Positions 1 to 64,000 of a stretch of 64,000 nucleotides of DNA are shown here, piece by piece. Source of the DNA: an uncultured Acidimicrobiia bacterium (GTDB taxonomy: Bacteria > Acidobacteriota > Terriglobia > Versatilivoradales > Versatilivoraceae); contig CAWBAT010000006.1 in NCBI GenBank assembly GCA_963786955.1, positions 128,001 through 192,000 of the forward strand, in the 5' to 3' direction. Position 1 is the first letter of the stretch; each line of letters begins with the position of its first letter. The translations under genes were made by a program, and so were the position numbers. A model generated the notes under the pieces. It searched no databases and was not told where the DNA came from. It saw only the letters and a program-made list of their open reading frames with translations.

Positions 1-87
1 ACCCCGAGTATAAACCACAATAATCCTATCCTTTTCAGCGAGTGGATAGGCTCTCAGAATAAGTCCATCGGTCTTGACCGTTTCCAC
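1..87 (-). CDS. recO: DNA repair protein RecO, 5' end (runs off the window)
   Basis: Manual translation from GTG at 87: VETVKTDGLILRAYPLAEKDRIIVVYTRG, which matches the RecO N-terminal OB fold pattern. AAGGAAG lies upstream. Not in the ORF track. Confidence 0.8.
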   Translation of the reverse strand, partial: METVKTDGLILRAYPLAEKDRIIVVYTRG

Positions 88-753
88 AACTTCCTTCTTA
101 TGGGCAATTACTTGGCAGGGACTCAACAAACAAACCGGCCAAACGATGCCACCAACACGATCGACCTTCAGGAAAAAGTCGGCACGTCGACATTTATAGA
201 CCGCAACTCGTTGATACTGAGCGCCCACCATTTATCCTTGGGAACAGGAGGCAAGGCTCTCAATTAAAAGGGGAAAGTTAACACACTCTGGGCGGATTTT
301 AAAGAGAAAAGCCAGCCTCTATTAGGCCATGTCTAAAAACCTCTCAGGGGTGCGATTCTCTGAGTTCCTCATGATGAGCCAATATGGAAAATTGCTCGCC
401 GATTATAAAACCGTATAAATAGTAAACTATTAAATCAATATAACTGATTTATCTACCTTATATAACAACACTAAACAGATTACTAACACAAAGCGGAGGG
501 TTAAATTTCCAGCCGAGAGTCTATTTCGCAAAGAACAAGGATAGCCCCATCCAAATTTCACCTTCGGGGCAGAAACTTCGAATCGAAATTTGGGCAACCC
601 CAGCCACCCTAGACACTCCAAGAGATCCACCTGACTTATTTCTCAGCGCAACGCAAGGACTATTTTATATAGTGTTTATCCAGTTTATATAATCTATTAC
701 ATTATATTATTATGTAAACTACAGTACAATTTCAAGAGTTTTATCAGACGTTA

Positions 754-769
754 TGTCGGCATGCCGACA
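754..769. promoter_or_regulatory. Perfect 16-bp palindrome TGTCGGCATGCCGACA, candidate operator
   Basis: Seen directly in the divergent recO / kinase intergenic region. The cognate regulator is unknown. Confidence 0.4.
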
Positions 770-923
770 AGCTCATCTTTTTTGCCAAGCCATGAGTCTA
801 GCTTTGCTTTCACTTTGGATTAGGGGGAATCATTGAAATGTTTTGACCGAGTTCGGTCGAGTTGGTATGATCTGCTCTAAATTCCACTGTCTATTTCTTG
901 CTGTTGCGCATTCTGAGTTTATT

Positions 924-2403
924 ATGGCTGGTTTCCCTTCCCCATTCCGCATCGGATTGCGAGCCAAACTGATGTCACTGACTGGATTCTTACTCTCACT
1001 TGTGGTCCTCCTGATCATCCTCCTGCTAAGCCGAAAGATTAAGCATGTCATTGTGGATGAAAGTCACAGTCGCGGGGTTGCGATTGCCCAGCTATTTGGA
1101 GCCACCAATGTGAACCACTTGAAATCGTACCACCTCTTACCCATTCAGCAGAATGCGATGCTTGCCAAAAAAGAGAATCAGTTGGGCTATTTGATCGTAT
1201 ATGACAAAGAGGGCCGTATTGTCGCTCATACCGAGGAGCCGGGGCGATCTTACATTTCCTAGCGAACCAGACACCAAAACACTTCTGTCCCTGGCCAGGC
1301 CATATTTCGGGAAAAGGCTTCGTTTCCTTCTCAGACGAACGTTGGCGAAGGTTACTTTGAGATCTATTCTACCCAGTTACCGCACCCGAGTCGGCCAAGC
1401 GCTGGGGAACGGTCCAGTTGGGGATTTCAACTCGTTCCCGATCGAAAAGACTGCTCCATGAGACCCAAGTTCACATAATTTTCCTGGGTGTGCTTTGTCT
1501 CGCCCTGGGGTTGATTGGCGCCGCTTCGTTAGCCGCGCGGATCACGACTCCCATCCTGAAACTTGCTAAAGGATCCCTTCAGGCAGCCCAAGGGGATTTG
1601 TCGGTGCGTATTGAAGTCAAGTCCGGCGATGAGATCGAGACGCTGGCTGAGAATTTTAATTATATGATTGGACAGATTCGGGCTCACCAGGAGGCTCGGG
1701 TTAAGGCTGAAAAAGCTGCCGCTATCGGCAATCTTGTCAATACGATTGTTCATGATTGCCGCACTCCGTTGACAGTGATCAAAGGTTTGCAAGTTTATTT
1801 CAATGAGTCGGATACGCCGCCCCAAAACCTCAAAGAATGCCTGCAACTGATCCAATGCGAGGTCGAACGACTGGAGCGAATGGTTGATGAAATTCTAGAC
1901 TTCCCGTTGGCCGGAACGTCTTCCCTGAAACTGGAGCGGGTAAATCTGGATGAATTTGTTGCTGAATGTTGCGTCGAAATTCATGCGCTGCTGCAACGTT
2001 CGGAAGTATCAGTTTGGCACGGGATTTGAAAGCAAATGTTCCGGTGATGTTGGACAAGAACCAAATGCGTCGTGCCGTTCTAAATCTCGTGGGCAACGCT
2101 CAAGAAGCCATCAAAGGGGCCGGAATTATCCGCATTTCCACCGAAGTGACCGATTCGCGGTCTATTCTACGAGTTGCCGACAACGGGCAAGGAATTCCTT
2201 TGGAATTGCAACCCAAACTCTTCGAGCCCTTTTTCACTCATGGCAAAACTCGCGGTCATGGACTTGGCATGTCCATTACAAAACGCATTGTCGAAGAGCA
2301 TTCCGGTAGTATCTCTTTTGAATCCGTTCCTGGCCACGGTACTGTTTTCACAATTGCCATTCCAGTAACCGCCGAAACAAAAAAGCGTTCTGCTGCGGTT
2401 TAA
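924..2403 (+). CDS. HAMP-domain sensor histidine kinase (split by apparent frameshifts)
   Basis: ORFs 843-1262, 1418-2029 and 1966-2403 join into TM-periplasmic-TM, HAMP (GDLSVRIEVKSGDEIETLAENFN), H-box (VHDCRTPL), N-box and G-boxes (DNGQGIP, GHGLGM). Confidence 0.88.
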
Positions 2404-2434
2404 ACTTCCCATTTGTCTAGACGCACTAATACTA

Positions 2435-2563
2435 AGTACTGCTATTCGTAATCGCGGTGACGTATCTTACGATAGGCGCCGCGTGGGGTCACGCGGCCTA
2501 CAAAGTTGTAGGCCGGGTCACCGACCCGGCGTTAACGTTACCGTATTTATGAAAAGCAGTACT
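2435..2563. repeat. MITE/REP-like element with imperfect terminal inverted repeats
   Basis: Ends AGTACTGCTATTCGTAATCGCGGTGACGT and ACGTTACCGTATTTATGAAAAGCAGTACT enclose GC-rich hairpins with CTAC/GTAG feet. Confidence 0.65.
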
Positions 2564-2567
2564 AAGT

Positions 2568-2660
2568 TGCACAAATTCGCGGTAATTGTTGTAGCCGGGG
2601 ACGTTGACCCCGGCTGGCCCCAGCGGGGCCAGCTACAACACGGACTTCTGCAAATGTGCA
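2568..2660. repeat. REP-doublet (REPIN-like) element
   Basis: TGCACA...TGTTGTAGC [hairpins] GCTACAACA...TGTGCA, abutting the xerD stop codon. Confidence 0.6.
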
Positions 2661-3557
2661 CTATGCCCGCGGATGGTGCCTCTGATAAAGACTTTTGAGG
2701 CGGTCCTTGAGAATGTGGGTGTAGATTTCTGTGGTGGAAATGTCAGCATGTCCAAGCATGGACTGAACGGCTCGAAGATCTGCTCCCTCTCTGCAGGAGA
2801 TGAGTCGCGAATGAATGCCGCAAAAGATGAGGGCGTAGCTGAATCGAAATTTGCGCCTTCCTTCCGTACTCTCGAATGATTTTCCAAAACCCTTGACGTG
2901 TCATGGCAATACCTCGCGTATTCAGGAATAGGTCTTCGGCCCTCTTTCGCTTTTCCAGCGCTGGGCGGCTAATTTTCAAATATTCCCCAAAGCACGAAGT
3001 GCGGACTTGCCCAACGGAACCACTCGAATTTTCCCTCCTTTCCCCGAACAAGTGATATATCCCAGATCGGACCGAATATCTTGGAGGCTGAGCTGAGTCA
3101 GCTCTGAAACTCGTACACCGGTGGCATACATAACCTCAAGCATTGCTTTATCTCTTATGCCTTTATTTGTTGATAAATCAGGTTGTTTAAGCAATTTATC
3201 AACTTCCTCCAGGGAAAGGATTTTCGGCAGCGGTTTCCATGCCTTAGGCGACTCGATAAACTGACATGGATTTTCCGACATCCGGCCCTCGAATACAAGA
3301 AAATCGAAAATCTGCCGCAGCGAGACAAGAACCCGTGCCATGGATCTCGGATTGTGTCCGATTTTCTTGCAGAGTTTTAAGATACTGTCGGACGATTTGC
3401 GGATTGCTGGATCGGATCGGCTTTCCGCCTTCACGGTGTCCAGGAAGAGACGGAACTTTTCAATGTCTCCGGTATAGGCCGAGATTGTGTTCTGAGAAAG
3501 TCCTCTTTCTACAGTAATATGTGTAATAAAACCTGAGATATCACTTTCATTGCTCAT
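2661..3557 (-). CDS. xerD: Site-specific tyrosine recombinase XerD (apparent frameshifts)
   Basis: [79 protein letters not shown] and the C-terminal HHPRA. Confidence 0.92.
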
Positions 3558-3679
3558 CGAGTTTTCCGCTTCAATGGTTGTCGAAAGTATGGAATGATCC
3601 CTTGACACCCGTTAGTCCTTCTTATAGCATCTTTTGCTTCTCCGACGCGATTCTTTTGAACTTGTCAACTTCGGAACGT

Positions 3680-4704
3680 ATGCGCCTCTCTGAGATTGCG
3701 GAACGGATCAATTGCAGCCTAGATGGAGACGGTTCTATCGAGATTGATGGCGTCGCGACCGTGGAGGAAGCCGTTGCTGGCAAGTTGACGTTCCTGTCGA
3801 ATACAAAATATCTGGGGAAATTGAAGCACACCAAAGCATCGGCTGTCATTGTTTCAAACGATTTCCCCTCTTCGTTAATCAGCAAACTTCGGACGGACAA
3901 TCCCTATTTGGCATTTGCACGCAGCATCGATTTATTTTTTTCCCCTCCCCTCCCGCGTCCTGGAATTCACGCAACCGCCGTCATTTCGAAGTCGGCCCGC
4001 ATTGGGAGGAATTCCCGTATTGGCCCGTACTGTTTCATCGATGAGGACGTTGTCATCGGCGACCATGCCGTGCTCCACTCGCATGTGGTCATCTATCGTG
4101 GGGTCGAGATCGGAAATTATTTTCACTGTCATTCCCACGTCAATATCCGGGAATTTACTCAGGATTGGACATCGGGTGATCCTTCAGAATGGTGTGACGC
4201 TCGGAGCTGACGGGTTTGGATTTGCGAAACGTGACGACCAAAGCTACGAGAAGATTACGCAATCGGGACACGTCGTCATTGGAGATGACGTTGAAGTACA
4301 GGCCGGTGCGACGGTGGACCGAGCGGCCATAGGAGAAACCCGGATTGAAAAAGGGGTTAAGATTGATAATCTCGTTCAGGTCGGCCATGGCTCAAAAGTC
4401 GGCGAAAACACACTCCTGTGCTCCCAAGTCGGACTGGCGGGAAGCACCAATCGTGGGCAAAAATGTCATTCTGACAGGTCAGGTCGGCGTTGCAGGTCAT
4501 TGCGAGATTGGGGACAATGTGATCGCGACGGCGCAATCAGGAATTCCTTCTGATGTTCCTGCCGGAATGATGGTTTCAGGGTATCCCGCCATTGAGAACA
4601 AAAATTGGCTCAAGAGTTCCGTAATCTTTGCCAAGCTCCCCGAACTCCACAAAACCATTTTGAGGATTCAGAAAGACCTCGCCGAGCTAAAGAAAAGGGA
4701 CTGA
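3680..4704 (+). CDS. lpxD: UDP-3-O-acylglucosamine N-acyltransferase (apparent frameshifts)
   Basis: TDNPYLAFA, hexapeptide repeats, [17 protein letters not shown] and SGYPA, spread over three frames. Confidence 0.93.
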
Positions 4705-4723
4705 CGGTTTCCCTTCAATCCGA

Positions 4724-6308
4724 ATGCCACATGCCTCCCACCACATCGCTAAATCCGCCAGCCTGATTAGTGTGGCTACTTTGGTGAGCCGTCTCCTAGG
4801 CTTGGTCCGGGAGCAACTCATTGCTTACCTGTTTTCGCGAACCGCTACTGACGCTTTCTATGTAGCCTTTCGCATCCCGAATCTTCTGCGGGATCTCTTT
4901 GCCGAAGGGGCCATGAGTTCCGCTTTTGTCCCGACGTTCACCGAGTACATCAAGAAACGTACGCTGAAAGAAGCCTGGCAGTTGGCTTCCAATGTCCTGA
5001 CCTTGCTGTTGATTGCGCTCAGTATCCTCTGCGCCGTTGGGATTTTTTTTTCCAATGGAATCATCGGCAAGTTTGCGGGAGAGTATCGTGCGGTCCCGGA
5101 GAAGTTTGGCATGACAGTGGCCATGACAGAGATCATGTTCCCTTTCCTACCAATCATTGCGTTGTCCGCCGTGGTCATGGGGATCCTCAACTCCAGAGGA
5201 ACTTTTTTCCTGGCCTGCTTTGGCTCCGGCACTCTTCAACGTCGGATCGATCCTTGTCGCTCTCGCGCTTTACGGCTGGCTCAAGAGCCAAGGGATCAAT
5301 CCCGTTTATGGCATGGCCATCGGGACACTGGTCGGGGGGTTGCTCCAATTCGGCGTCCAGATTCCTCCCTTGTTGCGCTCCGGTTTTCGCTATACTTTTG
5401 AAATAAACCTTCGGCATCCCGGAGTTCAGCGAATCTTGTTGCTTCTGGGACCCGGAACCATTGGCCTGGCATCTACCCAAGTCAACATCCTAGTGAACAC
5501 ATGGCTTGCCACCAGCCAGGGAGAAGGTCCGGTCTCCTGGTTGAACTATGCCTTCCGCCTCATGCAGTTTCCTCTTGGGATCTTCGGAGTCGCCATCGCG
5601 ACGGCCGCCTTGCCTACGATCTCGGCCCACGTTGCCAATCGAGATCATCAAAGTCTCGGGAAAGCGATTTCCGATGCCCTGCGAATGGTGCTCCTGATTA
5701 ACATCCCAGCCAGTGTCGGACTCATGGTTTTGAGCCGTCCAATCATCGCGCTGATTTATCAGCACGGAAGATTTAAAGCTTCCGATACCATTGAGACATC
5801 CAACGCATTGATATTCTATTCCATTGGTCTATTTGCCTATTCCGCAATCAAGGTTCTTGTTCCGGCTTTTTACGCTTTGGGTCGCTCGCATGTCCCTGTC
5901 ATCATCAGCGCTGTGACGGTTGCATTTAATATCGCCTGCAATCTGGCACTCATCGGGCCTTTGGGATTCCGGGGCTTGGCGCTTGGAACTTCCATCGCCT
6001 CTATTCTCAATTTGGTTCTACTACTTTGTTGGATAAGAAAGGATTCTGTTCCATTGGATTATCGGGCAAATCTTAAAGTGATGATTAAGATCTTGATGGC
6101 GTCGGGATTGATGGGGCTCGCTTGCTTGGCGAGTTACTCCTGGATGGAGTCCATCACGGCGTCGGTCGGCACCTGGAACCTTGGTTTGTCTCTTGCCGTT
6201 TCGATTGGATTGGGCCTCGTGACCCTATTTGTTACGTCCAAGGCCCTTCAGATTCGCGAACTGGATTCTGCCATTCAGTTGGTGATGAAGAAACTGCGGC
6301 CGCGTTGA
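4724..6308 (+). CDS. murJ: Lipid II flippase MurJ/MviN (apparent frameshift near 5210)
   Basis: SRLLGLVRE, AFRIPNLLRDLFAEGA, YAFRLMQFPLG. Confidence 0.93.
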
Positions 6309-6360
6309 GTTGAAGCGGATGTCGTCACAACGACATCCCGCGATCCCCCATTGCGAGGGA

Positions 6361-6510
6361 AGGTGTGAAGAAATTCAATTCCGGTTCCCCTCCTTGCTAA
6401 GGAGGGGGCCAGGGGGTGGTCGTAAGTCCTCATTCACAAACCCCCTGTAGTCCCCTTTAACCAAGGGGGACACTCGCAGAGCGACACCGAAACCAATCCT
6501 TATCACACCT
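6361..6510. repeat. MITE-like element with AGGTGTGA...TCACACCT ends and CCCCT..AGGGG hairpin cargo
   Basis: Terminal inverted repeat plus internal hairpins CCCCTCCTTGCTAAGGAGGGG and TCCCCTTTAACCAAGGGGGA, between convergent murJ and thiS. Confidence 0.6.
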
Positions 6511-6521
6511 CTTCAGGGTGA

Positions 6522-6728
6522 TCATAAATACCCACCGCCAACGAATTGGACTATTTCAATCCGATCGCCTTGTTTCAGCGTGGACGTGGCCCATTGTTCT
6601 CTTTTGATGATCTGCAGATTGAGTTCGACAGCCAAACGGTCCGCGGCGAATCCCAACTGCTGGACAAGATCCAGGACGCTCAGCCCTTCGGTGAGATTTC
6701 GGTTTTCACCGTTCAAGATAATTTCCAT
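6522..6728 (-). CDS. thiS: Sulfur carrier protein ThiS
   Basis: MEIILNGE...LAVELN...GDRIEIVQFVGGG. Confidence 0.93.
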   Translation of the reverse strand: MEIILNGENRNLTEGLSVLDLVQQLGFAADRLAVELNLQIIKREQWATSTLKQGDRIEIVQFVGGGYL

Positions 6729-6746
6729 GTCTCCACTTTCTTGTCC

Positions 6747-7571
6747 CTAACGTCGTTTGATCAGGTACTTAATTTCGTCGCCACCAGCGGAAGTGGTTGC
6801 CTGAAGGATCAGAGCAGCGCTTCCAGCAGAGAAAGTGGGGAGACTAAATGTCATGCGGAGATTGCCCGTCTTGTCGGTCTTTCCGGCATAGAGGCGGGGT
6901 GTGAAGGTTGTCCCAATCACTTTGACCAAGACCTGAACATTCTCTAAGCGCGCCTTCTCAAGACGAGTCTGCACAAACAAATCCAGTTCCACCTGATTCC
7001 CGGCCTTGAATTCCTTGGATCCTGTGACGACGATTTCGATCCCACTCGCCTCAGTAACCATGAAGGCTGGAGTCACGTCTAGGTCTGAAGGAAGAAAGCC
7101 CGCTTTCGATGGACCTTCTGCGATGTTATAGGCAGTAGACCCTGGCCGTTCGCCCCGGACATCCTGGCTCAACCGCTGCGAATCTGGACTCGACAGCGCA
7201 GACTTCTCAGGCCCGCTTTCAGGTTGAACAACCGGATGACCCGCGTCGTTAGCGGAGATTGTCGGAGGCTGGAAGTTAAAAACAAAGTCCCCGTCAACAT
7301 AGTCTTCCAGCCGCATCCCTTTCTGGTATTTTCCTTTCCGTATGGATCCGACAATCTGTCGATGCTGGGATTCCAGGATTCGCTGGAGGAGGACTTCCTT
7401 GAAATCAGCTGAATTGAGAAACGTCGCGTAATAGGTCCGATACGAATCCAGGATGGCGCCCTTCACGTAGATCAACGATTCAATCAACGGATTCGCGGTA
7501 CCCTTATCTTCTGTCTGCACATGGTAGACGGTGTCGGCAACTTTGACGTCAGTATTGAACCCAGTGATCAT
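6747..7571 (-). CDS. Hypothetical protein (MITGFNTD N-terminal domain, low-complexity linker, beta-rich C-terminus)
   Basis: Clean 274-aa ORF, co-oriented with thiS and 18 bp upstream of it. Confidence 0.8.
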   Translation of the reverse strand: MITGFNTDVKVADTVYHVQTEDKGTANPLIESLIYVKGAILDSYRTYYATFLNSADFKEVLLQRILESQHRQIVGSIRKGKYQKGMRLEDYVDGDFVFNFQPPTISANDAGHPVVQPESGPEKSALSSPDSQRLSQDVRGERPGSTAYNIAEGPSKAGFLPSDLDVTPAFMVTEASGIEIVVTGSKEFKAGNQVELDLFVQTRLEKARLENVQVLVKVIGTTFTPRLYAGKTDKTGNLRMTFSLPTFSAGSAALILQATTSAGGDEIKYLIKRR

Positions 7572-7990
7572 CTTAGCGACTGCGTTCCCCTCAACGGCTC
7601 AGATTGGTGAAACAAGAAAGGCTATACCCGCTCGGCAGGATAATAATCGTGATCCTAGTTCGGATACTCTTTCCCAATCAACAAAATAATCTTGACAAAC
7701 AACGGGTAGCCCGTTATTTTTAGCGAGATTTTAGAAACGTTATGTGTTTGAAAACTATGCGCTTCTACTCCTTCTGAAAGAACAGCACAAAGCCGGTCCA
7801 TTATCACTCTTCGTCGGAGTAAAACTCAACTTTAAGATCTTTAAGTAGTCCCGACTTCCACGCATTTTATCATGGGAAAATGGTTTTCCCCTATGCCCTT
7901 AAATTGATAGAAGGCAGCCGATCATAACTCAACCCTCCGGATGGACTTTTCTCCTTTTCAAATACGTTGTTTTGCGAACACCTGTCGAGC

Positions 7991-8468
7991 ATGAAGATTC
8001 CTGACAGCCTTCTAGCCCAGTTTCAATCTATACTCCAGAAATATCCTTTGCGAAGATCGGCGCTCATTCCTATCCTCCTGACAACCCAGGAGGAATTGGG
8101 TTACATTCCAGTAGAGATGATTCACGATCTTGCCCGGTTTGTAGACGTTCCAGAGATTGATGTTCATGAGGTGATTACCTTTTACAGTATGCTGCGAACC
8201 CACCCCGTGGGAAAGCATCACATCCAGGTCTGCACGAATATCTCCTGCATGCTATTGGGTGGCGAAGAGATTTTTTCCGCGCCTTTCCGAAAAGCTTGGG
8301 ATATCGGAAGGAGAATTGACCGAAGACGGTCGATTCTCATTAACAGAAGTCGAATGCTTGGGGGCGTGCTGCAATGCACCGGCCATGCAGGTCAATTACA
8401 AATACCACGAAGATCTAACGCTTGAAAAAGTCGAACGTATTTTGAATGAGTTGAAAAACGAATCTTAA
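7991..8468 (+). CDS. nuoE: NADH-quinone oxidoreductase subunit E (apparent frameshift near 8278)
   Basis: VITFYSM, VCTNISCML and VECLGACCNAPAMQVN 2Fe-2S motifs. Confidence 0.9.
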
Positions 8469-8522
8469 GTCGTAGAGGGAAACGGCTTCTTTCCCGGACA
8501 TTTTTTCTTTTAATTCACGAAA

Positions 8523-9029
8523 ATGGAAACACTGATTTTCATCATTCTTGCGGTAATCGCGACGGCAAGTGCCATGAACATTCTGGTGCAAAGACACCCC
8601 ATTTATAGCGCCCTTTCTCTGATACTCACGTTTATAGCCCTGGCTGGCATCTACATTCAGATGCACGCCGAATTTATTGCCGTCATGCAAATCGTGGTTT
8701 ATACCGGTGCGATCATGGTGTTGTTCGTGTTTGTGATCATGCTGCTCAACGTCCGTGAAGAGCCTGTCTCCAACCCATCACTCCACCTGATCAATTACTT
8801 TGGTTTACCCTTATCGATTCTATTGATGTTTCAAGTTTCTTTTATCTTGTTTAAGGCTTTTTCCGGATACGGGATTTCTCTTTCCCCCTCCGCACTCAAC
8901 ATGGCCGGGAACACCGCGGCCATCGGCAAGGAACTTTATACTCGTTATGTTCTTCCTTTTGAAGTGACCTCGATTCTACTCTTGGTGGCAATCATCGGGG
9001 CGATTGTCATGGCCAAAAAGGAGATTTAA
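8523..9029 (+). CDS. nuoJ: NADH-quinone oxidoreductase subunit J
   Basis: QIVVYTGAIMVLFVFVIMLL and LPFEVTSILLLVAIIGA. Confidence 0.95.
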   Translation: METLIFIILAVIATASAMNILVQRHPIYSALSLILTFIALAGIYIQMHAEFIAVMQIVVYTGAIMVLFVFVIMLLNVREEPVSNPSLHLINYFGLPLSILLMFQVSFILFKAFSGYGISLSPSALNMAGNTAAIGKELYTRYVLPFEVTSILLLVAIIGAIVMAKKEI

Positions 9030-9035
9030 TCGGAA

Positions 9036-9339
9036 ATGATTTCCCTGACCTACTATTTGATTCTGAGTGGCGTTCTCTTCTGCGATCGGCGTCTTTGGCT
9101 TTCTGCTCAAGAGAAATATCATCACGATTTTCATGTGTGTTGAGCTGATGTTCAATGCCGTGAATTTAACATTTGTTGCTTTTGCGCGGTTTTACGGCGA
9201 CCTGGCCGGACAGGTATTCGTCTTTTTTGTCATGGCGGTTGCTGCCGCTGAAGCCGCTGTAGGCTTAGGAATTATTATCGCGCTTTTCCGCAATCGGCAG
9301 TCCTTGAATATTGACAGTGCCCGTCTGATGCACTGGTGA
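9036..9339 (+). CDS. nuoK: NADH-quinone oxidoreductase subunit K (apparent frameshift near the 5' end)
   Basis: [12 protein letters not shown] and [14 protein letters not shown]. True start [11 protein letters not shown] at 9036. Confidence 0.92.
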
Positions 9340-9565
9340 CTTAATGGGTACCCTGAGGACGATTCGTATTTTGATGGATCGATAGGCTGAGATATTTTAC
9401 TGGGTGGCGACGTGAGGCGGGGGCTTTACGGAAACCCGAAAACGGCAACAGTGTAGGCATGGGCTATTAGCGGCGGTTCATTCCCACCGCGCGTGTCGGT
9501 TAGCGCATTCATGAAACGCAGAACTTAGTCATTTTCTTTTTTTTCGGATAATTAGAAAGTCATTC

Positions 9566-11512
9566 ATGTCTCTCTCAGATCGATTATTACTCGTTGCTTT
9601 GTTGCCTCTTTTCGGATGCTGTCGCTGAACGGTTTTTTTGGAAATAAACTTCGCAACTCTTCTGTCCGCTTCATCGCCTGTTCGTCCACCGGCCTTTCAT
9701 TCTTTCTTGCGTTACCGCCTTCTGGACTCTCCTTCAGACACCTCATGAATCGGTTTCCAATTTGAATTTCAATTATTTCCACTGGATTCAAGCAGGCGGA
9801 TTCAATGCAAATTTTGGTTTCATGTTTGACCCGCTCTCGGCCGTCATGGTCCTGGTTGTCACCGGAGTAGGGTTCCTCATCCATATTTATTCCGCCGGTT
9901 ACATGGCCCATGAAGAAGGTTATTACCGCTTCTTCACCTATCTGAACCTGTTCATGTTTTCCATGTTGACCTTGGTTCTCGCCAATAACTTTTTGTTGAT
10001 GTTTGTGGGCTGGGAAGGAGTAGGACTTTGCTCTTATCTATTGATCGGGTTTTGGTACCTCAAGAAGAGCGCTTGCGATGCCGGGAAGAAAGCTTTCATC
10101 GTCAATCGCATCGGTGACTTCGGATTCATCCTGGGCATCTTTTTGACATTTTGGACGTTTAAGAGTGTCGATTTTCAGCAAGTCTTTGCTCTCGCTCCGC
10201 AGCAAAGCCATGAAGCCTTCGGTGAAGTAGGCATCCTCTCAACCATCTGCATCCTGTTGTTTATTGGAGCGATGGGCAAGTCCGCCCAGGTCCCGCTCTA
10301 CGTCTGGTTGCCGGATGCCATGGAAGGTCCGACCCCGGTCAGTGCCTTGATTCATGCGGCGACGATGGTGACGGCGGGAGTCTACATGGTGGCCCGTTGC
10401 AACGCCTTGTTTGGGCTGGCTCCGACGGCCATGGAACTGGTCGCGGTGGTGGGGGCGTTGACGGCCATCTTTGCGGCCTCGATCGGGCTGGTGCAAAACG
10501 ACATCAAGAAGGTGCTGGCCTATTCAACGGTGAGTCAGTTGGGCTACATGTTTCTGGGTTGCGGGGTGGGAGCCTTCGGGGCGGGCATTTTTCATTTGAT
10601 GACCCACGCCTTTTTCAAGGCACTGCTGTTTTTGGGAGCGGGCAGCGTGATTCATGCCATGGGAGGCGAACAGGACATTCGGAAGATGGGCGGGATTGAA
10701 AGAGCAAGATCCGGACAACCTGGTGGACGATGCTGGTGGGGACGGTGGCGATAGCAGGATTTCCGCCACTGGCGGGATTTTTCAGTAAAGATGAGATCTT
10801 GTGGCGGACGTTTTCCAGCGGACACCGGCTGTTGTGGCTGGTGGCGGCAGTGTCGGCCGGGATGACGTCGTTTTACATGTTTCGGATGCTGATTTTGACG
10901 TTCTACGGGAAGCCGCGGATGTCGCCTGAGGTGGAGCATCATGTGCACGAATCGCCGGGGAGCATGACGGGACCGCTACAGATTCTGGCGATCGGATCGA
11001 TTGTGGCCGGCTGGCTGGGGATTCCGCCGCTGATCGGGCATTACCTGGGAGACGTGCCGCATGTTTTGGAGCGGTTTATGGAGCCGGTGTTTGCACCGTC
11101 ATTAGGGGAAGAGGTGCTGCATGGGAGCGAGGCGATGGAGTGGGGGATGACGGGGGTAGCGTTGGGAATAGCCGTCGTGGGATTCCTTCTGGCCCGTGCC
11201 TTCTATGTCGAGAATCCGGAGTTGCCGGAACGGCTCATGGCCCGCTATCGCGGACTCTATCTTACCCTGCTCAATAAGTATTGGGTCGATGAGATCTATG
11301 ATGCGTTGATTGTAAACCCGATCCAATGGATTTCCACAAACCTGTTGTGGCATTTTGTGGATGTCAAAGTCATCGACGGAACAGTCAATGGGACCGGCGA
11401 ATTGGTGCGAGGCAGCGGTTCGCCCTCAGAAGACTCCAGTCAGGATACATCCGATCCTATGCGTCTGGATCTTGCTGGGCGCTGTGTTGTTGTAGCATTG
11501 TTATCTTTCTAA
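9566..11512 (+). CDS. nuoL: NADH-quinone oxidoreductase subunit L (apparent frameshifts)
   Basis: [67 protein letters not shown]. Confidence 0.93.
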
Positions 11513-11545
11513 AATCGAAACCTTCAGAATCAAGGGACCCTTTTC

Positions 11546-13054
11546 TTGAAACCGCTCTTGCTTACCGTCATCACTTTTTTCCCCATTCTGGGAGTACTAT
11601 TTCTCCTCCTGACTCCAAAGGAGATGAAAAGAGCAATCCGGAACGTGGCCCTCGCGTTCTCTACTCTGACATTTCTTCTTTCATTGATCTTGGTTCTTCA
11701 ATTTGATCGGTCCACCGCGCGAATGCAGTTTGAGCTGGCTGTTCCTTGGATCCAAAGCTTTGGAATCCACTATCATGTCGGGATTGATGGCATTAGCCTG
11801 CTGCTCATTTTGCTGACAACATTTTTGACTCCGTTGGCCATTCTGAGCTCATGGCAATCCATTCAGTCGGAGGTAAAAGAATATTTCATTTTGATGCTGG
11901 TGTTGGAAACAGGAATGATCGGCACCTTCGTCGCCCTGGATTTCTTCCTATTCTACGTTTTTTGGGAAATCATGCTGGTTCCCATGTACTTTTTAATCGG
12001 GGTGTGGGGCGGAGAGCGCAGAATTTATGCTGCCATCAAATTCTTTCTGTATACCATGGTGGGTTCTGTTCTCATGCTGGTGGCTATCATCAGTCTTTAC
12101 CTGATGAACGGATCGACGAGCTTTGACTTTCTCGAAATTCTCCGAAACATTCAAAATGGACAGATTGTCTTAAAACCCCCTCAACAACACTGGCTTTTCC
12201 TGGCTTTTTTCTTCGCCTTTGCGATTAAGGTTCCCTTGTTTCCTTTTCATACCTGGCTGCCCGACGCACACGTTGAAGCGCCAACGGCCGGGTCTGTCAT
12301 TCTGGCTGGCGTGTTGCTGAAAATGGGGACTTATGGGATTGTACGGTTCTGCCTCCCGCTTTTTCCTGAATCCGCAGTGACCTTTGCCCCATACATATCC
12401 GTCCTGGCCATTATTGGAATCATTTATGGAGCCCTGGTCGCCATGGTTCAGCCAGACGTCAAAAAACTCGTGGCTTACTCCTCGGTGAGTCACTTGGGCT
12501 TTGTCGTATTAGGGATCTTCGCTTTCAACATACAGGGACTAGAAGGCGCCATGATTCAGATGGTGAACCACGGGATCTCGACAGGCGGGCTTTTCCTTAT
12601 GGTGGGGATGATTTATGACCGTCGCCATACCCGTCAAATCGGTGAGTTTGGCGGTTTGGCAACCTCAATGCCGGTTTTCTCAACCTTCTTCATGCTCATC
12701 ACACTCTCATCCATCGGACTGCCGATGATGAATGGGTTTGTCGGCGAATTTTTGGTGCTGCTGGGAGCTTTCAAGGCAAATTTCACCTTCGCGGCCTTGG
12801 CAGCCACTGGCATTATCCTATCCGCGGTCTACATGCTATGGATGTACCAGCGGGTTGTTTTCGGCCCAATCATCAATCTGAAGAACCTCGCCCTGGCAGA
12901 TCTTAGCTTTCGCGAAAAATTTATTCTGGTGCCGATCATTGTGATGATCTTTTGGATCGGCATTGGTTCCGGTTCCTTCTTGAGGACTATGGATTACTCT
13001 GTCAACCAAATCCTGCAGCCGTTTCAGGCTCAGTCACTTTTCGTGCATAAGTAA
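11546..13054 (+). CDS. nuoM: NADH-quinone oxidoreductase subunit M
   Basis: [26 protein letters not shown] and [11 protein letters not shown]. Intact 502 aa. Confidence 0.96.
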
Positions 13055-13086
13055 GCGATTTATTTCGGAGCAGGTCGGACTCATTC

Positions 13087-14541
13087 ATGCAAGATAGTTC
13101 ACTTTTTGAAATTCAACATATCCTTCCTGAAATCGTCCTCTCCTTGTTTGGCATCGCGGTGATCCTCGTCGACACCTTCTTGTCGAAAGCCCATCGAGAT
13201 AGGACTGGCGTCCTCGCCCTGGTTGGAATACTCGTCACCGCGCTCTCAACGCTTTTCCTGGTCAACGAAGAGGGCAGTTATATCTTCGGGATGACCACCG
13301 TCGATGACTTTGGTCTCTACTTTCGTTTCACGTTTTTGATCATTGGGGCACTGACCATTCTGGCTTCGATGAGCTACCTCCAAAGAGAACAGTTGGTGAC
13401 TGGCGAGTACTACGCCCTGATTCTTTTTGCCATTGTCGGCATGAATCTCATGGCGACATCCAATGAACTCATCATGATTTTCCTTGGGTTGGAAACTCTT
13501 TCGATTTCGACCTATATCTTGCTTGGAGTCATGCGAACCGATTTAAGATCGAATGAATCTGCCTTGAAGTATTTTCTGTTGGGATCCTTTTCCTCGGCAT
13601 TTCTGCTGTATGGAATTGCCTTGGTTTATGGCATAACCCGGACGACCAACCTGGAACTCATCGGGCGGGAAATTGCCCGCGGCAACGTGAGCGCGCCCGT
13701 ACTGTATCTCTCTGCAGCCTTGATGTTGGTGGGATTTGGCTTCAAGATTGCGGTTGCACCTTTTCACATCTGGGCTCCGGACGTGTATGAAGGAGCTCCG
13801 ACACCGATTTCTGCCTTTATGTCGGTAGGCCCTAAAGCTGCCGGATTTGCGATGTTATTTCGCGTGTTTTTCGAGGCCTTCCCTGCCCTTGCCAACAAAT
13901 GGCTTGTCGCAGCCTGGATATTTTCCGCGCTGACGATGTGCGTTGGGAATTTTGCCGCGATCGTCCAGAGCAATATTAAGCGGATTCTGGCCTACTCCTC
14001 GATAGCCCATGCGGGTTATATTCTGGTGGCTTTTGTTTCGGGTAGTGCAGGAAGGAGAAGCGGCCGCCTTATTTTACCTGCTGGCATATGCACTGATGAA
14101 TATCGGGGCTTTTGCCCTCGTGACAATTGTCAGTGGCGAGGGTGACAAACGAGTCCAGTATCGAAGATTTTGCCGGGATCGGGACCTCCCATCCCATCTT
14201 GGCCGCCAGCATGTCGATTTTTCTTCTGTCATTGGCCGGAATTCCCCTCACCGCTGGTTTTACTGGAAAATTTTTCATCTTTCGCGCTTCTTTAGGATCG
14301 CATCTTGATCTGGTTGACGATCATCGGTGTCCTCAATAGCGCGATTTCCGTTTACTATTACCTGCGCGTCATCGTCAGCATGTACATGAAAGAGCCCGCA
14401 GAGAATGCCCCATTGATTCTGGTTTCACCAACCCTAAAATCGGTCCTGCTGATTTCCGTGACTCGGGGTGTTGTTTTTAGGGATCTTTCCCGAACTGGAT
14501 CAATCAACCTGGCTAGAAATTCGATCCTGAATCTTCGATGA
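13087..14541 (+). CDS. nuoN: NADH-quinone oxidoreductase subunit N (apparent frameshifts in the 3' third)
   Basis: ESALKYFLLG, FKIAVAPFHIWAPDVYEGAP, KRILAYSSIAHAGY, SLAGIPLTAGF, YYYLRVI. Confidence 0.93.
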
Positions 14542-14667
14542 ACTTCCGATCTGCCCCTGGCGATCGAGGTTCGGCCGGGTATAACACCCTGGCGATTTCA
14601 TTCCAGGTATTGCAGAACATCGATATTTCAAACTGAAACTTAGGTGCCTCTCATTGAGTTCGCGGTA

Positions 14668-14829
14668 ATGCGTTAGTTACGGGGGGAAATCTGTACGGGC
14701 AAGGCATTCGGTGACGATTTGAAATTGTCGCTTCTGTAGCGGCTGAGTGGGTAGGGACGGACCGCCGGGCCGTCCGCGGCGCGCTCGGCGAGCGCGCCCT
14801 ACCAGAAATTCCCCCGATAACTAACGCAT
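14668..14829. repeat. MITE with ~27-bp terminal inverted repeats carrying a GTAG...CTAC REP doublet
   Basis: ATGCGTTAGTTACGGGGGGAAATCTG pairs with CAGAAATTCCCCCGATAACTAACGCAT. Internal GGTAGGG...CCCTACC. Confidence 0.75.
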
Positions 14830-14851
14830 AACAGTTTACGCTGAGTTATCC

Positions 14852-14881
14852 TTGACAATCCCAGAGCCGATTCCCTATAGT
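14852..14881 (+). promoter_or_regulatory. Sigma70-type promoter
   Basis: TTGACA-N18-TATAGT. Confidence 0.6.
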
Positions 14882-14887
14882 ATCTTC

Positions 14888-14970
14888 AGTCCGACGATTG
14901 AGCTGTATGTTCCTGATCGTCCTCTCTCCAAAAGTGCTCATCTCCTTGAAACGGATGAGCACTTTTTTTT
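14888..14970 (+). ncRNA. Candidate small RNA (possibly Acido-Lenti-1-like)
   Basis: Promoter, hairpin GACGATTG...TGATCGTC, single-stranded CTCTCTCC, then a terminator. No ORF. The family assignment is from memory only. Confidence 0.5.
14930..14970 (+). terminator. Intrinsic terminator
   Basis: AAAAGTGCTCATC / GATGAGCACTTTT stem followed by a T run. Confidence 0.8.
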
Positions 14971-15009
14971 GAATAATTGAAATTCGCGCTTTTTTGGCGT
15001 GCGATCCAA

Positions 15010-15085
15010 GCCGACGTAGCTCAGTTGGTAGAGCAGCCGATTCGTAATCGGCAGGTCATCGGTTCAAGTCCGATCGTCGGCTCCA
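15010..15085 (+). tRNA. tRNA-Thr (anticodon CGT)
   Basis: 76-nt cloverleaf. Anticodon stem GCCGA/TCGGC with loop TTCGTAA, T-arm GGTTCAAGTCC, CCA end. Confidence 0.97.
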
Positions 15086-15393
15086 TTTTATCAACCCCTT
15101 ACAGAATATAATTTTCCATGCGAATATCTTGGTTGCGGGCGGACTGGGGATTTTAGCTAATTTTTTTGGGGCTATGTATTATCCGTTTAACCGAAAAACC
15201 TCATATTTGTTTGTCTATAACGATTTAGAAAAGTCATGAAGCCAGTCCACCTCTTACCGTACTAGTTCATGAGAACAGTCAGACCCACTATTTGCCCTGT
15301 GTTGGAGTCCATGCGATTAGCTGTGGAACTTAAGGGCGAATTCCCCCGTCGGCAGAGAGTTACAACACCGCTTTGGCGTCACTCGCCGTCATG

Positions 15394-15477
15394 TGGCCGT
15401 ATTACGGCGTACTCGGGAACTGACACGTGTTCGAAAGACAAGCTATTCTCAGTTTCCGGTTACGCGACTACGCAACC
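15394..15477 (+). repeat. Island palindromic element, copy 1 (subfamily A)
   Basis: TGGCCGTATTACGGCGTACTCGGGAACTGAC...AGTTTCCGGTTACGCGACTACGCAACC. Confidence 0.85.
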
Positions 15478-15507
15478 GCTGAATGGATCAGTAAAGCTAC
15501 GGCGTTA

Positions 15508-16446
15508 CTATCGAGTGCCGGTGAACCCGCGCTTCGACAGAGCGTCTCGGAGTGCGTGCAGAACTGCCTCACACTTAGGAATCACTTTTCCCTTTTCGTT
15601 CAGCGAGAGTGCCAGCGAACGCACATTCGTGTTGCGGCGCGAAAGGGAAATGATCTCTTGGTTGACAACCATGAATCGGTCCAAAGCGGCATTGGCAGCG
15701 ACGATCTGTGGCTGGAACCTGGGCTCAACGAGGGATGAGAGCGTTGTCAGTGCGTTCCGCCCGGTCGCCTCCGACGTCGCCATGCTTTTCTCCATGCGCG
15801 TCATGACTGCCTCGTCGGCATCCGCAATATGGGGCGCCTGAAGCACCTGAATCTCCCGAACCGTTGCGACGGCGGTTGCGACGAGCGCTTCGACGCGCCA
15901 CTTATCCGCAGGGACTCGGGGGGCAACTGGCTTGAGGGAATCGCGGAAAGAATCAGCTGCCTCCTGCGCGGGGCCGAAAGAAAGGCGCTGGGCCTTGAGG
16001 TTAGTATTCTCGACAGCCAGGTCGAGAATGCGACGATCCAGCTCACAATATTCCCTAAATCGATTGACGAATTCCTGGAGCAAACGGCCCTCGTCAGAGT
16101 AGTGAAGATCTTCGAGAAGGGGTTTTAACGAGTCGATGTCTATCTGGACCTTCTCCTTTGCTTGTTCGGCTTCACGAGCAAACGCTATGGACGCTTCGTC
16201 AGTGTCTGCCATCACGGCTTTGTTAGCGGTATCAGCGGCCTTGGTAAATTGAACGAGAAGATCTGCGGCAATGTGGCGTGCCTGCGACACCCGCTGCAAA
16301 GCAGAATTGACGTCGCAGCCAATCATCGCACCCAAGGAGAAGACCATCAGGGCCATCCAGCTCGCCCCGGCTCGGGCGCGAAACAACGCCAGGGAACTGA
16401 CTGCTCGACCGAAACGCACCTTCTCCAAAATGCCAAAAAATAACAT
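15508..16446 (-). CDS. Putative lipoprotein resembling a stand-alone four-helix-bundle (MCP-type) ligand-binding domain; start uncertain
   Basis: Hydrophobic segment ending GAMIGC, then all-helical duplicated modules. No cytoplasmic signalling domain. Confidence 0.65.
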   Translation of the reverse strand: MLFFGILEKVRFGRAVSSLALFRARAGASWMALMVFSLGAMIGCDVNSALQRVSQARHIAADLLVQFTKAADTANKAVMADTDEASIAFAREAEQAKEKVQIDIDSLKPLLEDLHYSDEGRLLQEFVNRFREYCELDRRILDLAVENTNLKAQRLSFGPAQEAADSFRDSLKPVAPRVPADKWRVEALVATAVATVREIQVLQAPHIADADEAVMTRMEKSMATSEATGRNALTTLSSLVEPRFQPQIVAANAALDRFMVVNQEIISLSRRNTNVRSLALSLNEKGKVIPKCEAVLHALRDALSKRGFTGTR

Positions 16447-17018
16447 GAGCAGAGTCTCACCGCCGCGGACAGGGATGAACAAGAGAAATTTGTTCACGTG
16501 AAGGCTTCTGATGGAACCACGAGGACCCATTCTCGCAGCTTTCGTTAGCGCCAGGCCGTCCAAATGATCTACTAATTCTCTTTTCGAATCGAGTACATGG
16601 CATCGCGGATCTGAAGCGACGCCGCCCAAGTCGGTACTCGTCGAAGCCCGAACTAAAAGTCGTACTTTGCTTGCCCCGCAACCAGCCTTCGCCCTTTCTT
16701 TCTGTCTCGGCTTTCCCGATTAGCTTTTCCGTTGGGTCAGTTTTGTCGTGCGTTCACTGCATTGCCCACTGAATCGTCCTAGTCTACCAGATTCTTGCCA
16801 CCAAGCCTGGCGAATCTCCGGGCAATCTTCGGGTTGGGAAGAGGTGCCCGATACGCCGGTAGGATATTTCAAAAAAGGTCAGTGAAACTTGGCTTGCTGA
16901 AACAAGCCGGAAAGTAACCGTGAATCCCACGTGCCTTGGCTGGGTTCAGCCCGTGCTGGCTTCGGGGCCAAACATAGGTCCTCATAAGCCACCCAGTATT
17001 TACCAAGACCAAGTCAAG

Positions 17019-17101
17019 TTGACGTATCACGGCTACTCGGAAACTGACACCTGCTCGGAGGAGCTACAATTTCAAGTTTCCGATTACGCAACTATACATT
17101 C
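17019..17101 (+). repeat. Island palindromic element, copy 2 (subfamily A)
   Basis: TTGACGTATCACGGCTACTCGGAAACTGAC...AGTTTCCGATTACGCAACTATAC. Confidence 0.8.
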
Positions 17102-17160
17102 ATCTAAACGAACAATAGGCCTTTCGGGATCCAGACAAAATAAACAAATGATATCCCACT

Positions 17161-18295
17161 TATACACAGCGTCATAAATACTTGCGCATAACAAAAAGTT
17201 CCGCTATCCTTGACGTATCTTTCGGTCAAGGGGGCGGATCGTGCAAAAGCTGAGCATCGAGAATCCTGACATCATGCGAATTGCACTCCAGCAAGAGATT
17301 GCCCGGTCTGAAGAATCTCGTTACGATCACCGGCTGCACGGGATCTTGCTGGTGTGCGCGGGGAGAAGCTGTTATGAGGTGGCCGAACTGCTGGGCCACA
17401 GTCCTCGAACTGTCCAGAACTGGGTGGCGCGTTTCGACCGCAGCGGTTTTGCTGGCCTGCAAGAGGAGGAACGTCCGGGACGACCGACGGGACTGGACGA
17501 AAAGTCTCGCCGTCGAATTGGTCAGGATCTGCGACACTCGCCGCGCGATTTGGGGTACTCTCAGAACCTCTGGGATGGCAAACTGCTCAGCCACCATCTC
17601 GAGCGAAGCTTCGGGGTGGGATTGGGTGTTCGCCAATGTCAACGGCTGTTTCGGCAGTTGGGGTTTCGGCGCCGCAAACCCCGACCGCTGATTGCTCAGG
17701 CCGAGCCGGGGGCCCAACAGGCATATAAAAAAACTCCGACGTCTGGCCGCAAGAAAGGACCTGGACATTTGGTTTGAAGACGAATGCCACTTTACACAAC
17801 ACGGATCACGCTGTGCCATGTGGGTTCCTCCAGAGGACGTCGATCCGATTGTACTGCACGCTCCCACCCGCAAGAGTGTGGCGTTCTTTGGAGCGGTTTG
17901 TGCCGGGGACGGCCGCTGGGCCAGTCAAGCGGCAGAGACGTTTAACGCGATGAGCTTTCAGGCCTTTCTCAGTTACCTGTTGCGGAGGTATCGGCCCAGA
18001 CGCCAAATGGTGGTGGTGGTCGACAATGCTCGCTGGCATCACGCCCGTCAATTGCGGCCGTGGCTCAAAGAATATCGCAAACAGTTGCGTCTGGACTTCC
18101 TGCCACCCTACAGCCCAGACTTGAACGCGGTGGAACGTGTTTGGAAGTTGACGCGGCGCTTGTGTACCCATAACCAATACTTCGCGGAATTGGATGAATT
18201 GCTTGAGCGGGTTCAAGATCAGTTCGATTTTTGGACGAAAACCCATAATCAAGTCCTGCACACTCTATGCGCAATTATTTAAGACGTTGTGTATA
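17161..18295 (+). mobile_element. IS630-family insertion sequence (coordinates include the TA duplications)
   Basis: TIRs TATACACAGCGTCATAAATACTTGCGCATA and TATGCGCAATTATTTAAGACGTTGTGTATA enclose a two-ORF transposase. Confidence 0.93.
17241..18282 (+). CDS. IS630 transposase, OrfA + OrfB joined by a probable -1 frameshift at A7 (17727-17733)
   Basis: HTH OrfA. OrfB has WFEDE, VVDNARWH and FLPPYSPDLNAVERVW (DDE). Confidence 0.92.
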
Positions 18296-18399
18296 GAAGC
18301 AGTGCATGGTACAAACCGACGACGTCGCAACCAGGTTTTCTGCATCCTTTGAGTGGATTCGATTCAAGAAGGTCCCACGCCGTTCGTTTGCATCGAGCT

Positions 18400-18483
18400 G
18401 GTGGCCTTCGAATCTGCAAAGGTACTCCAGGGGGCTGACATCTCAGTACCCTTCCCCGCGTGAGAATGAGCATCAATAATTAA
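18400..18483 (-). pseudogene. N-terminal fragment of an amidohydrolase-family gene
   Basis: LIIDAHSHAGKGTEMSAPWSTFAD contains the DxHxH metal motif, then the similarity ends. Confidence 0.5.
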
Positions 18484-18795
18484 ATCGGTTTTTACATCGG
18501 TCGACTTTGCGTCCAATCTTTTGAAAATCGTGGCACCCCAACTACGGTAAACATTTGTTTCAACCACTTACGGCGTTTCTTTATTGCACCTCCTAGTGCT
18601 ATTACAAAATTGTATTACCGGGGACCAATTCGCCCCTACAGGAAGTCTCAAGTGAATTACCCAGGATGTACTCGGACCCTATATTAACTATCCTATTCAT
18701 TCTGTTGCAGGAGACCTGCACAAAAACCCCTTCAAAGATGGCAGCAAAAGTGTCTGGTTACTAGGAGTTCTGCCTTTTTACATAAAGGGGTTACT

Positions 18796-19902
18796 ATGAA
18801 GTACAACCAGCCACTTGTATTGGTCTCATTGCTCTTTTTCTGCATGTGCCGCTGGTGTCTCGCATCAACTTGCGACTTCAATGGGGACGGAACCACCAAT
18901 GTCATGGATTTGCAGATGTTGGTCAACGGTATTCTGGCCTCATCGACCTCCAGCAGCTTGGATATCAATCAGGACGGCAAAGTGGACGTTCTCGATCTCC
19001 AGCGATTGGCAAACGTGATCCTGGGGATCCAGTCCTGTCCCGGACAAGGAGGGGTTTCACCTCAAATCGAAGGCGTCGAGATATTCCCTCCTGACAACCC
19101 CTGGAACCGGGATATTTCCAATGACCCGGTTGATCCAAACTCGGCCAATTACATAACCAACATGAATGGCGGGACCAAGTATCTTCATGCTGATTTTGGT
19201 TCGAATCCGGATTACGGAATCCCCTTTGTCGTAGTTCCCGGAACCCAGCCTAAAGTCCCAGTGGTTTTTGACTATGCAGACGAGAGCGATCCGGGGCCAT
19301 ATCCTATTCCGCCCAATGCGCCCATTGAGGGTGGCGCCAGTTCTAGCGGAGACCGCCACGTCCTGGTTCTCGACAAGGACAACCACAAACTCTATGAGAC
19401 CTTTAGTTCCTATTACGTTGGCCCGGGATGGCAATGCGGGTCAGGAGCCATCTTCGATCTCACCTCAAACAGTCTGCGTCCCGACTATTGGACTTCGGCA
19501 GATGCCGCAGGCCTTCCGATCCTCCCCGGCCTTGTCCGCTACGACGAAGCTGCGGTTGCCGGCGAAATCAGGCATGCAGTCAGGTTCACTGTGGCCCGCA
19601 CCCAAAAAGCCTTCATTCATCCGGCGACTCATTATGCGAGCAGTTCTACCGAACCCAATTTGCCACCCATGGGACTCCGTGTTCGATTGAATGCCAACTA
19701 CGACCTCACCCGCTTCACTGGCGCTGCCCACGCCATCTTGGTGGCCCTCAAGAAATACGGCATGTTACTGGCTGACAACGGATCAGACTGGTACATCACG
19801 GGAGCCAGTGATCCCCGCTGGGACGACAATGATCTGAACCAGTTGAAGACTGTCCCAGCCAGCGCCTTCGAGGTGGTGCAGTCAGGGGCAATCATCAAAT
19901 AA
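18796..19902 (+). CDS. Secreted protein with a dockerin-type Ca-binding repeat and an uncharacterised C-terminal domain
   Basis: Signal peptide, then DFNGDGTTNVMDLQ / DINQDGKVDVLDLQ, then FPPDNPWN...ADAAGLPILPGLVRYDE. Confidence 0.82.
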   Translation: MKYNQPLVLVSLLFFCMCRWCLASTCDFNGDGTTNVMDLQMLVNGILASSTSSSLDINQDGKVDVLDLQRLANVILGIQSCPGQGGVSPQIEGVEIFPPDNPWNRDISNDPVDPNSANYITNMNGGTKYLHADFGSNPDYGIPFVVVPGTQPKVPVVFDYADESDPGPYPIPPNAPIEGGASSSGDRHVLVLDKDNHKLYETFSSYYVGPGWQCGSGAIFDLTSNSLRPDYWTSADAAGLPILPGLVRYDEAAVAGEIRHAVRFTVARTQKAFIHPATHYASSSTEPNLPPMGLRVRLNANYDLTRFTGAAHAILVALKKYGMLLADNGSDWYITGASDPRWDDNDLNQLKTVPASAFEVVQSGAIIK

Positions 19903-20009
19903 TCGGTCACTAGACAGCTCACTTCGAGTCCAAAGTTCACGGTCCAATGTCCAAAGTGACCAAGCTGTTCTTCAAATGAGCCTGGTCTGCCGCCGGCGAC
20001 TAACTGCGT

Positions 20010-20713
20010 CATTTCTCCCTGGACCACAAAAATCGGGCATTACCCGCGGATGGTTTTCCGCACTCACCGGCCAGGGAAGGTGTGAAAAAATTGGCTGTAG
20101 CGGCGCTCTATGAGCGCCGCTACTTTTCATTTCAACGGCTTGGCCGGCGCTCATAGAGCGCCGCTACAATTTCTTCACACCAGTGTGCCAAGGGAGAGTG
20201 GCAAGTCATCGCGGATGCTACTGCCCCTCGAAACCCAATGTTATCGCGCAGTTGTCCGCAGACACTACGGACTACCGGTTTCCTTTGGCCATCGCCAACA
20301 ACACGACCTACAAAGACCCCGACATGTCTGTCCGTTTCAAGACGATTTCAGGGAAGGAAGACCAGGGAGCCGGTTTGGTGTGGCGGTACTGGGATGCCAA
20401 CAACTACTATATTGTCCGGGCCAATGCACTCGAAGACAATGTGGTCCTCTACAAGGTGGAAAACGGCAAGCGTATCTCGCTGGCCCCGAAAGGGACACCG
20501 GTGAAAACCTATGGCATAAAGACAAAGGTTCCCGGAAATACCTGGAACAAGCTCAGTGTAAAAGTGATTGGGAATCTATTCACTGTTTCGTTTAATGATC
20601 AGAAGCTTTACGAGGTAGAGGACAACAGCTTTACTCAAGCAGGCCATGTCGGCCTCTCGACTAAAGCGGATTCAATTATTCACTTTGATGATTTCACATT
20701 AGACAGTAAGTGA
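20010..20713 (+). pseudogene. Concanavalin-like / DUF1080-like secreted protein, 5' part degenerate and interrupted by a MITE
   Basis: ALTGQG lies before the MITE and AKGEWQVIADATAP after it. Then DYRFPLA...NNYYIVRANALEDN...FDDF. Confidence 0.65.
20079..20181. repeat. MITE with GGTGTGAAAAAATT/AATTTCTTCACACC ends and a GTAG REP doublet
   Basis: Internal TGTAGCGGCGCTCTATGAGCGCCG and the inverted CGGCGCTCATAGAGCGCCGCTACA. Confidence 0.8.
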
Positions 20714-20828
20714 GCGGAGCTTCCGACTTGCATCTCTGATTTCCTCACCGGACCGAGGGGAAAATCGATATGCCCAAGTGATCTTTGTTCCGCTGATCAG
20801 TTTGAGTCAAGGCAACAAAGAGTTCACC

Positions 20829-20911
20829 ATACTTATAACGCCGTTATCGGAGACTGACAGCTGCTCGAATGGGCTACCATTTCATGTTTCCGGTTAGCCG
20901 ACTACACAACC
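20829..20911 (+). repeat. Island palindromic element, copy 3 (subfamily A)
   Basis: TATAACGCCGTTATCGGAGACTGACAGCT...TGTTTCCGGTTAGCCGACTACACAACC. Confidence 0.85.
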
Positions 20912-21039
20912 ATTGGATGGCCGTCAGTCGTCCTGGTGGAGCCTACAAGGTTTTGATTTTATTTGGAGACACTCCTATTACCCGCCGTCGGGCGCATTTT
21001 CTATCCTGCTGCGGTTCAAAAGCATATAATATTTGAACT

Positions 21040-21135
21040 GTGCAGGGTTTTCTAGTGCCTGGTCCCGATGCTCTCTAAAGGCTGCAACCATTGAGATTCC
21101 TAACCATCGAAGCGTCTCTATAATGCCCACGAGTG
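21040..21135 (-). pseudogene. Possible 5' remnant of an integrase-core (rve) transposase
   Basis: AAFREHRDQALEN resembles the FRSRRDLALENLAL N-terminus of such transposases. Very short. Confidence 0.35.
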
Positions 21136-21201
21136 CCGAGTAAACAGGGTAAATTATCATTAGTTTTTGAGCGGATGGAGTTTTTGCGAAGGAAGGTGTG
21201 T

Positions 21202-24200
21202 ATGCGCAAGCTGAATTTTGTTCCGTTATTTCTGTTTATTGCTTTTGCGTCATTCTGGGCAAGCGCGCCGAATTCGACGCCGAACCTGACGAAACAGCCT
21301 ACCCTCTATGTCGTCCCTTATGCCCACCTCGACACGCAATGGCGGTGGGATTACGTGCAGACCATCAATGAGTATCTCCCCGCTACTATGCATGACAATT
21401 TCGTGCTCTTCGAGAAATACCCGCACTATGTATTCAACTTCAGCGGCGCCAATCGCTATCGCATGATGAAGGAGTACTATCCGGAGGACTACGCCAAAGT
21501 AAAGCAATATGTTGCCGCGGGACGATGGTTCCCATCCGGCTCCTCAATGGAAGAGAGCGACGTGAACTCACCGTCGGCAGAGTCGCTGATCCGCCAACTC
21601 CTATACGGCACGCAGTTCTTCCGCCGCGAATTCGGCAAGACCAGCGCCGAGTATATGCTGCCCGACTGCTTTGGCTTTCCTGCGTCGCTCCCGAGCATCC
21701 TGGCGCACATGGGTATAAAGGGCTTCTCAACCCAGAAACTTTCATGGCATTCGAGCGCACGTGTAGGGGGGCCGGGTTCGCCGCAGGATACGCCCCAGGG
21801 AATCCCGTTCAACGTCGGCTACTGGGAAGGCCTCGACGGCAAGGGCGTCATTGCAGCCTTGAACGCCACCGATTACGGGTCCGACGTTACCGAAGACCTC
21901 AGTAAAAGCGACACTTGGCGCCATCGCGTGCAGAAGAATGGGGACTCGAGCGGACTCTTCGTTGATTACCGCTATTATGGTACCGGCGACATGGGCGGGG
22001 CTCCCCGGGAAGCCTCAGTGAAGGCAATGGAAGCGATCTTGACAAGGACGGCCGCGGTGTTTCCGAAGCAACATTCCGACAGCGAGCAAGCGCCACCAAC
22101 AGAGGCCAGTCACGCTGTGCAGGTTGGCGATGGACCACTCACGGTCTTGCAGACGACAGCTGAGCAAATGTTCATTGACATTCCCGCAGAAAAGATCTCG
22201 GCGCTGCCGAAATATAAAGGCGACCTCGAACTGACGGAGCACTCAGCGGGATCATTGACATCGCAGGCTTATATGAAGCATTTGAATCGCAAGAATGAAT
22301 TGCTGGCGGACGCCGCCGAACGCGTGTCGGTTGCCGCCGCCTGGCTCGACGGACGCGTATACCCGCAGCAGCGCCTGAACAACGCATGGACGCTCGTCAT
22401 GGGCGGACAATTTCATGATATCATTCCCGGCACGAGCATCCCGAAAGCTTACGAATATTCGTGGAACGACGAAGTGCTGGCAATGAACCAATTCGCAGGC
22501 GTGCTGACCAGCGCAGTCGAGGCGGTTGCATCGGGGATGAACACGCAGGGCAAGGGGACGCCGGTCGTTGTTTACAATCCGCTGGGTGTGGAGCGGGAGG
22601 ATGTGGTCGAAGCTACTGTTGCATTGCCTGCTGAAACGAAAACTGTCCGCGTTCTCGCACCCGACGGCAGAGCAACTCCAGCGCAGTTGGAGAAAGGGAA
22701 CAAGGTCTTGTTCCTGGCCAAGGTGCCGTCGGTTGGATTCTCAGTATACGATGTGCAGCCCGCAGACACCGGCAGTGTGCCTTCAGCGCTAACGGCGACT
22801 GCATCATCGCTGGAAAATGCGCGCTATCACATCAAGCTGGATCAAAACGGCGATGCGGCCGGAATCTTTGACAAAAAGCTAAACAAGGAACTGCTCGCCG
22901 CACCCGCCCGGCTGGCCATCAAAAACGACAAGCCGGAAGAATGGCCGGCATGGAACATAGACTGGGCCGACCAGCAGAAGCCGCCTCGCGCGTACGTCAG
23001 CGGACCTGCAAAAGTGCGCGTCGTCGAAAGAGGGCCCGTGCGCGTTGCCGTCGAGATCCTGCGCGAAACGGAAGGATCGCAATTCGCGCAAACCATCAGG
23101 CTGTCGGCAGGCGATGCCGGCAATCGCGTCGAGTTCAGCAACGTTATCGACTGGAGAACCAGCTCGGCCAACCTGAAAGCTACGTTTCCTCTGACCGCGT
23201 CGAATACGATCGCGACTTACAACTGGGATGTCGGCACAATCGAACGCGGCAACAACGACGAGAAGCAATATGAAGTTGGATCGCATCAATGGTTCGATCT
23301 TACCGATAAAAGCGGCGCGTTCGGTGTTACCGTACTCTCCGATTGCAAAACCGGTTCAGACAAGCCCGACGACAGTACACTTCGGCTGACTCTGCTGCGT
23401 ACTCCGGGAATCAGCGACTGGGGGTGGTGGCTCACCGACCAGGCAACTCAGGACTGGGGGCGGCACAAGATCTTCTACGGACTGATGGGGCACGCCGGTG
23501 ATTGGCGCCGGGAACAGAGCGACTGGCAGGCATTACGCCTCAATCAGCGGTTGATTGCGTTTAGCACAACCAGGCACGCGGGCGAGCTCGGCAAAAGCTT
23601 TTCGCTTTTGAAACTGAGCAGTTCCCGCGTACGCGTGCTGGCGGTCAAGAAGGCCGAAGAGAGCGCTGATATCATCGTGCGTCTTGTCGAACTCGACGGC
23701 AAGACGCAGCAGAACGTAAGCGTGACATTCGCGGCCCCTATCGCATCAGCGCGTGAGCTGAATGGCCAGGAACAACCGCTGGGCCAGGCATTGGTAGATA
23801 AAGGCGAGCTGCGGATAGACTTTGCGCCGTATCAGCTGCGAACATTTGCGTTGAAGCTGGAGACATCAAGCGCAAAACTCGCTCCGCCAAACTTCCGGCC
23901 GATTGTTCTCGCTTATGATCAGGCGATTGCGAGCCTCGACGGCACAAAATCACAAGGCGGTTTCGATGCAGCCGGCCGGGCGTTTCCGGCCGAGATGCTG
24001 TTGCGCGACTTGGCATTTGGCAGCATCCACTTCCAGCTCGGACCGGCAACGGAGCGGAATGCCGTCGTGGCACGCGGCCAGAGTATTGCGCTGCCTGAGG
24101 GACAATTCGCGCGTGTGTATGTGTTGGCGGCCGCCGATGGTGATCAGAAGGCCACATTCTACGCGGGCAAGAAAGCGGTCGAACTGACAATCCAGGATTG

Positions 24201-24570
24201 GGGCGGCTACATCGGACAATGGGATAATCGTGTGTTGAATGAGAAAGAGGTCACGCTATCCGCGACAGACGGTCAACCGGCGCGCAAGGTAAAAGTCATG
24301 GAATATGCGGGCCTCAAGCCGGGGTACATCAAATTTGCGCCGGTGGCCTGGTTTGCATCGCACCGGCATACGGCCGAGGGTAAGAATGAAGCCTACGCCT
24401 ATTGTTATCTGTTTGCGTATGAGATTCGCCTGCCTATAAACACAAAGACTTTGACCCTGCCGAATAACGACAAAATCCGCGTGCTGGCTGTAACGGCATC
24501 GGGAGAAGGTGCACCGGTATTCCCGGCGCAGCCGCTCTACGACACACTCGAGAAAACAGCAGAAAAGTAG
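21202..24570 (+). CDS. Secreted alpha-mannosidase, glycoside hydrolase family 38
   Basis: Signal peptide, AHLDTQWRW, MLPDCFGF, QFHDIIPG, LRLTLLRTP. Confidence 0.93.
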   Translation: MRKLNFVPLFLFIAFASFWASAPNSTPNLTKQPTLYVVPYAHLDTQWRWDYVQTINEYLPATMHDNFVLFEKYPHYVFNFSGANRYRMMKEYYPEDYAKVKQYVAAGRWFPSGSSMEESDVNSPSAESLIRQLLYGTQFFRREFGKTSAEYMLPDCFGFPASLPSILAHMGIKGFSTQKLSWHSSARVGGPGSPQDTPQGIPFNVGYWEGLDGKGVIAALNATDYGSDVTEDLSKSDTWRHRVQKNGDSSGLFVDYRYYGTGDMGGAPREASVKAMEAILTRTAAVFPKQHSDSEQAPPTEASHAVQVGDGPLTVLQTTAEQMFIDIPAEKISALPKYKGDLELTEHSAGSLTSQAYMKHLNRKNELLADAAERVSVAAAWLDGRVYPQQRLNNAWTLVMGGQFHDIIPGTSIPKAYEYSWNDEVLAMNQFAGVLTSAVEAVASGMNTQGKGTPVVVYNPLGVEREDVVEATVALPAETKTVRVLAPDGRATPAQLEKGNKVLFLAKVPSVGFSVYDVQPADTGSVPSALTATASSLENARYHIKLDQNGDAAGIFDKKLNKELLAAPARLAIKNDKPEEWPAWNIDWADQQKPPRAYVSGPAKVRVVERGPVRVAVEILRETEGSQFAQTIRLSAGDAGNRVEFSNVIDWRTSSANLKATFPLTASNTIATYNWDVGTIERGNNDEKQYEVGSHQWFDLTDKSGAFGVTVLSDCKTGSDKPDDSTLRLTLLRTPGISDWGWWLTDQATQDWGRHKIFYGLMGHAGDWRREQSDWQALRLNQRLIAFSTTRHAGELGKSFSLLKLSSSRVRVLAVKKAEESADIIVRLVELDGKTQQNVSVTFAAPIASARELNGQEQPLGQALVDKGELRIDFAPYQLRTFALKLETSSAKLAPPNFRPIVLAYDQAIASLDGTKSQGGFDAAGRAFPAEMLLRDLAFGSIHFQLGPATERNAVVARGQSIALPEGQFARVYVLAAADGDQKATFYAGKKAVELTIQDWGGYIGQWDNRVLNEKEVTLSATDGQPARKVKVMEYAGLKPGYIKFAPVAWFASHRHTAEGKNEAYAYCYLFAYEIRLPINTKTLTLPNNDKIRVLAVTASGEGAPVFPAQPLYDTLEKTAEK

Positions 24571-24667
24571 CCTGGCCAGTGAAGATGTCTTGCCCGAAAA
24601 TGACGCTTGGCTATCCGGAATTGGTAAACGGTCCAGATACGGCGTTGTGAGATGTAGCGAAGTCAAG

Positions 24668-24750
24668 TGGACGTAATACGGCTTGACCGGAGATTGGGGA
24701 GCTGTCGAACGGCAGTGGCTCCCACTCTCCGGCCAGCCGACCATCCGAAA
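24668..24750 (+). repeat. Island palindromic element, copy 4 (subfamily B)
   Basis: TGGACGTAATACGGCTTGACCGGAGATTGGGGAGCTGTCGAACGGCAGTGGCTCCCACTCTCCGGCCAGCCGAC. Confidence 0.8.
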
Positions 24751-25023
24751 TTTACTGGTCCTCGTTCCTCTATAAGGTCGCAGTGTCTTGGGCGAAAGCG
24801 CGAGCGCCAAACATGGCAACAACAGCGCTCCGCCCTTCGATACTCCACCTGCAGTCGAGAGCTTGCGAGTGACAACGCGACTTGGCCCACCGGATGGATC
24901 TGTAGGGCTACACTGAGTTGAGTGCCAGGTCACGACGGGTCGCCCGTAGGGTACTAGACTCCGAGCCTGGTGCTTGGGCCCAAAATACTGGCGACGCTCA
25001 GGATCGGAGCGTAAAATCGGTTC

Positions 25024-26811
25024 ATGAATTCGACCGCACACCGCTTGACCTTTGCACTTCTTGCCCTGCACGGGATCCTGCTTCTCGTCACACTGCCGGA
25101 TTACTTTGTCAGCATCGATTCGGGTTACCACGTGTCGCTGGCGCGCTGGTATGGCGAACATGGTACTGCCTGGTGGGACCATATCAACTATGGCCCCGGC
25201 GGTCGGCCGAATCTGCAGGGCCCGCTGATGCACATGGCCATCGGGTACCTGGGCCGCATGCTGGGCGGCGACGGCATGGATTATGTGCATGCCAATGCGA
25301 TGCTAGCGCTGTTTCAATGGGCGGCCGCCATGTTTACGGCTTGGTTCTTCGCCAGGCGCTGTGGGGGCGATTGGGCTGCGCTGTTCACCATCGCGCTGCT
25401 TTCCGGTGCGCTGTTCGCTTCGATCTCCTTCGCGGTTGGCATCCCTTCCGGCTGGATCTTCATCTTCTCGGCATGGGCGGCCTGGTATTTCGTCGAGGGT
25501 CGGCTGCCGCTTGCCATCCTGTTCACAACAGCTGCCATCTATACGCATCTTGGGGGTTACGCGATGGCGCCGGTGGCCGTGTTCGTCGCGGCGGTGATTA
25601 CCCGCAGGTGGAGAGCTCTCGTAATCGTGGGGGCTGCAACGGCGATTCTCACCAGCCCGTATACCGTTCATTTCCTGGGCAACCTCGAGTGGTACCGCGG
25701 AAGACGCGGTGACGAGGCTCTGATGCTAGCTCCGCTCACCTACATCCCTGCCGCCTTCGGGATCGTTCAGCTGCTGCGCGAGCCCCGCAAAAACGTTTTC
25801 CTGCTGGCATGGCTCGCGGCCCCGACGGCCTGGATCGCGCAAGACTACAAGAGATTCCTGCTGCAGGCACCCCTCGTGCTCGCAGTGATCGCCGGTGTCG
25901 AGCTCGCCAGGATGCGTGAACAGATAGCGCCTCGGTTTCGAAATGCCTTTGTGGCCAGCCTGGTTGCGCTCGCCACAATCTTTCCTCTGACGCTGCCCGC
26001 CTGGGCATTTGAGCTGATGTGGAATTTTGGCCCGCGCAGCCCGCGGATGCTCGACTGGAACGAACGGAAACAGCTCGCGGAGGTGATCGGCCGCGCAAGT
26101 TTGAACGATCGGCTCGTAAACGTGTGGAACCCGACGCAGTGCATCGCGATGGCCGTGTTTGTACCGATGATGTTTGAGGGCGGCCACTGGGTAGAGGTTC
26201 AGCCGCGCGTGTATTCCGCGCGGCTGCTTTCCGCTGGCGTGAAGGTCTACGCGCTCCCCGTCCCGCCGGACGATCCGGTCCTCCGCGATCTCGCAGGAGC
26301 GGGTTTTCTCACGATCCATGGTGGCACGTCGCTGAACTCGATCACGACACTGAACGGTCCGGCGCCACTCGAGGCCGCGGCCCGGAGCTTGGCGCGCATC
26401 GGAGCCCAGGAGGCTGACTGGCTGGCAAAATACTCGGAGAACAACCGCATGCCGAGTGTCAGGGAGTTGCTCTCGGTCGAGGCCGTGAGGCGTTACCGTT
26501 CCCGCGCCCGCGAGCAGCGGACCCGCGCCGGCCGGATTAAGACAGCCATCCTGGTGTACGCGTATGCGCTCGAAAAGGATTACCCGGACCATGCGCGCGG
26601 AGCACGCGGCTCAGCCGACGGTTTCGGCGAACTGGCGAACCTTCTGGGGGACGAAGCAACTCTCGACTTCCGGACCGAAGCCGATCACCGGCAGCTCAAG
26701 GCCAACCTTGCCCAATTTGCGCGTGAGATCCGTTGTTTCGATACACAGGTGTTGCCCACCGCTGAAATGGACCGTATCAACCAAAAGGTATTCCACGAGT
26801 ACTTCCGGTAA
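25024..26811 (+). CDS. Polytopic membrane protein, possibly GT-C-like, with a soluble C-terminal domain
   Basis: Intact 595-aa ORF with about 10 hydrophobic segments and a DSGYH loop after TM1. Function is inferred only. Confidence 0.7.
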   Translation: MNSTAHRLTFALLALHGILLLVTLPDYFVSIDSGYHVSLARWYGEHGTAWWDHINYGPGGRPNLQGPLMHMAIGYLGRMLGGDGMDYVHANAMLALFQWAAAMFTAWFFARRCGGDWAALFTIALLSGALFASISFAVGIPSGWIFIFSAWAAWYFVEGRLPLAILFTTAAIYTHLGGYAMAPVAVFVAAVITRRWRALVIVGAATAILTSPYTVHFLGNLEWYRGRRGDEALMLAPLTYIPAAFGIVQLLREPRKNVFLLAWLAAPTAWIAQDYKRFLLQAPLVLAVIAGVELARMREQIAPRFRNAFVASLVALATIFPLTLPAWAFELMWNFGPRSPRMLDWNERKQLAEVIGRASLNDRLVNVWNPTQCIAMAVFVPMMFEGGHWVEVQPRVYSARLLSAGVKVYALPVPPDDPVLRDLAGAGFLTIHGGTSLNSITTLNGPAPLEAAARSLARIGAQEADWLAKYSENNRMPSVRELLSVEAVRRYRSRAREQRTRAGRIKTAILVYAYALEKDYPDHARGARGSADGFGELANLLGDEATLDFRTEADHRQLKANLAQFAREIRCFDTQVLPTAEMDRINQKVFHEYFR

Positions 26812-26837
26812 GTTGCGACGCCCACCCGCAATGGCTC

Positions 26838-26918
26838 TGGTCGTATTACGGCGTAACCGGAGTTTGAGGAGCTGTCGAACGGCATTGGCTCCCAATCTCC
26901 GGTTTATCGACTGTTGAG
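26838..26918 (+). repeat. Island palindromic element, copy 5 (subfamily B)
   Basis: TGGTCGTATTACGGCGTAACCGGAGTTTGAGGAGCTGTCGAACGGCATTGGCTCCCAATCTCCGGTTTATCGAC. Confidence 0.85.
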
Positions 26919-27169
26919 GATTTATGCCAAGGACTCAAGGCAAACCTTGTTGAATCAATCTCGTGTACCCTGATAAATTCGCGACTGTGCAACTCGGTCT
27001 CAAAACGAAATGAAATAAGGATTTCTACACAAGCATTACGTCAATTCTGCCATTTGCCTTTCAGCCTGAACTGCAATAGTTTTGTGTAGTGAGATTTTTT
27101 ATGGCTACCGTGGAAGTGAGGCAGGCGTACTCTCTCCGTCGCGATTCCCACCCAATAAGGAGCACACTT

Positions 27170-29484
27170 ATGAAGATGAACTCTTTCCTCCTCTTCGCTC
27201 TTCCTGTCTTTCTCCTGTGCGGCTTTCACACCAATTTTTCCTTTTCACTGCCTCGTCAGGAGCGAAGCCCCGATCCCTTTCAGAACGGATTTCTCTCGGC
27301 TGAGATCAAGATGTACAACGGTGCCCCAACTCTCTTCTTGGATGGAAGACCTGTGTTCTATGGTGCATGGTGGGTTTCTCCCCCCACAAACGAGGGATGG
27401 GCTGCCTCCGATGTTACGAAGATGAACGCGGTGGAGACAGGCATTCACATCTATGCTTTCGACGTCGGTTCGACGGAGTGGTGCGGTCCCGCTTGGGGCC
27501 GACTAGCCCACTACGATTTTTCTACCGTACAAGCGCGATTCAATCGAATCCTTGAAGCAGATCCCAAAGCCCTATTTCACTTGCGAATCAACCTCGAGAT
27601 GAGCGAGCCGCAGTCCCAATGGTGGCACAATCTCTACCCGGAAGAACGGGAGATCCTCTCCGATGGTACTCCACACAGACAGTCCTTCGCGTCCGCCGTG
27701 TGGCGTGAACAGGTAAAGGATTTTCTACGGGCATACGTCGCTCATCTTAAGAAAATCGGTGTCTTCAATCGCGTTGTCTCTTATCAGGTGGGAGCCGGTC
27801 ACACAGGCGAATGGGTGAAAGGCAAGCTATCGATGTTCTTCCTGACCGGTGACTACAGCAAGCCGATGAAGCGTCACTTCCAGGCATGGCTGCGAGAGCA
27901 CTACAACAATGATGAAGGAGCGCTGAGGAAAGCATGGAACAAACCTGAGTACAGTTTTGAGATTGCGGAAGTTCCCTCAGGCCTCGAGCAATTCGAAACA
28001 AAGCAGATGACGTTCCGCGACCCGAATCAGGAACAGAACGTCATCGACTACTACCTTTGTCTCGCAGATCTCTGCGGAAGCCTCGTCGTCGACTTCTGTC
28101 GCACGGTGAAGGAAGCGACCGGAGGTAAAGCTCTAGCGGGTGCTTTCTTTGGCTATCTGATGGAGCTTGCATGGAATGCAGGTTTCTTTGCCGAGGGACC
28201 GGCAAGTCCGTACTCGACGTATCAACGGAGCGGACACTTGGGGCTGGGACACGTTCTTGAATCGTCCTCTGTCGATTTCCTGGTGAGCCCATACAGTTAT
28301 GGCTTCCGCGGCATCGGGGGCGAAGGATGCAGCATGCTCCCCACAGAGTCGCTCCGCCTCCACAACAAGATCTACCTCATGGAGGATGACACACGCACTC
28401 ACATGGATAATGATCCTGCTTATGGACGCGCGCGCAATCTGGCGGAATCACGTACGATTCTCCGCCGCAACTTCGGCTACGTGGCCACTCACGGACAAGG
28501 GCTCTGGTGGTTGGTGAACAAGGGCGCAGTGGAGAGCAGTCTCGAGCCCGCATTCACCCCGATGCTCAAGGAGTTTCAGCAGCTGGGTAACTTCGCGCTC
28601 AAAACAGACCGGTCGCCAAGCGCTGAGATCGCCGTGCTTCTAGATGATGAAAGTTTCTTCTACGAGACGGTCCGGAATGAGCTGGACGTGCCGCTGATCT
28701 TCCACCAGAGGCTGATAGGGCTTCCCCGTTTGGGCGCTCCCTATGACGTCTATCTCCTCAATGATTTCATCAAGGGCCGGCTCCGGCCCTACAAGCTCTA
28801 CATTTTCCTGAATGCGTTTAGATTGGATGGGACCCGGAGAGAGTCTCTGAAAAACAGCGCAAGGATGGCCGGACAGCAGTGTGGATCTATGCCCCCGGGT
28901 ACATCAAGGACACAGCGTCAGTCGAACACATGAAGGATCTTACCGGTTTCACTTTTGTGGAGAACAGCCATCCGTGGCCGAGCTTCCTCCACATCACGAA
29001 TTTCAATCATCCCATCACGGCTCGTCTTCCTCAAGATCTCTTCTGGAACACCGACAGCTACCTCGGTCCGCTCTTCCATCTGGCAGACAGCGACGCTCAA
29101 GTGCTCGGCGACGTCGTTATCGCGCAGGGGACTTGCCAACCCGGATTTGCAGTCAAGGCGTTCCCAACCTGGACATCGATCTATGTGGCAGTACCGAACA
29201 TCCCTGCGCAAGTCTTGAGGGGAATCGCCCGTTTTGCCAAAGTCCACATCTATAACGACGAAGGCGATGTGCTGGATGCAAGTCGGAACCTGCTGAGCGT
29301 CCATACCGTCTCAGGCGGAGAACGAACCTTCAACTTGCCTTCGAAGGCCGAAGTTGTGTATGACCTTTTCGAAAGGAAGGTCATCGGCAGAGATACGGAT
29401 CGCTTCAGGGTAACGCTCTCGCCGGGTTCAACGGCGCTTTACTTCGCCGGCAAGGAGTCGCTCATTGTGCAATTTCGAAAATGA
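27170..29484 (+). CDS. Secreted beta-galactosidase-like glycoside hydrolase (GH42-like; apparent frameshift near 28860)
   Basis: Signal peptide, GHTGEW, LRKAWN, DFLVSPYSY, EDDTRTH, and a trimerisation-like C-terminal region continuing in 28879-29484. Confidence 0.75.
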
Positions 29485-29519
29485 AGCCCGGGTCGCCCCC
29501 GCGCCGAACAAGAAGGAAA

Positions 29520-29612
29520 CTCGTAGGCGGACAACAGGTCAGCGCTTGCCAGCCCGATGCGGCACGCAGCGCCGGTGACAGGGGCTACACGAGCTGTGAG
29601 GTTCACCTTCAT
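29520..29612 (-). pseudogene. N-terminal fragment of an SDR oxidoreductase
   Basis: MKVNLTARVAPVTGAACRIGLASADLL is a decayed VTGAxxGIG motif, truncated after about 30 codons. Confidence 0.6.
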
Positions 29613-29678
29613 CCTGCTACCAGACTGGCATCCTCGAACCAGCAAGTTCAACCCGCGTTTTGTTCTTTGCGCATGAGT

Positions 29679-30749
29679 TCAAAGCTGGTCCGCCCATGGC
29701 GTTGGTGTCAGCAACCTTTTCGCCACTTGTTCGATCTCTAACCGGGGGCCACGAAAGGCCCACACCTGCGCTGCGTCCTCGCACCTCGTCTGTCCCGTGC
29801 CGTAGCCGATGGCTGGGATGTGGTATTCCAGTTCGCTGAACGCGCCGAGCTGGCTGTTCACGTTGCAGGCCTGAACCGCAAAGCCGAAATAGTCGGTTTC
29901 CCTCCAGGGCACATCCACGTACTCACCAGATGGGTTCACGAGAAGATTGCGGATGATCAGCGCCCAGCGGTCGCCCGTCTGGTAGAGGTAGCCGATGCGA
30001 TTGCAGATGGACACCGCGCGAACGCTAATCTTGTGCTCGCCTTTTTGTCTCATGCGATAGCGGATCAAGCGGTCGGTCGTAATCAGATCCTCAGGCGGGA
30101 TCGTTCCCAACGTGCTAAAGATGTGGCGCGGTTCGGTGCGGCCGAACGTGGGCATCAAGAGATCACCTCCATGTGGCATCTGGATGAGATTCCAGAGGCC
30201 AACCTGGTCATGCGTGCGGCGGCTCGCACCGAGGAGTGCGAGCGACGTGTACTGAGTGTAACCGGCATAATCGACGCCTTGAAGCTTTAGCCCCCGTTCG
30301 TGCCGCAACGGGTTCGACGCCGGGCCAAAGCTTTTCGTGATCTTCAGGTTTAAGTTCTTCTTTGACCGTGAGAAGTTCACCGTGAGGCGGTTTACCAGTT
30401 TGATTCCGTCCCGGGTTTCAACCACTTGGTAGCTACCAGGATCAAGTGAACGCTGCTGGAAGTACTTGTCGAGGTTGGGAAAGTTTGGGAAAAACAAGTC
30501 GACCTCGGGTCCAAGCCAGGTGCGGTCGCCGCCGGAATTGTGCCACTGGTCGCTCGCATAAAACTCCCTGGCGGCCTGCACCGTCTCCAAGGCCGTGTTT
30601 GTCCAGTAAAAATTCTCGTGGCTGTTGGCAGAAAACAGGCCGAGCACGCGGCCACCGTAAGACAGCACGAGTACCCTCGTGCCGTCAGGGGTGTGGTAAA
30701 GCTCCGTCGGTTTGCCAACCTTGCGGAGGACGTCGACAAGTTTTTTCAT
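29679..30749 (-). CDS. Hypothetical protein, DUF6786/mutarotase-like
   Basis: YGGRVLGL, WHNSGGDRTWLGPE, FSELEYH. Co-oriented with the sugar transporter. Confidence 0.7.
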   Translation of the reverse strand: MKKLVDVLRKVGKPTELYHTPDGTRVLVLSYGGRVLGLFSANSHENFYWTNTALETVQAAREFYASDQWHNSGGDRTWLGPEVDLFFPNFPNLDKYFQQRSLDPGSYQVVETRDGIKLVNRLTVNFSRSKKNLNLKITKSFGPASNPLRHERGLKLQGVDYAGYTQYTSLALLGASRRTHDQVGLWNLIQMPHGGDLLMPTFGRTEPRHIFSTLGTIPPEDLITTDRLIRYRMRQKGEHKISVRAVSICNRIGYLYQTGDRWALIIRNLLVNPSGEYVDVPWRETDYFGFAVQACNVNSQLGAFSELEYHIPAIGYGTGQTRCEDAAQVWAFRGPRLEIEQVAKRLLTPTPWADQL

Positions 30750-30763
30750 GGCACGGAACTCGG

Positions 30764-31804
30764 TCAGGACTTGGCCAGATTGCTGGAATAGGCCATGATA
30801 ATTGCGGCAATGATCAGAATGATGATGGCCGTGTACATCTGCCGGCGCGGCTTGCCCTGCACGCCGCGCCACTCGCCGCTGATGAATCCGAGGCCCTGTC
30901 CGCCGAGCATTTGCGACGCCTGCTGGATGCCGAAGCCGACCGAGGCCCCCAGCGCTCCGAACAGCAACATGCCTTTACCCATCAGCACAATGCCAAGGGC
31001 CATGTTCGCGCCGATGATCGCGGCCAGTCCGAGTTCTTTTCCACTCCGCGCGAGCACACCCAACGACTTGTTCCTGGCCATCAGGTAAAGCGGATAGATC
31101 AGATTGATCAGTGCGCCACCAAGCAGACCCACGGACCAGACGGCGAACGTGGCCGGGACATCACCTGCACCGTTGGCTTTCATGGCGGCAACGATCGGTC
31201 CCTGTCCATAAACAAAAGCCAGCGCCATTCCGCAGGAAAGAACCCCCGCCACAATCGTCATCACGAGTCCGCCGGAAAAACTACCTGAGGTCTGCTGCAG
31301 ATTCTGCAACAGCGCGTCTCGACCAAAGCCGGCCAGCGACGCAAATACAACGCCAACAAGCATCACCGCCACCCCGGCCAGCGCCGTCAGTCCGGCGGGT
31401 GAGCCGAGGTCCGGCGCGTCCTGGAACAGGCCCGAACCCTTCACGATCATCGGCACCGTCACACCCACCGAAACGCCCAAGCCGGTAAGGATGGCCCCCG
31501 TGAGCGCCACGCCGATCCGCACAAAGCAAAGGCCGCACAACACGTTGGCTACACCCCACCCGGCGGCCCACAGGTTAGCTGTGATCAAGCTCCGGACCGG
31601 TACCCGGCCGTAAGCAGAGAAAGCCCCGGGACACCCCAGCAATGTCACGGTCCAGGGGACGATCACCAAACCGACTAACATGCCAATGAACCACCAGTGC
31701 TCAAACTGGAACTTCTTGATCAGTTTCATCGGCCAGGCACCGCTGCCGATCAACAGGCCCGCAAAAGCAACGAGCACGATTCCTAGAAGCTGAGCGGATG
31801 ACAT
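30764..31804 (-). CDS. L-rhamnose/proton symporter RhaT-like (DMT superfamily)
   Basis: About 10 TM segments, WPMKLIKKFQFEHWW, C-terminal GEWRG. Confidence 0.8.
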   Translation of the reverse strand: MSSAQLLGIVLVAFAGLLIGSGAWPMKLIKKFQFEHWWFIGMLVGLVIVPWTVTLLGCPGAFSAYGRVPVRSLITANLWAAGWGVANVLCGLCFVRIGVALTGAILTGLGVSVGVTVPMIVKGSGLFQDAPDLGSPAGLTALAGVAVMLVGVVFASLAGFGRDALLQNLQQTSGSFSGGLVMTIVAGVLSCGMALAFVYGQGPIVAAMKANGAGDVPATFAVWSVGLLGGALINLIYPLYLMARNKSLGVLARSGKELGLAAIIGANMALGIVLMGKGMLLFGALGASVGFGIQQASQMLGGQGLGFISGEWRGVQGKPRRQMYTAIIILIIAAIIMAYSSNLAKS

Positions 31805-31897
31805 GGTGTTACTTTCGCTCGTACAGACCTTTCAAACTCTGGACACGCAGCCTTGGCCGAAATGCGCGCTAGATTCGTTGCGGAAGTCGGAGATGAA

Positions 31898-32150
31898 CTA
31901 GATCCGGGACGTCGTGCCGCCGTCCGCAATTATCATCTGGCCGATGAAGTTGCCAACATCCTCCGAGCAGAGAAGGACCGCGAGCTTGACGATCTCGACC
32001 TTCTCGCCAGATCGGGCGCTCGGCATTTTCTCCGCCGGAACCTCGCACGCGTCCGCGTCGCTGAAGCCGAAAATTCTCTTGTAATATTTTTCCACAGTCA
32101 CCCAGCCGGGGGCAATGGCATTCAGACGAATTTTCTTGTGCCGTAGAGTC
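31898..32150 (-). pseudogene. C-terminal fragment of an SDR oxidoreductase
   Basis: KIRLNAIAPGWV...FIGQMIIADGG. No N-terminal half. Confidence 0.7.
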
Positions 32151-32282
32151 AAAAAACTCGAACGAATTGACAAGGCATGGTTTACACGCTTCCCCTCTTA
32201 TCCCTTAAATTACCTTTTTTCCATCCTCGGATACAGTCTACAATCCCGACTCACTAACTCGTTTGAGACTAAAAGGATTGGA

Positions 32283-32420
32283 ATAGATTGGTCTCGACTG
32301 CCGGCCTGTATCAGCGGAACGGTTGACCATGAATTGCTGTTATGCAATAAATGTCTCGCTGCCGAAAATCAGATTCTCAAAGCCCGGATCCGGGATCGAT
32401 TGCTACTTCCCGACGCTGAG
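32283..32420 (+). pseudogene. 5' remnant of an integrase-core transposase
   Basis: DWSRLPACISGTVDHELLLCNKCLAAENQILKARIRDRLLLPDAER, cut off by the next element. Confidence 0.65.
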
Positions 32421-32865
32421 AGAAATGGGGTAGAAATGGGGTCACATCTTTAGAAATGGGGTCATAGAAATGGGGTCACATCTTTCTTTTTTCTAAATAT
32501 TTCAACGCCTGTTTCAGCACTCTTTTCAGCTTTGGGTCCTCGCTGTGACCTGCTTCAAACTCACGGGGATCGCCCGACTATGGTTGCGCTCGCTCGTCTC
32601 CACCCCCAGGTGAAAATGATTGTCCGTCCGCACATAGCACCAGGGCCGAAGCTAGAAACGCTCGCTTGGTTCGGCCAGTAATGCGCGAAAATTCAACCGG
32701 TCAATCTCGTCCCGGTAAAGGACGCGGCGTTCATTGCCACGCGCTGTTACGTGGTAACAACTGCCGGCCAGATGGATCCGCAAGGGTCGGCTCATCAGGC
32801 CCCATCTTGTCTCCGCAGCGAGAACTCGTCAATCCATTTAAGAACAAAGAAAGATGTGACCCCAT
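32421..32865 (-). mobile_element. Internally deleted Y1/RAYT-type (IS200-like) transposase element with 20-bp inverted repeats
   Basis: ATG at 32795 gives MSRPLRIHLAGSCYHVTARGNERR..., an internal stop, then DNHFHL (HUH). ATGGGGTCACATCTTTCTTT at 32470-32489 is inverted at 32846-32865. Confidence 0.8.
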
Positions 32866-32973
32866 ACTCTCCCTCGGACCACGGGCCTGTCTGGCTACAA
32901 AACACATGAGGATGACAGACAAGGTTGGCTGCATATCATAACCCACCGCCAAAAAAAAATCAGGCCGTCGCGC

Positions 32974-34320
32974 TTAATGGCCGCCCATCGGGCGGCCGCT
33001 GGTCATCGACTCGCACTTGCTCAGTTTCGGCCAGGCGTAACCGTAGAGGGACACGAAGGCGAAGCAGGCCAACGGCACTACGAAGGCGCGCGACATGCCA
33101 TAAAGATCGCCGACATGGCCCATCAGCTTGGGTAGGATCGCGCCGCCCATAATGGCCATTACGATGAAGGCCGAGGCCTTCTTGGCCCGGAGGCCCAGGC
33201 CGTGGATACCCAGAGCGAAAATGGTCGGAAACATGATCGACATGAAGAAGTAACTGAGGAACACGCAGATCACCGAGAACCAGCCCAGTTTGAGGACCAC
33301 GAGCAGGCAGACCATGACGTTAATCAGGCCATATAGGCCCAGCACCTTGTGGGCGGCAAACTTCTTGAGGATGGCAGCGCCGCTGAACCGGCCGGCCAGA
33401 AAGCAAACGAAACCGAGGGAAGCCAGATTGGCAGCACCCTTGTCGGACAGCGTGAGGGAGCCCGCCTTGCCCGCTTCAAACCAGTTTCTTAGGGTGCCGG
33501 AGGTCCACGCATCCGGAACCGGCGGCGTTTGCGACGTCATGTAGTTGATGAAGAAGCTGAAGATGCCGGCCTGGGCGGCCACGTAAAGGAATTGAGCCGC
33601 CACCGCCATCACGAAGTGCGAATGCGTCCAGATGGAATGAGAGGCATTCGACATGGAATCGTCCAGGTGGTAATCGTCCTCCATTTTCACTTCCGGGACA
33701 GGGGCGAAGTAGAAGATCGCGGCCAGGATGATCACCACCACACCCACAGCGGCGTAGGGAATCCACAGCGTCTGCGCCGCGGTGCTCGCGCCGCTGGCGT
33801 CCTTGCTGTAGAAAAACGCGGCGCCAGCAATGGGACCGAAAATCCAGCCGATGCCGTTGCAGGACTGGGCGAGATTGATGCGGGTGGCCGCGAAGCGCAG
33901 GTCTCCGAGCACCGTAGTATAAGGGTTGGCAACCGTCTCGAGGAAGGTCAAGCCCGCGGCGATGACGCACACGCCGAGCAGGAAAGCCCAGAAAGAAGCG
34001 ATTTGGGTCGCCGGGAAGAACCAGAACCCACCCACCGCCACCATCAGCAGACCCACAATGATGCCGCCTTTGTAGCCGAGCTTCGTAGCCAGCCAGCCGG
34101 CCGGCAGCGCCATCAGAAAGTAGCCGAGGTAGTGCGCAAACTGCACCCAGGCGGATTGGGCCAGCGTCAAGTGGAGTTCGCTCTGAAAGTGCTTGTCCAT
34201 CACGTCGATCATGCCGTTGCAGAAGCCCCAGAGCAAGAATAACGAGCTGACGAGGATGAACGTGACCACCACGTTCGTACCGTCAGCAAGAACGAACATG
34301 CTTTTCTGTTGATCGCTCAT
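32974..34320 (-). CDS. fucP: L-fucose:H+ symporter-family MFS permease
   Basis: SLFLLWGF, FLETVANPY, RINLAQSCNGIG, FLYVAAQ, MSIMFPTIFALG. Confidence 0.88.
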   Translation of the reverse strand: MSDQQKSMFVLADGTNVVVTFILVSSLFLLWGFCNGMIDVMDKHFQSELHLTLAQSAWVQFAHYLGYFLMALPAGWLATKLGYKGGIIVGLLMVAVGGFWFFPATQIASFWAFLLGVCVIAAGLTFLETVANPYTTVLGDLRFAATRINLAQSCNGIGWIFGPIAGAAFFYSKDASGASTAAQTLWIPYAAVGVVVIILAAIFYFAPVPEVKMEDDYHLDDSMSNASHSIWTHSHFVMAVAAQFLYVAAQAGIFSFFINYMTSQTPPVPDAWTSGTLRNWFEAGKAGSLTLSDKGAANLASLGFVCFLAGRFSGAAILKKFAAHKVLGLYGLINVMVCLLVVLKLGWFSVICVFLSYFFMSIMFPTIFALGIHGLGLRAKKASAFIVMAIMGGAILPKLMGHVGDLYGMSRAFVVPLACFAFVSLYGYAWPKLSKCESMTSGRPMGGH

Positions 34321-34523
34321 TATTCTTTGTCCTTTCGCCAGGTTGTGAGGCGGGCAGACTAGCAGACCCGGCCCGACTTCGTCAAACACGTAAGCAAACC
34401 TGTAAGCAAACCTGTCCTTCAACAAGACCCCATCCGCTCCAATGTGAACTAGATCCGTAACAGAGGGTTTTCGTCCGGCACAATCACCCAGATTTCGTGC
34501 TCCCTTGTGGGATGGCGTTCCAT

Positions 34524-34607
34524 TGGCCGTATTACGGCGTCATCGGAAACTGACAGCTCTGCGGATGGGCTACCATTTGAAGTTTCCGGTTAGCCGACTA
34601 CACAACC
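34524..34607 (+). repeat. Island palindromic element, copy 6 (subfamily A)
   Basis: TGGCCGTATTACGGCGTCATCGGAAACTGACAGCT...AGTTTCCGGTTAGCCGACTACACAACC. Confidence 0.85.
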
Positions 34608-34860
34608 AAATTGTCAGTCAGCTTAAAGGACGTGATGAGTTCCGGCCCGCTATTCGTGGATCGGGGTGCTCGCCAGCATTGCCCCTCTCCGCTTGGCCGG
34701 CACACCCAGAATAAAGTACTCGACGGGCAGAATGGAACGATCTACCATCGAGTGGTGGCCAGTATCTGAACTGGTTGTCTCAGCCGCGGGGGCAAGCGCA
34801 TCGGCCATCCTCATCCTCGACGGAGTGTTGCGGCCGGCGTTATAGCAAAAGGAGAATCAC

Positions 34861-35811
34861 ATGGCTGAAAAGAAGATCATTGCGGTGTTGGGCGCTACAG
34901 GCGCTCAGGGCGGCGGTCTCGTACGCGCGATTTTGAGCAATCCGAATGGGGGCTTTGCCGCGCGAGTTATTACGCGCGACGTCAACTCCGATAAAGCGAA
35001 AGAGCTGGCAAAGTTGGGCGCTGAGGTCGTTGCGGCCGACATCGATGATGCCAAGAGCCTCGAGACAGCGTTTCAAGGCGCCTATGGCGCGTTCTGTGTT
35101 ACGTTCTATTGGGCGCACTTCTCGCCCGAAAAGGAGTTAGCCCAGGCCACCGCCATGGCCCACGCCGCTAAGCGCGCCGACAACCAGCACGTCATCTGGT
35201 CCAGCTTAGAAGACACGCGCAAGTGGGTGCCTCTCAGCGACAATCGCATGCCCACCCTCATGGGTAAATACAAGGTGCCGCACTTCGACGCCAAGGGCGA
35301 GGCCGACCAGGTATTCATCGGGCTGGGCCTGCCTGTGACTATCCTGCTTGCTTCGTTTTACTGGGACAACTTCGTCCACTTCGGCATGGGTCCCAAGAGG
35401 GGCCCGGACGGCAAGTTGGCTATCACGCTACCCATGGGTGGCAAGAAGCTTGCTGGCATCGCCGCTGAGGATATCGGCAAATGTGCCCTGGGCATCTTCA
35501 AGGATCGTCGCGAGTACATCGGCAAGACGGTCGGCATCGCTGGCGAGCATTTAACCGGTGTGCAGATGGCCGCCACGCTCACCAGGGCGTTGGGTCAAGA
35601 GGTGCGCTACAACGATGTATCACCGGACGTCTATCGCGGCTTTGGTTTCCCAGGAGCCGAGGATCTGGGCAATATGTTCCAGTTCTATCGCGATTTCGAG
35701 GAGTATTTCTGCGGCGCCCGCAATCTCGGGACCTCTCGCGCCCTGAACCCTTCTCTGCGGACATTTGAAGCGTGGCTCGCCGAAAACAAGAACCGCATTC
35801 CGCTCGAATAA
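34861..35811 (+). CDS. NmrA/HSCARG-family NAD(P)-binding protein
   Basis: IAVLGATGAQGGG, VPHFDAK. AGGAG ribosome-binding site. Confidence 0.92.
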   Translation: MAEKKIIAVLGATGAQGGGLVRAILSNPNGGFAARVITRDVNSDKAKELAKLGAEVVAADIDDAKSLETAFQGAYGAFCVTFYWAHFSPEKELAQATAMAHAAKRADNQHVIWSSLEDTRKWVPLSDNRMPTLMGKYKVPHFDAKGEADQVFIGLGLPVTILLASFYWDNFVHFGMGPKRGPDGKLAITLPMGGKKLAGIAAEDIGKCALGIFKDRREYIGKTVGIAGEHLTGVQMAATLTRALGQEVRYNDVSPDVYRGFGFPGAEDLGNMFQFYRDFEEYFCGARNLGTSRALNPSLRTFEAWLAENKNRIPLE

Positions 35812-35907
35812 GTTAAGACCTTGCACCGGGCCGTAGGGGCTTGCAACGCCTCTTACGAAGGTCGGCTTGGGATTCTAAGCTTCGAAAGCGCTCTTCCGGA
35901 GGGCAAA

Positions 35908-36807
35908 ATGAAAACCCGTCAAGTCGTCTCCACTGTCGCAGCAATTCTCGCAGCTTTTGGCATCGGCTATTCCGCACCAAGGGCCGCTCGCGTCCTTGGC
36001 ACACCGTCCAGTCTCGGCAACGGCACTGTCGCAAGCTATGCCGAGTTCGACAAGTCCGGCGCCCCGAAGGCAATCGGCGTGGTCTTTTCGGCCGGCGCCC
36101 TGGACGCCTTGCCGGCGGCGCCGTCTGACGGGCATCGTTGCTTCGACGCCAACAACGACGGTGTGATCGACCTCGCCACCGAATGCTCGGGCTGGCACGA
36201 GCGCGTCCTTCCCGTTCCGAGCGAGGCCAGCAGTCGGCTGGATGTCCCGTTCAAGTGGGCTCTGCTCAACTGGAACCCCCGCGGGCACATCCCGCCAGGC
36301 GTGTTCGACACGCCTCACTTCGACGTTCATTTCTATATCGAGCCGATTGAGAACATCTTCGCTATCCAGCGGGGAACCTGCGGCCCCGAAATGGTTCGGT
36401 GCGACCAGTTCGCGCTGGCACGCAAGCCCGTGCCGGGAAACTACCTGCCTCCGAATTTCCAGGACCTGGGGCTGGTCGCACCGGCCATGGGCAATCATCT
36501 GGTCGACCCGACGGATCACGTATTCCACGGCGAAAAGTTCAAACGCCATTGGATCTATGGCGCCTACGACGGCCGGGTCATCTTCTACGAGGAGATGGTC
36601 GACCGCGGCTACATGTTGTCGAAGCCCGACGTGTGCTTCCCGATCCAGTCACCTGACGCCGTTGCACTAACCGGGTACTACCCGACCCGGTCGTGCGTTC
36701 GCTACGCGCCCAGGAAAGACGAATACACAGTCTCCATGGAGGATTTCGTGCTTCGCAAGGCGAGCCCTCCCGGGCCGGCTCGGGACACGGCGAGCGGCAA
36801 GCCGTAG
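35908..36807 (+). CDS. Secreted DUF5602/TTHB210-like protein
   Basis: Signal peptide, LNWNPRGHIP, PHFDVHFY, PAMGNH, IYGAYDGRVIFYEEM. Confidence 0.72.
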   Translation: MKTRQVVSTVAAILAAFGIGYSAPRAARVLGTPSSLGNGTVASYAEFDKSGAPKAIGVVFSAGALDALPAAPSDGHRCFDANNDGVIDLATECSGWHERVLPVPSEASSRLDVPFKWALLNWNPRGHIPPGVFDTPHFDVHFYIEPIENIFAIQRGTCGPEMVRCDQFALARKPVPGNYLPPNFQDLGLVAPAMGNHLVDPTDHVFHGEKFKRHWIYGAYDGRVIFYEEMVDRGYMLSKPDVCFPIQSPDAVALTGYYPTRSCVRYAPRKDEYTVSMEDFVLRKASPPGPARDTASGKP

Positions 36808-36967
36808 TACGTACTTGCGGTTTGTTCACTCGATGAAAACGAGCATGGCTGTCCACCCGAAAAACCTCGTATCCTTTGATTGATAAGAAGTTAGAGAAGT
36901 TGTAAGGGCGGCCCACCTCTTGCGCACCTAAGTTATTTTTTCCAAATGCAGTCAACAAGTTGATAGA

Positions 36968-37013
36968 ATTCGCAATCGGCAGGTCATCAGTTCAATTCCG
37001 ATCGTCAGATCAA
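36968..37013 (+). repeat. attR-like degenerate copy of the tRNA-Thr 3' half
   Basis: ATTCGCAATCGGCAGGTCATCAGTTCAATTCCGATCGTCAGATCAA, with 6 mismatches to 15040-15085. Confidence 0.9.
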
Positions 37014-37200
37014 TACTATTAAATTATATTTTATCAATGACTTGAGTCACTGAAATTAATCTAATAATTAATATATAGAAGCAATCTGAAGAAGAACAAT
37101 TTGAAAGTCCAGCTCCGTATTAGGGTGCCTAGAGCCAGTAAACGCCGGAACCTAATACTCCATGTCGGATAGCAGGGCCCAGATCATTAAGGAGTGCTCC

Positions 37201-37533
37201 ATGCTCTATCATTGGCTCATCTTAACGATAGTCCTTTTAATCGTCTCTTATCTCTATTCCGGCCTGCGTGTCGATAACCTCCCTTCGGCCATTATAGGCG
37301 CCGCGGTTCTCGGGATCCTCAATACGCTCGTCCGTCCAGTCCTCCAGTTCTTTGCCCTGCCCATCACTATTCTGACACTAGGTATTTTCTATTTCGTAGT
37401 TAACGGACTGATGTTGTACTGGACTGCGTCTCTTGTGAAGGGTTTTGCTGTCAAGAGTTTTGGTTCTGCAATGGTTGCATCCATCCTGGTCAGCCTGGTC
37501 AGCCTTCTACTCAATTACCTTCTCAGTCGCTGA
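37201..37533 (+). CDS. YvlD/phage-holin-family 4-TM membrane protein
   Basis: LGILNTLVRPVL, LPITILTLGIF, VKGFAV. AAGGAG ribosome-binding site. Confidence 0.88.
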   Translation: MLYHWLILTIVLLIVSYLYSGLRVDNLPSAIIGAAVLGILNTLVRPVLQFFALPITILTLGIFYFVVNGLMLYWTASLVKGFAVKSFGSAMVASILVSLVSLLLNYLLSR

Positions 37534-38193
37534 CAGCTGGAATTGATCCAGTCACCGCAAGTCATGGAACCCTTCGTTCTTCGGTCTCTATTCCTATGCT
37601 GAGCGGTGTAATGGTAGGTCAACCAGAAATTCCCGCTGCAGCGAAATCGACAACGGGCCGCTCCTGACAGAGCTTTGTTTCGCAACGAACAACAAGTTCT
37701 ATTCTATATAGAGGCCGCAGCGCAGCGGCTTTGCCTCGGGTGAAATTTCCGGAGACTATTTCGTTCAAGAAGCCAACGGCACCGTTAGAAGCTCCCGATT
37801 ATAGTAATCAGAGGCAATCTATCCTGAGAACTCCAGAGGAGCGATCCTTGGCTCCGCTGAATCTTCTCGACACATCTGCCTACAAGCCGGTAGCCACGAT
37901 TGACGCCCGCTCTGCGGGAATCGTGGGCTTGTGCCTTGTGGTTGGGCGCAGGCTAATTAAATTCCCTCGATGGTGTTCCGCGCTCCACGATTGACCGGCC
38001 AAACGCGCCATTCAATCGTGGCTACCACTTTCACAAAAAACCGGAATCTAAACCAGGCAGGAGAGCTGTCTCGAAATCGAGAGGTTATTCTTCCAATGAT
38101 GCCGACCGCGATCGACGCTCACGGCCTCTCCAAACTCGCCGTTCTCTCTCTTATGATCAGCCTTCACGAAGGAAAAACCCTCCTCCACTAGAA

Positions 38194-38233
38194 TTCTAAC
38201 AATCTTTTTACGCAATCTTAATGAACTCTTTAG
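38194..38233 (+). promoter_or_regulatory. Putative KdpE-binding direct repeats
   Basis: Four T-rich heptamers at 11-bp period (TTCTAAC, TTTTTAC, TCTTAAT, TCTTTAG) upstream of the kdp operon, OmpR-family style. Confidence 0.55.
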
Positions 38234-38349
38234 GAAGCATTTATGACTTCCTAATGTACCGGAAACTATAGTGCACACTGACTGCTGGAACTCATTTATG
38301 GAGCAATTGAAGCCAGCAAACAAAGATAGGACGACAGCGGAGGTAGCAA

Positions 38350-38562
38350 ATGCTCATGACATGTGAAAGCGTGATTAGACATGTATCCCAGGTCACTCGG
38401 CTGACCCCAGCCACATTACTCGTCTTCTTCCCGGCTCGAGTGGAGAAAATAGCCAGTCAAATGAGGCGAAACATCCTGCTTTTATCGAGAGACCTCGACG
38501 GATTTGTTTCACTCTGCCTGGCACGATTCATCGTCTGGAGACAGACGCACAAAAATCGTTGA
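38350..38562 (+). CDS. Possible small hypothetical protein
   Basis: GGAGGT lies 5 bp before the ATG. No recognisable motif. Confidence 0.3.
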   Translation: MLMTCESVIRHVSQVTRLTPATLLVFFPARVEKIASQMRRNILLLSRDLDGFVSLCLARFIVWRQTHKNR

Positions 38563-38592
38563 CACCGCCTGCGCCCAAAGGAGGTCGGCCTC

Positions 38593-38676
38593 ATGCTCGA
38601 TATTTTGTTTCTCGCCATTGTAGTCATTTTCTTTCTGTTATCACTCTATTACGTGCAGTTCTGTGAGCGCGTGTAG
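38593..38676 (+). CDS. 27-aa single-TM peptide upstream of kdpF (KdpZ-like)
   Basis: MLDILFLAIVVIFFLLSLYYVQFCERV with AAGGAGG ribosome-binding site. Below the ORF track cutoff. Confidence 0.75.
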   Translation: MLDILFLAIVVIFFLLSLYYVQFCERV

Positions 38677-38688
38677 GAGGAGGGATGA

Positions 38689-38778
38689 ATGAACCAGGAA
38701 TACTGGATCAGCGGTCTTATTAGTGTCGCCTTGTTCGTGTATTTGACTTATGCCCTTCTGAAGCCAGAAAACTTCTAG
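38689..38778 (+). CDS. kdpF: K+-transporting ATPase subunit F
   Basis: MNQEYWISGLISVALFVYLTYALLKPENF has the YLxYALLxPExF signature. GGAGG ribosome-binding site. Confidence 0.92.
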   Translation: MNQEYWISGLISVALFVYLTYALLKPENF

Positions 38779-38876
38779 GGCACAGGCGCCTTTCAGTCGG
38801 CAGGAGGCAAACCCCGACAAGGACGGATGTTGGACAATTGTCGAGAGTCAAATGTTTTATCATGTGGAGGAATAGA

Positions 38877-40667
38877 ATGACAGTCAACGGATTCTTGCAA
38901 CTTGCAATTTATTTCTTGGCGGTTCTAGCCGTGACCAAGCCACTGGGTCTCTTCATGGCAAAATTTTTCTCCGGGGAGCCAACCCTCGCGGGAAAACTCC
39001 TGGGTCCGCTGGAGCGGCTTATTTACCGGATCTGCCGAGTCAACGAACACGAAGAGCAACACTGGACTGCCTACACAGCCGCCATGCTGATATTTAATCT
39101 CGTAGGATTGGTCGTCCTCTACGGCTTTGAGCGCCTGCAATACTATTTGCCCCACAACCCGCAAGGATTTACGGGGGTTGCACCCGACTTGGCTTTTAAC
39201 ACGGCCGTCAGTTTTACCACAAACACGAATTGGCAGGCTTACACAGGTGAAGCCACGATGAGTTACTTCACCCAAATGGCCGGGTTGGCCTTTCATAATT
39301 TTACATCGGCGGCTACCGGTATCGTCCTGGCCGTGGCCTTCATTCGCGGGATCGCGCGTCGTAAAGCCAGCACAATCGGTAATTTCTGGGTAGACTTGAC
39401 GCGCACGACACTCTACCTCTTGCTTCCCATTTGCGTTATTGGAGCGCTGGTTTTGGTATCACAGGGAGTCGTCCAAAACTTCGGTCCTTATACTCAAGCT
39501 ACGTTGGTTGAACCTCAAAAAGTTAAGAAGACCGATGAAAAAGGCATGAAGACGACCGAGACGATAACAACCCAGACGATAGCCCAGGGACCGGTGGCTT
39601 CACAGGAAATCATTAAAATGCTGGGCACGAATGGTGGGGGATTCTTTAATGCCAACTCGTCACATCCCTATGAAAATCCGACACCGCTTTCTAATTTCCT
39701 GGAGATGTTTTGTATCTTTGCCATTTCGTCCGGGTTGACCTATACATTGGGTCGAATGACGGGCAACCAAAAACATGGTTGGGGGGTGTTTGCCGCCATG
39801 GCCTTCCTTTTTCTCGCCGGTTTTTTGGTTACATATTATTTCGAGTCGCAAGGAAATCCAATCTTCAATCAATACGGGATTGACCAGACACCAAATGAGT
39901 CTCCTGGGAAAGAACAATCAGGAGGAAATATGGAAGGCAAGGAGGTCCGCTTTGGGATCATGAATTCGGCTTTGTTTGCCACGGCCACCACAGACGCGTC
40001 TTGTGGTGCCGTCAATTCAATGCACGATTCCTTTACGCCTCTTGGCGGGATGATTCCCCTTCTTAATATCATGCTGGGTGAAATCATCTTTGGAGGGGTG
40101 GGGGCAGGCCTATACGGCATGCTGGTGATGGTCGTCCTGACGGTCTTCATTGCTGGGCTGATGGTGGGGCGGACGCCCGAGTATTTCGGCAAAAAAATCG
40201 AAGCGAAAGACGTTAAATTAGCCATGCTTTATGTTCTGATTTTCGCTCTCTGTATTCTTGGATTCAGCGCCTGGTCGAGCGTCGCCGATTACGGAACGTC
40301 AAAAGTCAACAACACTGGCCCCCATGGACTCTCCGAGATTGTCTACGCCTATACCTCAGCAACCGGGAACAACGGTTCGGCCTTTGCAGGAATCACGGTC
40401 AATACTCTTTGGTACAACACGACATTGGGCTTGGCCATGCTGTTTGGACGATTCTTCATGATTATCCCGATGATGGGTATCGCCGGCAACTTGGCCTCGA
40501 AGAAAGTTACGCCTCCGTCGGCCGGAACGTTCCCGGTTCACACGCCGCTTTTTGTCGGCTTGCTCGTCAGCGTGATCTTGATCGTCGGTGCATTGACCTT
40601 CTTCCCCATGCTCTCCCTTGGGCCGATTGTGGAACATTTTCTGATGAAAGAAGGGACAACTTTCTAG
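38877..40667 (+). CDS. kdpA: K+-transporting ATPase subunit A
   Basis: SFTTNTNWQ, KMLGTNGGG, SCGAVNSMHDS, NNGSAFAG. Confidence 0.97.
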   Translation: MTVNGFLQLAIYFLAVLAVTKPLGLFMAKFFSGEPTLAGKLLGPLERLIYRICRVNEHEEQHWTAYTAAMLIFNLVGLVVLYGFERLQYYLPHNPQGFTGVAPDLAFNTAVSFTTNTNWQAYTGEATMSYFTQMAGLAFHNFTSAATGIVLAVAFIRGIARRKASTIGNFWVDLTRTTLYLLLPICVIGALVLVSQGVVQNFGPYTQATLVEPQKVKKTDEKGMKTTETITTQTIAQGPVASQEIIKMLGTNGGGFFNANSSHPYENPTPLSNFLEMFCIFAISSGLTYTLGRMTGNQKHGWGVFAAMAFLFLAGFLVTYYFESQGNPIFNQYGIDQTPNESPGKEQSGGNMEGKEVRFGIMNSALFATATTDASCGAVNSMHDSFTPLGGMIPLLNIMLGEIIFGGVGAGLYGMLVMVVLTVFIAGLMVGRTPEYFGKKIEAKDVKLAMLYVLIFALCILGFSAWSSVADYGTSKVNNTGPHGLSEIVYAYTSATGNNGSAFAGITVNTLWYNTTLGLAMLFGRFFMIIPMMGIAGNLASKKVTPPSAGTFPVHTPLFVGLLVSVILIVGALTFFPMLSLGPIVEHFLMKEGTTF

Positions 40668-40711
40668 TATAAAAATGTGACTTGATTTTTTTTGGATAGA
40701 GAGAGGAGACC

Positions 40712-42835
40712 ATGGCAGAAAGAGCACAGAAGAGACCGTTGTTTGACCCACCCATAGTCAAGCGGGCCATTAAGGATTCTTTTAAGAAATTAAACCCGCG
40801 GTGGGTGGCCCGGAACCCAGTAATGTTTGTGGTTGAGATCGGGAGTATTTTAACCACCTTGCTGATAATTCGAGATCTCACTATGGGCCATACTACGAAC
40901 TTGCTCTTTTCAGGCCAGGTCGCCTTTTGGCTGTGGTTTACCGTAATTTTCGCCAACTTTGCAGAAGCCATGGCAGAGGGCAGAGGTAAAGCGCAGGCAG
41001 ACACACTTCGAAAAGCAAAAACCGAAACCGTTGCTAATTTGATTACCGATGACAAGGGACGCGGGACAGAACACATCACCTTACGTACTGTCCCTGCTCT
41101 CGAACTGCGCAAAGGTAACCTCGTTTTGGTGCGTGCAGGGGAATTCCTTCCCGGGGATGGCGAAGTTGTGGAAGGAGTTGCATCTGTTGACGAGTCCGCC
41201 ATTACAGGGGAGAGTGCCCCAGTTATTCGCGAATCAGGAGGAGACCGCTCAGCCGTCACCGGAGGAACCAAGGTGATCTCTGACTGGATCAAGGTGCGGA
41301 TCACTTCGGACCCTGGAGAAACGTTTTTGGACCGGATGATTGCCTTGGTGGAGGGTGCTGAGCGACAAAAGACGCCCAATGAAATTGCTTTAAACATCCT
41401 GTTGGCGGGACTGACGATCATATTCCTGTTTGCAGTTATCAGTCTCCTGCCGTACGCCATCTATAGTGTCGGAGCCGCCAAAGCAGCTGTGGCTTTTGCT
41501 GAGGTAGCACCACCTTCAGTTACCGTCCTAGTGGCCCTTTTAGTTTGCCTGATTCCTACAACGATTGGTGGACTATTATCCGCGATAGGCATCGCCGGAA
41601 TGGACCGTGTGATTCAGCACAACGTGCTGGCCATGTCTGGACGCGCCGTCGAGGCCGCCGGTGATGTCAATACCCTGCTCCTTGATAAAACCGGAACCAT
41701 TACCCTCGGGAACCGGCAAGCCGTTGAGTTCCTGCCCATACCCGGCGTGAAAGAAAGAGATCTGGCCGATGCGGCGCAATTATCCAGCTTGTCCGACGAA
41801 ACGCCCGAAGGCCGCTCGATTGTAATTTTGGCGAAATCCAAATATGGATTACGAGGGCGCGAATTAGGCTCTCATGAAGCCCACTTCATCCCCTTTTCAG
41901 CCCAAACTCGCATGTCTGGAGTCGATCTGAATGGGCGTTCCATCCGCAAAGGGGCTTACGATGCGGTTGTCACGTTCGTAAATTCGAATGGTGGAGCTAT
42001 TTCGGCTGAATTGAAGCCGCTGGTGGAACGTATCGCAAACACTGGAGGGACTCCCTTGGTCGTGGCAGAGCGGAGAAATGTACTGGGAGTGATCCATCTC
42101 AAAGACATTGTCAAGGGTGGGATGCGGGAACGATTTGCTCAATTGCGAAAGATGGGGATCAAGACGGTGATGATCACTGGAGACAATCCGCTCACCGCCG
42201 CAGCCATTGCAACCGAAGCCGGGGTGGATGACTTCCTGGCCGAAGCCAATCCTGAGGACAAGATGAACCTGATACGCCGTGAGCAGGCCGAAGGGAAGCT
42301 GGTGGCCATGACTGGAGACGGGACTAACGACGCACCGGCTCTCGCTCAATCGGATGTGGGCGTTGCCATGAACACAGGGACAATGGCGGCGAAAGAAGCC
42401 GGCAATATGGTTGATTTGGATTCCAATCCTACCAAGCTGATCGAAATTGTTGAAATTGGCAAACAGCTACTCATGACGCGCGGCGCGCTCACAACCTTTT
42501 CCATAGCCAATGACGTGGCGAAGTATTTTGCCATTATCCCGGCGATGTTCGCGACCTTATACGCTCTGACGGGATCCAAGCAGGGTCCCCTCGCAGCATT
42601 AAATATCATGCGCTTACAAACTCCCGAGTCTGCCATTTTGTCGGCGGTGATATTTAACGCACTGATCATCATCGCGCTTGTTCCTTTGGCCCTGCGCGGA
42701 ATCAAGTACCGTCCAATGGGAGCAGCTGCCGTGCTGAGGCGAAATCTGATGATCTATGGCGTGGGAGGAGTGGTTATTCCGTTCATTGGGATCAAGCTCA
42801 TCGACATGATCATAACCGCAGTGGGTCTGGCATAG
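40712..42835 (+). CDS. kdpB: K+-transporting P-type ATPase subunit B
   Basis: [20 protein letters not shown]. Confidence 0.97.
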
Positions 42836-42846
42836 GAATTTCGTAT

Positions 42847-42970
42847 TCCCCCTTAAAAGGGGGCAAGGCCGTAGGCTTGGGGGATGTCTCTTTAGCGAGT
42901 TACACGGTCTTTCACAATGGGACACCCCCCCGGCAGACTTTGCCTGCCACCCCCTCACAAGTGGGGATTA
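42847..42970. repeat. CCCCCTT..AAGGGGG REP-like element between kdpB and kdpC
   Basis: CCCCCTTAAAAGGGGG ... CCCCCTCACAAGTGGGG. Same hairpin type as 6361-6510. Confidence 0.55.
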
Positions 42971-42983
42971 TTAGGAGAACATT

Positions 42984-43583
42984 ATGAATTTACTGAAACA
43001 GCTTTACCCTGCAATAGCGATGACAGTTGTGCTTACAGTGCTCACGGGAATTCTTTATCCCTACGCGATCACCGGTTTGGCACAGGTGCTTTTCAGAGAG
43101 AAGGCCCAAGGAAGCTTGATCATCCAGGGGGAGAGAAGGGTGGTCGGGTCTCGCTTAATTGGACAACCGTTCAATGGTCCAGGCTACTTCCATTCGCGTC
43201 CTTCCGCTGCTGGAAACGGCTACGACGGCACGGCTTCTGGCGGAACCAATCTCGGTCCGACCAGTAAGAAACTGTTGAACCAAATGGTGAAGCCCGCTGC
43301 CGATCAGAGTCATGCGGAAAATCCCCCTGCTTTGGTGCCGGTCGATCTCATCACAACCTCAGCTTCAGGACTGGATCCGCATATTACTCCGGCTGCGGCC
43401 GAATTTCAGGTCGCCAGAGTTGCGAGCGAACGGGGTGTGGCGGATGACGAAATCAGACGATTGATCCGAGATCACAGCGAGGGCCGGCAGTTTGGAATCT
43501 TAGGTGAACCCCGTGTCAATGTGCTCGAATTAAACCTGGCTATAGATTCTGCTCATCCAAAACGCGGTTCTCAATCGCAGTAA
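42984..43583 (+). CDS. kdpC: K+-transporting ATPase subunit C
   Basis: YFHSRPSA, TTSASGLDPHI, GEPRVNVLELN. Confidence 0.96.
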   Translation: MNLLKQLYPAIAMTVVLTVLTGILYPYAITGLAQVLFREKAQGSLIIQGERRVVGSRLIGQPFNGPGYFHSRPSAAGNGYDGTASGGTNLGPTSKKLLNQMVKPAADQSHAENPPALVPVDLITTSASGLDPHITPAAAEFQVARVASERGVADDEIRRLIRDHSEGRQFGILGEPRVNVLELNLAIDSAHPKRGSQSQ

Positions 43584-43629
43584 TGAAAGGGAGTTACTGG
43601 AAGAATCGGAAACTTTCAAGAGGTGTCAC

Positions 43630-44145
43630 ATGACGAAAGAAAATACAATTCTATTCCCGGTTTGCGGAGTTCTTTATCCTTACCGCTTGGATCACCAATT
43701 GTTTTGGCTGGCTCGGCATTTGTCAGCCAGGCTGTGCCTGGTTGAAGTGCTCCTTCCTGCCGGTGGGTGGATACGATGGTTGTTTGGTCTGTTTAGCAAC
43801 AAGGACAGAGAGTGGCGACTCTGTCAGGTTGAAAAGGTTGTTTTCCAGCAGGATCATATTCCGTGCGAAACAGAAACCGTCGAAGTTCCCAATCTCAGCA
43901 TTGGCATTGCAGAAGCTGCCTGGCGAGTGAAACCGACTTTTGTTGCTCTCACGCCTGAATTACAGGAGAGCCTTGGAACGGTTGGCTTAAAAGACCTTAG
44001 AACTCGGCTGGGCGAAATGGGTCGTTGCATGCTGATTCTTTTTGGCAGAGGCACGGCAATGCGATTGGAGCCGTGCAATTCGGCCGACTCCGCCGACAAC
44101 GGTCAAGTGATTCGTGTCAAATTCAACGGATTAAAGAATCGATAA
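43630..44145 (+). CDS. Hypothetical protein, possibly a degenerate universal-stress (USP) fold
   Basis: GAGG ribosome-binding site. ILFPV...LARHLSARLCLVEV...IGIAEAA pattern. Confidence 0.55.
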   Translation: MTKENTILFPVCGVLYPYRLDHQLFWLARHLSARLCLVEVLLPAGGWIRWLFGLFSNKDREWRLCQVEKVVFQQDHIPCETETVEVPNLSIGIAEAAWRVKPTFVALTPELQESLGTVGLKDLRTRLGEMGRCMLILFGRGTAMRLEPCNSADSADNGQVIRVKFNGLKNR

Positions 44146-44265
44146 GCCCACATTGGCCGTCGGGGCCCGAGAGTATAAAAACGGAAGCTTTCTGCGACTC
44201 GATGGCAAGCGAATTGATTTCTTTTCCCAGGATCAATCTCATCTCTCATTGAACCGTGAATCACC

Positions 44266-46149
44266 ATGGGCAGCCTAAAACATAAGCTTCGTTTCAGCTA
44301 TGGATTACTCATCTTCATTATCCTGATTGTCAGCCTTTGGGGAGTTTACCATTTGGCGCGACTGGGACGCGCCGTCGACATCATTCTGGTCAATAACTAC
44401 AAGAGCATTCTTGCGGCTGAAAACATGAAGGAGGCTTTGGAGCGACAAGATTCGGCTATGTTGTTTTTTATCACCGGCCAATCCGATAAGGCTCGTCAGC
44501 AATTCGCTTTGAGCCGTCACAAATTCCAGAATGAATTCAATATCGCCGCCAATAATATCACCGAGAAAGGCGAAACGGAGATCATTGAAGACATCCACTC
44601 TCAATCGTCGGCCTACCAGCACCGGCTTCAGGATCTCATCGCTTCGAACGAGATCCGGGGACCCTCCGAACTCACGAGAATCTATTTTGGGCAGATCGAA
44701 CCAGCGTTTCTAAGACTTAAGTCGCGGCTGGACGACCTTCTCCATTTGAATCAGCAGGCCATGGTGAGAGCGAGTGATCGTGCCAAATCTGAATCCTGGA
44801 GAGCACAAGTCTCCACACTCCTCCTTTCCATGATAACGCTGACGTTGGCATTGTTGTTTGCCTGGCGCTTCACGGGCTACATCGTGAAACCGATTTTAAC
44901 GCTGACGGAAAAGGCAAAATTGATCGGCGAAGGGGATTTTGATCAACATATCCTCATTTCATCCCAGGACGAAATCGGAATTCTGGCCGCCGAGTTTAAT
45001 CGCATGACGACAAAGCTGCGAAAAATCAGAAAATCGGATTACTGGCGCCTATTATTGGAACAAAAGAAGTCCGATGCGGTCATCGACTCCATTGATGAAC
45101 CGATCATTGTGACGGATGCACGCGGAAACGTGACCAAGATCAATCGAGCCGCCGGACTTATCTTCGAAAATTCTCTTCCACTGGAAGGTGGGCCACCTGA
45201 GGATCGCTTTTCCCTGCAGGGCTTCCCAGCTGGAGAACAGATTCTCCAAGCAGTTCGTGATGCCGTAGCGATGCAGCGTCCCATCGCCTCCGAAGGTGAG
45301 GCGGCACTGGTCCCGATCAAATTGGGGGGGACCGAACGGAGCTTCCGTATTCGTGCAACCCCCATGCGTGATGATGACGGTCGGCTTTTGGGAGCAGTTA
45401 CTTTATTAGAAGATATTACCGCTATGCGAGAACTGGATCGACTCAAGACAGACTTCATCTCCGTCGCATCCGGAAAACTGCGGGACCCTCTCCGGTCACT
45501 GCAGCTAGCCTTGCACGCTGTCCTAAGCGGAAGCGCAGGAGAATTCGATGAACAGAAGATGGACATGCTGCTGGACGCGAGAGAAAATGCCGGCCAGCTC
45601 GAAGAAATCATGAATGACCTGTTGGAGCTTGCCGAAATTGAATCCGGGATCAGAACACTGTTGCCTGCGCCAGTGCGTCCTATTGAGTTGGTTCGCCCGG
45701 CCCTGGAACGCCATAGCGCTGCCGCCGAATGCAAACATGTCAAGCTGGAGGTTCACGTCTGGGCAGACCTTCCCAGAGTCCTGGCCGATAGAGAAGCCGC
45801 TCGGCGCATATTTGATAATCTGCTTTCCAATGCCATCCGCCACACGGGTCATGACGGCACCGTGAGTATCTCAGCAACCGATCGCGAGGATCGAGTATTT
45901 TTCTGTGTGAAAGACACCGGCGAAGGGATCCCTCAAGAGGATTTGCCCACTCTTTTCAGCCGTTTCGTCCAAGTAGGCGGAAAGCCTGGAGGTGGAACCG
46001 GCTTAGGTTTGGCTTTGGTCAAGCGACTTGTTGAAGCGCAAGGCGGGAAGGTAAGCGTTGAGAGTCGCATCGGCGAAGGAACAGCAATGACTTTCACTCT
46101 GCCGGTGATTTTGTCCGGCGAAAAATCACAGATCGCGAGGGGCATGTGA
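44266..46149 (+). CDS. Sensor histidine kinase (helical periplasmic sensor, HAMP, PAS, HATPase) with an atypical H-box
   Basis: NYKSILAAENMKEALERQD, DEIGILAAEFN, NLLSNAIRH, DTGEGIP, GTGLGL. The H-box reads VASGKLRDPL. Confidence 0.88.
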   Translation: MGSLKHKLRFSYGLLIFIILIVSLWGVYHLARLGRAVDIILVNNYKSILAAENMKEALERQDSAMLFFITGQSDKARQQFALSRHKFQNEFNIAANNITEKGETEIIEDIHSQSSAYQHRLQDLIASNEIRGPSELTRIYFGQIEPAFLRLKSRLDDLLHLNQQAMVRASDRAKSESWRAQVSTLLLSMITLTLALLFAWRFTGYIVKPILTLTEKAKLIGEGDFDQHILISSQDEIGILAAEFNRMTTKLRKIRKSDYWRLLLEQKKSDAVIDSIDEPIIVTDARGNVTKINRAAGLIFENSLPLEGGPPEDRFSLQGFPAGEQILQAVRDAVAMQRPIASEGEAALVPIKLGGTERSFRIRATPMRDDDGRLLGAVTLLEDITAMRELDRLKTDFISVASGKLRDPLRSLQLALHAVLSGSAGEFDEQKMDMLLDARENAGQLEEIMNDLLELAEIESGIRTLLPAPVRPIELVRPALERHSAAAECKHVKLEVHVWADLPRVLADREAARRIFDNLLSNAIRHTGHDGTVSISATDREDRVFFCVKDTGEGIPQEDLPTLFSRFVQVGGKPGGGTGLGLALVKRLVEAQGGKVSVESRIGEGTAMTFTLPVILSGEKSQIARGM

Positions 46150-47324
46150 GTTCCCGGGAGATCGATTCCAAACCGAAAGCGGAAGCCCTGCTTACAAAGT
46201 TGGAACAAGGTCGGCGGGCGAGATTGCGGATCTATATCGGAGCTGCGCCGGGTGTGGGAAAGACTTACCAGATGTTAGAGGATGCCCATCTCCTCCGTCA
46301 ACAGGGCTATGACGTTGTCATCGGATTCATCGAGACCTATGGACGGTCCGACACAGAGGCGAAGATTGGCGCCCTCAATCTTATCCCAAGGAAGAAGATC
46401 GAGTACCGATCGGTGATTCTTGAAGAGATGGACCTGGAAGCGATCCTCGCTCGCAAGCCAGAAATGTGTCTGGTGGACGAACTGGCACACCATAACGTTC
46501 CAGGCTCGAGAAACAAGAAACGATATGAGGACGTCCTCGATCTTTTGGAGGCCGGCATCCACGTCTTGTCGGCCGTAAATATTCAGCATCTCGAGACTCT
46601 GAATGACATTGTCGGGCGCTCTTCCGGAATTCAAGTCCGGGAAACTGTGCCGGATAGCTTTCTCAAGAGAGCGGACGAAGTAGTCAATGTGGACGTAACG
46701 GTCGATGAATTGCGCAATCGGCTTAGACAAGGGAAGGTTTATAAGCCAGAAAAGATTGAACAAGCACTGAATCATTTCTTCCGCAAAGGAAATTTATCGA
46801 CCTTGCGTGAACTGGCACTGCGCACGGTCGCCGAAGAAGTGGGTTCGAAGGCCGCTCAATATCGCGTCCGGGAAGGGTTGGAGCCTGTCCCCATCCCTGA
46901 AAAAGTGATGGTATGCATGTCTTCAAACCAAACCGCTAAACCTCTTTTGCGAGCTGGGGCGCGAATTGCGGGGCGGATTGGAGCCGTCTGGTATGCTGTT
47001 TATGTAGAAATCCCTAAGGAGAGCCCTTCACGAATCAAATCTTCTGATTCAACCCAGTTGGCCGAGAATATCCATTTAGCGGAAGAACTGGGTGCCACCG
47101 TAGTCAAACTGAAAGCAAAGCGTCCGGCAGACGGACTGATTGAATTCGCTAAACGAGAGGGGATTACCCACGTGATCTTTGGACAGTCCTGGCGGACACG
47201 TTGGGATATCCTACTACATGGGTCAGTTCTCAACCGCTTCTTATTGGAGGTACAGGGCGCAGCGGTACACATCATCCCCCCTGGCCACTCTCTCGAGAAA
47301 CAAGGCAATGAGTCCAGACACTAA
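46146..47324 (+). CDS. kdpD: KdpD N-terminal sensor domain + USP domain (stand-alone)
   Basis: IYIGAAPGVGKTYQML, LVDELAH, NIQHLETLND, FFRKGNLSTLRELAL. No TM or kinase domain. Confidence 0.92.
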   Translation: MSSREIDSKPKAEALLTKLEQGRRARLRIYIGAAPGVGKTYQMLEDAHLLRQQGYDVVIGFIETYGRSDTEAKIGALNLIPRKKIEYRSVILEEMDLEAILARKPEMCLVDELAHHNVPGSRNKKRYEDVLDLLEAGIHVLSAVNIQHLETLNDIVGRSSGIQVRETVPDSFLKRADEVVNVDVTVDELRNRLRQGKVYKPEKIEQALNHFFRKGNLSTLRELALRTVAEEVGSKAAQYRVREGLEPVPIPEKVMVCMSSNQTAKPLLRAGARIAGRIGAVWYAVYVEIPKESPSRIKSSDSTQLAENIHLAEELGATVVKLKAKRPADGLIEFAKREGITHVIFGQSWRTRWDILLHGSVLNRFLLEVQGAAVHIIPPGHSLEKQGNESRH

Positions 47325-47720
47325 ATCCACTCCACTCGCCAGGTCCGAATTCCCTGATTCGTCATCAATGAGAGGAACACCTTTTAGCCAGAATTCCGGA
47401 GTTGGTTATTCCTCATCAGGTGGAGCGGGCGCCCCGGCGCACGCTTGAACCCGCACGGGGGGACGGCGGTCCCACGTGCCCGTTCCGTTGTCATTGGTAT
47501 GCTTTTTCCCCATTGTTAGGTCGTGTAGGCTTTAAAGCCGGCACAAGCATTCAACTGAGGGTTCCGAATCCCGCATGTGGTCCTCCGAACTGGAATGAAT
47601 GGGATCCAATGGTTGGCCATTCCGATGCCGATTGACTTTTTTCCTAATCTCTTCCACAACACCGACGCAATAGTTCGTGCGAGATCGGACATTTACGAAG
47701 ATAATAAACCCATATGGGAA

Positions 47721-49221
47721 ATGCAATTCGTCAAGTTTGAGTACCGTTACCTGCTTTCCTTGGCAGGAGTAACGGTGGTCACGATGTGTTACAAGTTTTT
47801 ACCTTATCGGGTTAACGCAACTACGGTAGCACTCAGCTTTCTGCTCGTGGTTCTTTCAACGGCGGCAACTCAAGGCATCGGTCCTTCGATCGTCAGCGTC
47901 GCTGGCATCCCTGCTGAGCTTCAATTTTTACTTTCTTCCACCGGTGGGAACCTTTTCCATCGCGGATCCGCAAAACTGGGTCGCTCTTTTTGTTTTTCTA
48001 GTGACTGCGGTCATCGCCAGCCAGCTCGCGTCAACCGCCCGCAAGCGAGCTTGGGAGGCGGAGAAAAGTCAAGAAGAAGTCTGGAAACTTTACCAATTGA
48101 GCCGAGCCATTATTGTGACTCCAGACCCGGAGACGGCTGTATCGACCCTTTCGAGACAAGTTCGGGAAGTCTTCGGGGTGAGCTATTGCGAACTCTACAC
48201 TCCTCGGGAAAAAGGAGAGGGAGAACATTTAGTGGCTGCATCGGGAGCGCTCCTGTCAGGAGCTTCCGCAAATTACCTTAGGGAAGTATTCGAGAGAGGA
48301 GAAATCAGAACCGATGGAGAAGGCGCTGTGTATGCTCCTCTAAAAGTGGGTGTGCGAGTGACCGGGGTCATTGCCTTAGATTCGAATACGTTGGCGGATG
48401 GGACGATTGAAGCAATTAGCGGATTAGTAGCGTTGGCTCTCGAGAGGGCTCGGTTTCTCAAGGAACTGAGCCGAACGGAAGCTCTGCGACAGAGTGACCA
48501 GCTAAAATCCGCAATCCTGGCATCCGTATCCCATGACCTGCATACTCCACTCACCTCGATTCGTGCCGCGGTGGACAATTTGTTGGAAAGTAATCTAAAT
48601 TGGGATCGAGAGGCACTGAATGAGTTTCATTTAATTATAAGAGAAGAAGTAAATCGGTTAATCCATCTTGTTCAAAATTTGCTCGAAATGGCCCGGATCG
48701 AGGCTGGAGAGCTTCATCCCGTAAAGGAGTGGGGCACGGTCGCGGAAATTTTTGATAATGTGTTAGAACGATCCGCTTTTTACTTGAACAACCATCAAAT
48801 TGTCATTGAGTTGGAAGAAAGCTTGCCCATGGTAAAAGTGGACTCCCGCCTCTTGGCTGAAGTACTGGTTAATTTGGTGGAAAATGCAGCCAAATACTCT
48901 CCCGACGGAAGCACAATCATTCTGTGTGGAACCGTCGAAGAGGAAGGGTTGACCATGATTGTAAAGGATCATGGCCCAGGGATACCGGCACAGGATCTCG
49001 CCCATGTTTTTGAGAAATTCTATCGCGGAACCAGCACACCGGAGAAAAAGAGGGACGGGACGGGGATGGGGCTGGCGATAGCCAGGGGAATAGTCGAAGC
49101 TCACGATGGGCGAATCTGGGTCGAGACCCCCCCAGAGGGCGGAGCCATTTTCGGTTTGCGGGTCCCGGCTGAAAACAAGGAAGTCCCTCAAACATTGGAT
49201 CACAACGGGGAGATTGCATGA
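47721..49221 (+). CDS. kdpD: KdpD C-terminal part (DUF4118 TM, GAF-like, kinase; apparent frameshift near 47900)
   Basis: NATTVALSFLLVV, DPQNWVALFVF, SVSHDLHTPLTSI, NLVENAAKYSP, GTGMGLAI. Confidence 0.88.
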
Positions 49222-49907
49222 GCAAACCAACCCTACTCGTGGTGGATGACGAACCCCAAATTCTGCGCGTGATGCGTGCGAGCTTGCCGGTGAGAGGGTA
49301 CCAAGTGATCACGGCCTCCAGCGGTGAGGAAGCGTTGGATCAAGTGGGCAAACAGGTCCCTGACTTGATCATTCTGGATTTGGCCATGCCCGGACTGACC
49401 GGCCTGGACGTGTGTCGGCGAATCCGCGAGTTCTCTGCGGTACCGATTATCGTGCTGTCAGCAAAAGGTTCAGACAGTGACAAGATTGCAGCACTAGACT
49501 TGGGCGCCGACGATTACATCACCAAACCCTTTAGTATGGATGAACTCCTCGCCCGTGTCAGGGCCGTATTGAGACGCTTGGCCGCTGGGGAATCGAACAC
49601 TCGCGTTCTGACCGTCGGTGACGTGACCATTGACGTCGATGAACGCCGGGTTGTCGTGGCAGACAAAGAGATCAAACTGACTCCCAAGGAGTTTGAGGTA
49701 CTGAAGTATTTGGTGAGCAACGCCGGTAAGGTGGTGACTCATCGAGCCTTGCTTCAAGCCGTATGGGGATGGGAATCCACTGATCAAACTGAATATTTGA
49801 GAGTCTTCATCAATCAACTCCGACGTAAGATTGAAGCGGATGTCAGTCACCCCCATTATCTCCTTACAGAGCCCTGGGTCGGATATCGGTTTGTTCCAAA
49901 CGAATGA
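49218..49907 (+). CDS. kdpE: Response regulator KdpE
   Basis: LVVDDEPQI, ALDLGADDYITKPF, YLRVFINQLRRKIE, TEPWVGYRF. Confidence 0.95.
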   Translation: MSKPTLLVVDDEPQILRVMRASLPVRGYQVITASSGEEALDQVGKQVPDLIILDLAMPGLTGLDVCRRIREFSAVPIIVLSAKGSDSDKIAALDLGADDYITKPFSMDELLARVRAVLRRLAAGESNTRVLTVGDVTIDVDERRVVVADKEIKLTPKEFEVLKYLVSNAGKVVTHRALLQAVWGWESTDQTEYLRVFINQLRRKIEADVSHPHYLLTEPWVGYRFVPNE

Positions 49908-50021
49908 ACTGTTTAGCGTATCTCAACTTGCTTGGAACTGAATCCGCCGAGTTGCCTGCAAAAGTTTACTTCTCCAAGCATCTTTTATCTGAATTTTAGG
50001 TATGGTAGAATCTGCCCTTGA

Positions 50022-50172
50022 ATACGCCTAAGTCCTCCATTGCGGAGGATGCGGGGGAACCGGTTAGGTGCGCTTTACTTTTGCAGAGTGCATCGCGGGG
50101 CGAATCCTTGCAGTACAAGGTAGGGCAGCTTCCCGGCCCGAGCCCGTCAGCTAACCTCGTCGGCGGAAGCGG
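50022..50172 (+). promoter_or_regulatory. c-di-AMP (ydaO/yuaA) riboswitch
   Basis: Conserved blocks in order: GCGGGGGAACC, GGGGCGAATCC, TAGGG, CCCGAGCCCGTCAGCTAACCTCGT. Extended -10 TGGTAGAAT at 50003-50011. Confidence 0.9.
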
Positions 50173-50176
50173 AAGT

Positions 50177-50335
50177 ATGAAACAAAACGGATTACCCAAT
50201 TCAAATTGTAAAGCCACCGGCATTGTCTTTTGGCCAATGCTCGTGGCTTTTTTGCTTTTTGGGGTTTGGATTTTGTTGAGATTGTATTTTTCCGGAGACG
50301 ATTTTCTCCGCATGGAGCCTTCACAGGATGTCTAA
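50177..50335 (+). CDS. 52-aa single-TM protein directly after the riboswitch
   Basis: MKQNG...IVFWPMLVAFLLFGVWILLRLYF. Its stop overlaps the next start. Confidence 0.5.
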   Translation: MKQNGLPNSNCKATGIVFWPMLVAFLLFGVWILLRLYFSGDDFLRMEPSQDV

Positions 50336-52670
50336 ACAACCGAACGTTTCTTCAGACCGTACCACTCAGGTCGTCGTGGCTACCTCGGTGATGCTGACTT
50401 TTATCTCATTTTGGCGGGCGGCCGCCATTGTGCTGAACGACCTCGGCTCATCCGCTTATTATGTCGGAGGCATCGCGGAGCAGGCTGTTGGCCGTGCGGC
50501 TCCGTGGTTTATTCTGGGGGTCATGCTTTTTTCCTATGCCGTTCGAGCCGTTTACGTTGAGGCCTGCACCATGTTTACGCGTGGAGGTGTCTATCGCAAC
50601 GTCAAAGAGGCAATGGGTGGCGCATTTGCAAAGGTCTCTGTATCCGCTTTGATGTTTGATTATATCCTAACGGGACCAATCTCCGGGGTTTCTGCAGGCC
50701 AATATATCGTCGGGCTTTTGGCCCAAACCCTGAACTATTTCGGTCACTCCTGGGATCCGACCAAAGAAACGGTCAATCTTGTTCGCAGCAGTCTTTGCTG
50801 TTGCCATCACACTCTATTTCTGGTGGCGCAACACAAAAGGCATTCATGAATCCTCAGATGATGCGCTCAAAATCATGTATGTGACAACAGCAATGGTTGT
50901 CACCTTGATTCTCTGGTGCGGATTGACGCTTTGGATTCAGCCCGAGAAACGTCGTCTCCCTCCCAGCCCGGTCCCTTCGCACTTATCGTTTGATCACGAT
51001 GCGGTGGGATGGCTTCCTGATGCTTGCGCCCGGGAGCGCTCTCCGGTCAATTCCTGGTGAAGCCCATCAGGTTCCGGACAAACCGGAAAATCAACTCGAG
51101 CCGCAACCACATTATGGTATCCCGATCGAGGCAGGAAAACTGCTGGGCTTGATCGGGATACTGATCGCACTGGGTCACTCGCTGCTGGCCATGTCGGGCG
51201 AAGAAACTCTTGCTCAAGTCAACCGCGAACTGGAATACCCGAAACATAAGAACTTGATGCGAGCCGGGATGGTCATTTTTGTCTATTCTTTGTTGTTCAC
51301 ATCTCTCGTGTCCTTCTTCGCTTATGCCATAATCCCCGACAATGTCAGGCCCCAGTATTTCGATAACCTCATCAGTGGAATCGCCATGAACTTAGTCGGC
51401 CCGATGCCGCTACGTCTCATTTTTCAAGCTTTCATTGTGTTGGTTGGGTTCCTGATGTTGGCTGGTGCGGTCAATACCGCGATTATCGGGTCGAACGGTG
51501 TTCTTAATCGCGTCAGTGAAGATGGCGTGTTGACGGAGTGGTTCCGAAGACCCCACAAAAAATATGGAACGAGCTACCGAATGATCAATATGATCGTTCT
51601 GCTGCAACTGGCTACTATCATTGGATCACGCGGAAATGTCTACATATTGGGTGAAGCTTACGCGTTTGGGGTGATTTGGTCGTTCGCCTTTAATGCCCTG
51701 GCGATCCTTGTCCTCCGCTTCAAGGACAAGTCCCCGCGCGAATGGAAAGTGCCCTTTAATATTAGACTGGGAAAAATCGAGATCCCCTTGGGACTGGCCG
51801 GGGTCGCAACACATTCTCTTCGCACTGGCTGCAATTAATTTGATTACCAAACAGGTTGCAACGATCAGCGGACTTTTGATCACGACCGTCTTTGCGACGA
51901 CATTCTTTATCTCTGAGCGCATTACGCAACGGCGGCGCCTTCGTGAAGGGAATCATGGTCTCGACCAATTCCGGCTGGAGCCTCAGGAAGAAATTTCTAT
52001 GACTACGGTTGGCGTGCGCCCTGACAATACCCTTTGTCTTGTGCGGGACTACAATACCCTAGACCACGTAGCTAAAGTCCTTGAACTCACTCACACTGGT
52101 AAGAAAGACCTGGTCGTCATGACCGTTCATGTGATTCGAGGACCCAACGCCGGGTACAAGGGCATGAGTGAACAACGGCTTTTTACCGACTATGAACAGC
52201 TCCTTTTTAGCAAGGTTGTGGCTTTAGCCGAAAAATCGGGAAAACCGGCTCATCTGCTCGTTGTACCCTCTCCCGACATCTTTTCGGCCATTGCTGAAAC
52301 GGCTGCCCAACTCTATTCGGCTATGATCACGGCAGGAAGCTCCTCCGTCATGGCACCCGAGGAACAAGCCAGAAGAATGGGGCTGGCCTGGGATCGATTG
52401 ACGAACAAGCCGAAGCATCAAGTAGTCTTCCGTGTCATTGAGCCTAATGGGAAAATGCATGATTTTTCTCTCGGAGCTCATGCGCCGGATCTCTCTCAAG
52501 CGGATATCGACAAAATTCATGCCATCTGGCTTCAGCTGACCAGTAGGGCCGGGGGACCTCATTTGCACCACAAGGACATTGTTACGGTGGCCCTCGAGCT
52601 ACTTGAGCGCGAGATCTCTGGCAAGGAGTGGCAAGATGTTTTAGATCATGTCAACCGGGACAAAGAATAA
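50328..52670 (+). CDS. APC-family permease, KimA/YdaO-like K+ transporter (apparent frameshifts)
   Basis: DLGSSAYYVGG, GGVYRNVKE, LAMSGEETLAQ, AYAFGVIWSF, and a cytosolic C-terminal domain. Confidence 0.82.
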
Positions 52671-53585
52671 GAATCGACTCCAATCAATCCCCACACGATT
52701 ACTTAAAGTCCACTGACACACAAACTACTTCGGCTTGGATTATGATAATTAAGAATGCATTGGCCGGATTCAGCACGTTCGTTTGCTCTATCTATCTCAC
52801 GCCATTCCGTTTGGAATGGCCCGTGGCTGTCTTTTCCGCGGTTCCTCCAGAAAGCCTTCTTCAATAAGAATCCGTGCGATCTGACATCTTGGAACTCGAA
52901 TATGGTCTGCTATCCCTTCAATCGATTGACACTGTTGGTGAACAAATTACAAATGGTGAGTGATTTCTTGATCCGAGAGTCAAGTTCGTGGAAGGATTGC
53001 GCTACTTCAAACAACTTCCCTGTTGGCTAGATTGGATCTTGGACGTCAAATGCCATTTTCATTTTTGTCCAATTCTTTTTAATGAGACTCAACACGACTT
53101 TTCCCTCTCCAATCTATTTTGTGATCCTTTTGGACTGATCTATTCTATAACGGCTGAATTGCCATCCTGATTTAGCCTTCTGATTCCCCATTTAACTAAC
53201 ACATATAGTTGGGGGATACAAGGCATTGTGGCTTTCGGACGCAACCGTCCTGTCCATGGCACAGTCTTGTACTCTATTGCCCAAATTAGGGAATATACTT
53301 CTGCCGTGTCTTAACACCAAGCGTGCCGCTGAGGGTTGCGTTCTCCATTCATTAGTGCTGCAGACTATTCGGCTTCACGAGTAGCCGTGAGCGGAGGACT
53401 GTAAACCCCTCTTCCAGTATTTGATTTAGATAAGAGACCTCCGGGTGGACGACTCACTTCCGAAATGTCGAACCCCAGAATAAGCCGAGATCGGCAGGAA
53501 AATTGCTAGCAGAGTATGAATCCGCTGACAAGAATTACCCTGTGATTCGATTTGTTCCCAGAACGACATCCTTCGGAGGCCGAAA

Positions 53586-55799
53586 GTGAAGAAGATTCAA
53601 AGAGTCCTGCACCTTGCAATAACGCCTTTCCTATCCCTTTTGCTTTGGGCAGCCCCGCTAAAAGCCGCCGAGCCCTTAACCCACCAACCTGAAATTGAAG
53701 GGCCCGACCACTTCGACGTTTCGCCACCGATGCGTGAAGTCAACGCCCCGCCTTCACAAGCCGGAAACGTTCAAAGGCCGCGTCCTCGTATCCCTCAATC
53801 TGCAAACCCGACCAGCGGACCAGACGGAGCGCTTCAACAAGCCCCGGGCACAGAAGTCGGTTCCGCCCCAGCAACTAGCTTTGGTGGTGTAGGGGACGTC
53901 AACCAGGTTGCACCACCTGATACCAACATGGCAGTAGGTCCAAACCACATTGTTCAGTGGGTTAACCTGTCGTTTGCTGTTTATGACAAGGCGGGTACCA
54001 TTTTATCGGGATATCCAAAGGCTGGGAATTCCCTTTGGAAGAGTTTTGGAGGTGCTTGCGAGACTACAAACAGTGGCGACCCGATCGCACAATATGATGC
54101 AATTGCCGACCGTTGGGTCATGAGCCAGTTGGCCATTAGCGGTTCAACTTTCTACCAGTGTTTTGCAATCTCACAGAGCAATGATCCAACCGGTGCTTAT
54201 TACCGATATTCTTATACCTTCAGCAACCTAAACGACTATCCGAAGGTAGGAATCTGGCCTTCTGCCTACTTTGCCACATACAATATGTTTAAGCCGATTG
54301 CTGGGGGGCTTCTGGGTTATTCCTTCCAGGGAGCCCAAGCGTGTGCTTACGACCGCGCAGCCATGCTAAATGGCGCCAGTGCAGTCAAGGTGTGTTTCCA
54401 GTTAAGCTCTTCCTTTGGGGGCCTTTTACCTTCGGATCTCGATGGGGGAGCAGCGAACCCGCCTCCTTCGGGATCTCCCGACTTCCTCGTCAACTTCGGA
54501 ACGAACTCGCTGAATCTTTGGAAGTTTACACCGAATTTTGCCACGCCCAGTTCCTCGACTTTCACCGGACCGACGAATATCCCAGTTGAAGCCTTTTCAG
54601 CAGCCTGCAGTGGAGGCGGAACATGCATCCCACAGAGCGGTACTACCCAGCAATTAGATTCGCTTGCTGATCGGTTAATGTATCGCCTGGCGTATCGGAA
54701 TTTTGGAGACCATGAGTCGATTGTAGTAAACCATTCGGTGACCGCAGAAAGCAGTGTCGGCGTGCGCTGGTATGAAATCAGAAACCCTAACGGAACACCC
54801 ACCATCAATCAACAGGGAACTTATGCGCCTGACACAAATTATCGCTGGATGGGAAGCATGGCTATGGATAAAGCGGGCAATATTGGGCTAGGGTATAGCG
54901 TTTCCAGCAGCTCTATGCATCCCTCCATCCGCTATACTGGTCGACAGGCGGGCGATGCTTTGGGGACGATGACTCTAGCCGAACAGAGTATTGTGGAGGG
55001 TACTGGCTCCCAACTTGCGTCGCTCAGCCGTTGGGGAGACTACAGTGCCATGCGAATCGATCCGAGCGATGATTGCACATTCTGGTATACAAACGAATAC
55101 TTGGCTGTCAATGGCACGTTTAACTGGAAAACCCAAATCGCTTCATTCAAGTTTGACTCATGTGGAGGAACGGCCACTCCTGATTTCACGATATCGGCCT
55201 CCCCCTCAAGCAACACGGTGATCCAAGGAGGAGCGACTGGCTATAATGTGACGATCACCCGTTTAAATGGCTATGTCGGAGACGTCACTTTGACGGCATC
55301 TATTTGTCCACAAAATGCCACTTGTACCTTTTCAACCAATCCAGTCCAGGGCGGGAACAGCTCGTCTGATTTTAATATCACCACAGCTACGAATACCCCT
55401 GTAGGAGCCTATACCATAACGATCACCGGTACCGACCCCATAGGAAACCTAACACATTGGATTACAGTCACATTGAATGTGAATTCCCAAAATCCTCCGG
55501 ACTTTTCGATTTCCGCCTCACCGGCTTCTCGAAGCGTGACCAGGGGAAACAGTACAACCTACACGGTGACCATAACGCGGCTGTATGGGTTTCCGGGCAG
55601 CGTCAGTCTGAACGTCAGTGGGCTCCCGTCGAAAAGCTCTGGTAGCTTCAGTCCAAATCCCGTTTCGAGTAGCGGCAATAGCTCGACGCTAACGGTCAAG
55701 ACCAATAGAAATACTCCAACGGGTACCTATCCGCTTACGATCACAGGCACAAGTGGCAGCCTTAATCATTCAACTGGCGTCAGTTTAGTCGTTCAGTAG
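53586..55799 (+). CDS. Large secreted protein with two C-terminal Ig-like repeats
   Basis: Signal peptide, PPDTNMAVGPNH, DYPK, RWGDYS, and repeats PDFTISASPSS / PDFSISASPAS. Confidence 0.85.
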   Translation: MKKIQRVLHLAITPFLSLLLWAAPLKAAEPLTHQPEIEGPDHFDVSPPMREVNAPPSQAGNVQRPRPRIPQSANPTSGPDGALQQAPGTEVGSAPATSFGGVGDVNQVAPPDTNMAVGPNHIVQWVNLSFAVYDKAGTILSGYPKAGNSLWKSFGGACETTNSGDPIAQYDAIADRWVMSQLAISGSTFYQCFAISQSNDPTGAYYRYSYTFSNLNDYPKVGIWPSAYFATYNMFKPIAGGLLGYSFQGAQACAYDRAAMLNGASAVKVCFQLSSSFGGLLPSDLDGGAANPPPSGSPDFLVNFGTNSLNLWKFTPNFATPSSSTFTGPTNIPVEAFSAACSGGGTCIPQSGTTQQLDSLADRLMYRLAYRNFGDHESIVVNHSVTAESSVGVRWYEIRNPNGTPTINQQGTYAPDTNYRWMGSMAMDKAGNIGLGYSVSSSSMHPSIRYTGRQAGDALGTMTLAEQSIVEGTGSQLASLSRWGDYSAMRIDPSDDCTFWYTNEYLAVNGTFNWKTQIASFKFDSCGGTATPDFTISASPSSNTVIQGGATGYNVTITRLNGYVGDVTLTASICPQNATCTFSTNPVQGGNSSSDFNITTATNTPVGAYTITITGTDPIGNLTHWITVTLNVNSQNPPDFSISASPASRSVTRGNSTTYTVTITRLYGFPGSVSLNVSGLPSKSSGSFSPNPVSSSGNSSTLTVKTNRNTPTGTYPLTITGTSGSLNHSTGVSLVVQ

Positions 55800-55811
55800 T
55801 CTGCTGACTTA

Positions 55812-55840
55812 CCACGGCCAGCCTTAATTGCTGGCCGTGG
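55812..55840. terminator. Hairpin between convergent genes
   Basis: 11-bp stem CCACGGCCAGC/GCTGGCCGTGG. No clear U tract. Confidence 0.5.
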
Positions 55841-55869
55841 CGGTTCGAACAAACATATAGGTGAGTGGA

Positions 55870-56895
55870 TCAACTGCCTCGTGGAGAGTATTCCCGGAAG
55901 GCATCGTACATAGCAAGAATGTTCTGTAAGGGGACGTCCGGGCCAACTTCCCCACATGCGATGAGTCCGCCAGTGGGGGTACCGCATGCTTCGAAAGTCC
56001 GATGCACCTCTTCTTTGACCTGGGCGGGTGAAACAAACGGAAGAACTTTTTGTCGGTCGATATCCGTTCTGAAGGCCACTTTCCCCCGTACATTTGCCGC
56101 AACCCAATCGTGACCCACGACTGCCACCTGACAATTGATCACATTCACGCCTATTTCAATGAGGTCCCCAAAAATATCGTTGATGCGTCCGTCCGAGTGG
56201 TACCACACATCCATCCCCGCGTCGTGTGTCCGCTTAAACATTTCTGCATATCGTGGCTTGAAAATTCGTCGCCATGTTTGAGGGTGAATTAGGAGAGTTT
56301 GCTGGCCTCCCCAATCATCGGCAAAGTGGAGTCCCTCGTATTCCAGTTTGATCCATTGATCGATCCACCGCAGGTTAAAGGCCAGCAAGTCATCCAGCAG
56401 GCGGTAAAACTCCCGGCTTTCGGTGGCAATATCCATCATGAGACTCTCCATGCCACGTAATTGCTGGAGTTGTTCAAAATAGGTAATCCAGGCGCCCCGC
56501 GCGTACCAATGGTCATCGAATCCGCACATATGACCGCTGTATTGTCGTCCTGACGGAGGCCCTGCGTTGAAATCTTCAGGCCACAGGAATTCATCATAAG
56601 AGCTCAGATCCGCAATCGGGTATTCGACAGGAATCCCGCAAACCCCCATCCATTCCACCTGCCACGTCGTCCCAAAGTCATCCTTGTGGCGCCCCTGCTT
56701 GTAACAGGCCGGGAACTTTTCCAAGGGAAGATCTTTCATGTAGTTCCACCCGAAATCCTCGCGAAATTCCATCAGAATCTCACTCAGCGCTTGCCCATAC
56801 TTTAGCTGGGCAGCCGGCAGAACGGCATGCGAAATGGGCAAACGATCTGGTTTCTGGAATCTGATAGCACGTTTCACACGTTCACGACTGTCCAT
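55870..56895 (-). CDS. Uroporphyrinogen decarboxylase/MtaA-CmuA-family protein
   Basis: MDSRERVKRAI, LRGME, ADDWGGQ, YHSDG. Confidence 0.85.
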   Translation of the reverse strand: MDSRERVKRAIRFQKPDRLPISHAVLPAAQLKYGQALSEILMEFREDFGWNYMKDLPLEKFPACYKQGRHKDDFGTTWQVEWMGVCGIPVEYPIADLSSYDEFLWPEDFNAGPPSGRQYSGHMCGFDDHWYARGAWITYFEQLQQLRGMESLMMDIATESREFYRLLDDLLAFNLRWIDQWIKLEYEGLHFADDWGGQQTLLIHPQTWRRIFKPRYAEMFKRTHDAGMDVWYHSDGRINDIFGDLIEIGVNVINCQVAVVGHDWVAANVRGKVAFRTDIDRQKVLPFVSPAQVKEEVHRTFEACGTPTGGLIACGEVGPDVPLQNILAMYDAFREYSPRGS

Positions 56896-57186
56896 TCTTC
56901 CCTCCTTGATAATTTACCCGGTTTGATCTTCACTAGAGGCACGGATTCGACTCATGGTACCCTTCCGAGCTCGAATACTCGTTAAGTTATCTGGGTTTAG
57001 GTTAGTTCCGCAAGAACCACCCTAATGATTTTTGCAATTTCGTCATCAGACGAATAGTTCGTCATCTAGGGACACAGCGGGGCTTCAGGTTGCGACGCAT
57101 GAATGAACGTGGTATCTTTCTGACACCGTTGCAGCCTCATGGTACCCCGACCGTTTAAAAATATAACTGCAATAGGATTACACAGA

Positions 57187-58166
57187 ATGCAAACCCAAAT
57201 CAGCAATAAGATTCGACATGATTGGCAAGTCGTTGACATCCTCGCCATTTATCAGTTGCCTTTGCCAGATCTTTTTTTCCGCGCCCAAACCATTCACCGT
57301 GAGTTTCACGACCCGAATACTATTCAAGGCTGCATCCTTCTTAGCATCAAAACAGGCGGGTGCCCGGAGGACTGTGGATACTGCCCGCAATCCTCTCACT
57401 ACGAAACAAATTGGAACGAAACCGCTTTTGAGTGTGGACGAGACACTCCAATGCGCACGCGATGCAGCCATCAGGGGGCCACGCGTTTCTGCATGGGGGC
57501 GGCGTGGCGAAGTATCCCGAAAGGAAGCGAATTCGAAAAAGTACTCCAAATGGTCCGAGGGCGTTCGCGAAACTTGGGATGGAAGCCTGCTGCACGCTGG
57601 GAATGCTGTCTCAAGAGCAGGCTGAGCAACTCGCGGATGCTGGCTTGACGGCGTACAATCACAACTCTGGATACTTCGCCGGAATTTTATGGCAACATGA
57701 TTACCACTCGAACTTATCAGGATCGACTGGAAACATTAGCGCATGTCCGGAGCTCTGGAATCTCAGTTTGCTGTGGGGGGATCATTGGCATGGGAGAGGA
57801 CCGGAAAGACCGCTGTGGTCTGCTGGCGCAGCTGGCAAGCCAGTCTCCTCATCCGGAGAGCGTTCCCGATCAACTTGTTGGTTCAGGTCCAGGGAACTCC
57901 ATCTGGAAAAACAATCTCATCTCGATTCATTAGAATTGGTGCGAATGATCGGAACGGCCAGAATCCTGATGCCCCGATCCAGAGTGAGACTGAGTGCAGG
58001 GAGGCTTTCGTTGTCGGAAGAAGCTCAGGCGCTCTGCATCTTAGTAGGGGCGAATTCCATATTCTTGGGCGACAAGCTGCTCACGACTCCCAATCCTGAA
58101 ATGGAGCGCGATCAGCGGCTTTTGCAGAAGATGGGGATGAAACTGGTGATGAAGGAAACCGGATAA
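57187..58166 (+). CDS. bioB: Biotin synthase (apparent frameshifts)
   Basis: [53 protein letters not shown]. Confidence 0.93.
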
Positions 58167-58222
58167 AGGAGGCAGACGTTCACCTTATCCGATGTGGCCG
58201 GAGCCGAATTAAAGGAGGGCGC

Positions 58223-59407
58223 CTACCCTCGACGCTCTTTGGCCACCGAAGGTCTGGCTCCCTTGGTATCGACCCGGGAGTCTTTCGTCGCTGAAGCGTT
58301 CTTGCTGAAAATTTCGTCGAAGATGGCGGTCTGGTCAGCGTTATCCCAATTCTGCAGGATCCCGCCATGCTCCTCTTTTGAGAAAAAGAGTTTCCCCTTC
58401 TCCTGGAATCGAAGTCCACTCTAACGAGATCTCCTAACGAAACCTGACTTGTGGCGACTAGATTCGATAATGGATAGACCAGATATCTTTCGAGAGCTCG
58501 TTTCAAGTGTCGAGCTCCATATTTCAAATCGGTCCCTTCGCTCAGTAGAAATTCCTTCGCATTCTGCGAACATTTGAAGATGAATTTCCCTTCCCCTCGC
58601 GCGTTCAGAATTCTCTCCTGGACCATCATCATTTCAATTTCCAATACTTTCTTGAGCTGGGTACTCTGGAGCGTGTTGAAGACTACGACCTTATCGATGC
58701 GGTTCATGAATTCGGGAGAAAATTTCCTCTTGGAGGCTTCAACTGCCGTCCTGTAGATCTTCTTATCGAGCTCACTTTCATCCGTATTGGAGACTGAAGG
58801 GGGTGCGAAACCCTAGGCCCCCAGAAATAAATTCGCCCATTTCTGCCGCTCCCAGATTGCTGGTCAAGATGATAATCGTCTTGCTCAGTCGACGCGCCGA
58901 TTATCTCCCAGGGTAAGCGTTGCCTTATCCAAAACCCCCAAGAGAAGCTGCCATAAGGCGTCGTTCGCTTTTTCGATTTCATCGAACAAGAAGAAAAGTC
59001 AACTTCAGCTCTATCCGTGTGGAACTGATCAATGGCTTCCTGGGTAAGCAACGGTGGGAGTCTCGCGATGTCCCAGATACCCGGGGGGAGAGCCAATTAG
59101 CTTCGCAATTTCATGACTATGTTGAAACTCCGCACAGTCAATCTTGATGACTGCTTTAGAATCTCCAAAGAGAATTTCAGCGGCGGCTTCGACAACTCTC
59201 GTTTTCCCAGATCCCGTAGGCCCAAGAAACAAGCAGATTTCCGATGGGGCGGCCTGGGGAAGCCATTCCTGAAAGGTAAATCTGGTAAAGCGCCGAAAGG
59301 CGACGAACGGCTCTTTCCTGGCCTACGACCTTGCCGAAAAGTTTGTCTTCGAAATCCTGTGCTTCAAAGCTTTTGATTGTCGGATCTAATAAAATTGGCT
59401 CGTTCAT
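58223..59407 (-). CDS. ClpB/ClpC second-AAA-module-only ATPase (apparent frameshifts)
   Basis: VVGQERAV, FLGPTGSGKT, IDCAEFQHSHEIAKLIGSPPGYLG, PEFMNRID, YGARHLKR. Confidence 0.85.
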
Positions 59408-59798
59408 CGTCTAATCCCCTCACTTGAAGAGTTGCTCCAAGTGGCCTTTAGCCATTCGTTGGATCAAATTCAACTGAATTATCGGTGTTCGGAGCAATTA
59501 CTTTAGTAATCCATATTACTCTTTCGTAAACAAATTTCTAAAGTCGGACCAAGGCCAGCAGATCGTCCGGAATCCAGCCATGATACGAATCACCGTTGCT
59601 CACTCAAACTGATTGGATGAGAGCGGAATGCCGCTTGGCTGCTTATTCTATATTCAGTCAGCTTACTGGTGTAATCTAAGGACTTGAGAGGAAGGACTCC
59701 CGAGCGATCGAGAAATTCAAGAAGTTGCAATACAACTCTACTTCGTCTAGATTAATCTAAATCAGCGAGAGATAGTTATACAGAGGAGGACTTGACAA

Positions 59799-60001
59799 TT
59801 GAGATTCACCAAACTTTTAATTGTGATCTTCTCTATTGTTTCGGTGATCGTTTCTTTTTCAACTTCAAATTACTCAAAGCCCGCGGATGCAAAAAAACAG
59901 GTAAATCTTGTACATTTTGCCACGTGAAGTATGGCTCGAAAGATCTCACGGATGCAGGAAAGTATTACAAGGACAAGGGAACTTTGGACGGATATAAATA
60001 G
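59799..60001 (+). CDS. Small monoheme c-type cytochrome (apparent frameshift in an A run near 59891)
   Basis: GAGGAGG ribosome-binding site. Signal peptide RFTKLLIVIFSIVSVIVSF, then KKTGKSCTFCHVK (CxxCH). Confidence 0.75.
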
Positions 60002-60039
60002 GGGAGTTCAGAGATTTTCCGGAATTAAGAATTCGTAGG

Positions 60040-60489
60040 TTAAAACGACTTTCCACTATCAATCAACAGCGTCACGGGTCCGTCATTAACTGAGTACACC
60101 TTCATCATCTCCTGAAAAACCCCCGTCTTGACAACCAGCGGACTCACCGAACATCGATTCACAAAAAGCTCATAGAGAATTTTCGCTTCTGCAGGGGTCG
60201 CGGCTTCTGTAAACGAAGGCCTTCGCCCTTTTCGGCAGTCTCCATAGAGAGTAAACTGAGAGACGACCAAAATTTCATTTCCTTGCTCGACTACCGAATG
60301 ATTCATTTTACCGTGTTCGTCTTCAAATACGCGTAATCCCAAAATCTTCTCCGCGAGATAGTCGGCGTCGGCAGCATGGTCGTTCATACAGATGCCCAGG
60401 TAAATCAGTAGTCCCTTCCCGATGGAGCCAACGGTTATCCCTTTCACTTCCACTCGTGCTTCAACCACTCTCTGTACGACGGCTCTCAT
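60040..60489 (-). CDS. dtd: D-aminoacyl-tRNA deacylase
   Basis: [22 protein letters not shown]. Confidence 0.96.
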
Positions 60490-60811
60490 CTTCGCCTCCG
60501 CTTGCATTGGGTTATGCTATCCCGTGACAACACAAAGGAGATGCATGGCACATAGTATACGAAGCAACCCATCTCTTTGAAGAGTTGCGTCTCTTTTCGC
60601 ACACCGGCTTAGCCTGTGTAGTTTCGATCAAGCGGGAAGGAACTCATAAGTAGCGACACCTTCTGACATCGGACGAAATGCCCGTTGAGTCGGAAGAGGA
60701 TTTACCGGTTCGAGGGCTGAGCAGCCAATCATTCGTTTGACAGCTCGTGGCGGCTCCTTTAGAATTTTGATTTGCAATACCTTTCCTTGGAAAGAGCTGA
60801 CAGAGGTGGGA

Positions 60812-62495
60812 TTGGACAGGTTCGCCGGGAATTCAACCAACAAGAATGAAGCCGGTTCAAACCCGGAAGAAAAGGACTCTCTCTCCCCTTTTCTACTCAG
60901 ACCGCCTGCGCGTCAGCAAATCGTTACGTCGATCTCTGGCACCCCAATCCAGCCACTTTATTCTGCGGAAGACTTAAAAGGATTCGACGATCAGCGGGAC
61001 CTCGGAAACCCCGGCTACCCTCCTTACACCCGCGGGATACATCCAGAAATGTATCGCGCGAAGACTTTGGACGATCCGGCAATTCAGTGGATTTGGAACA
61101 GCTGAAGACACGAACCAGCGATTTCATTATCTCCTGTCTCAAGGGCAGTCCGGACTTTCAGTTGCATTCCATCTGCCGACTTTAATGGGTCATGATTCTG
61201 ACCATCCCTTGTCGTCTTGGTGAAGTCGGGAAATGTGGCGTGGCAATGGATTCTTTGGCCGACATGGAAACGCTTTTCCGCGGAATTGATGTGGAGAAAA
61301 TCACCACTTCGATGACGATCAATGCGCCTGCTGCCATCATTTGGGCGATGTATCTCGTGAATGCCCAAAAATGCGGGTTCGACCTTAGCAAGATTTCCGG
61401 CACCATTCAGAACGACATCCTCAAAGAATACATTGCCCAAAAAACTTGGATTTTCCCGCCAACTCCTTCGATGCGACTCATCACGGACACTTTTAGATTC
61501 GGAGCCGAGAATATTCCGAAATGGAACACTATTTCCATCAGCGGCTACCACATCCGGGAAGCGGGTCCACGGCATTGCAGGAATTGGCTTTTACTCTCGG
61601 GATGGCGTCGAGTATGTTGAGGCGGCGATCAAAACGGGCTTGACGGTGGATCAATTTGCCCCTCGGCTTTCCTTTTTCTTTAACGCACACAATGATCTCT
61701 TTGAAGAAGCGGCCAAGTTCCGCGCAGCTCGAAAAGTCTGGTATCAGCTCATGCGAAAGCGTTTTAACGCCCAGGACCCCCGTTCCTGGATCCTCCGTTT
61801 TCACACGCAGACTGCTGGGTGTGCCCTGACGGCCCAACAACCTCATAACAATATCATTCGGACCACAATTCAGGCTCTGGCTGGGGTTCTCGGGGGAACT
61901 CAGTCGCTCCATACGAATTCAATGGACGAGACCTATGCCTTACCAACGGAATCGGCTGTCACCATCGCGTTGCGGACACAACAAATTCTCGCCCACGAAA
62001 GCGGAATCGCCCAATATCATCGATCCCTTAGCAGGGTCTTATTTCGTTGAAAAACTGACTCTTGAATTAGAGAAGGGGTGCTGGGAGTATTTTGATAGAA
62101 TTGATGCCATGGGGGGCATGGTGGCGGCGATTGAGAATGGCTTTCCTCAAAAAGAAATTCAGGAGGCTGCCTACCAATATCAGAAAGCCGTCGAAAACAA
62201 AGAGAAAGTCGTCGTCGGGGTCAATGCTTTTATTACTGAAGACGCGAGTCCTATTGAGACTCTCACTATTGACTCGCAAGTTGCAGAACGGCAAATGAAC
62301 CGGTTGCGGGAAATCCGGTCGGGTCGCAGCCAAGCCAGCGTCCACGCATGCCTAGGCGAACTGCGGCAGGCGGCTTCCGGCGCAGAGAATCTAATGCCTC
62401 ATTTCCTTCGATGCGTCCGGGAGTACGCTACTTTGGGTGAGATGTGTGACGTTTTGCGCTCTGTTTTTGGAACCTATGTGGAGCCTATCTTCTAA
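60812..62495 (+). CDS. Methylmalonyl-CoA mutase family, large subunit (apparent frameshifts; start uncertain)
   Basis: [63 protein letters not shown]. Confidence 0.92.
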
Positions 62496-62904
62496 TGAGT
62501 GAAAAACAACTAAGAGTTCTTGTTGCTAAACCCGGATTAGATGGTCATGACCGCGGAGCCAAAATTATTGCCCGTGCCCTGCGAGACGCCGGCATCGAGG
62601 TCATCTATACGGGATCTGCGTCAGACTCCGGAACAAATCGTCAATGCTGCGCTTCCAGGAAGACGTGGACTGCATCGGACTGTCGATACTTTCTGGTGCC
62701 CATAATACCATTCTGCCACGAGTGATGGACCTGCTCGGCGAGAAAGGGATTCATGACATCCTGGTCGTTGCGGGAGGGATTATCCCGACTCAGGACATTC
62801 CCACCCTCAAATCTTGTGGAATCTCCGAAATATTTCCGCCCGGAACACCGACTGATCAGATTATCCATTACATTAAAACTAACGTTCACGAGAAGACTTT
62901 TTGA
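62495..62904 (+). CDS. Cobalamin-binding small subunit of the mutase (apparent frameshifts)
   Basis: [27 protein letters not shown]. Confidence 0.92.
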
Positions 62905-63054
62905 CGATCCAGTGGCCGTTTACTGACAATCAGAAGGGACCCGCAGTTACGGGTGTTTTCGACTTGATACTCCCGCACTGATTTGCCCTTCCGATGAGAG
63001 CCGATGGGCGCCCCGAGGCTATCTCCACGATCCAAGGATCTCCGGAGCGAGACA

Positions 63055-64000
63055 ATGATGATGCGCTACCACGGAATCCTGGGACTGATGGTTCTCCTCG
63101 GTTTGGCCGTGATACTATCGTCCAATCGAAAAGCCATACGGTGGAAGATCGTCTGGTTGGGATCCGCATTGCAATTTGTGCTGGCCGTCATTGTTCTTAA
63201 GGGCGATTGGTTGAGCCATTGTTTTGATTGGCTGGCGGTGACGCTGGGGACGAGTATTAGTCCTGATCCTCCTACAAATCATTTTATCAAGCTCTGGCGA
63301 CACTGGTTCTTTCAACGGTCGGCGGGATGGCTTCGTTTTCTGCGGAGCCTGATTCGTCTTCAAGGGTCATCGTCATTCTCAAATTCAATCTCATCTTGAG
63401 TGTTTTTTTACCTGATGCGCGATGTCGTTAACCATCTGATCGCCTATGCTGCGGAAGGAGCCCGATTTATATTCGGCCCGCTGGCTATTGAAACTGGCGA
63501 AAGAAGCTTAGGGTTTATTTTTGGTTTTCAAGTTTTGCCAACGATTATATTTCGTCGCATCAATATTTGCTATTCTCTATTACCTGGGGATTATGCAGCT
63601 GGTGGTTCAGAAGTTTGCCACGATCATGTCTCGTTGGATGTCCATCAGTGGGGCGGAGTCTGTCTCCGTCGCAGCCAGTATCTTCATCGGCCAAGCCGAA
63701 GCTCCTCTAACCATTCGTCCCTTTATTGCTGAGATGACGCGATCGGAACTCATGACAATCATGACGGCGGGAATGGCCCATGTTTCGGGGGCCATCATGG
63801 CGGCCTACGTCCTCGTAGCACACGTCGATGTGGTGCATTTATTGACTGCCGTGATCATGACTGCTCCGGGAGCCATCATGATATCGAAAATCATCGTTCC
63901 AGAGACGGAAACACCACGTACCCAGGGGGAAACGAAGATTGAAATTCCCTCTTCGGATGTCAATCTTGATTGATGCCGCTGCCCGAGGCGCCTCAGAAGG
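63055..64000 (+). CDS. nupC: NupC/CNT nucleoside transporter, partial (apparent frameshifts)
   Basis: SSNRKAIRW, FGFQVLPTIIF, IFIGQAEAPL, MTAPGA. Confidence 0.87.

Follow-up and report, generated by a model that had tools for sequence, protein, structure and literature searches.

What are the six imperfect palindromes of about 82 bp that divide an island in the genome of a soil bacterium into blocks of unrelated genes? A first-pass annotation of the 64,000-nucleotide stretch of DNA analysed here (the window) had taken them for the folded, attC-like or Xer-type sites of a new cassette-capture system that is served by a tyrosine recombinase. On balance, we lean towards a different reading: the palindromes are pairs of transposon end-repeats that meet tip to tip where neighbouring cargo cassettes adjoin, and the island is a chain of such cassettes, not an integron-like array.

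The palindromes and their island

All six palindromes were found again at the coordinates given earlier, all on the + strand and each between long open reading frames (6/6). Every copy consists of a left arm, 24–26 central bases and a right arm; the mean column identity across the six is 70%. Internal BLAST comparison supports the two subfamilies that had been described, with copies 3 and 6 being 87% identical over 79 nt and copies 4 and 5 being 88% identical over 65 nt. The palindromy is genuine, if of moderate strength: 87.5% of the 96 arm cells are paired, versus 22–44% when the partners are slid, and the single-strand folding z-scores lie between −0.6 and −4.1.

A covariance model (R1) built from the six window copies was used to search the window, the genome and its relatives. 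The model scores its own copies at 78–95 bits and gave no comparable score in the rest of the window. In the entire genome (5.65 Mb, 9 contigs), it detected one further full-length but diverged copy (C3:319622-319708, 39 bits) and a partial one (C9:297657-297738, 23 bits), and a handful of lone half-copies are present elsewhere. The earlier statement that there are no copies outside the island is hence correct for the window and nearly so for the genome. The clustering of six co-oriented copies within 19 kb out of 5.65 Mb is far beyond chance. As had been proposed as a check, the repeats were compared with Rfam and match no family: a scan of positions 15000-35000 at E values up to 1 placed nothing on them, and the only matches at the gathering threshold were the tRNA and a c-di-AMP riboswitch.

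The island spans 22 kb and is bounded by a direct repeat of the 3' half of a tRNA-Thr gene. Its parts are given below in window coordinates; palindromes are listed as junctions with their R1 scores, and the segments between them as units.

15010..15085, + strand: tRNA-Thr (CGT) (ARAGORN; Rfam RF00005, 73.5 bits); bounds the island on the left through its 3' half
15040..15094, + strand: left boundary repeat, 55-bp direct repeat (tRNA 3' half); self-BLAST against 36968-37022, 84%
15186..15255, + strand: left copy of R2, a second repeat family, just within the island edge; resembles 36858-36925
15323..15393, + strand: conserved subterminal flank ('family A') before the left arm of junction 1
15394..15475, + strand: junction 1; left arm, 25-nt centre, right arm; 89 bits
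15476..17018: unit 1; cargo a lipoprotein-like four-helix-bundle protein (15508-16629, − strand)
17019..17100, + strand: junction 2; 84 bits
17161..18295, + strand: nested IS630-family insertion sequence with 30-bp inverted ends (Pfam HTH_32/HTH_29, DDE_3)
18796..20713, + strand: cargo of unit 2; dockerin-domain protein at 18796-19902 (Pfam)
20183-20713, + strand: second cargo gene of unit 2; 3-keto-disaccharide-hydrolase / lectin-like protein (Pfam)
20829..20910, + strand: junction 3; 83 bits
21133..24570, + strand: cargo of unit 3; GH38 alpha-mannosidase (Pfam Glyco_hydro_38N, 38C, Alpha-mann_mid)
24668..24749, + strand: junction 4; subfamily with GGAGAT-type arms; 80.5 bits
25024..26811, + strand: cargo of unit 4; 595-aa protein, no Pfam match
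26838..26919, + strand: junction 5; shares the subfamily of junction 4 (GGAGAT-type arms); 78 bits
26920..34523: unit 5, composite; 614-aa and 201-aa proteins (27089-29484), then DUF6786 (29679-30872, − strand), RhaT-like (30764-31804, − strand) and MFS (32974-34425, − strand) proteins (Pfam)
34524..34605, + strand: junction 6; 95 bits
34861..36807, + strand: cargo of unit 6; NmrA-like protein (34861-35811, Pfam) and 328-aa protein (35821-36807)
36858..36925, + strand: right copy of R2 (sequence similarity)
36968..37022, + strand: right boundary repeat, tRNA-Thr 3' half, island end (self-BLAST)

The repeats thus delimit modules of unrelated cargo, as the first-pass annotation had described. 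The unit 1 protein matches Pfam 4HB_MCP_1 weakly, under the cut-off, and its homologue in a related genome (G004; 84% nucleotide identity) has no arms nearby. The nested IS630-family element of unit 2 (ends at 17161-17190 and 18266-18295) is present in a single genomic copy, and its transposase gene is split (17241-17777 and 17692-18282). No unit lies to the left of unit 1's left arm, and in the window unit 6 lacks a terminal left arm. The family A flank also precedes lone left arms elsewhere; it matches positions ~30090-30186 of contig C4 in the window's own genome (G000) and several sites in G002 and G016 that abut a left arm. Sites similar to R2 number at least nine in G002, a genome of the same genus.

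Solo arms as the ends of cargo units

The arms of the junctions also occur singly. In genomes of other Acidobacteriota, these ~40-bp sequences serve as terminal inverted repeats around unrelated cargo (one gene or a few), and their tips point outward. Matches to the arm core far outnumber those of a reversed-pattern control (35 versus 3 in G002, 22 versus 2 in G004, and 11 versus 1 in G016). An exact 16-mer of the arm core, scanned against 185,579 genomes, occurs at no fewer than 117 loci; among the matches listed, many are chance singletons in other phyla. At least 17 loci, nearly all of them in Acidobacteriota, possess an inverted partner 0.5–4 kb away on the side facing away from the tip, while a partner at kilobase distance on the tip side was seen at 1–2 loci among the 16-mer matches listed. 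A strict 29-nt end pattern was found in two of 401 genomes that sample the phylum evenly, G000 being one of them. The arms are members of a terminal-inverted-repeat family, ~40 bp in length, of Terriglobia-type Acidobacteriota, and this family is patchily distributed.

The cargo of the solo units varies (Pfam matches to an aldo-keto reductase together with SnoaL, to POTRA, to an SSF transporter, or no match), and some units encode functionally uncharacterised proteins that are membrane-bound or secreted. The solo units hence display the hallmark of mobile insertion cassettes, inverted end-repeats that bracket genes other than transposase genes. Since the tips of the solo arms point outward, the window palindromes are laid out as tip-to-tip junctions of adjacent cassettes: in each junction, the 'left arm' would be the right-end repeat of one unit and the 'right arm' the left-end repeat of the unit that follows, with a short centre separating the two.

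Target duplications and an empty site

Target duplications were assessed for 39 candidate pairs of ends, chance pairs included, with mismatched left and right flanks as the control (n = 1482). Perfect 8/8 duplications flank five of the 39 pairs (L145, L151, L212, L221, L231) versus 5/1482 controls, and in four of these five they lie exactly 9 nt past the core on both sides; five more pairs carry 7/8 duplications, with 39/1482 controls reaching at least 7/8. The clear 8-bp duplications all surround solo units of other genomes. The window's own genome contains a solo unit with a sodium:solute symporter (SSF) gene as cargo (G000:C4:156183-158335), whose duplication is at best degenerate (6/8, offset). 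For this unit there is an empty site: contig C14 of G002 has its flanks, with ~200 bp in its stead. Both further marks of a mobile insertion cassette, duplication (5/39 pairs) and empty site (the G000:C4 unit, absent in G002:C14), are therefore present in the family. Duplications of 8 bp of arbitrary sequence point to transposition with a staggered cut and not to conservative site-specific recombination. Together with end-repeats around non-transposase cargo, they argue for non-autonomous transposable units of the mobile-insertion-cassette type, which a transposase acting in trans would move.

A cognate transposase gene with the same ends was not found among the IS256, ISL3, IS66, IS1595 and IS4/5 types. 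IS256-type genes are present and their ends lack the arms; the arms were likewise missing for ISL3 and IS66 (each 0/5 genomes), for IS1595 (0/3 genomes) and at all nine IS4/IS5-type loci. No transposase gene was found as the sole cargo between arms, and the IS110-, IS30- and IS630-type genes within units look nested. The genome contains 18 matches to Y1_Tnp (HUH) transposases; at none of the 10 loci that were placed do arms lie within 900 bp.

Arrays, module exchange and junction geometry

The strict co-orientation noted at the outset extends beyond the window: all 25 neighbouring pairs (≤30 kb apart, six genomes) lie on the same strand, weaker reverse-strand matches at the same place having been dropped before counting. 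By crude ORF calls, the gene downstream of an element is on the same strand in 15 of 33 cases and on the opposite one in 18; element orientation is independent of gene direction. The suspected shuffling of modules between related genomes was found as well, as two blocks of the window recur in contig C11 of G002 in altered order and with other neighbours. Window 26837-29553, which includes the genes of the 614-aa and 201-aa proteins of unit 5, corresponds to G002:C11:244073-246793 (94% nucleotide identity); in G002 the next complete junction comes after a further 37 bp. In turn, window 34849-36868 corresponds to G002:C11:221279-223299 (92%), where a family A flank and a junction come next. The diverged copy on contig C3 of G000 is chimeric, combining two G002 loci that meet within the left arm.

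The arm cores in junctions are 24–26 nt apart. In a second genus (g26), the centre divides exactly into 8 nt with a 9-nt tip on either side, and these tips resemble those of the solo units. Several findings speak against the end-repeat reading, among them the missing cognate transposase, the confinement of clear duplications to solo units of other genomes, the lack of a unit before unit 1 and of a closing arm for unit 6, and the patchy distribution of the family. In addition, the centres of the window junctions measure 24–25 nt, not 26, with tips unlike the canonical ones, and arrays of different genomes share a conserved central 8-mer (NTCGRANG-like), whereas the solo duplications are arbitrary. 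Within one junction, both arms carry the same subfamily changes, while the two ends of one unit often mismatch, units 3 and 5 ending in different subtypes. Because the arms covary within a junction and often not within a unit, it is the junction that behaves as the unit of inheritance, a pattern not predicted by simple independent insertion.

Alternative explanations

These last properties would suit dedicated site-specific recombination sites, integron- or Xer-like, at which circular one-site modules integrate and excise through a recombinase encoded elsewhere. Each site would then consist of two inverted recombinase-binding arms around an asymmetric crossover centre, and the strict direct orientation (25/25), the conserved and asymmetric central 8-mer and the covariation of the two arms would all follow; the solo order right arm, gene, left arm is what a circle integrating by crossover at the site centre would leave. 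Arrays also lie near tRNA genes and, in several genomes, 2–17 kb from integrase genes or fragments, and group II introns and IS110-family elements, both of which parasitise attC sites, sit beside the arms. We nevertheless consider this explanation unlikely. Conservative recombination makes no 8-bp duplications at arbitrary targets, yet duplications of unrelated sequence flank the solo units. Integron integrases (TIGR02249 above cut-off) are encoded in 11 of 61 related genomes, but in 11 loci next to an intI gene or a fragment of one, 136,395 bases in all, model R1 had no match at E values up to 10; the integron array of G003, examined in detail, has canonical attC sites of different sequence, and genuine attC sites of this bacterial family differ in appearance from the palindromes. 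The intI of G000 is a 146-residue fragment only, and no tyrosine recombinase is encoded inside the window island or in the large array at G002:C11:218-272 kb. Moreover, modules contain several genes on both strands. In attC, an outer box ending in AAC faces a partner starting with GTT, and crossover takes place at the far end, so that a cassette keeps nearly the whole site. The first-pass annotation had described these boxes as absent; they are indeed not invariant in the window, but GTAAC and GTTAC are the majority state across the wider family. Here they lie within further pairing and not at the outer edge, and solo units, unlike attC cassettes, carry half a site at each end. What survives of the cassette-capture proposal is hence that clustered, co-oriented repeats bound shuffled, unrelated modules; folded single-strand attC or Xer sites served by a tyrosine recombinase are not supported, as the arms are the ends of solo units flanked by target duplications.

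Selfish palindromes, MITE- or REPIN-like, that propagate whole, with modules being shuffled by ordinary homologous recombination, are an equally doubtful source of the pattern. Whole arm-centre-arm elements do form subfamilies common to unrelated contexts, the genomes are rich in other small repeat families with clear empty sites (window 20077-20179 versus G002:C8; L116 609-777), Y1 transposase matches are numerous (18), and the G000:C3 copy is recombinant within an arm. However, G000 offers no clean empty site for any of the 22 copies in G002, the 82-bp elements show no flanking duplication, and the arms flank none of the 10 placed Y1 loci. Random insertion gives neither tight clustering nor 25 of 25 co-oriented pairs, which sets the palindromes apart from ordinary scattered MITEs; as deletion derivatives of an insertion sequence they were rejected, their tips pointing inward, the reverse of such a MITE. 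A cis-regulatory or structural role (promoter or operator, 5' or 3' UTR hairpin RNA, or a polar, replication-aligned chromosome-organisation site) is very improbable. Copies 3–6 precede + strand genes by 170–275 bp, RNA folding is modestly better than for shuffled sequences, and in G053 and G045 the orientation is uniform over hundreds of kb with one switch per contig; but the direction of neighbouring genes is inconsistent (15 versus 18), Rfam has no match on the repeats at E up to 1, GC-skew comparisons disagreed between contigs (G045 and G053 being too noisy), and the arms flank cargo genes as inverted pairs, complete with target duplications.

The G002 copy at C1:154620 has both flanks in contig C7 of G000, where 189 bp including one arm are missing.

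Comparison with known systems

Mobile insertion cassettes (MICs), or transporter IS, are passenger genes between IS- or Tn-type inverted repeats that are moved in trans. Tn3-type MICs of Xanthomonas are reportedly the subject of one paper (PMC4337579). The units described here share with them inverted end-repeats around non-transposase genes, target duplications, diverse cargo and the lack of a transposase gene in most units. They differ in that their ends fit no IS with a transposase found, in their 8-bp duplication, and in being chained tip to tip and co-oriented, with the junction palindrome itself conserved. Integron cassette arrays and CALINs, clusters of attC sites that in CALINs lack an integrase, likewise present co-oriented imperfect palindromes between unrelated, often small genes of unknown function, with IS110-family elements and group II introns beside the sites. 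In contrast, the arrays studied here have no associated intI, share neither attC sequence nor box pattern, include solo units with arbitrary 8-bp duplications, and bracket genes by tip-outward half-sites instead of one attC at the 3' end.

Tn7-like elements form tandem arrays at one attachment site, and IS21/IS30-type elements form tandem dimers with abutted ends; in both, repeated insertion at one target beside a resident element, in a specific orientation, gives a head-to-tail chain whose junctions are end, duplicated target, end. Their genes are not linked to the present ends, the chained units have no transposition genes, and their duplications (5 bp, and 2–8 bp, respectively) differ in length from the 8 bp seen here. 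The pdif modules of Acinetobacter plasmids and Xer-exploiting integrated elements resemble our modules in that short site-like repeats bound discrete, reshuffled modules without a recombinase gene, but pdif sites alternate in orientation whereas all sites here are direct, and the target duplications point to transposition. A dif-type site recognised by XerC/D measures 28 bp (two 11-bp arms and a 6-bp centre); no such architecture was apparent in the repeats, whose arms are ~40 bp long and whose centre is about 8 bp between 9-nt tips. REP/REPIN elements with their RAYT transposases are also intergenic, imperfect palindromic doublets of ~80–100 bp in genomes with many Y1 genes; here, the copy number is low (~8 per genome), the copies cluster in islands, and arms flank 0/10 of the Y1 genes examined.

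A proposed chain of cargo cassettes

According to the reading that we favour, the island would be a head-to-tail chain of five or six units within an old tRNA-Thr-bounded island. Such a chain might grow when new units, all in a single orientation, insert at or within the 8-bp centre beside a resident end, each of these insertions copying the centre. What is inherited would then be the junction that insertion leaves behind or creates.

Six co-oriented palindromes in a tRNA-linked island

The first-pass annotation had described six co-oriented palindromes of about 82 bp separating unrelated modules, and this observation is borne out. All copies lie on the + strand of an island for which the following features were mapped (window coordinates):

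15010-15085, tRNA-Thr(CGT), start of the 22-kb island that holds all six copies
15040-15094 and 36968-37022, tRNA 3'-half repeat (84% identity), the degenerate second copy marking the island end
15394, 17019, 20829, 24668, 26838 and 34524, all +, starts of the ~82-bp palindromes
Between copies, lipoprotein-like protein
Between copies, nested IS630-type element (17161-18295), followed by genes for a dockerin protein and a lectin-like protein
Between copies, GH38 mannosidase
Between copies, 595-aa protein of unknown function
Between copies, 614-aa and 201-aa proteins, then DUF6786, RhaT-like protein and MFS transporter
Island cargo, NmrA-like protein and 328-aa protein

No integrase gene was found inside the island. 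Identity is 87% across 79 nt for copies 3 and 6 and 88% across 65 nt for copies 4 and 5, and the six score between 78 and 95 bits against a covariance model built from them. In the rest of the 5.65-Mb source assembly (G000), this model recovers a single further full-length but diverged copy (contig C3:319622-319708, 39 bits) and a partial copy on contig C9 (23 bits), to which nhmmer and a fuzzy motif scan added a few lone half-copies. Across the six copies, 87.5% of arm cells are paired, compared with 22-44% for slid partners, and single-strand folding beats shuffles only modestly.

Several other elements were observed in the window. A second repeat family of ~70 bp lies in direct orientation just within both island boundaries (15186-15255 and 36858-36925) and occupies at least nine further sites in G002, a related genome of the same genus, some of them at contig ends. 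A phage-type integrase gene at 2706-3218 on the minus strand (G000:C6:130706-131218), some 12 kb upstream of the island, is broken into three pieces and contains an internal TGA. Immediately upstream of the lectin-like gene lies a repeat of ~103 bp (20077-20179) that has at least eight copies in G002. The otherwise 93% identical sequence G002:C8:160800-161392 lacks it and so resembles an empty site, which suggests a distinct MITE-like family. A pair of 28-bp inverted repeats (93%; 32470-32497 and 32838-32865) surrounds ~400 bp, and the 280 bp beside it (32140-32420) recur at many sites in G002 and in the related genomes G004 and G001. A c-di-AMP riboswitch of the ydaO/yuaA type (50015-50180, +, 89 bits) lies ~11 kb downstream of kdpA (38838-40667). 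A NuoN-like gene (13087-14308, +) appears to be split into two overlapping reading frames, 13087-14145 and 14009-14308, both with a match to Proton_antipo_M, which could reflect a frameshift or an assembly error.

The arms as probable ends of solo cargo units

In the cross-genus consensus of the palindrome, both arms are conserved and are inverted copies of each other, and the centre between them is variable. On contig C4 of G000, a gene for an SSF transporter is enclosed by a right arm at 156183-156240 and a left arm at 158290-158335, both with the tip outward, and the syntenic site on G002:C14 lacks this 2.2-kb segment. Relative to G002:C14, the same G000 locus also carries a 168-bp element (L116, 609-777), present elsewhere in G000 in 97-99% identical copies, and a multi-copy element of ~660 bp (L116, 1749-2413). 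A second plastic locus of G000 lies beside tRNA-Asn (C9:288-308 kb); here, a right arm 254 bp from the tRNA gene is followed by 6.9 kb of cargo that includes an intact IS630-type gene. Beyond this cargo lie a left arm and an integrase fragment of 201 aa.

A search with the exact 16-mer core of the arm across 185,579 genomes yielded at least 117 loci, many among those listed being chance singletons in other phyla. Among the matches listed, the loci titled Acidobacteriota have a conserved 9-nt tip after the core; an inverted partner lies 0.5-4 kb away on the tip-distal side at 17 loci, while a partner at kilobase distance on the tip side occurs at only one or two. Arm pairs enclose one or a few genes that are unrelated from pair to pair. 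Perfect 8/8 target duplications flank 5 of the 39 candidate pairs among the matches listed (chance pairs included), as against 5 of 1482 mismatched flanks used as a control; four of the five lie exactly 9 nt past the core on both sides, and five further pairs have 7/8 duplications. Because tip-outward pairs surround unrelated cargo and are associated with 8-bp duplications, we take the arms to be the terminal inverted repeats (~40 bp) of transposable units that are non-autonomous, carry cargo and generate such duplications.

The palindromes as probable tip-to-tip junctions

The tips of each 82-bp element point towards each other, so that the element combines one unit's right end with a short centre and the left end of the unit that follows; read in this way, the window island consists of five or six units chained head to tail. 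The core-to-core distance in such junctions is 24-26 nt. In a second genus (g26), the centre resolves exactly into two canonical 9-nt tips with 8 nt between them, while the window centres measure 24-25 nt and have non-canonical tips. The central 8-mer is alike across arrays of different genomes, which does not fit a simple model, and the arms within one junction share subtype changes (82.4% paired in a model-fitted alignment that includes reverse-strand rows, a value reached by none of 500 shuffles), while the two ends of one unit are sometimes of different subtypes. Since the 8-mer is shared, the arms covary, the unit ends can be mixed and the window centres deviate in length and tips, the junctions seem to be inherited as units. 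An origin of each junction by independent random-target insertion, in its simple form, is rejected because different arrays have central 8-mers and arm subtypes in common. Incoming units may instead enter the centre of an existing junction in one orientation and copy the centre as they do so.

Distribution and shuffling among relatives

The model matches 13 of 61 related genomes, G000 included (E up to 0.01), with 21 matches in G002. Copies are clustered and co-oriented: after removal of the weaker reverse-strand match at each place, all 25 pairs of neighbours separated by at most 30 kb, from six genomes, lie on the same strand, the closest opposite-strand neighbours being 30.3 kb and 36.8 kb apart. 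Relative to the replication strand, the copies on C6, C3, C4 and C7 of G000 obey one rule, which those on C9 break; in the 20-kb windows sampled from G053:C2 and G045:C2 of two related genomes, the skew is too weak for placing a switch. A strict 29-nt end pattern occurs in 2 of 401 genomes of an even phylum-wide sample, G000 being one of the two; the end-repeat family is patchy and not phylum-wide.

Two blocks of the island recur in the array on G002:C11, window 26837-29553 at 244073-246793 (94% identity) and window 34849-36868 at 221279-223299 (92%), in a changed order and with different neighbours. The G000:C3 copy is composite: its left flank corresponds to one G002 locus and its right flank to another, with the joint inside the left arm. 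For the 22 G002 copies, no clean empty site was found in G000. A 402-aa cargo is common to G045 and G053 at 99% nucleotide identity, with one adjoining junction kept in both; no clean insertion comparison was obtained for it between these genomes.

Mobilising enzyme and elements at the arms

No parent insertion sequence sharing these ends was found in G000, and the DNA behind the lone C9 arms is not repeated there. Among the types checked for a cognate transposase, none qualified: IS256-type genes are present but their ends lack the arms, the ISL3 and IS66 types each scored in 0 of 5 genomes and the IS1595 type in 0 of 3, and the nine IS4/5-type loci are all without arms. Genes for IS110-family transposases lie immediately inside an arm at three loci (L132, L175, L195) and all read away from the tip, which suggests site-specific targeting of these ends. 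Locus L218 contains an IS30-like gene, and IS630-type genes lie near the right arms of two G000 units. IS630 was rejected as the mobilising enzyme, since it has its own 30-bp ends and the two arm-adjacent genes lack mutual nucleotide similarity; the IS110-family, IS30-like and IS630-type genes at the arms are read as nested insertions. A 1.9-kb group II intron of G002 with a 464-aa RT/maturase (Rfam RF02001, RF01998) sits exactly at the right-arm boundary, after a small hairpin, in two loci (L022 1857-3794 on C11; L024 on C18); the same position is empty in two other G002 loci, at contig ends, and a third intron copy abuts a lone arm in L149. In G002 the intron targets this hairpin, which lies 6 nt outside the right arm; the 82-bp palindrome itself was rejected as its target.

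Favoured and alternative explanations

The proposed cassette-capture system is supported in part, and modules do move between genomes; the mechanism, however, is most likely the transposition of cargo units bounded by end repeats, a view that we favour with some reserve. Site-specific recombination at the palindromes, which the first-pass annotation had cast as integron-like or Xer-type folded sites, appears unlikely. Integron integrases proper, scoring above the TIGR02249 cut-off, were identified in 11 of 61 relatives; G000 has only a truncated fragment of 146 residues (C4:289913-290350). The integron link is rejected, because the model has no match at 11 loci beside intI genes or fragments and the array of the related genome G003 (L070, C34) has canonical attC sites unlike the palindromes in sequence. 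The suggested co-occurring recombinase did not emerge either: neither in the window island nor in the array of 50 kb on G002:C11 was a tyrosine recombinase mapped. A RAYT link found no support in the 10 G000 loci examined, arms being near Y1 transposases at none of these placed loci, out of 18 matches.

Selfish palindromes shuffled by homologous recombination are about equally improbable as an explanation. Least credible is a regulatory or structural element. A promoter or 5' UTR is rejected, since by crude ORF calls the downstream gene lies on the same strand for just 15 of 33 elements, and element orientation does not follow gene direction; the suggestion of a known RNA family likewise came to nothing, as an Rfam scan of the repeats matched no family.

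Wider significance

The proposed transposing system would be a variant of the mobile-insertion-cassette kind, and the abstract openings returned by a full-text literature search do not describe the element. We tentatively raise the more doubtful idea that the island system is a transposon-based counterpart of the integron. Cassettes with differentiated ~40-bp ends would enter the 8-bp junction centre as a 'landing pad' in one orientation and copy it at each insertion, building co-oriented chains at tRNA-linked islands; single cassettes could use the same ends to move into arbitrary targets, which would be duplicated over 8 bp. The responsible transposase, unrecognised or host-resident, would have its gene outside the cassettes, and the conserved junction palindrome would also serve as a target exploited by IS110-family elements and group II introns.

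As a caution, co-oriented palindromes between modules should not be taken as attC-like until solo half-sites and target duplications have been checked. Acidobacteriota are abundant soil bacteria whose exchange of accessory genes is poorly understood. Provided that the ends belong to a functional family of cargo cassettes, mobile accessory genes could be located by a simple sequence search in Terriglobia-type genomes; the cargo here includes glycoside hydrolases and transporters as well as many small proteins that are secreted or in the membrane. An undescribed family might supply the missing transposase, and the system, if true, would represent a second, transposase-driven route to integron-like cassette chains, of general interest for the biology of mobile elements.
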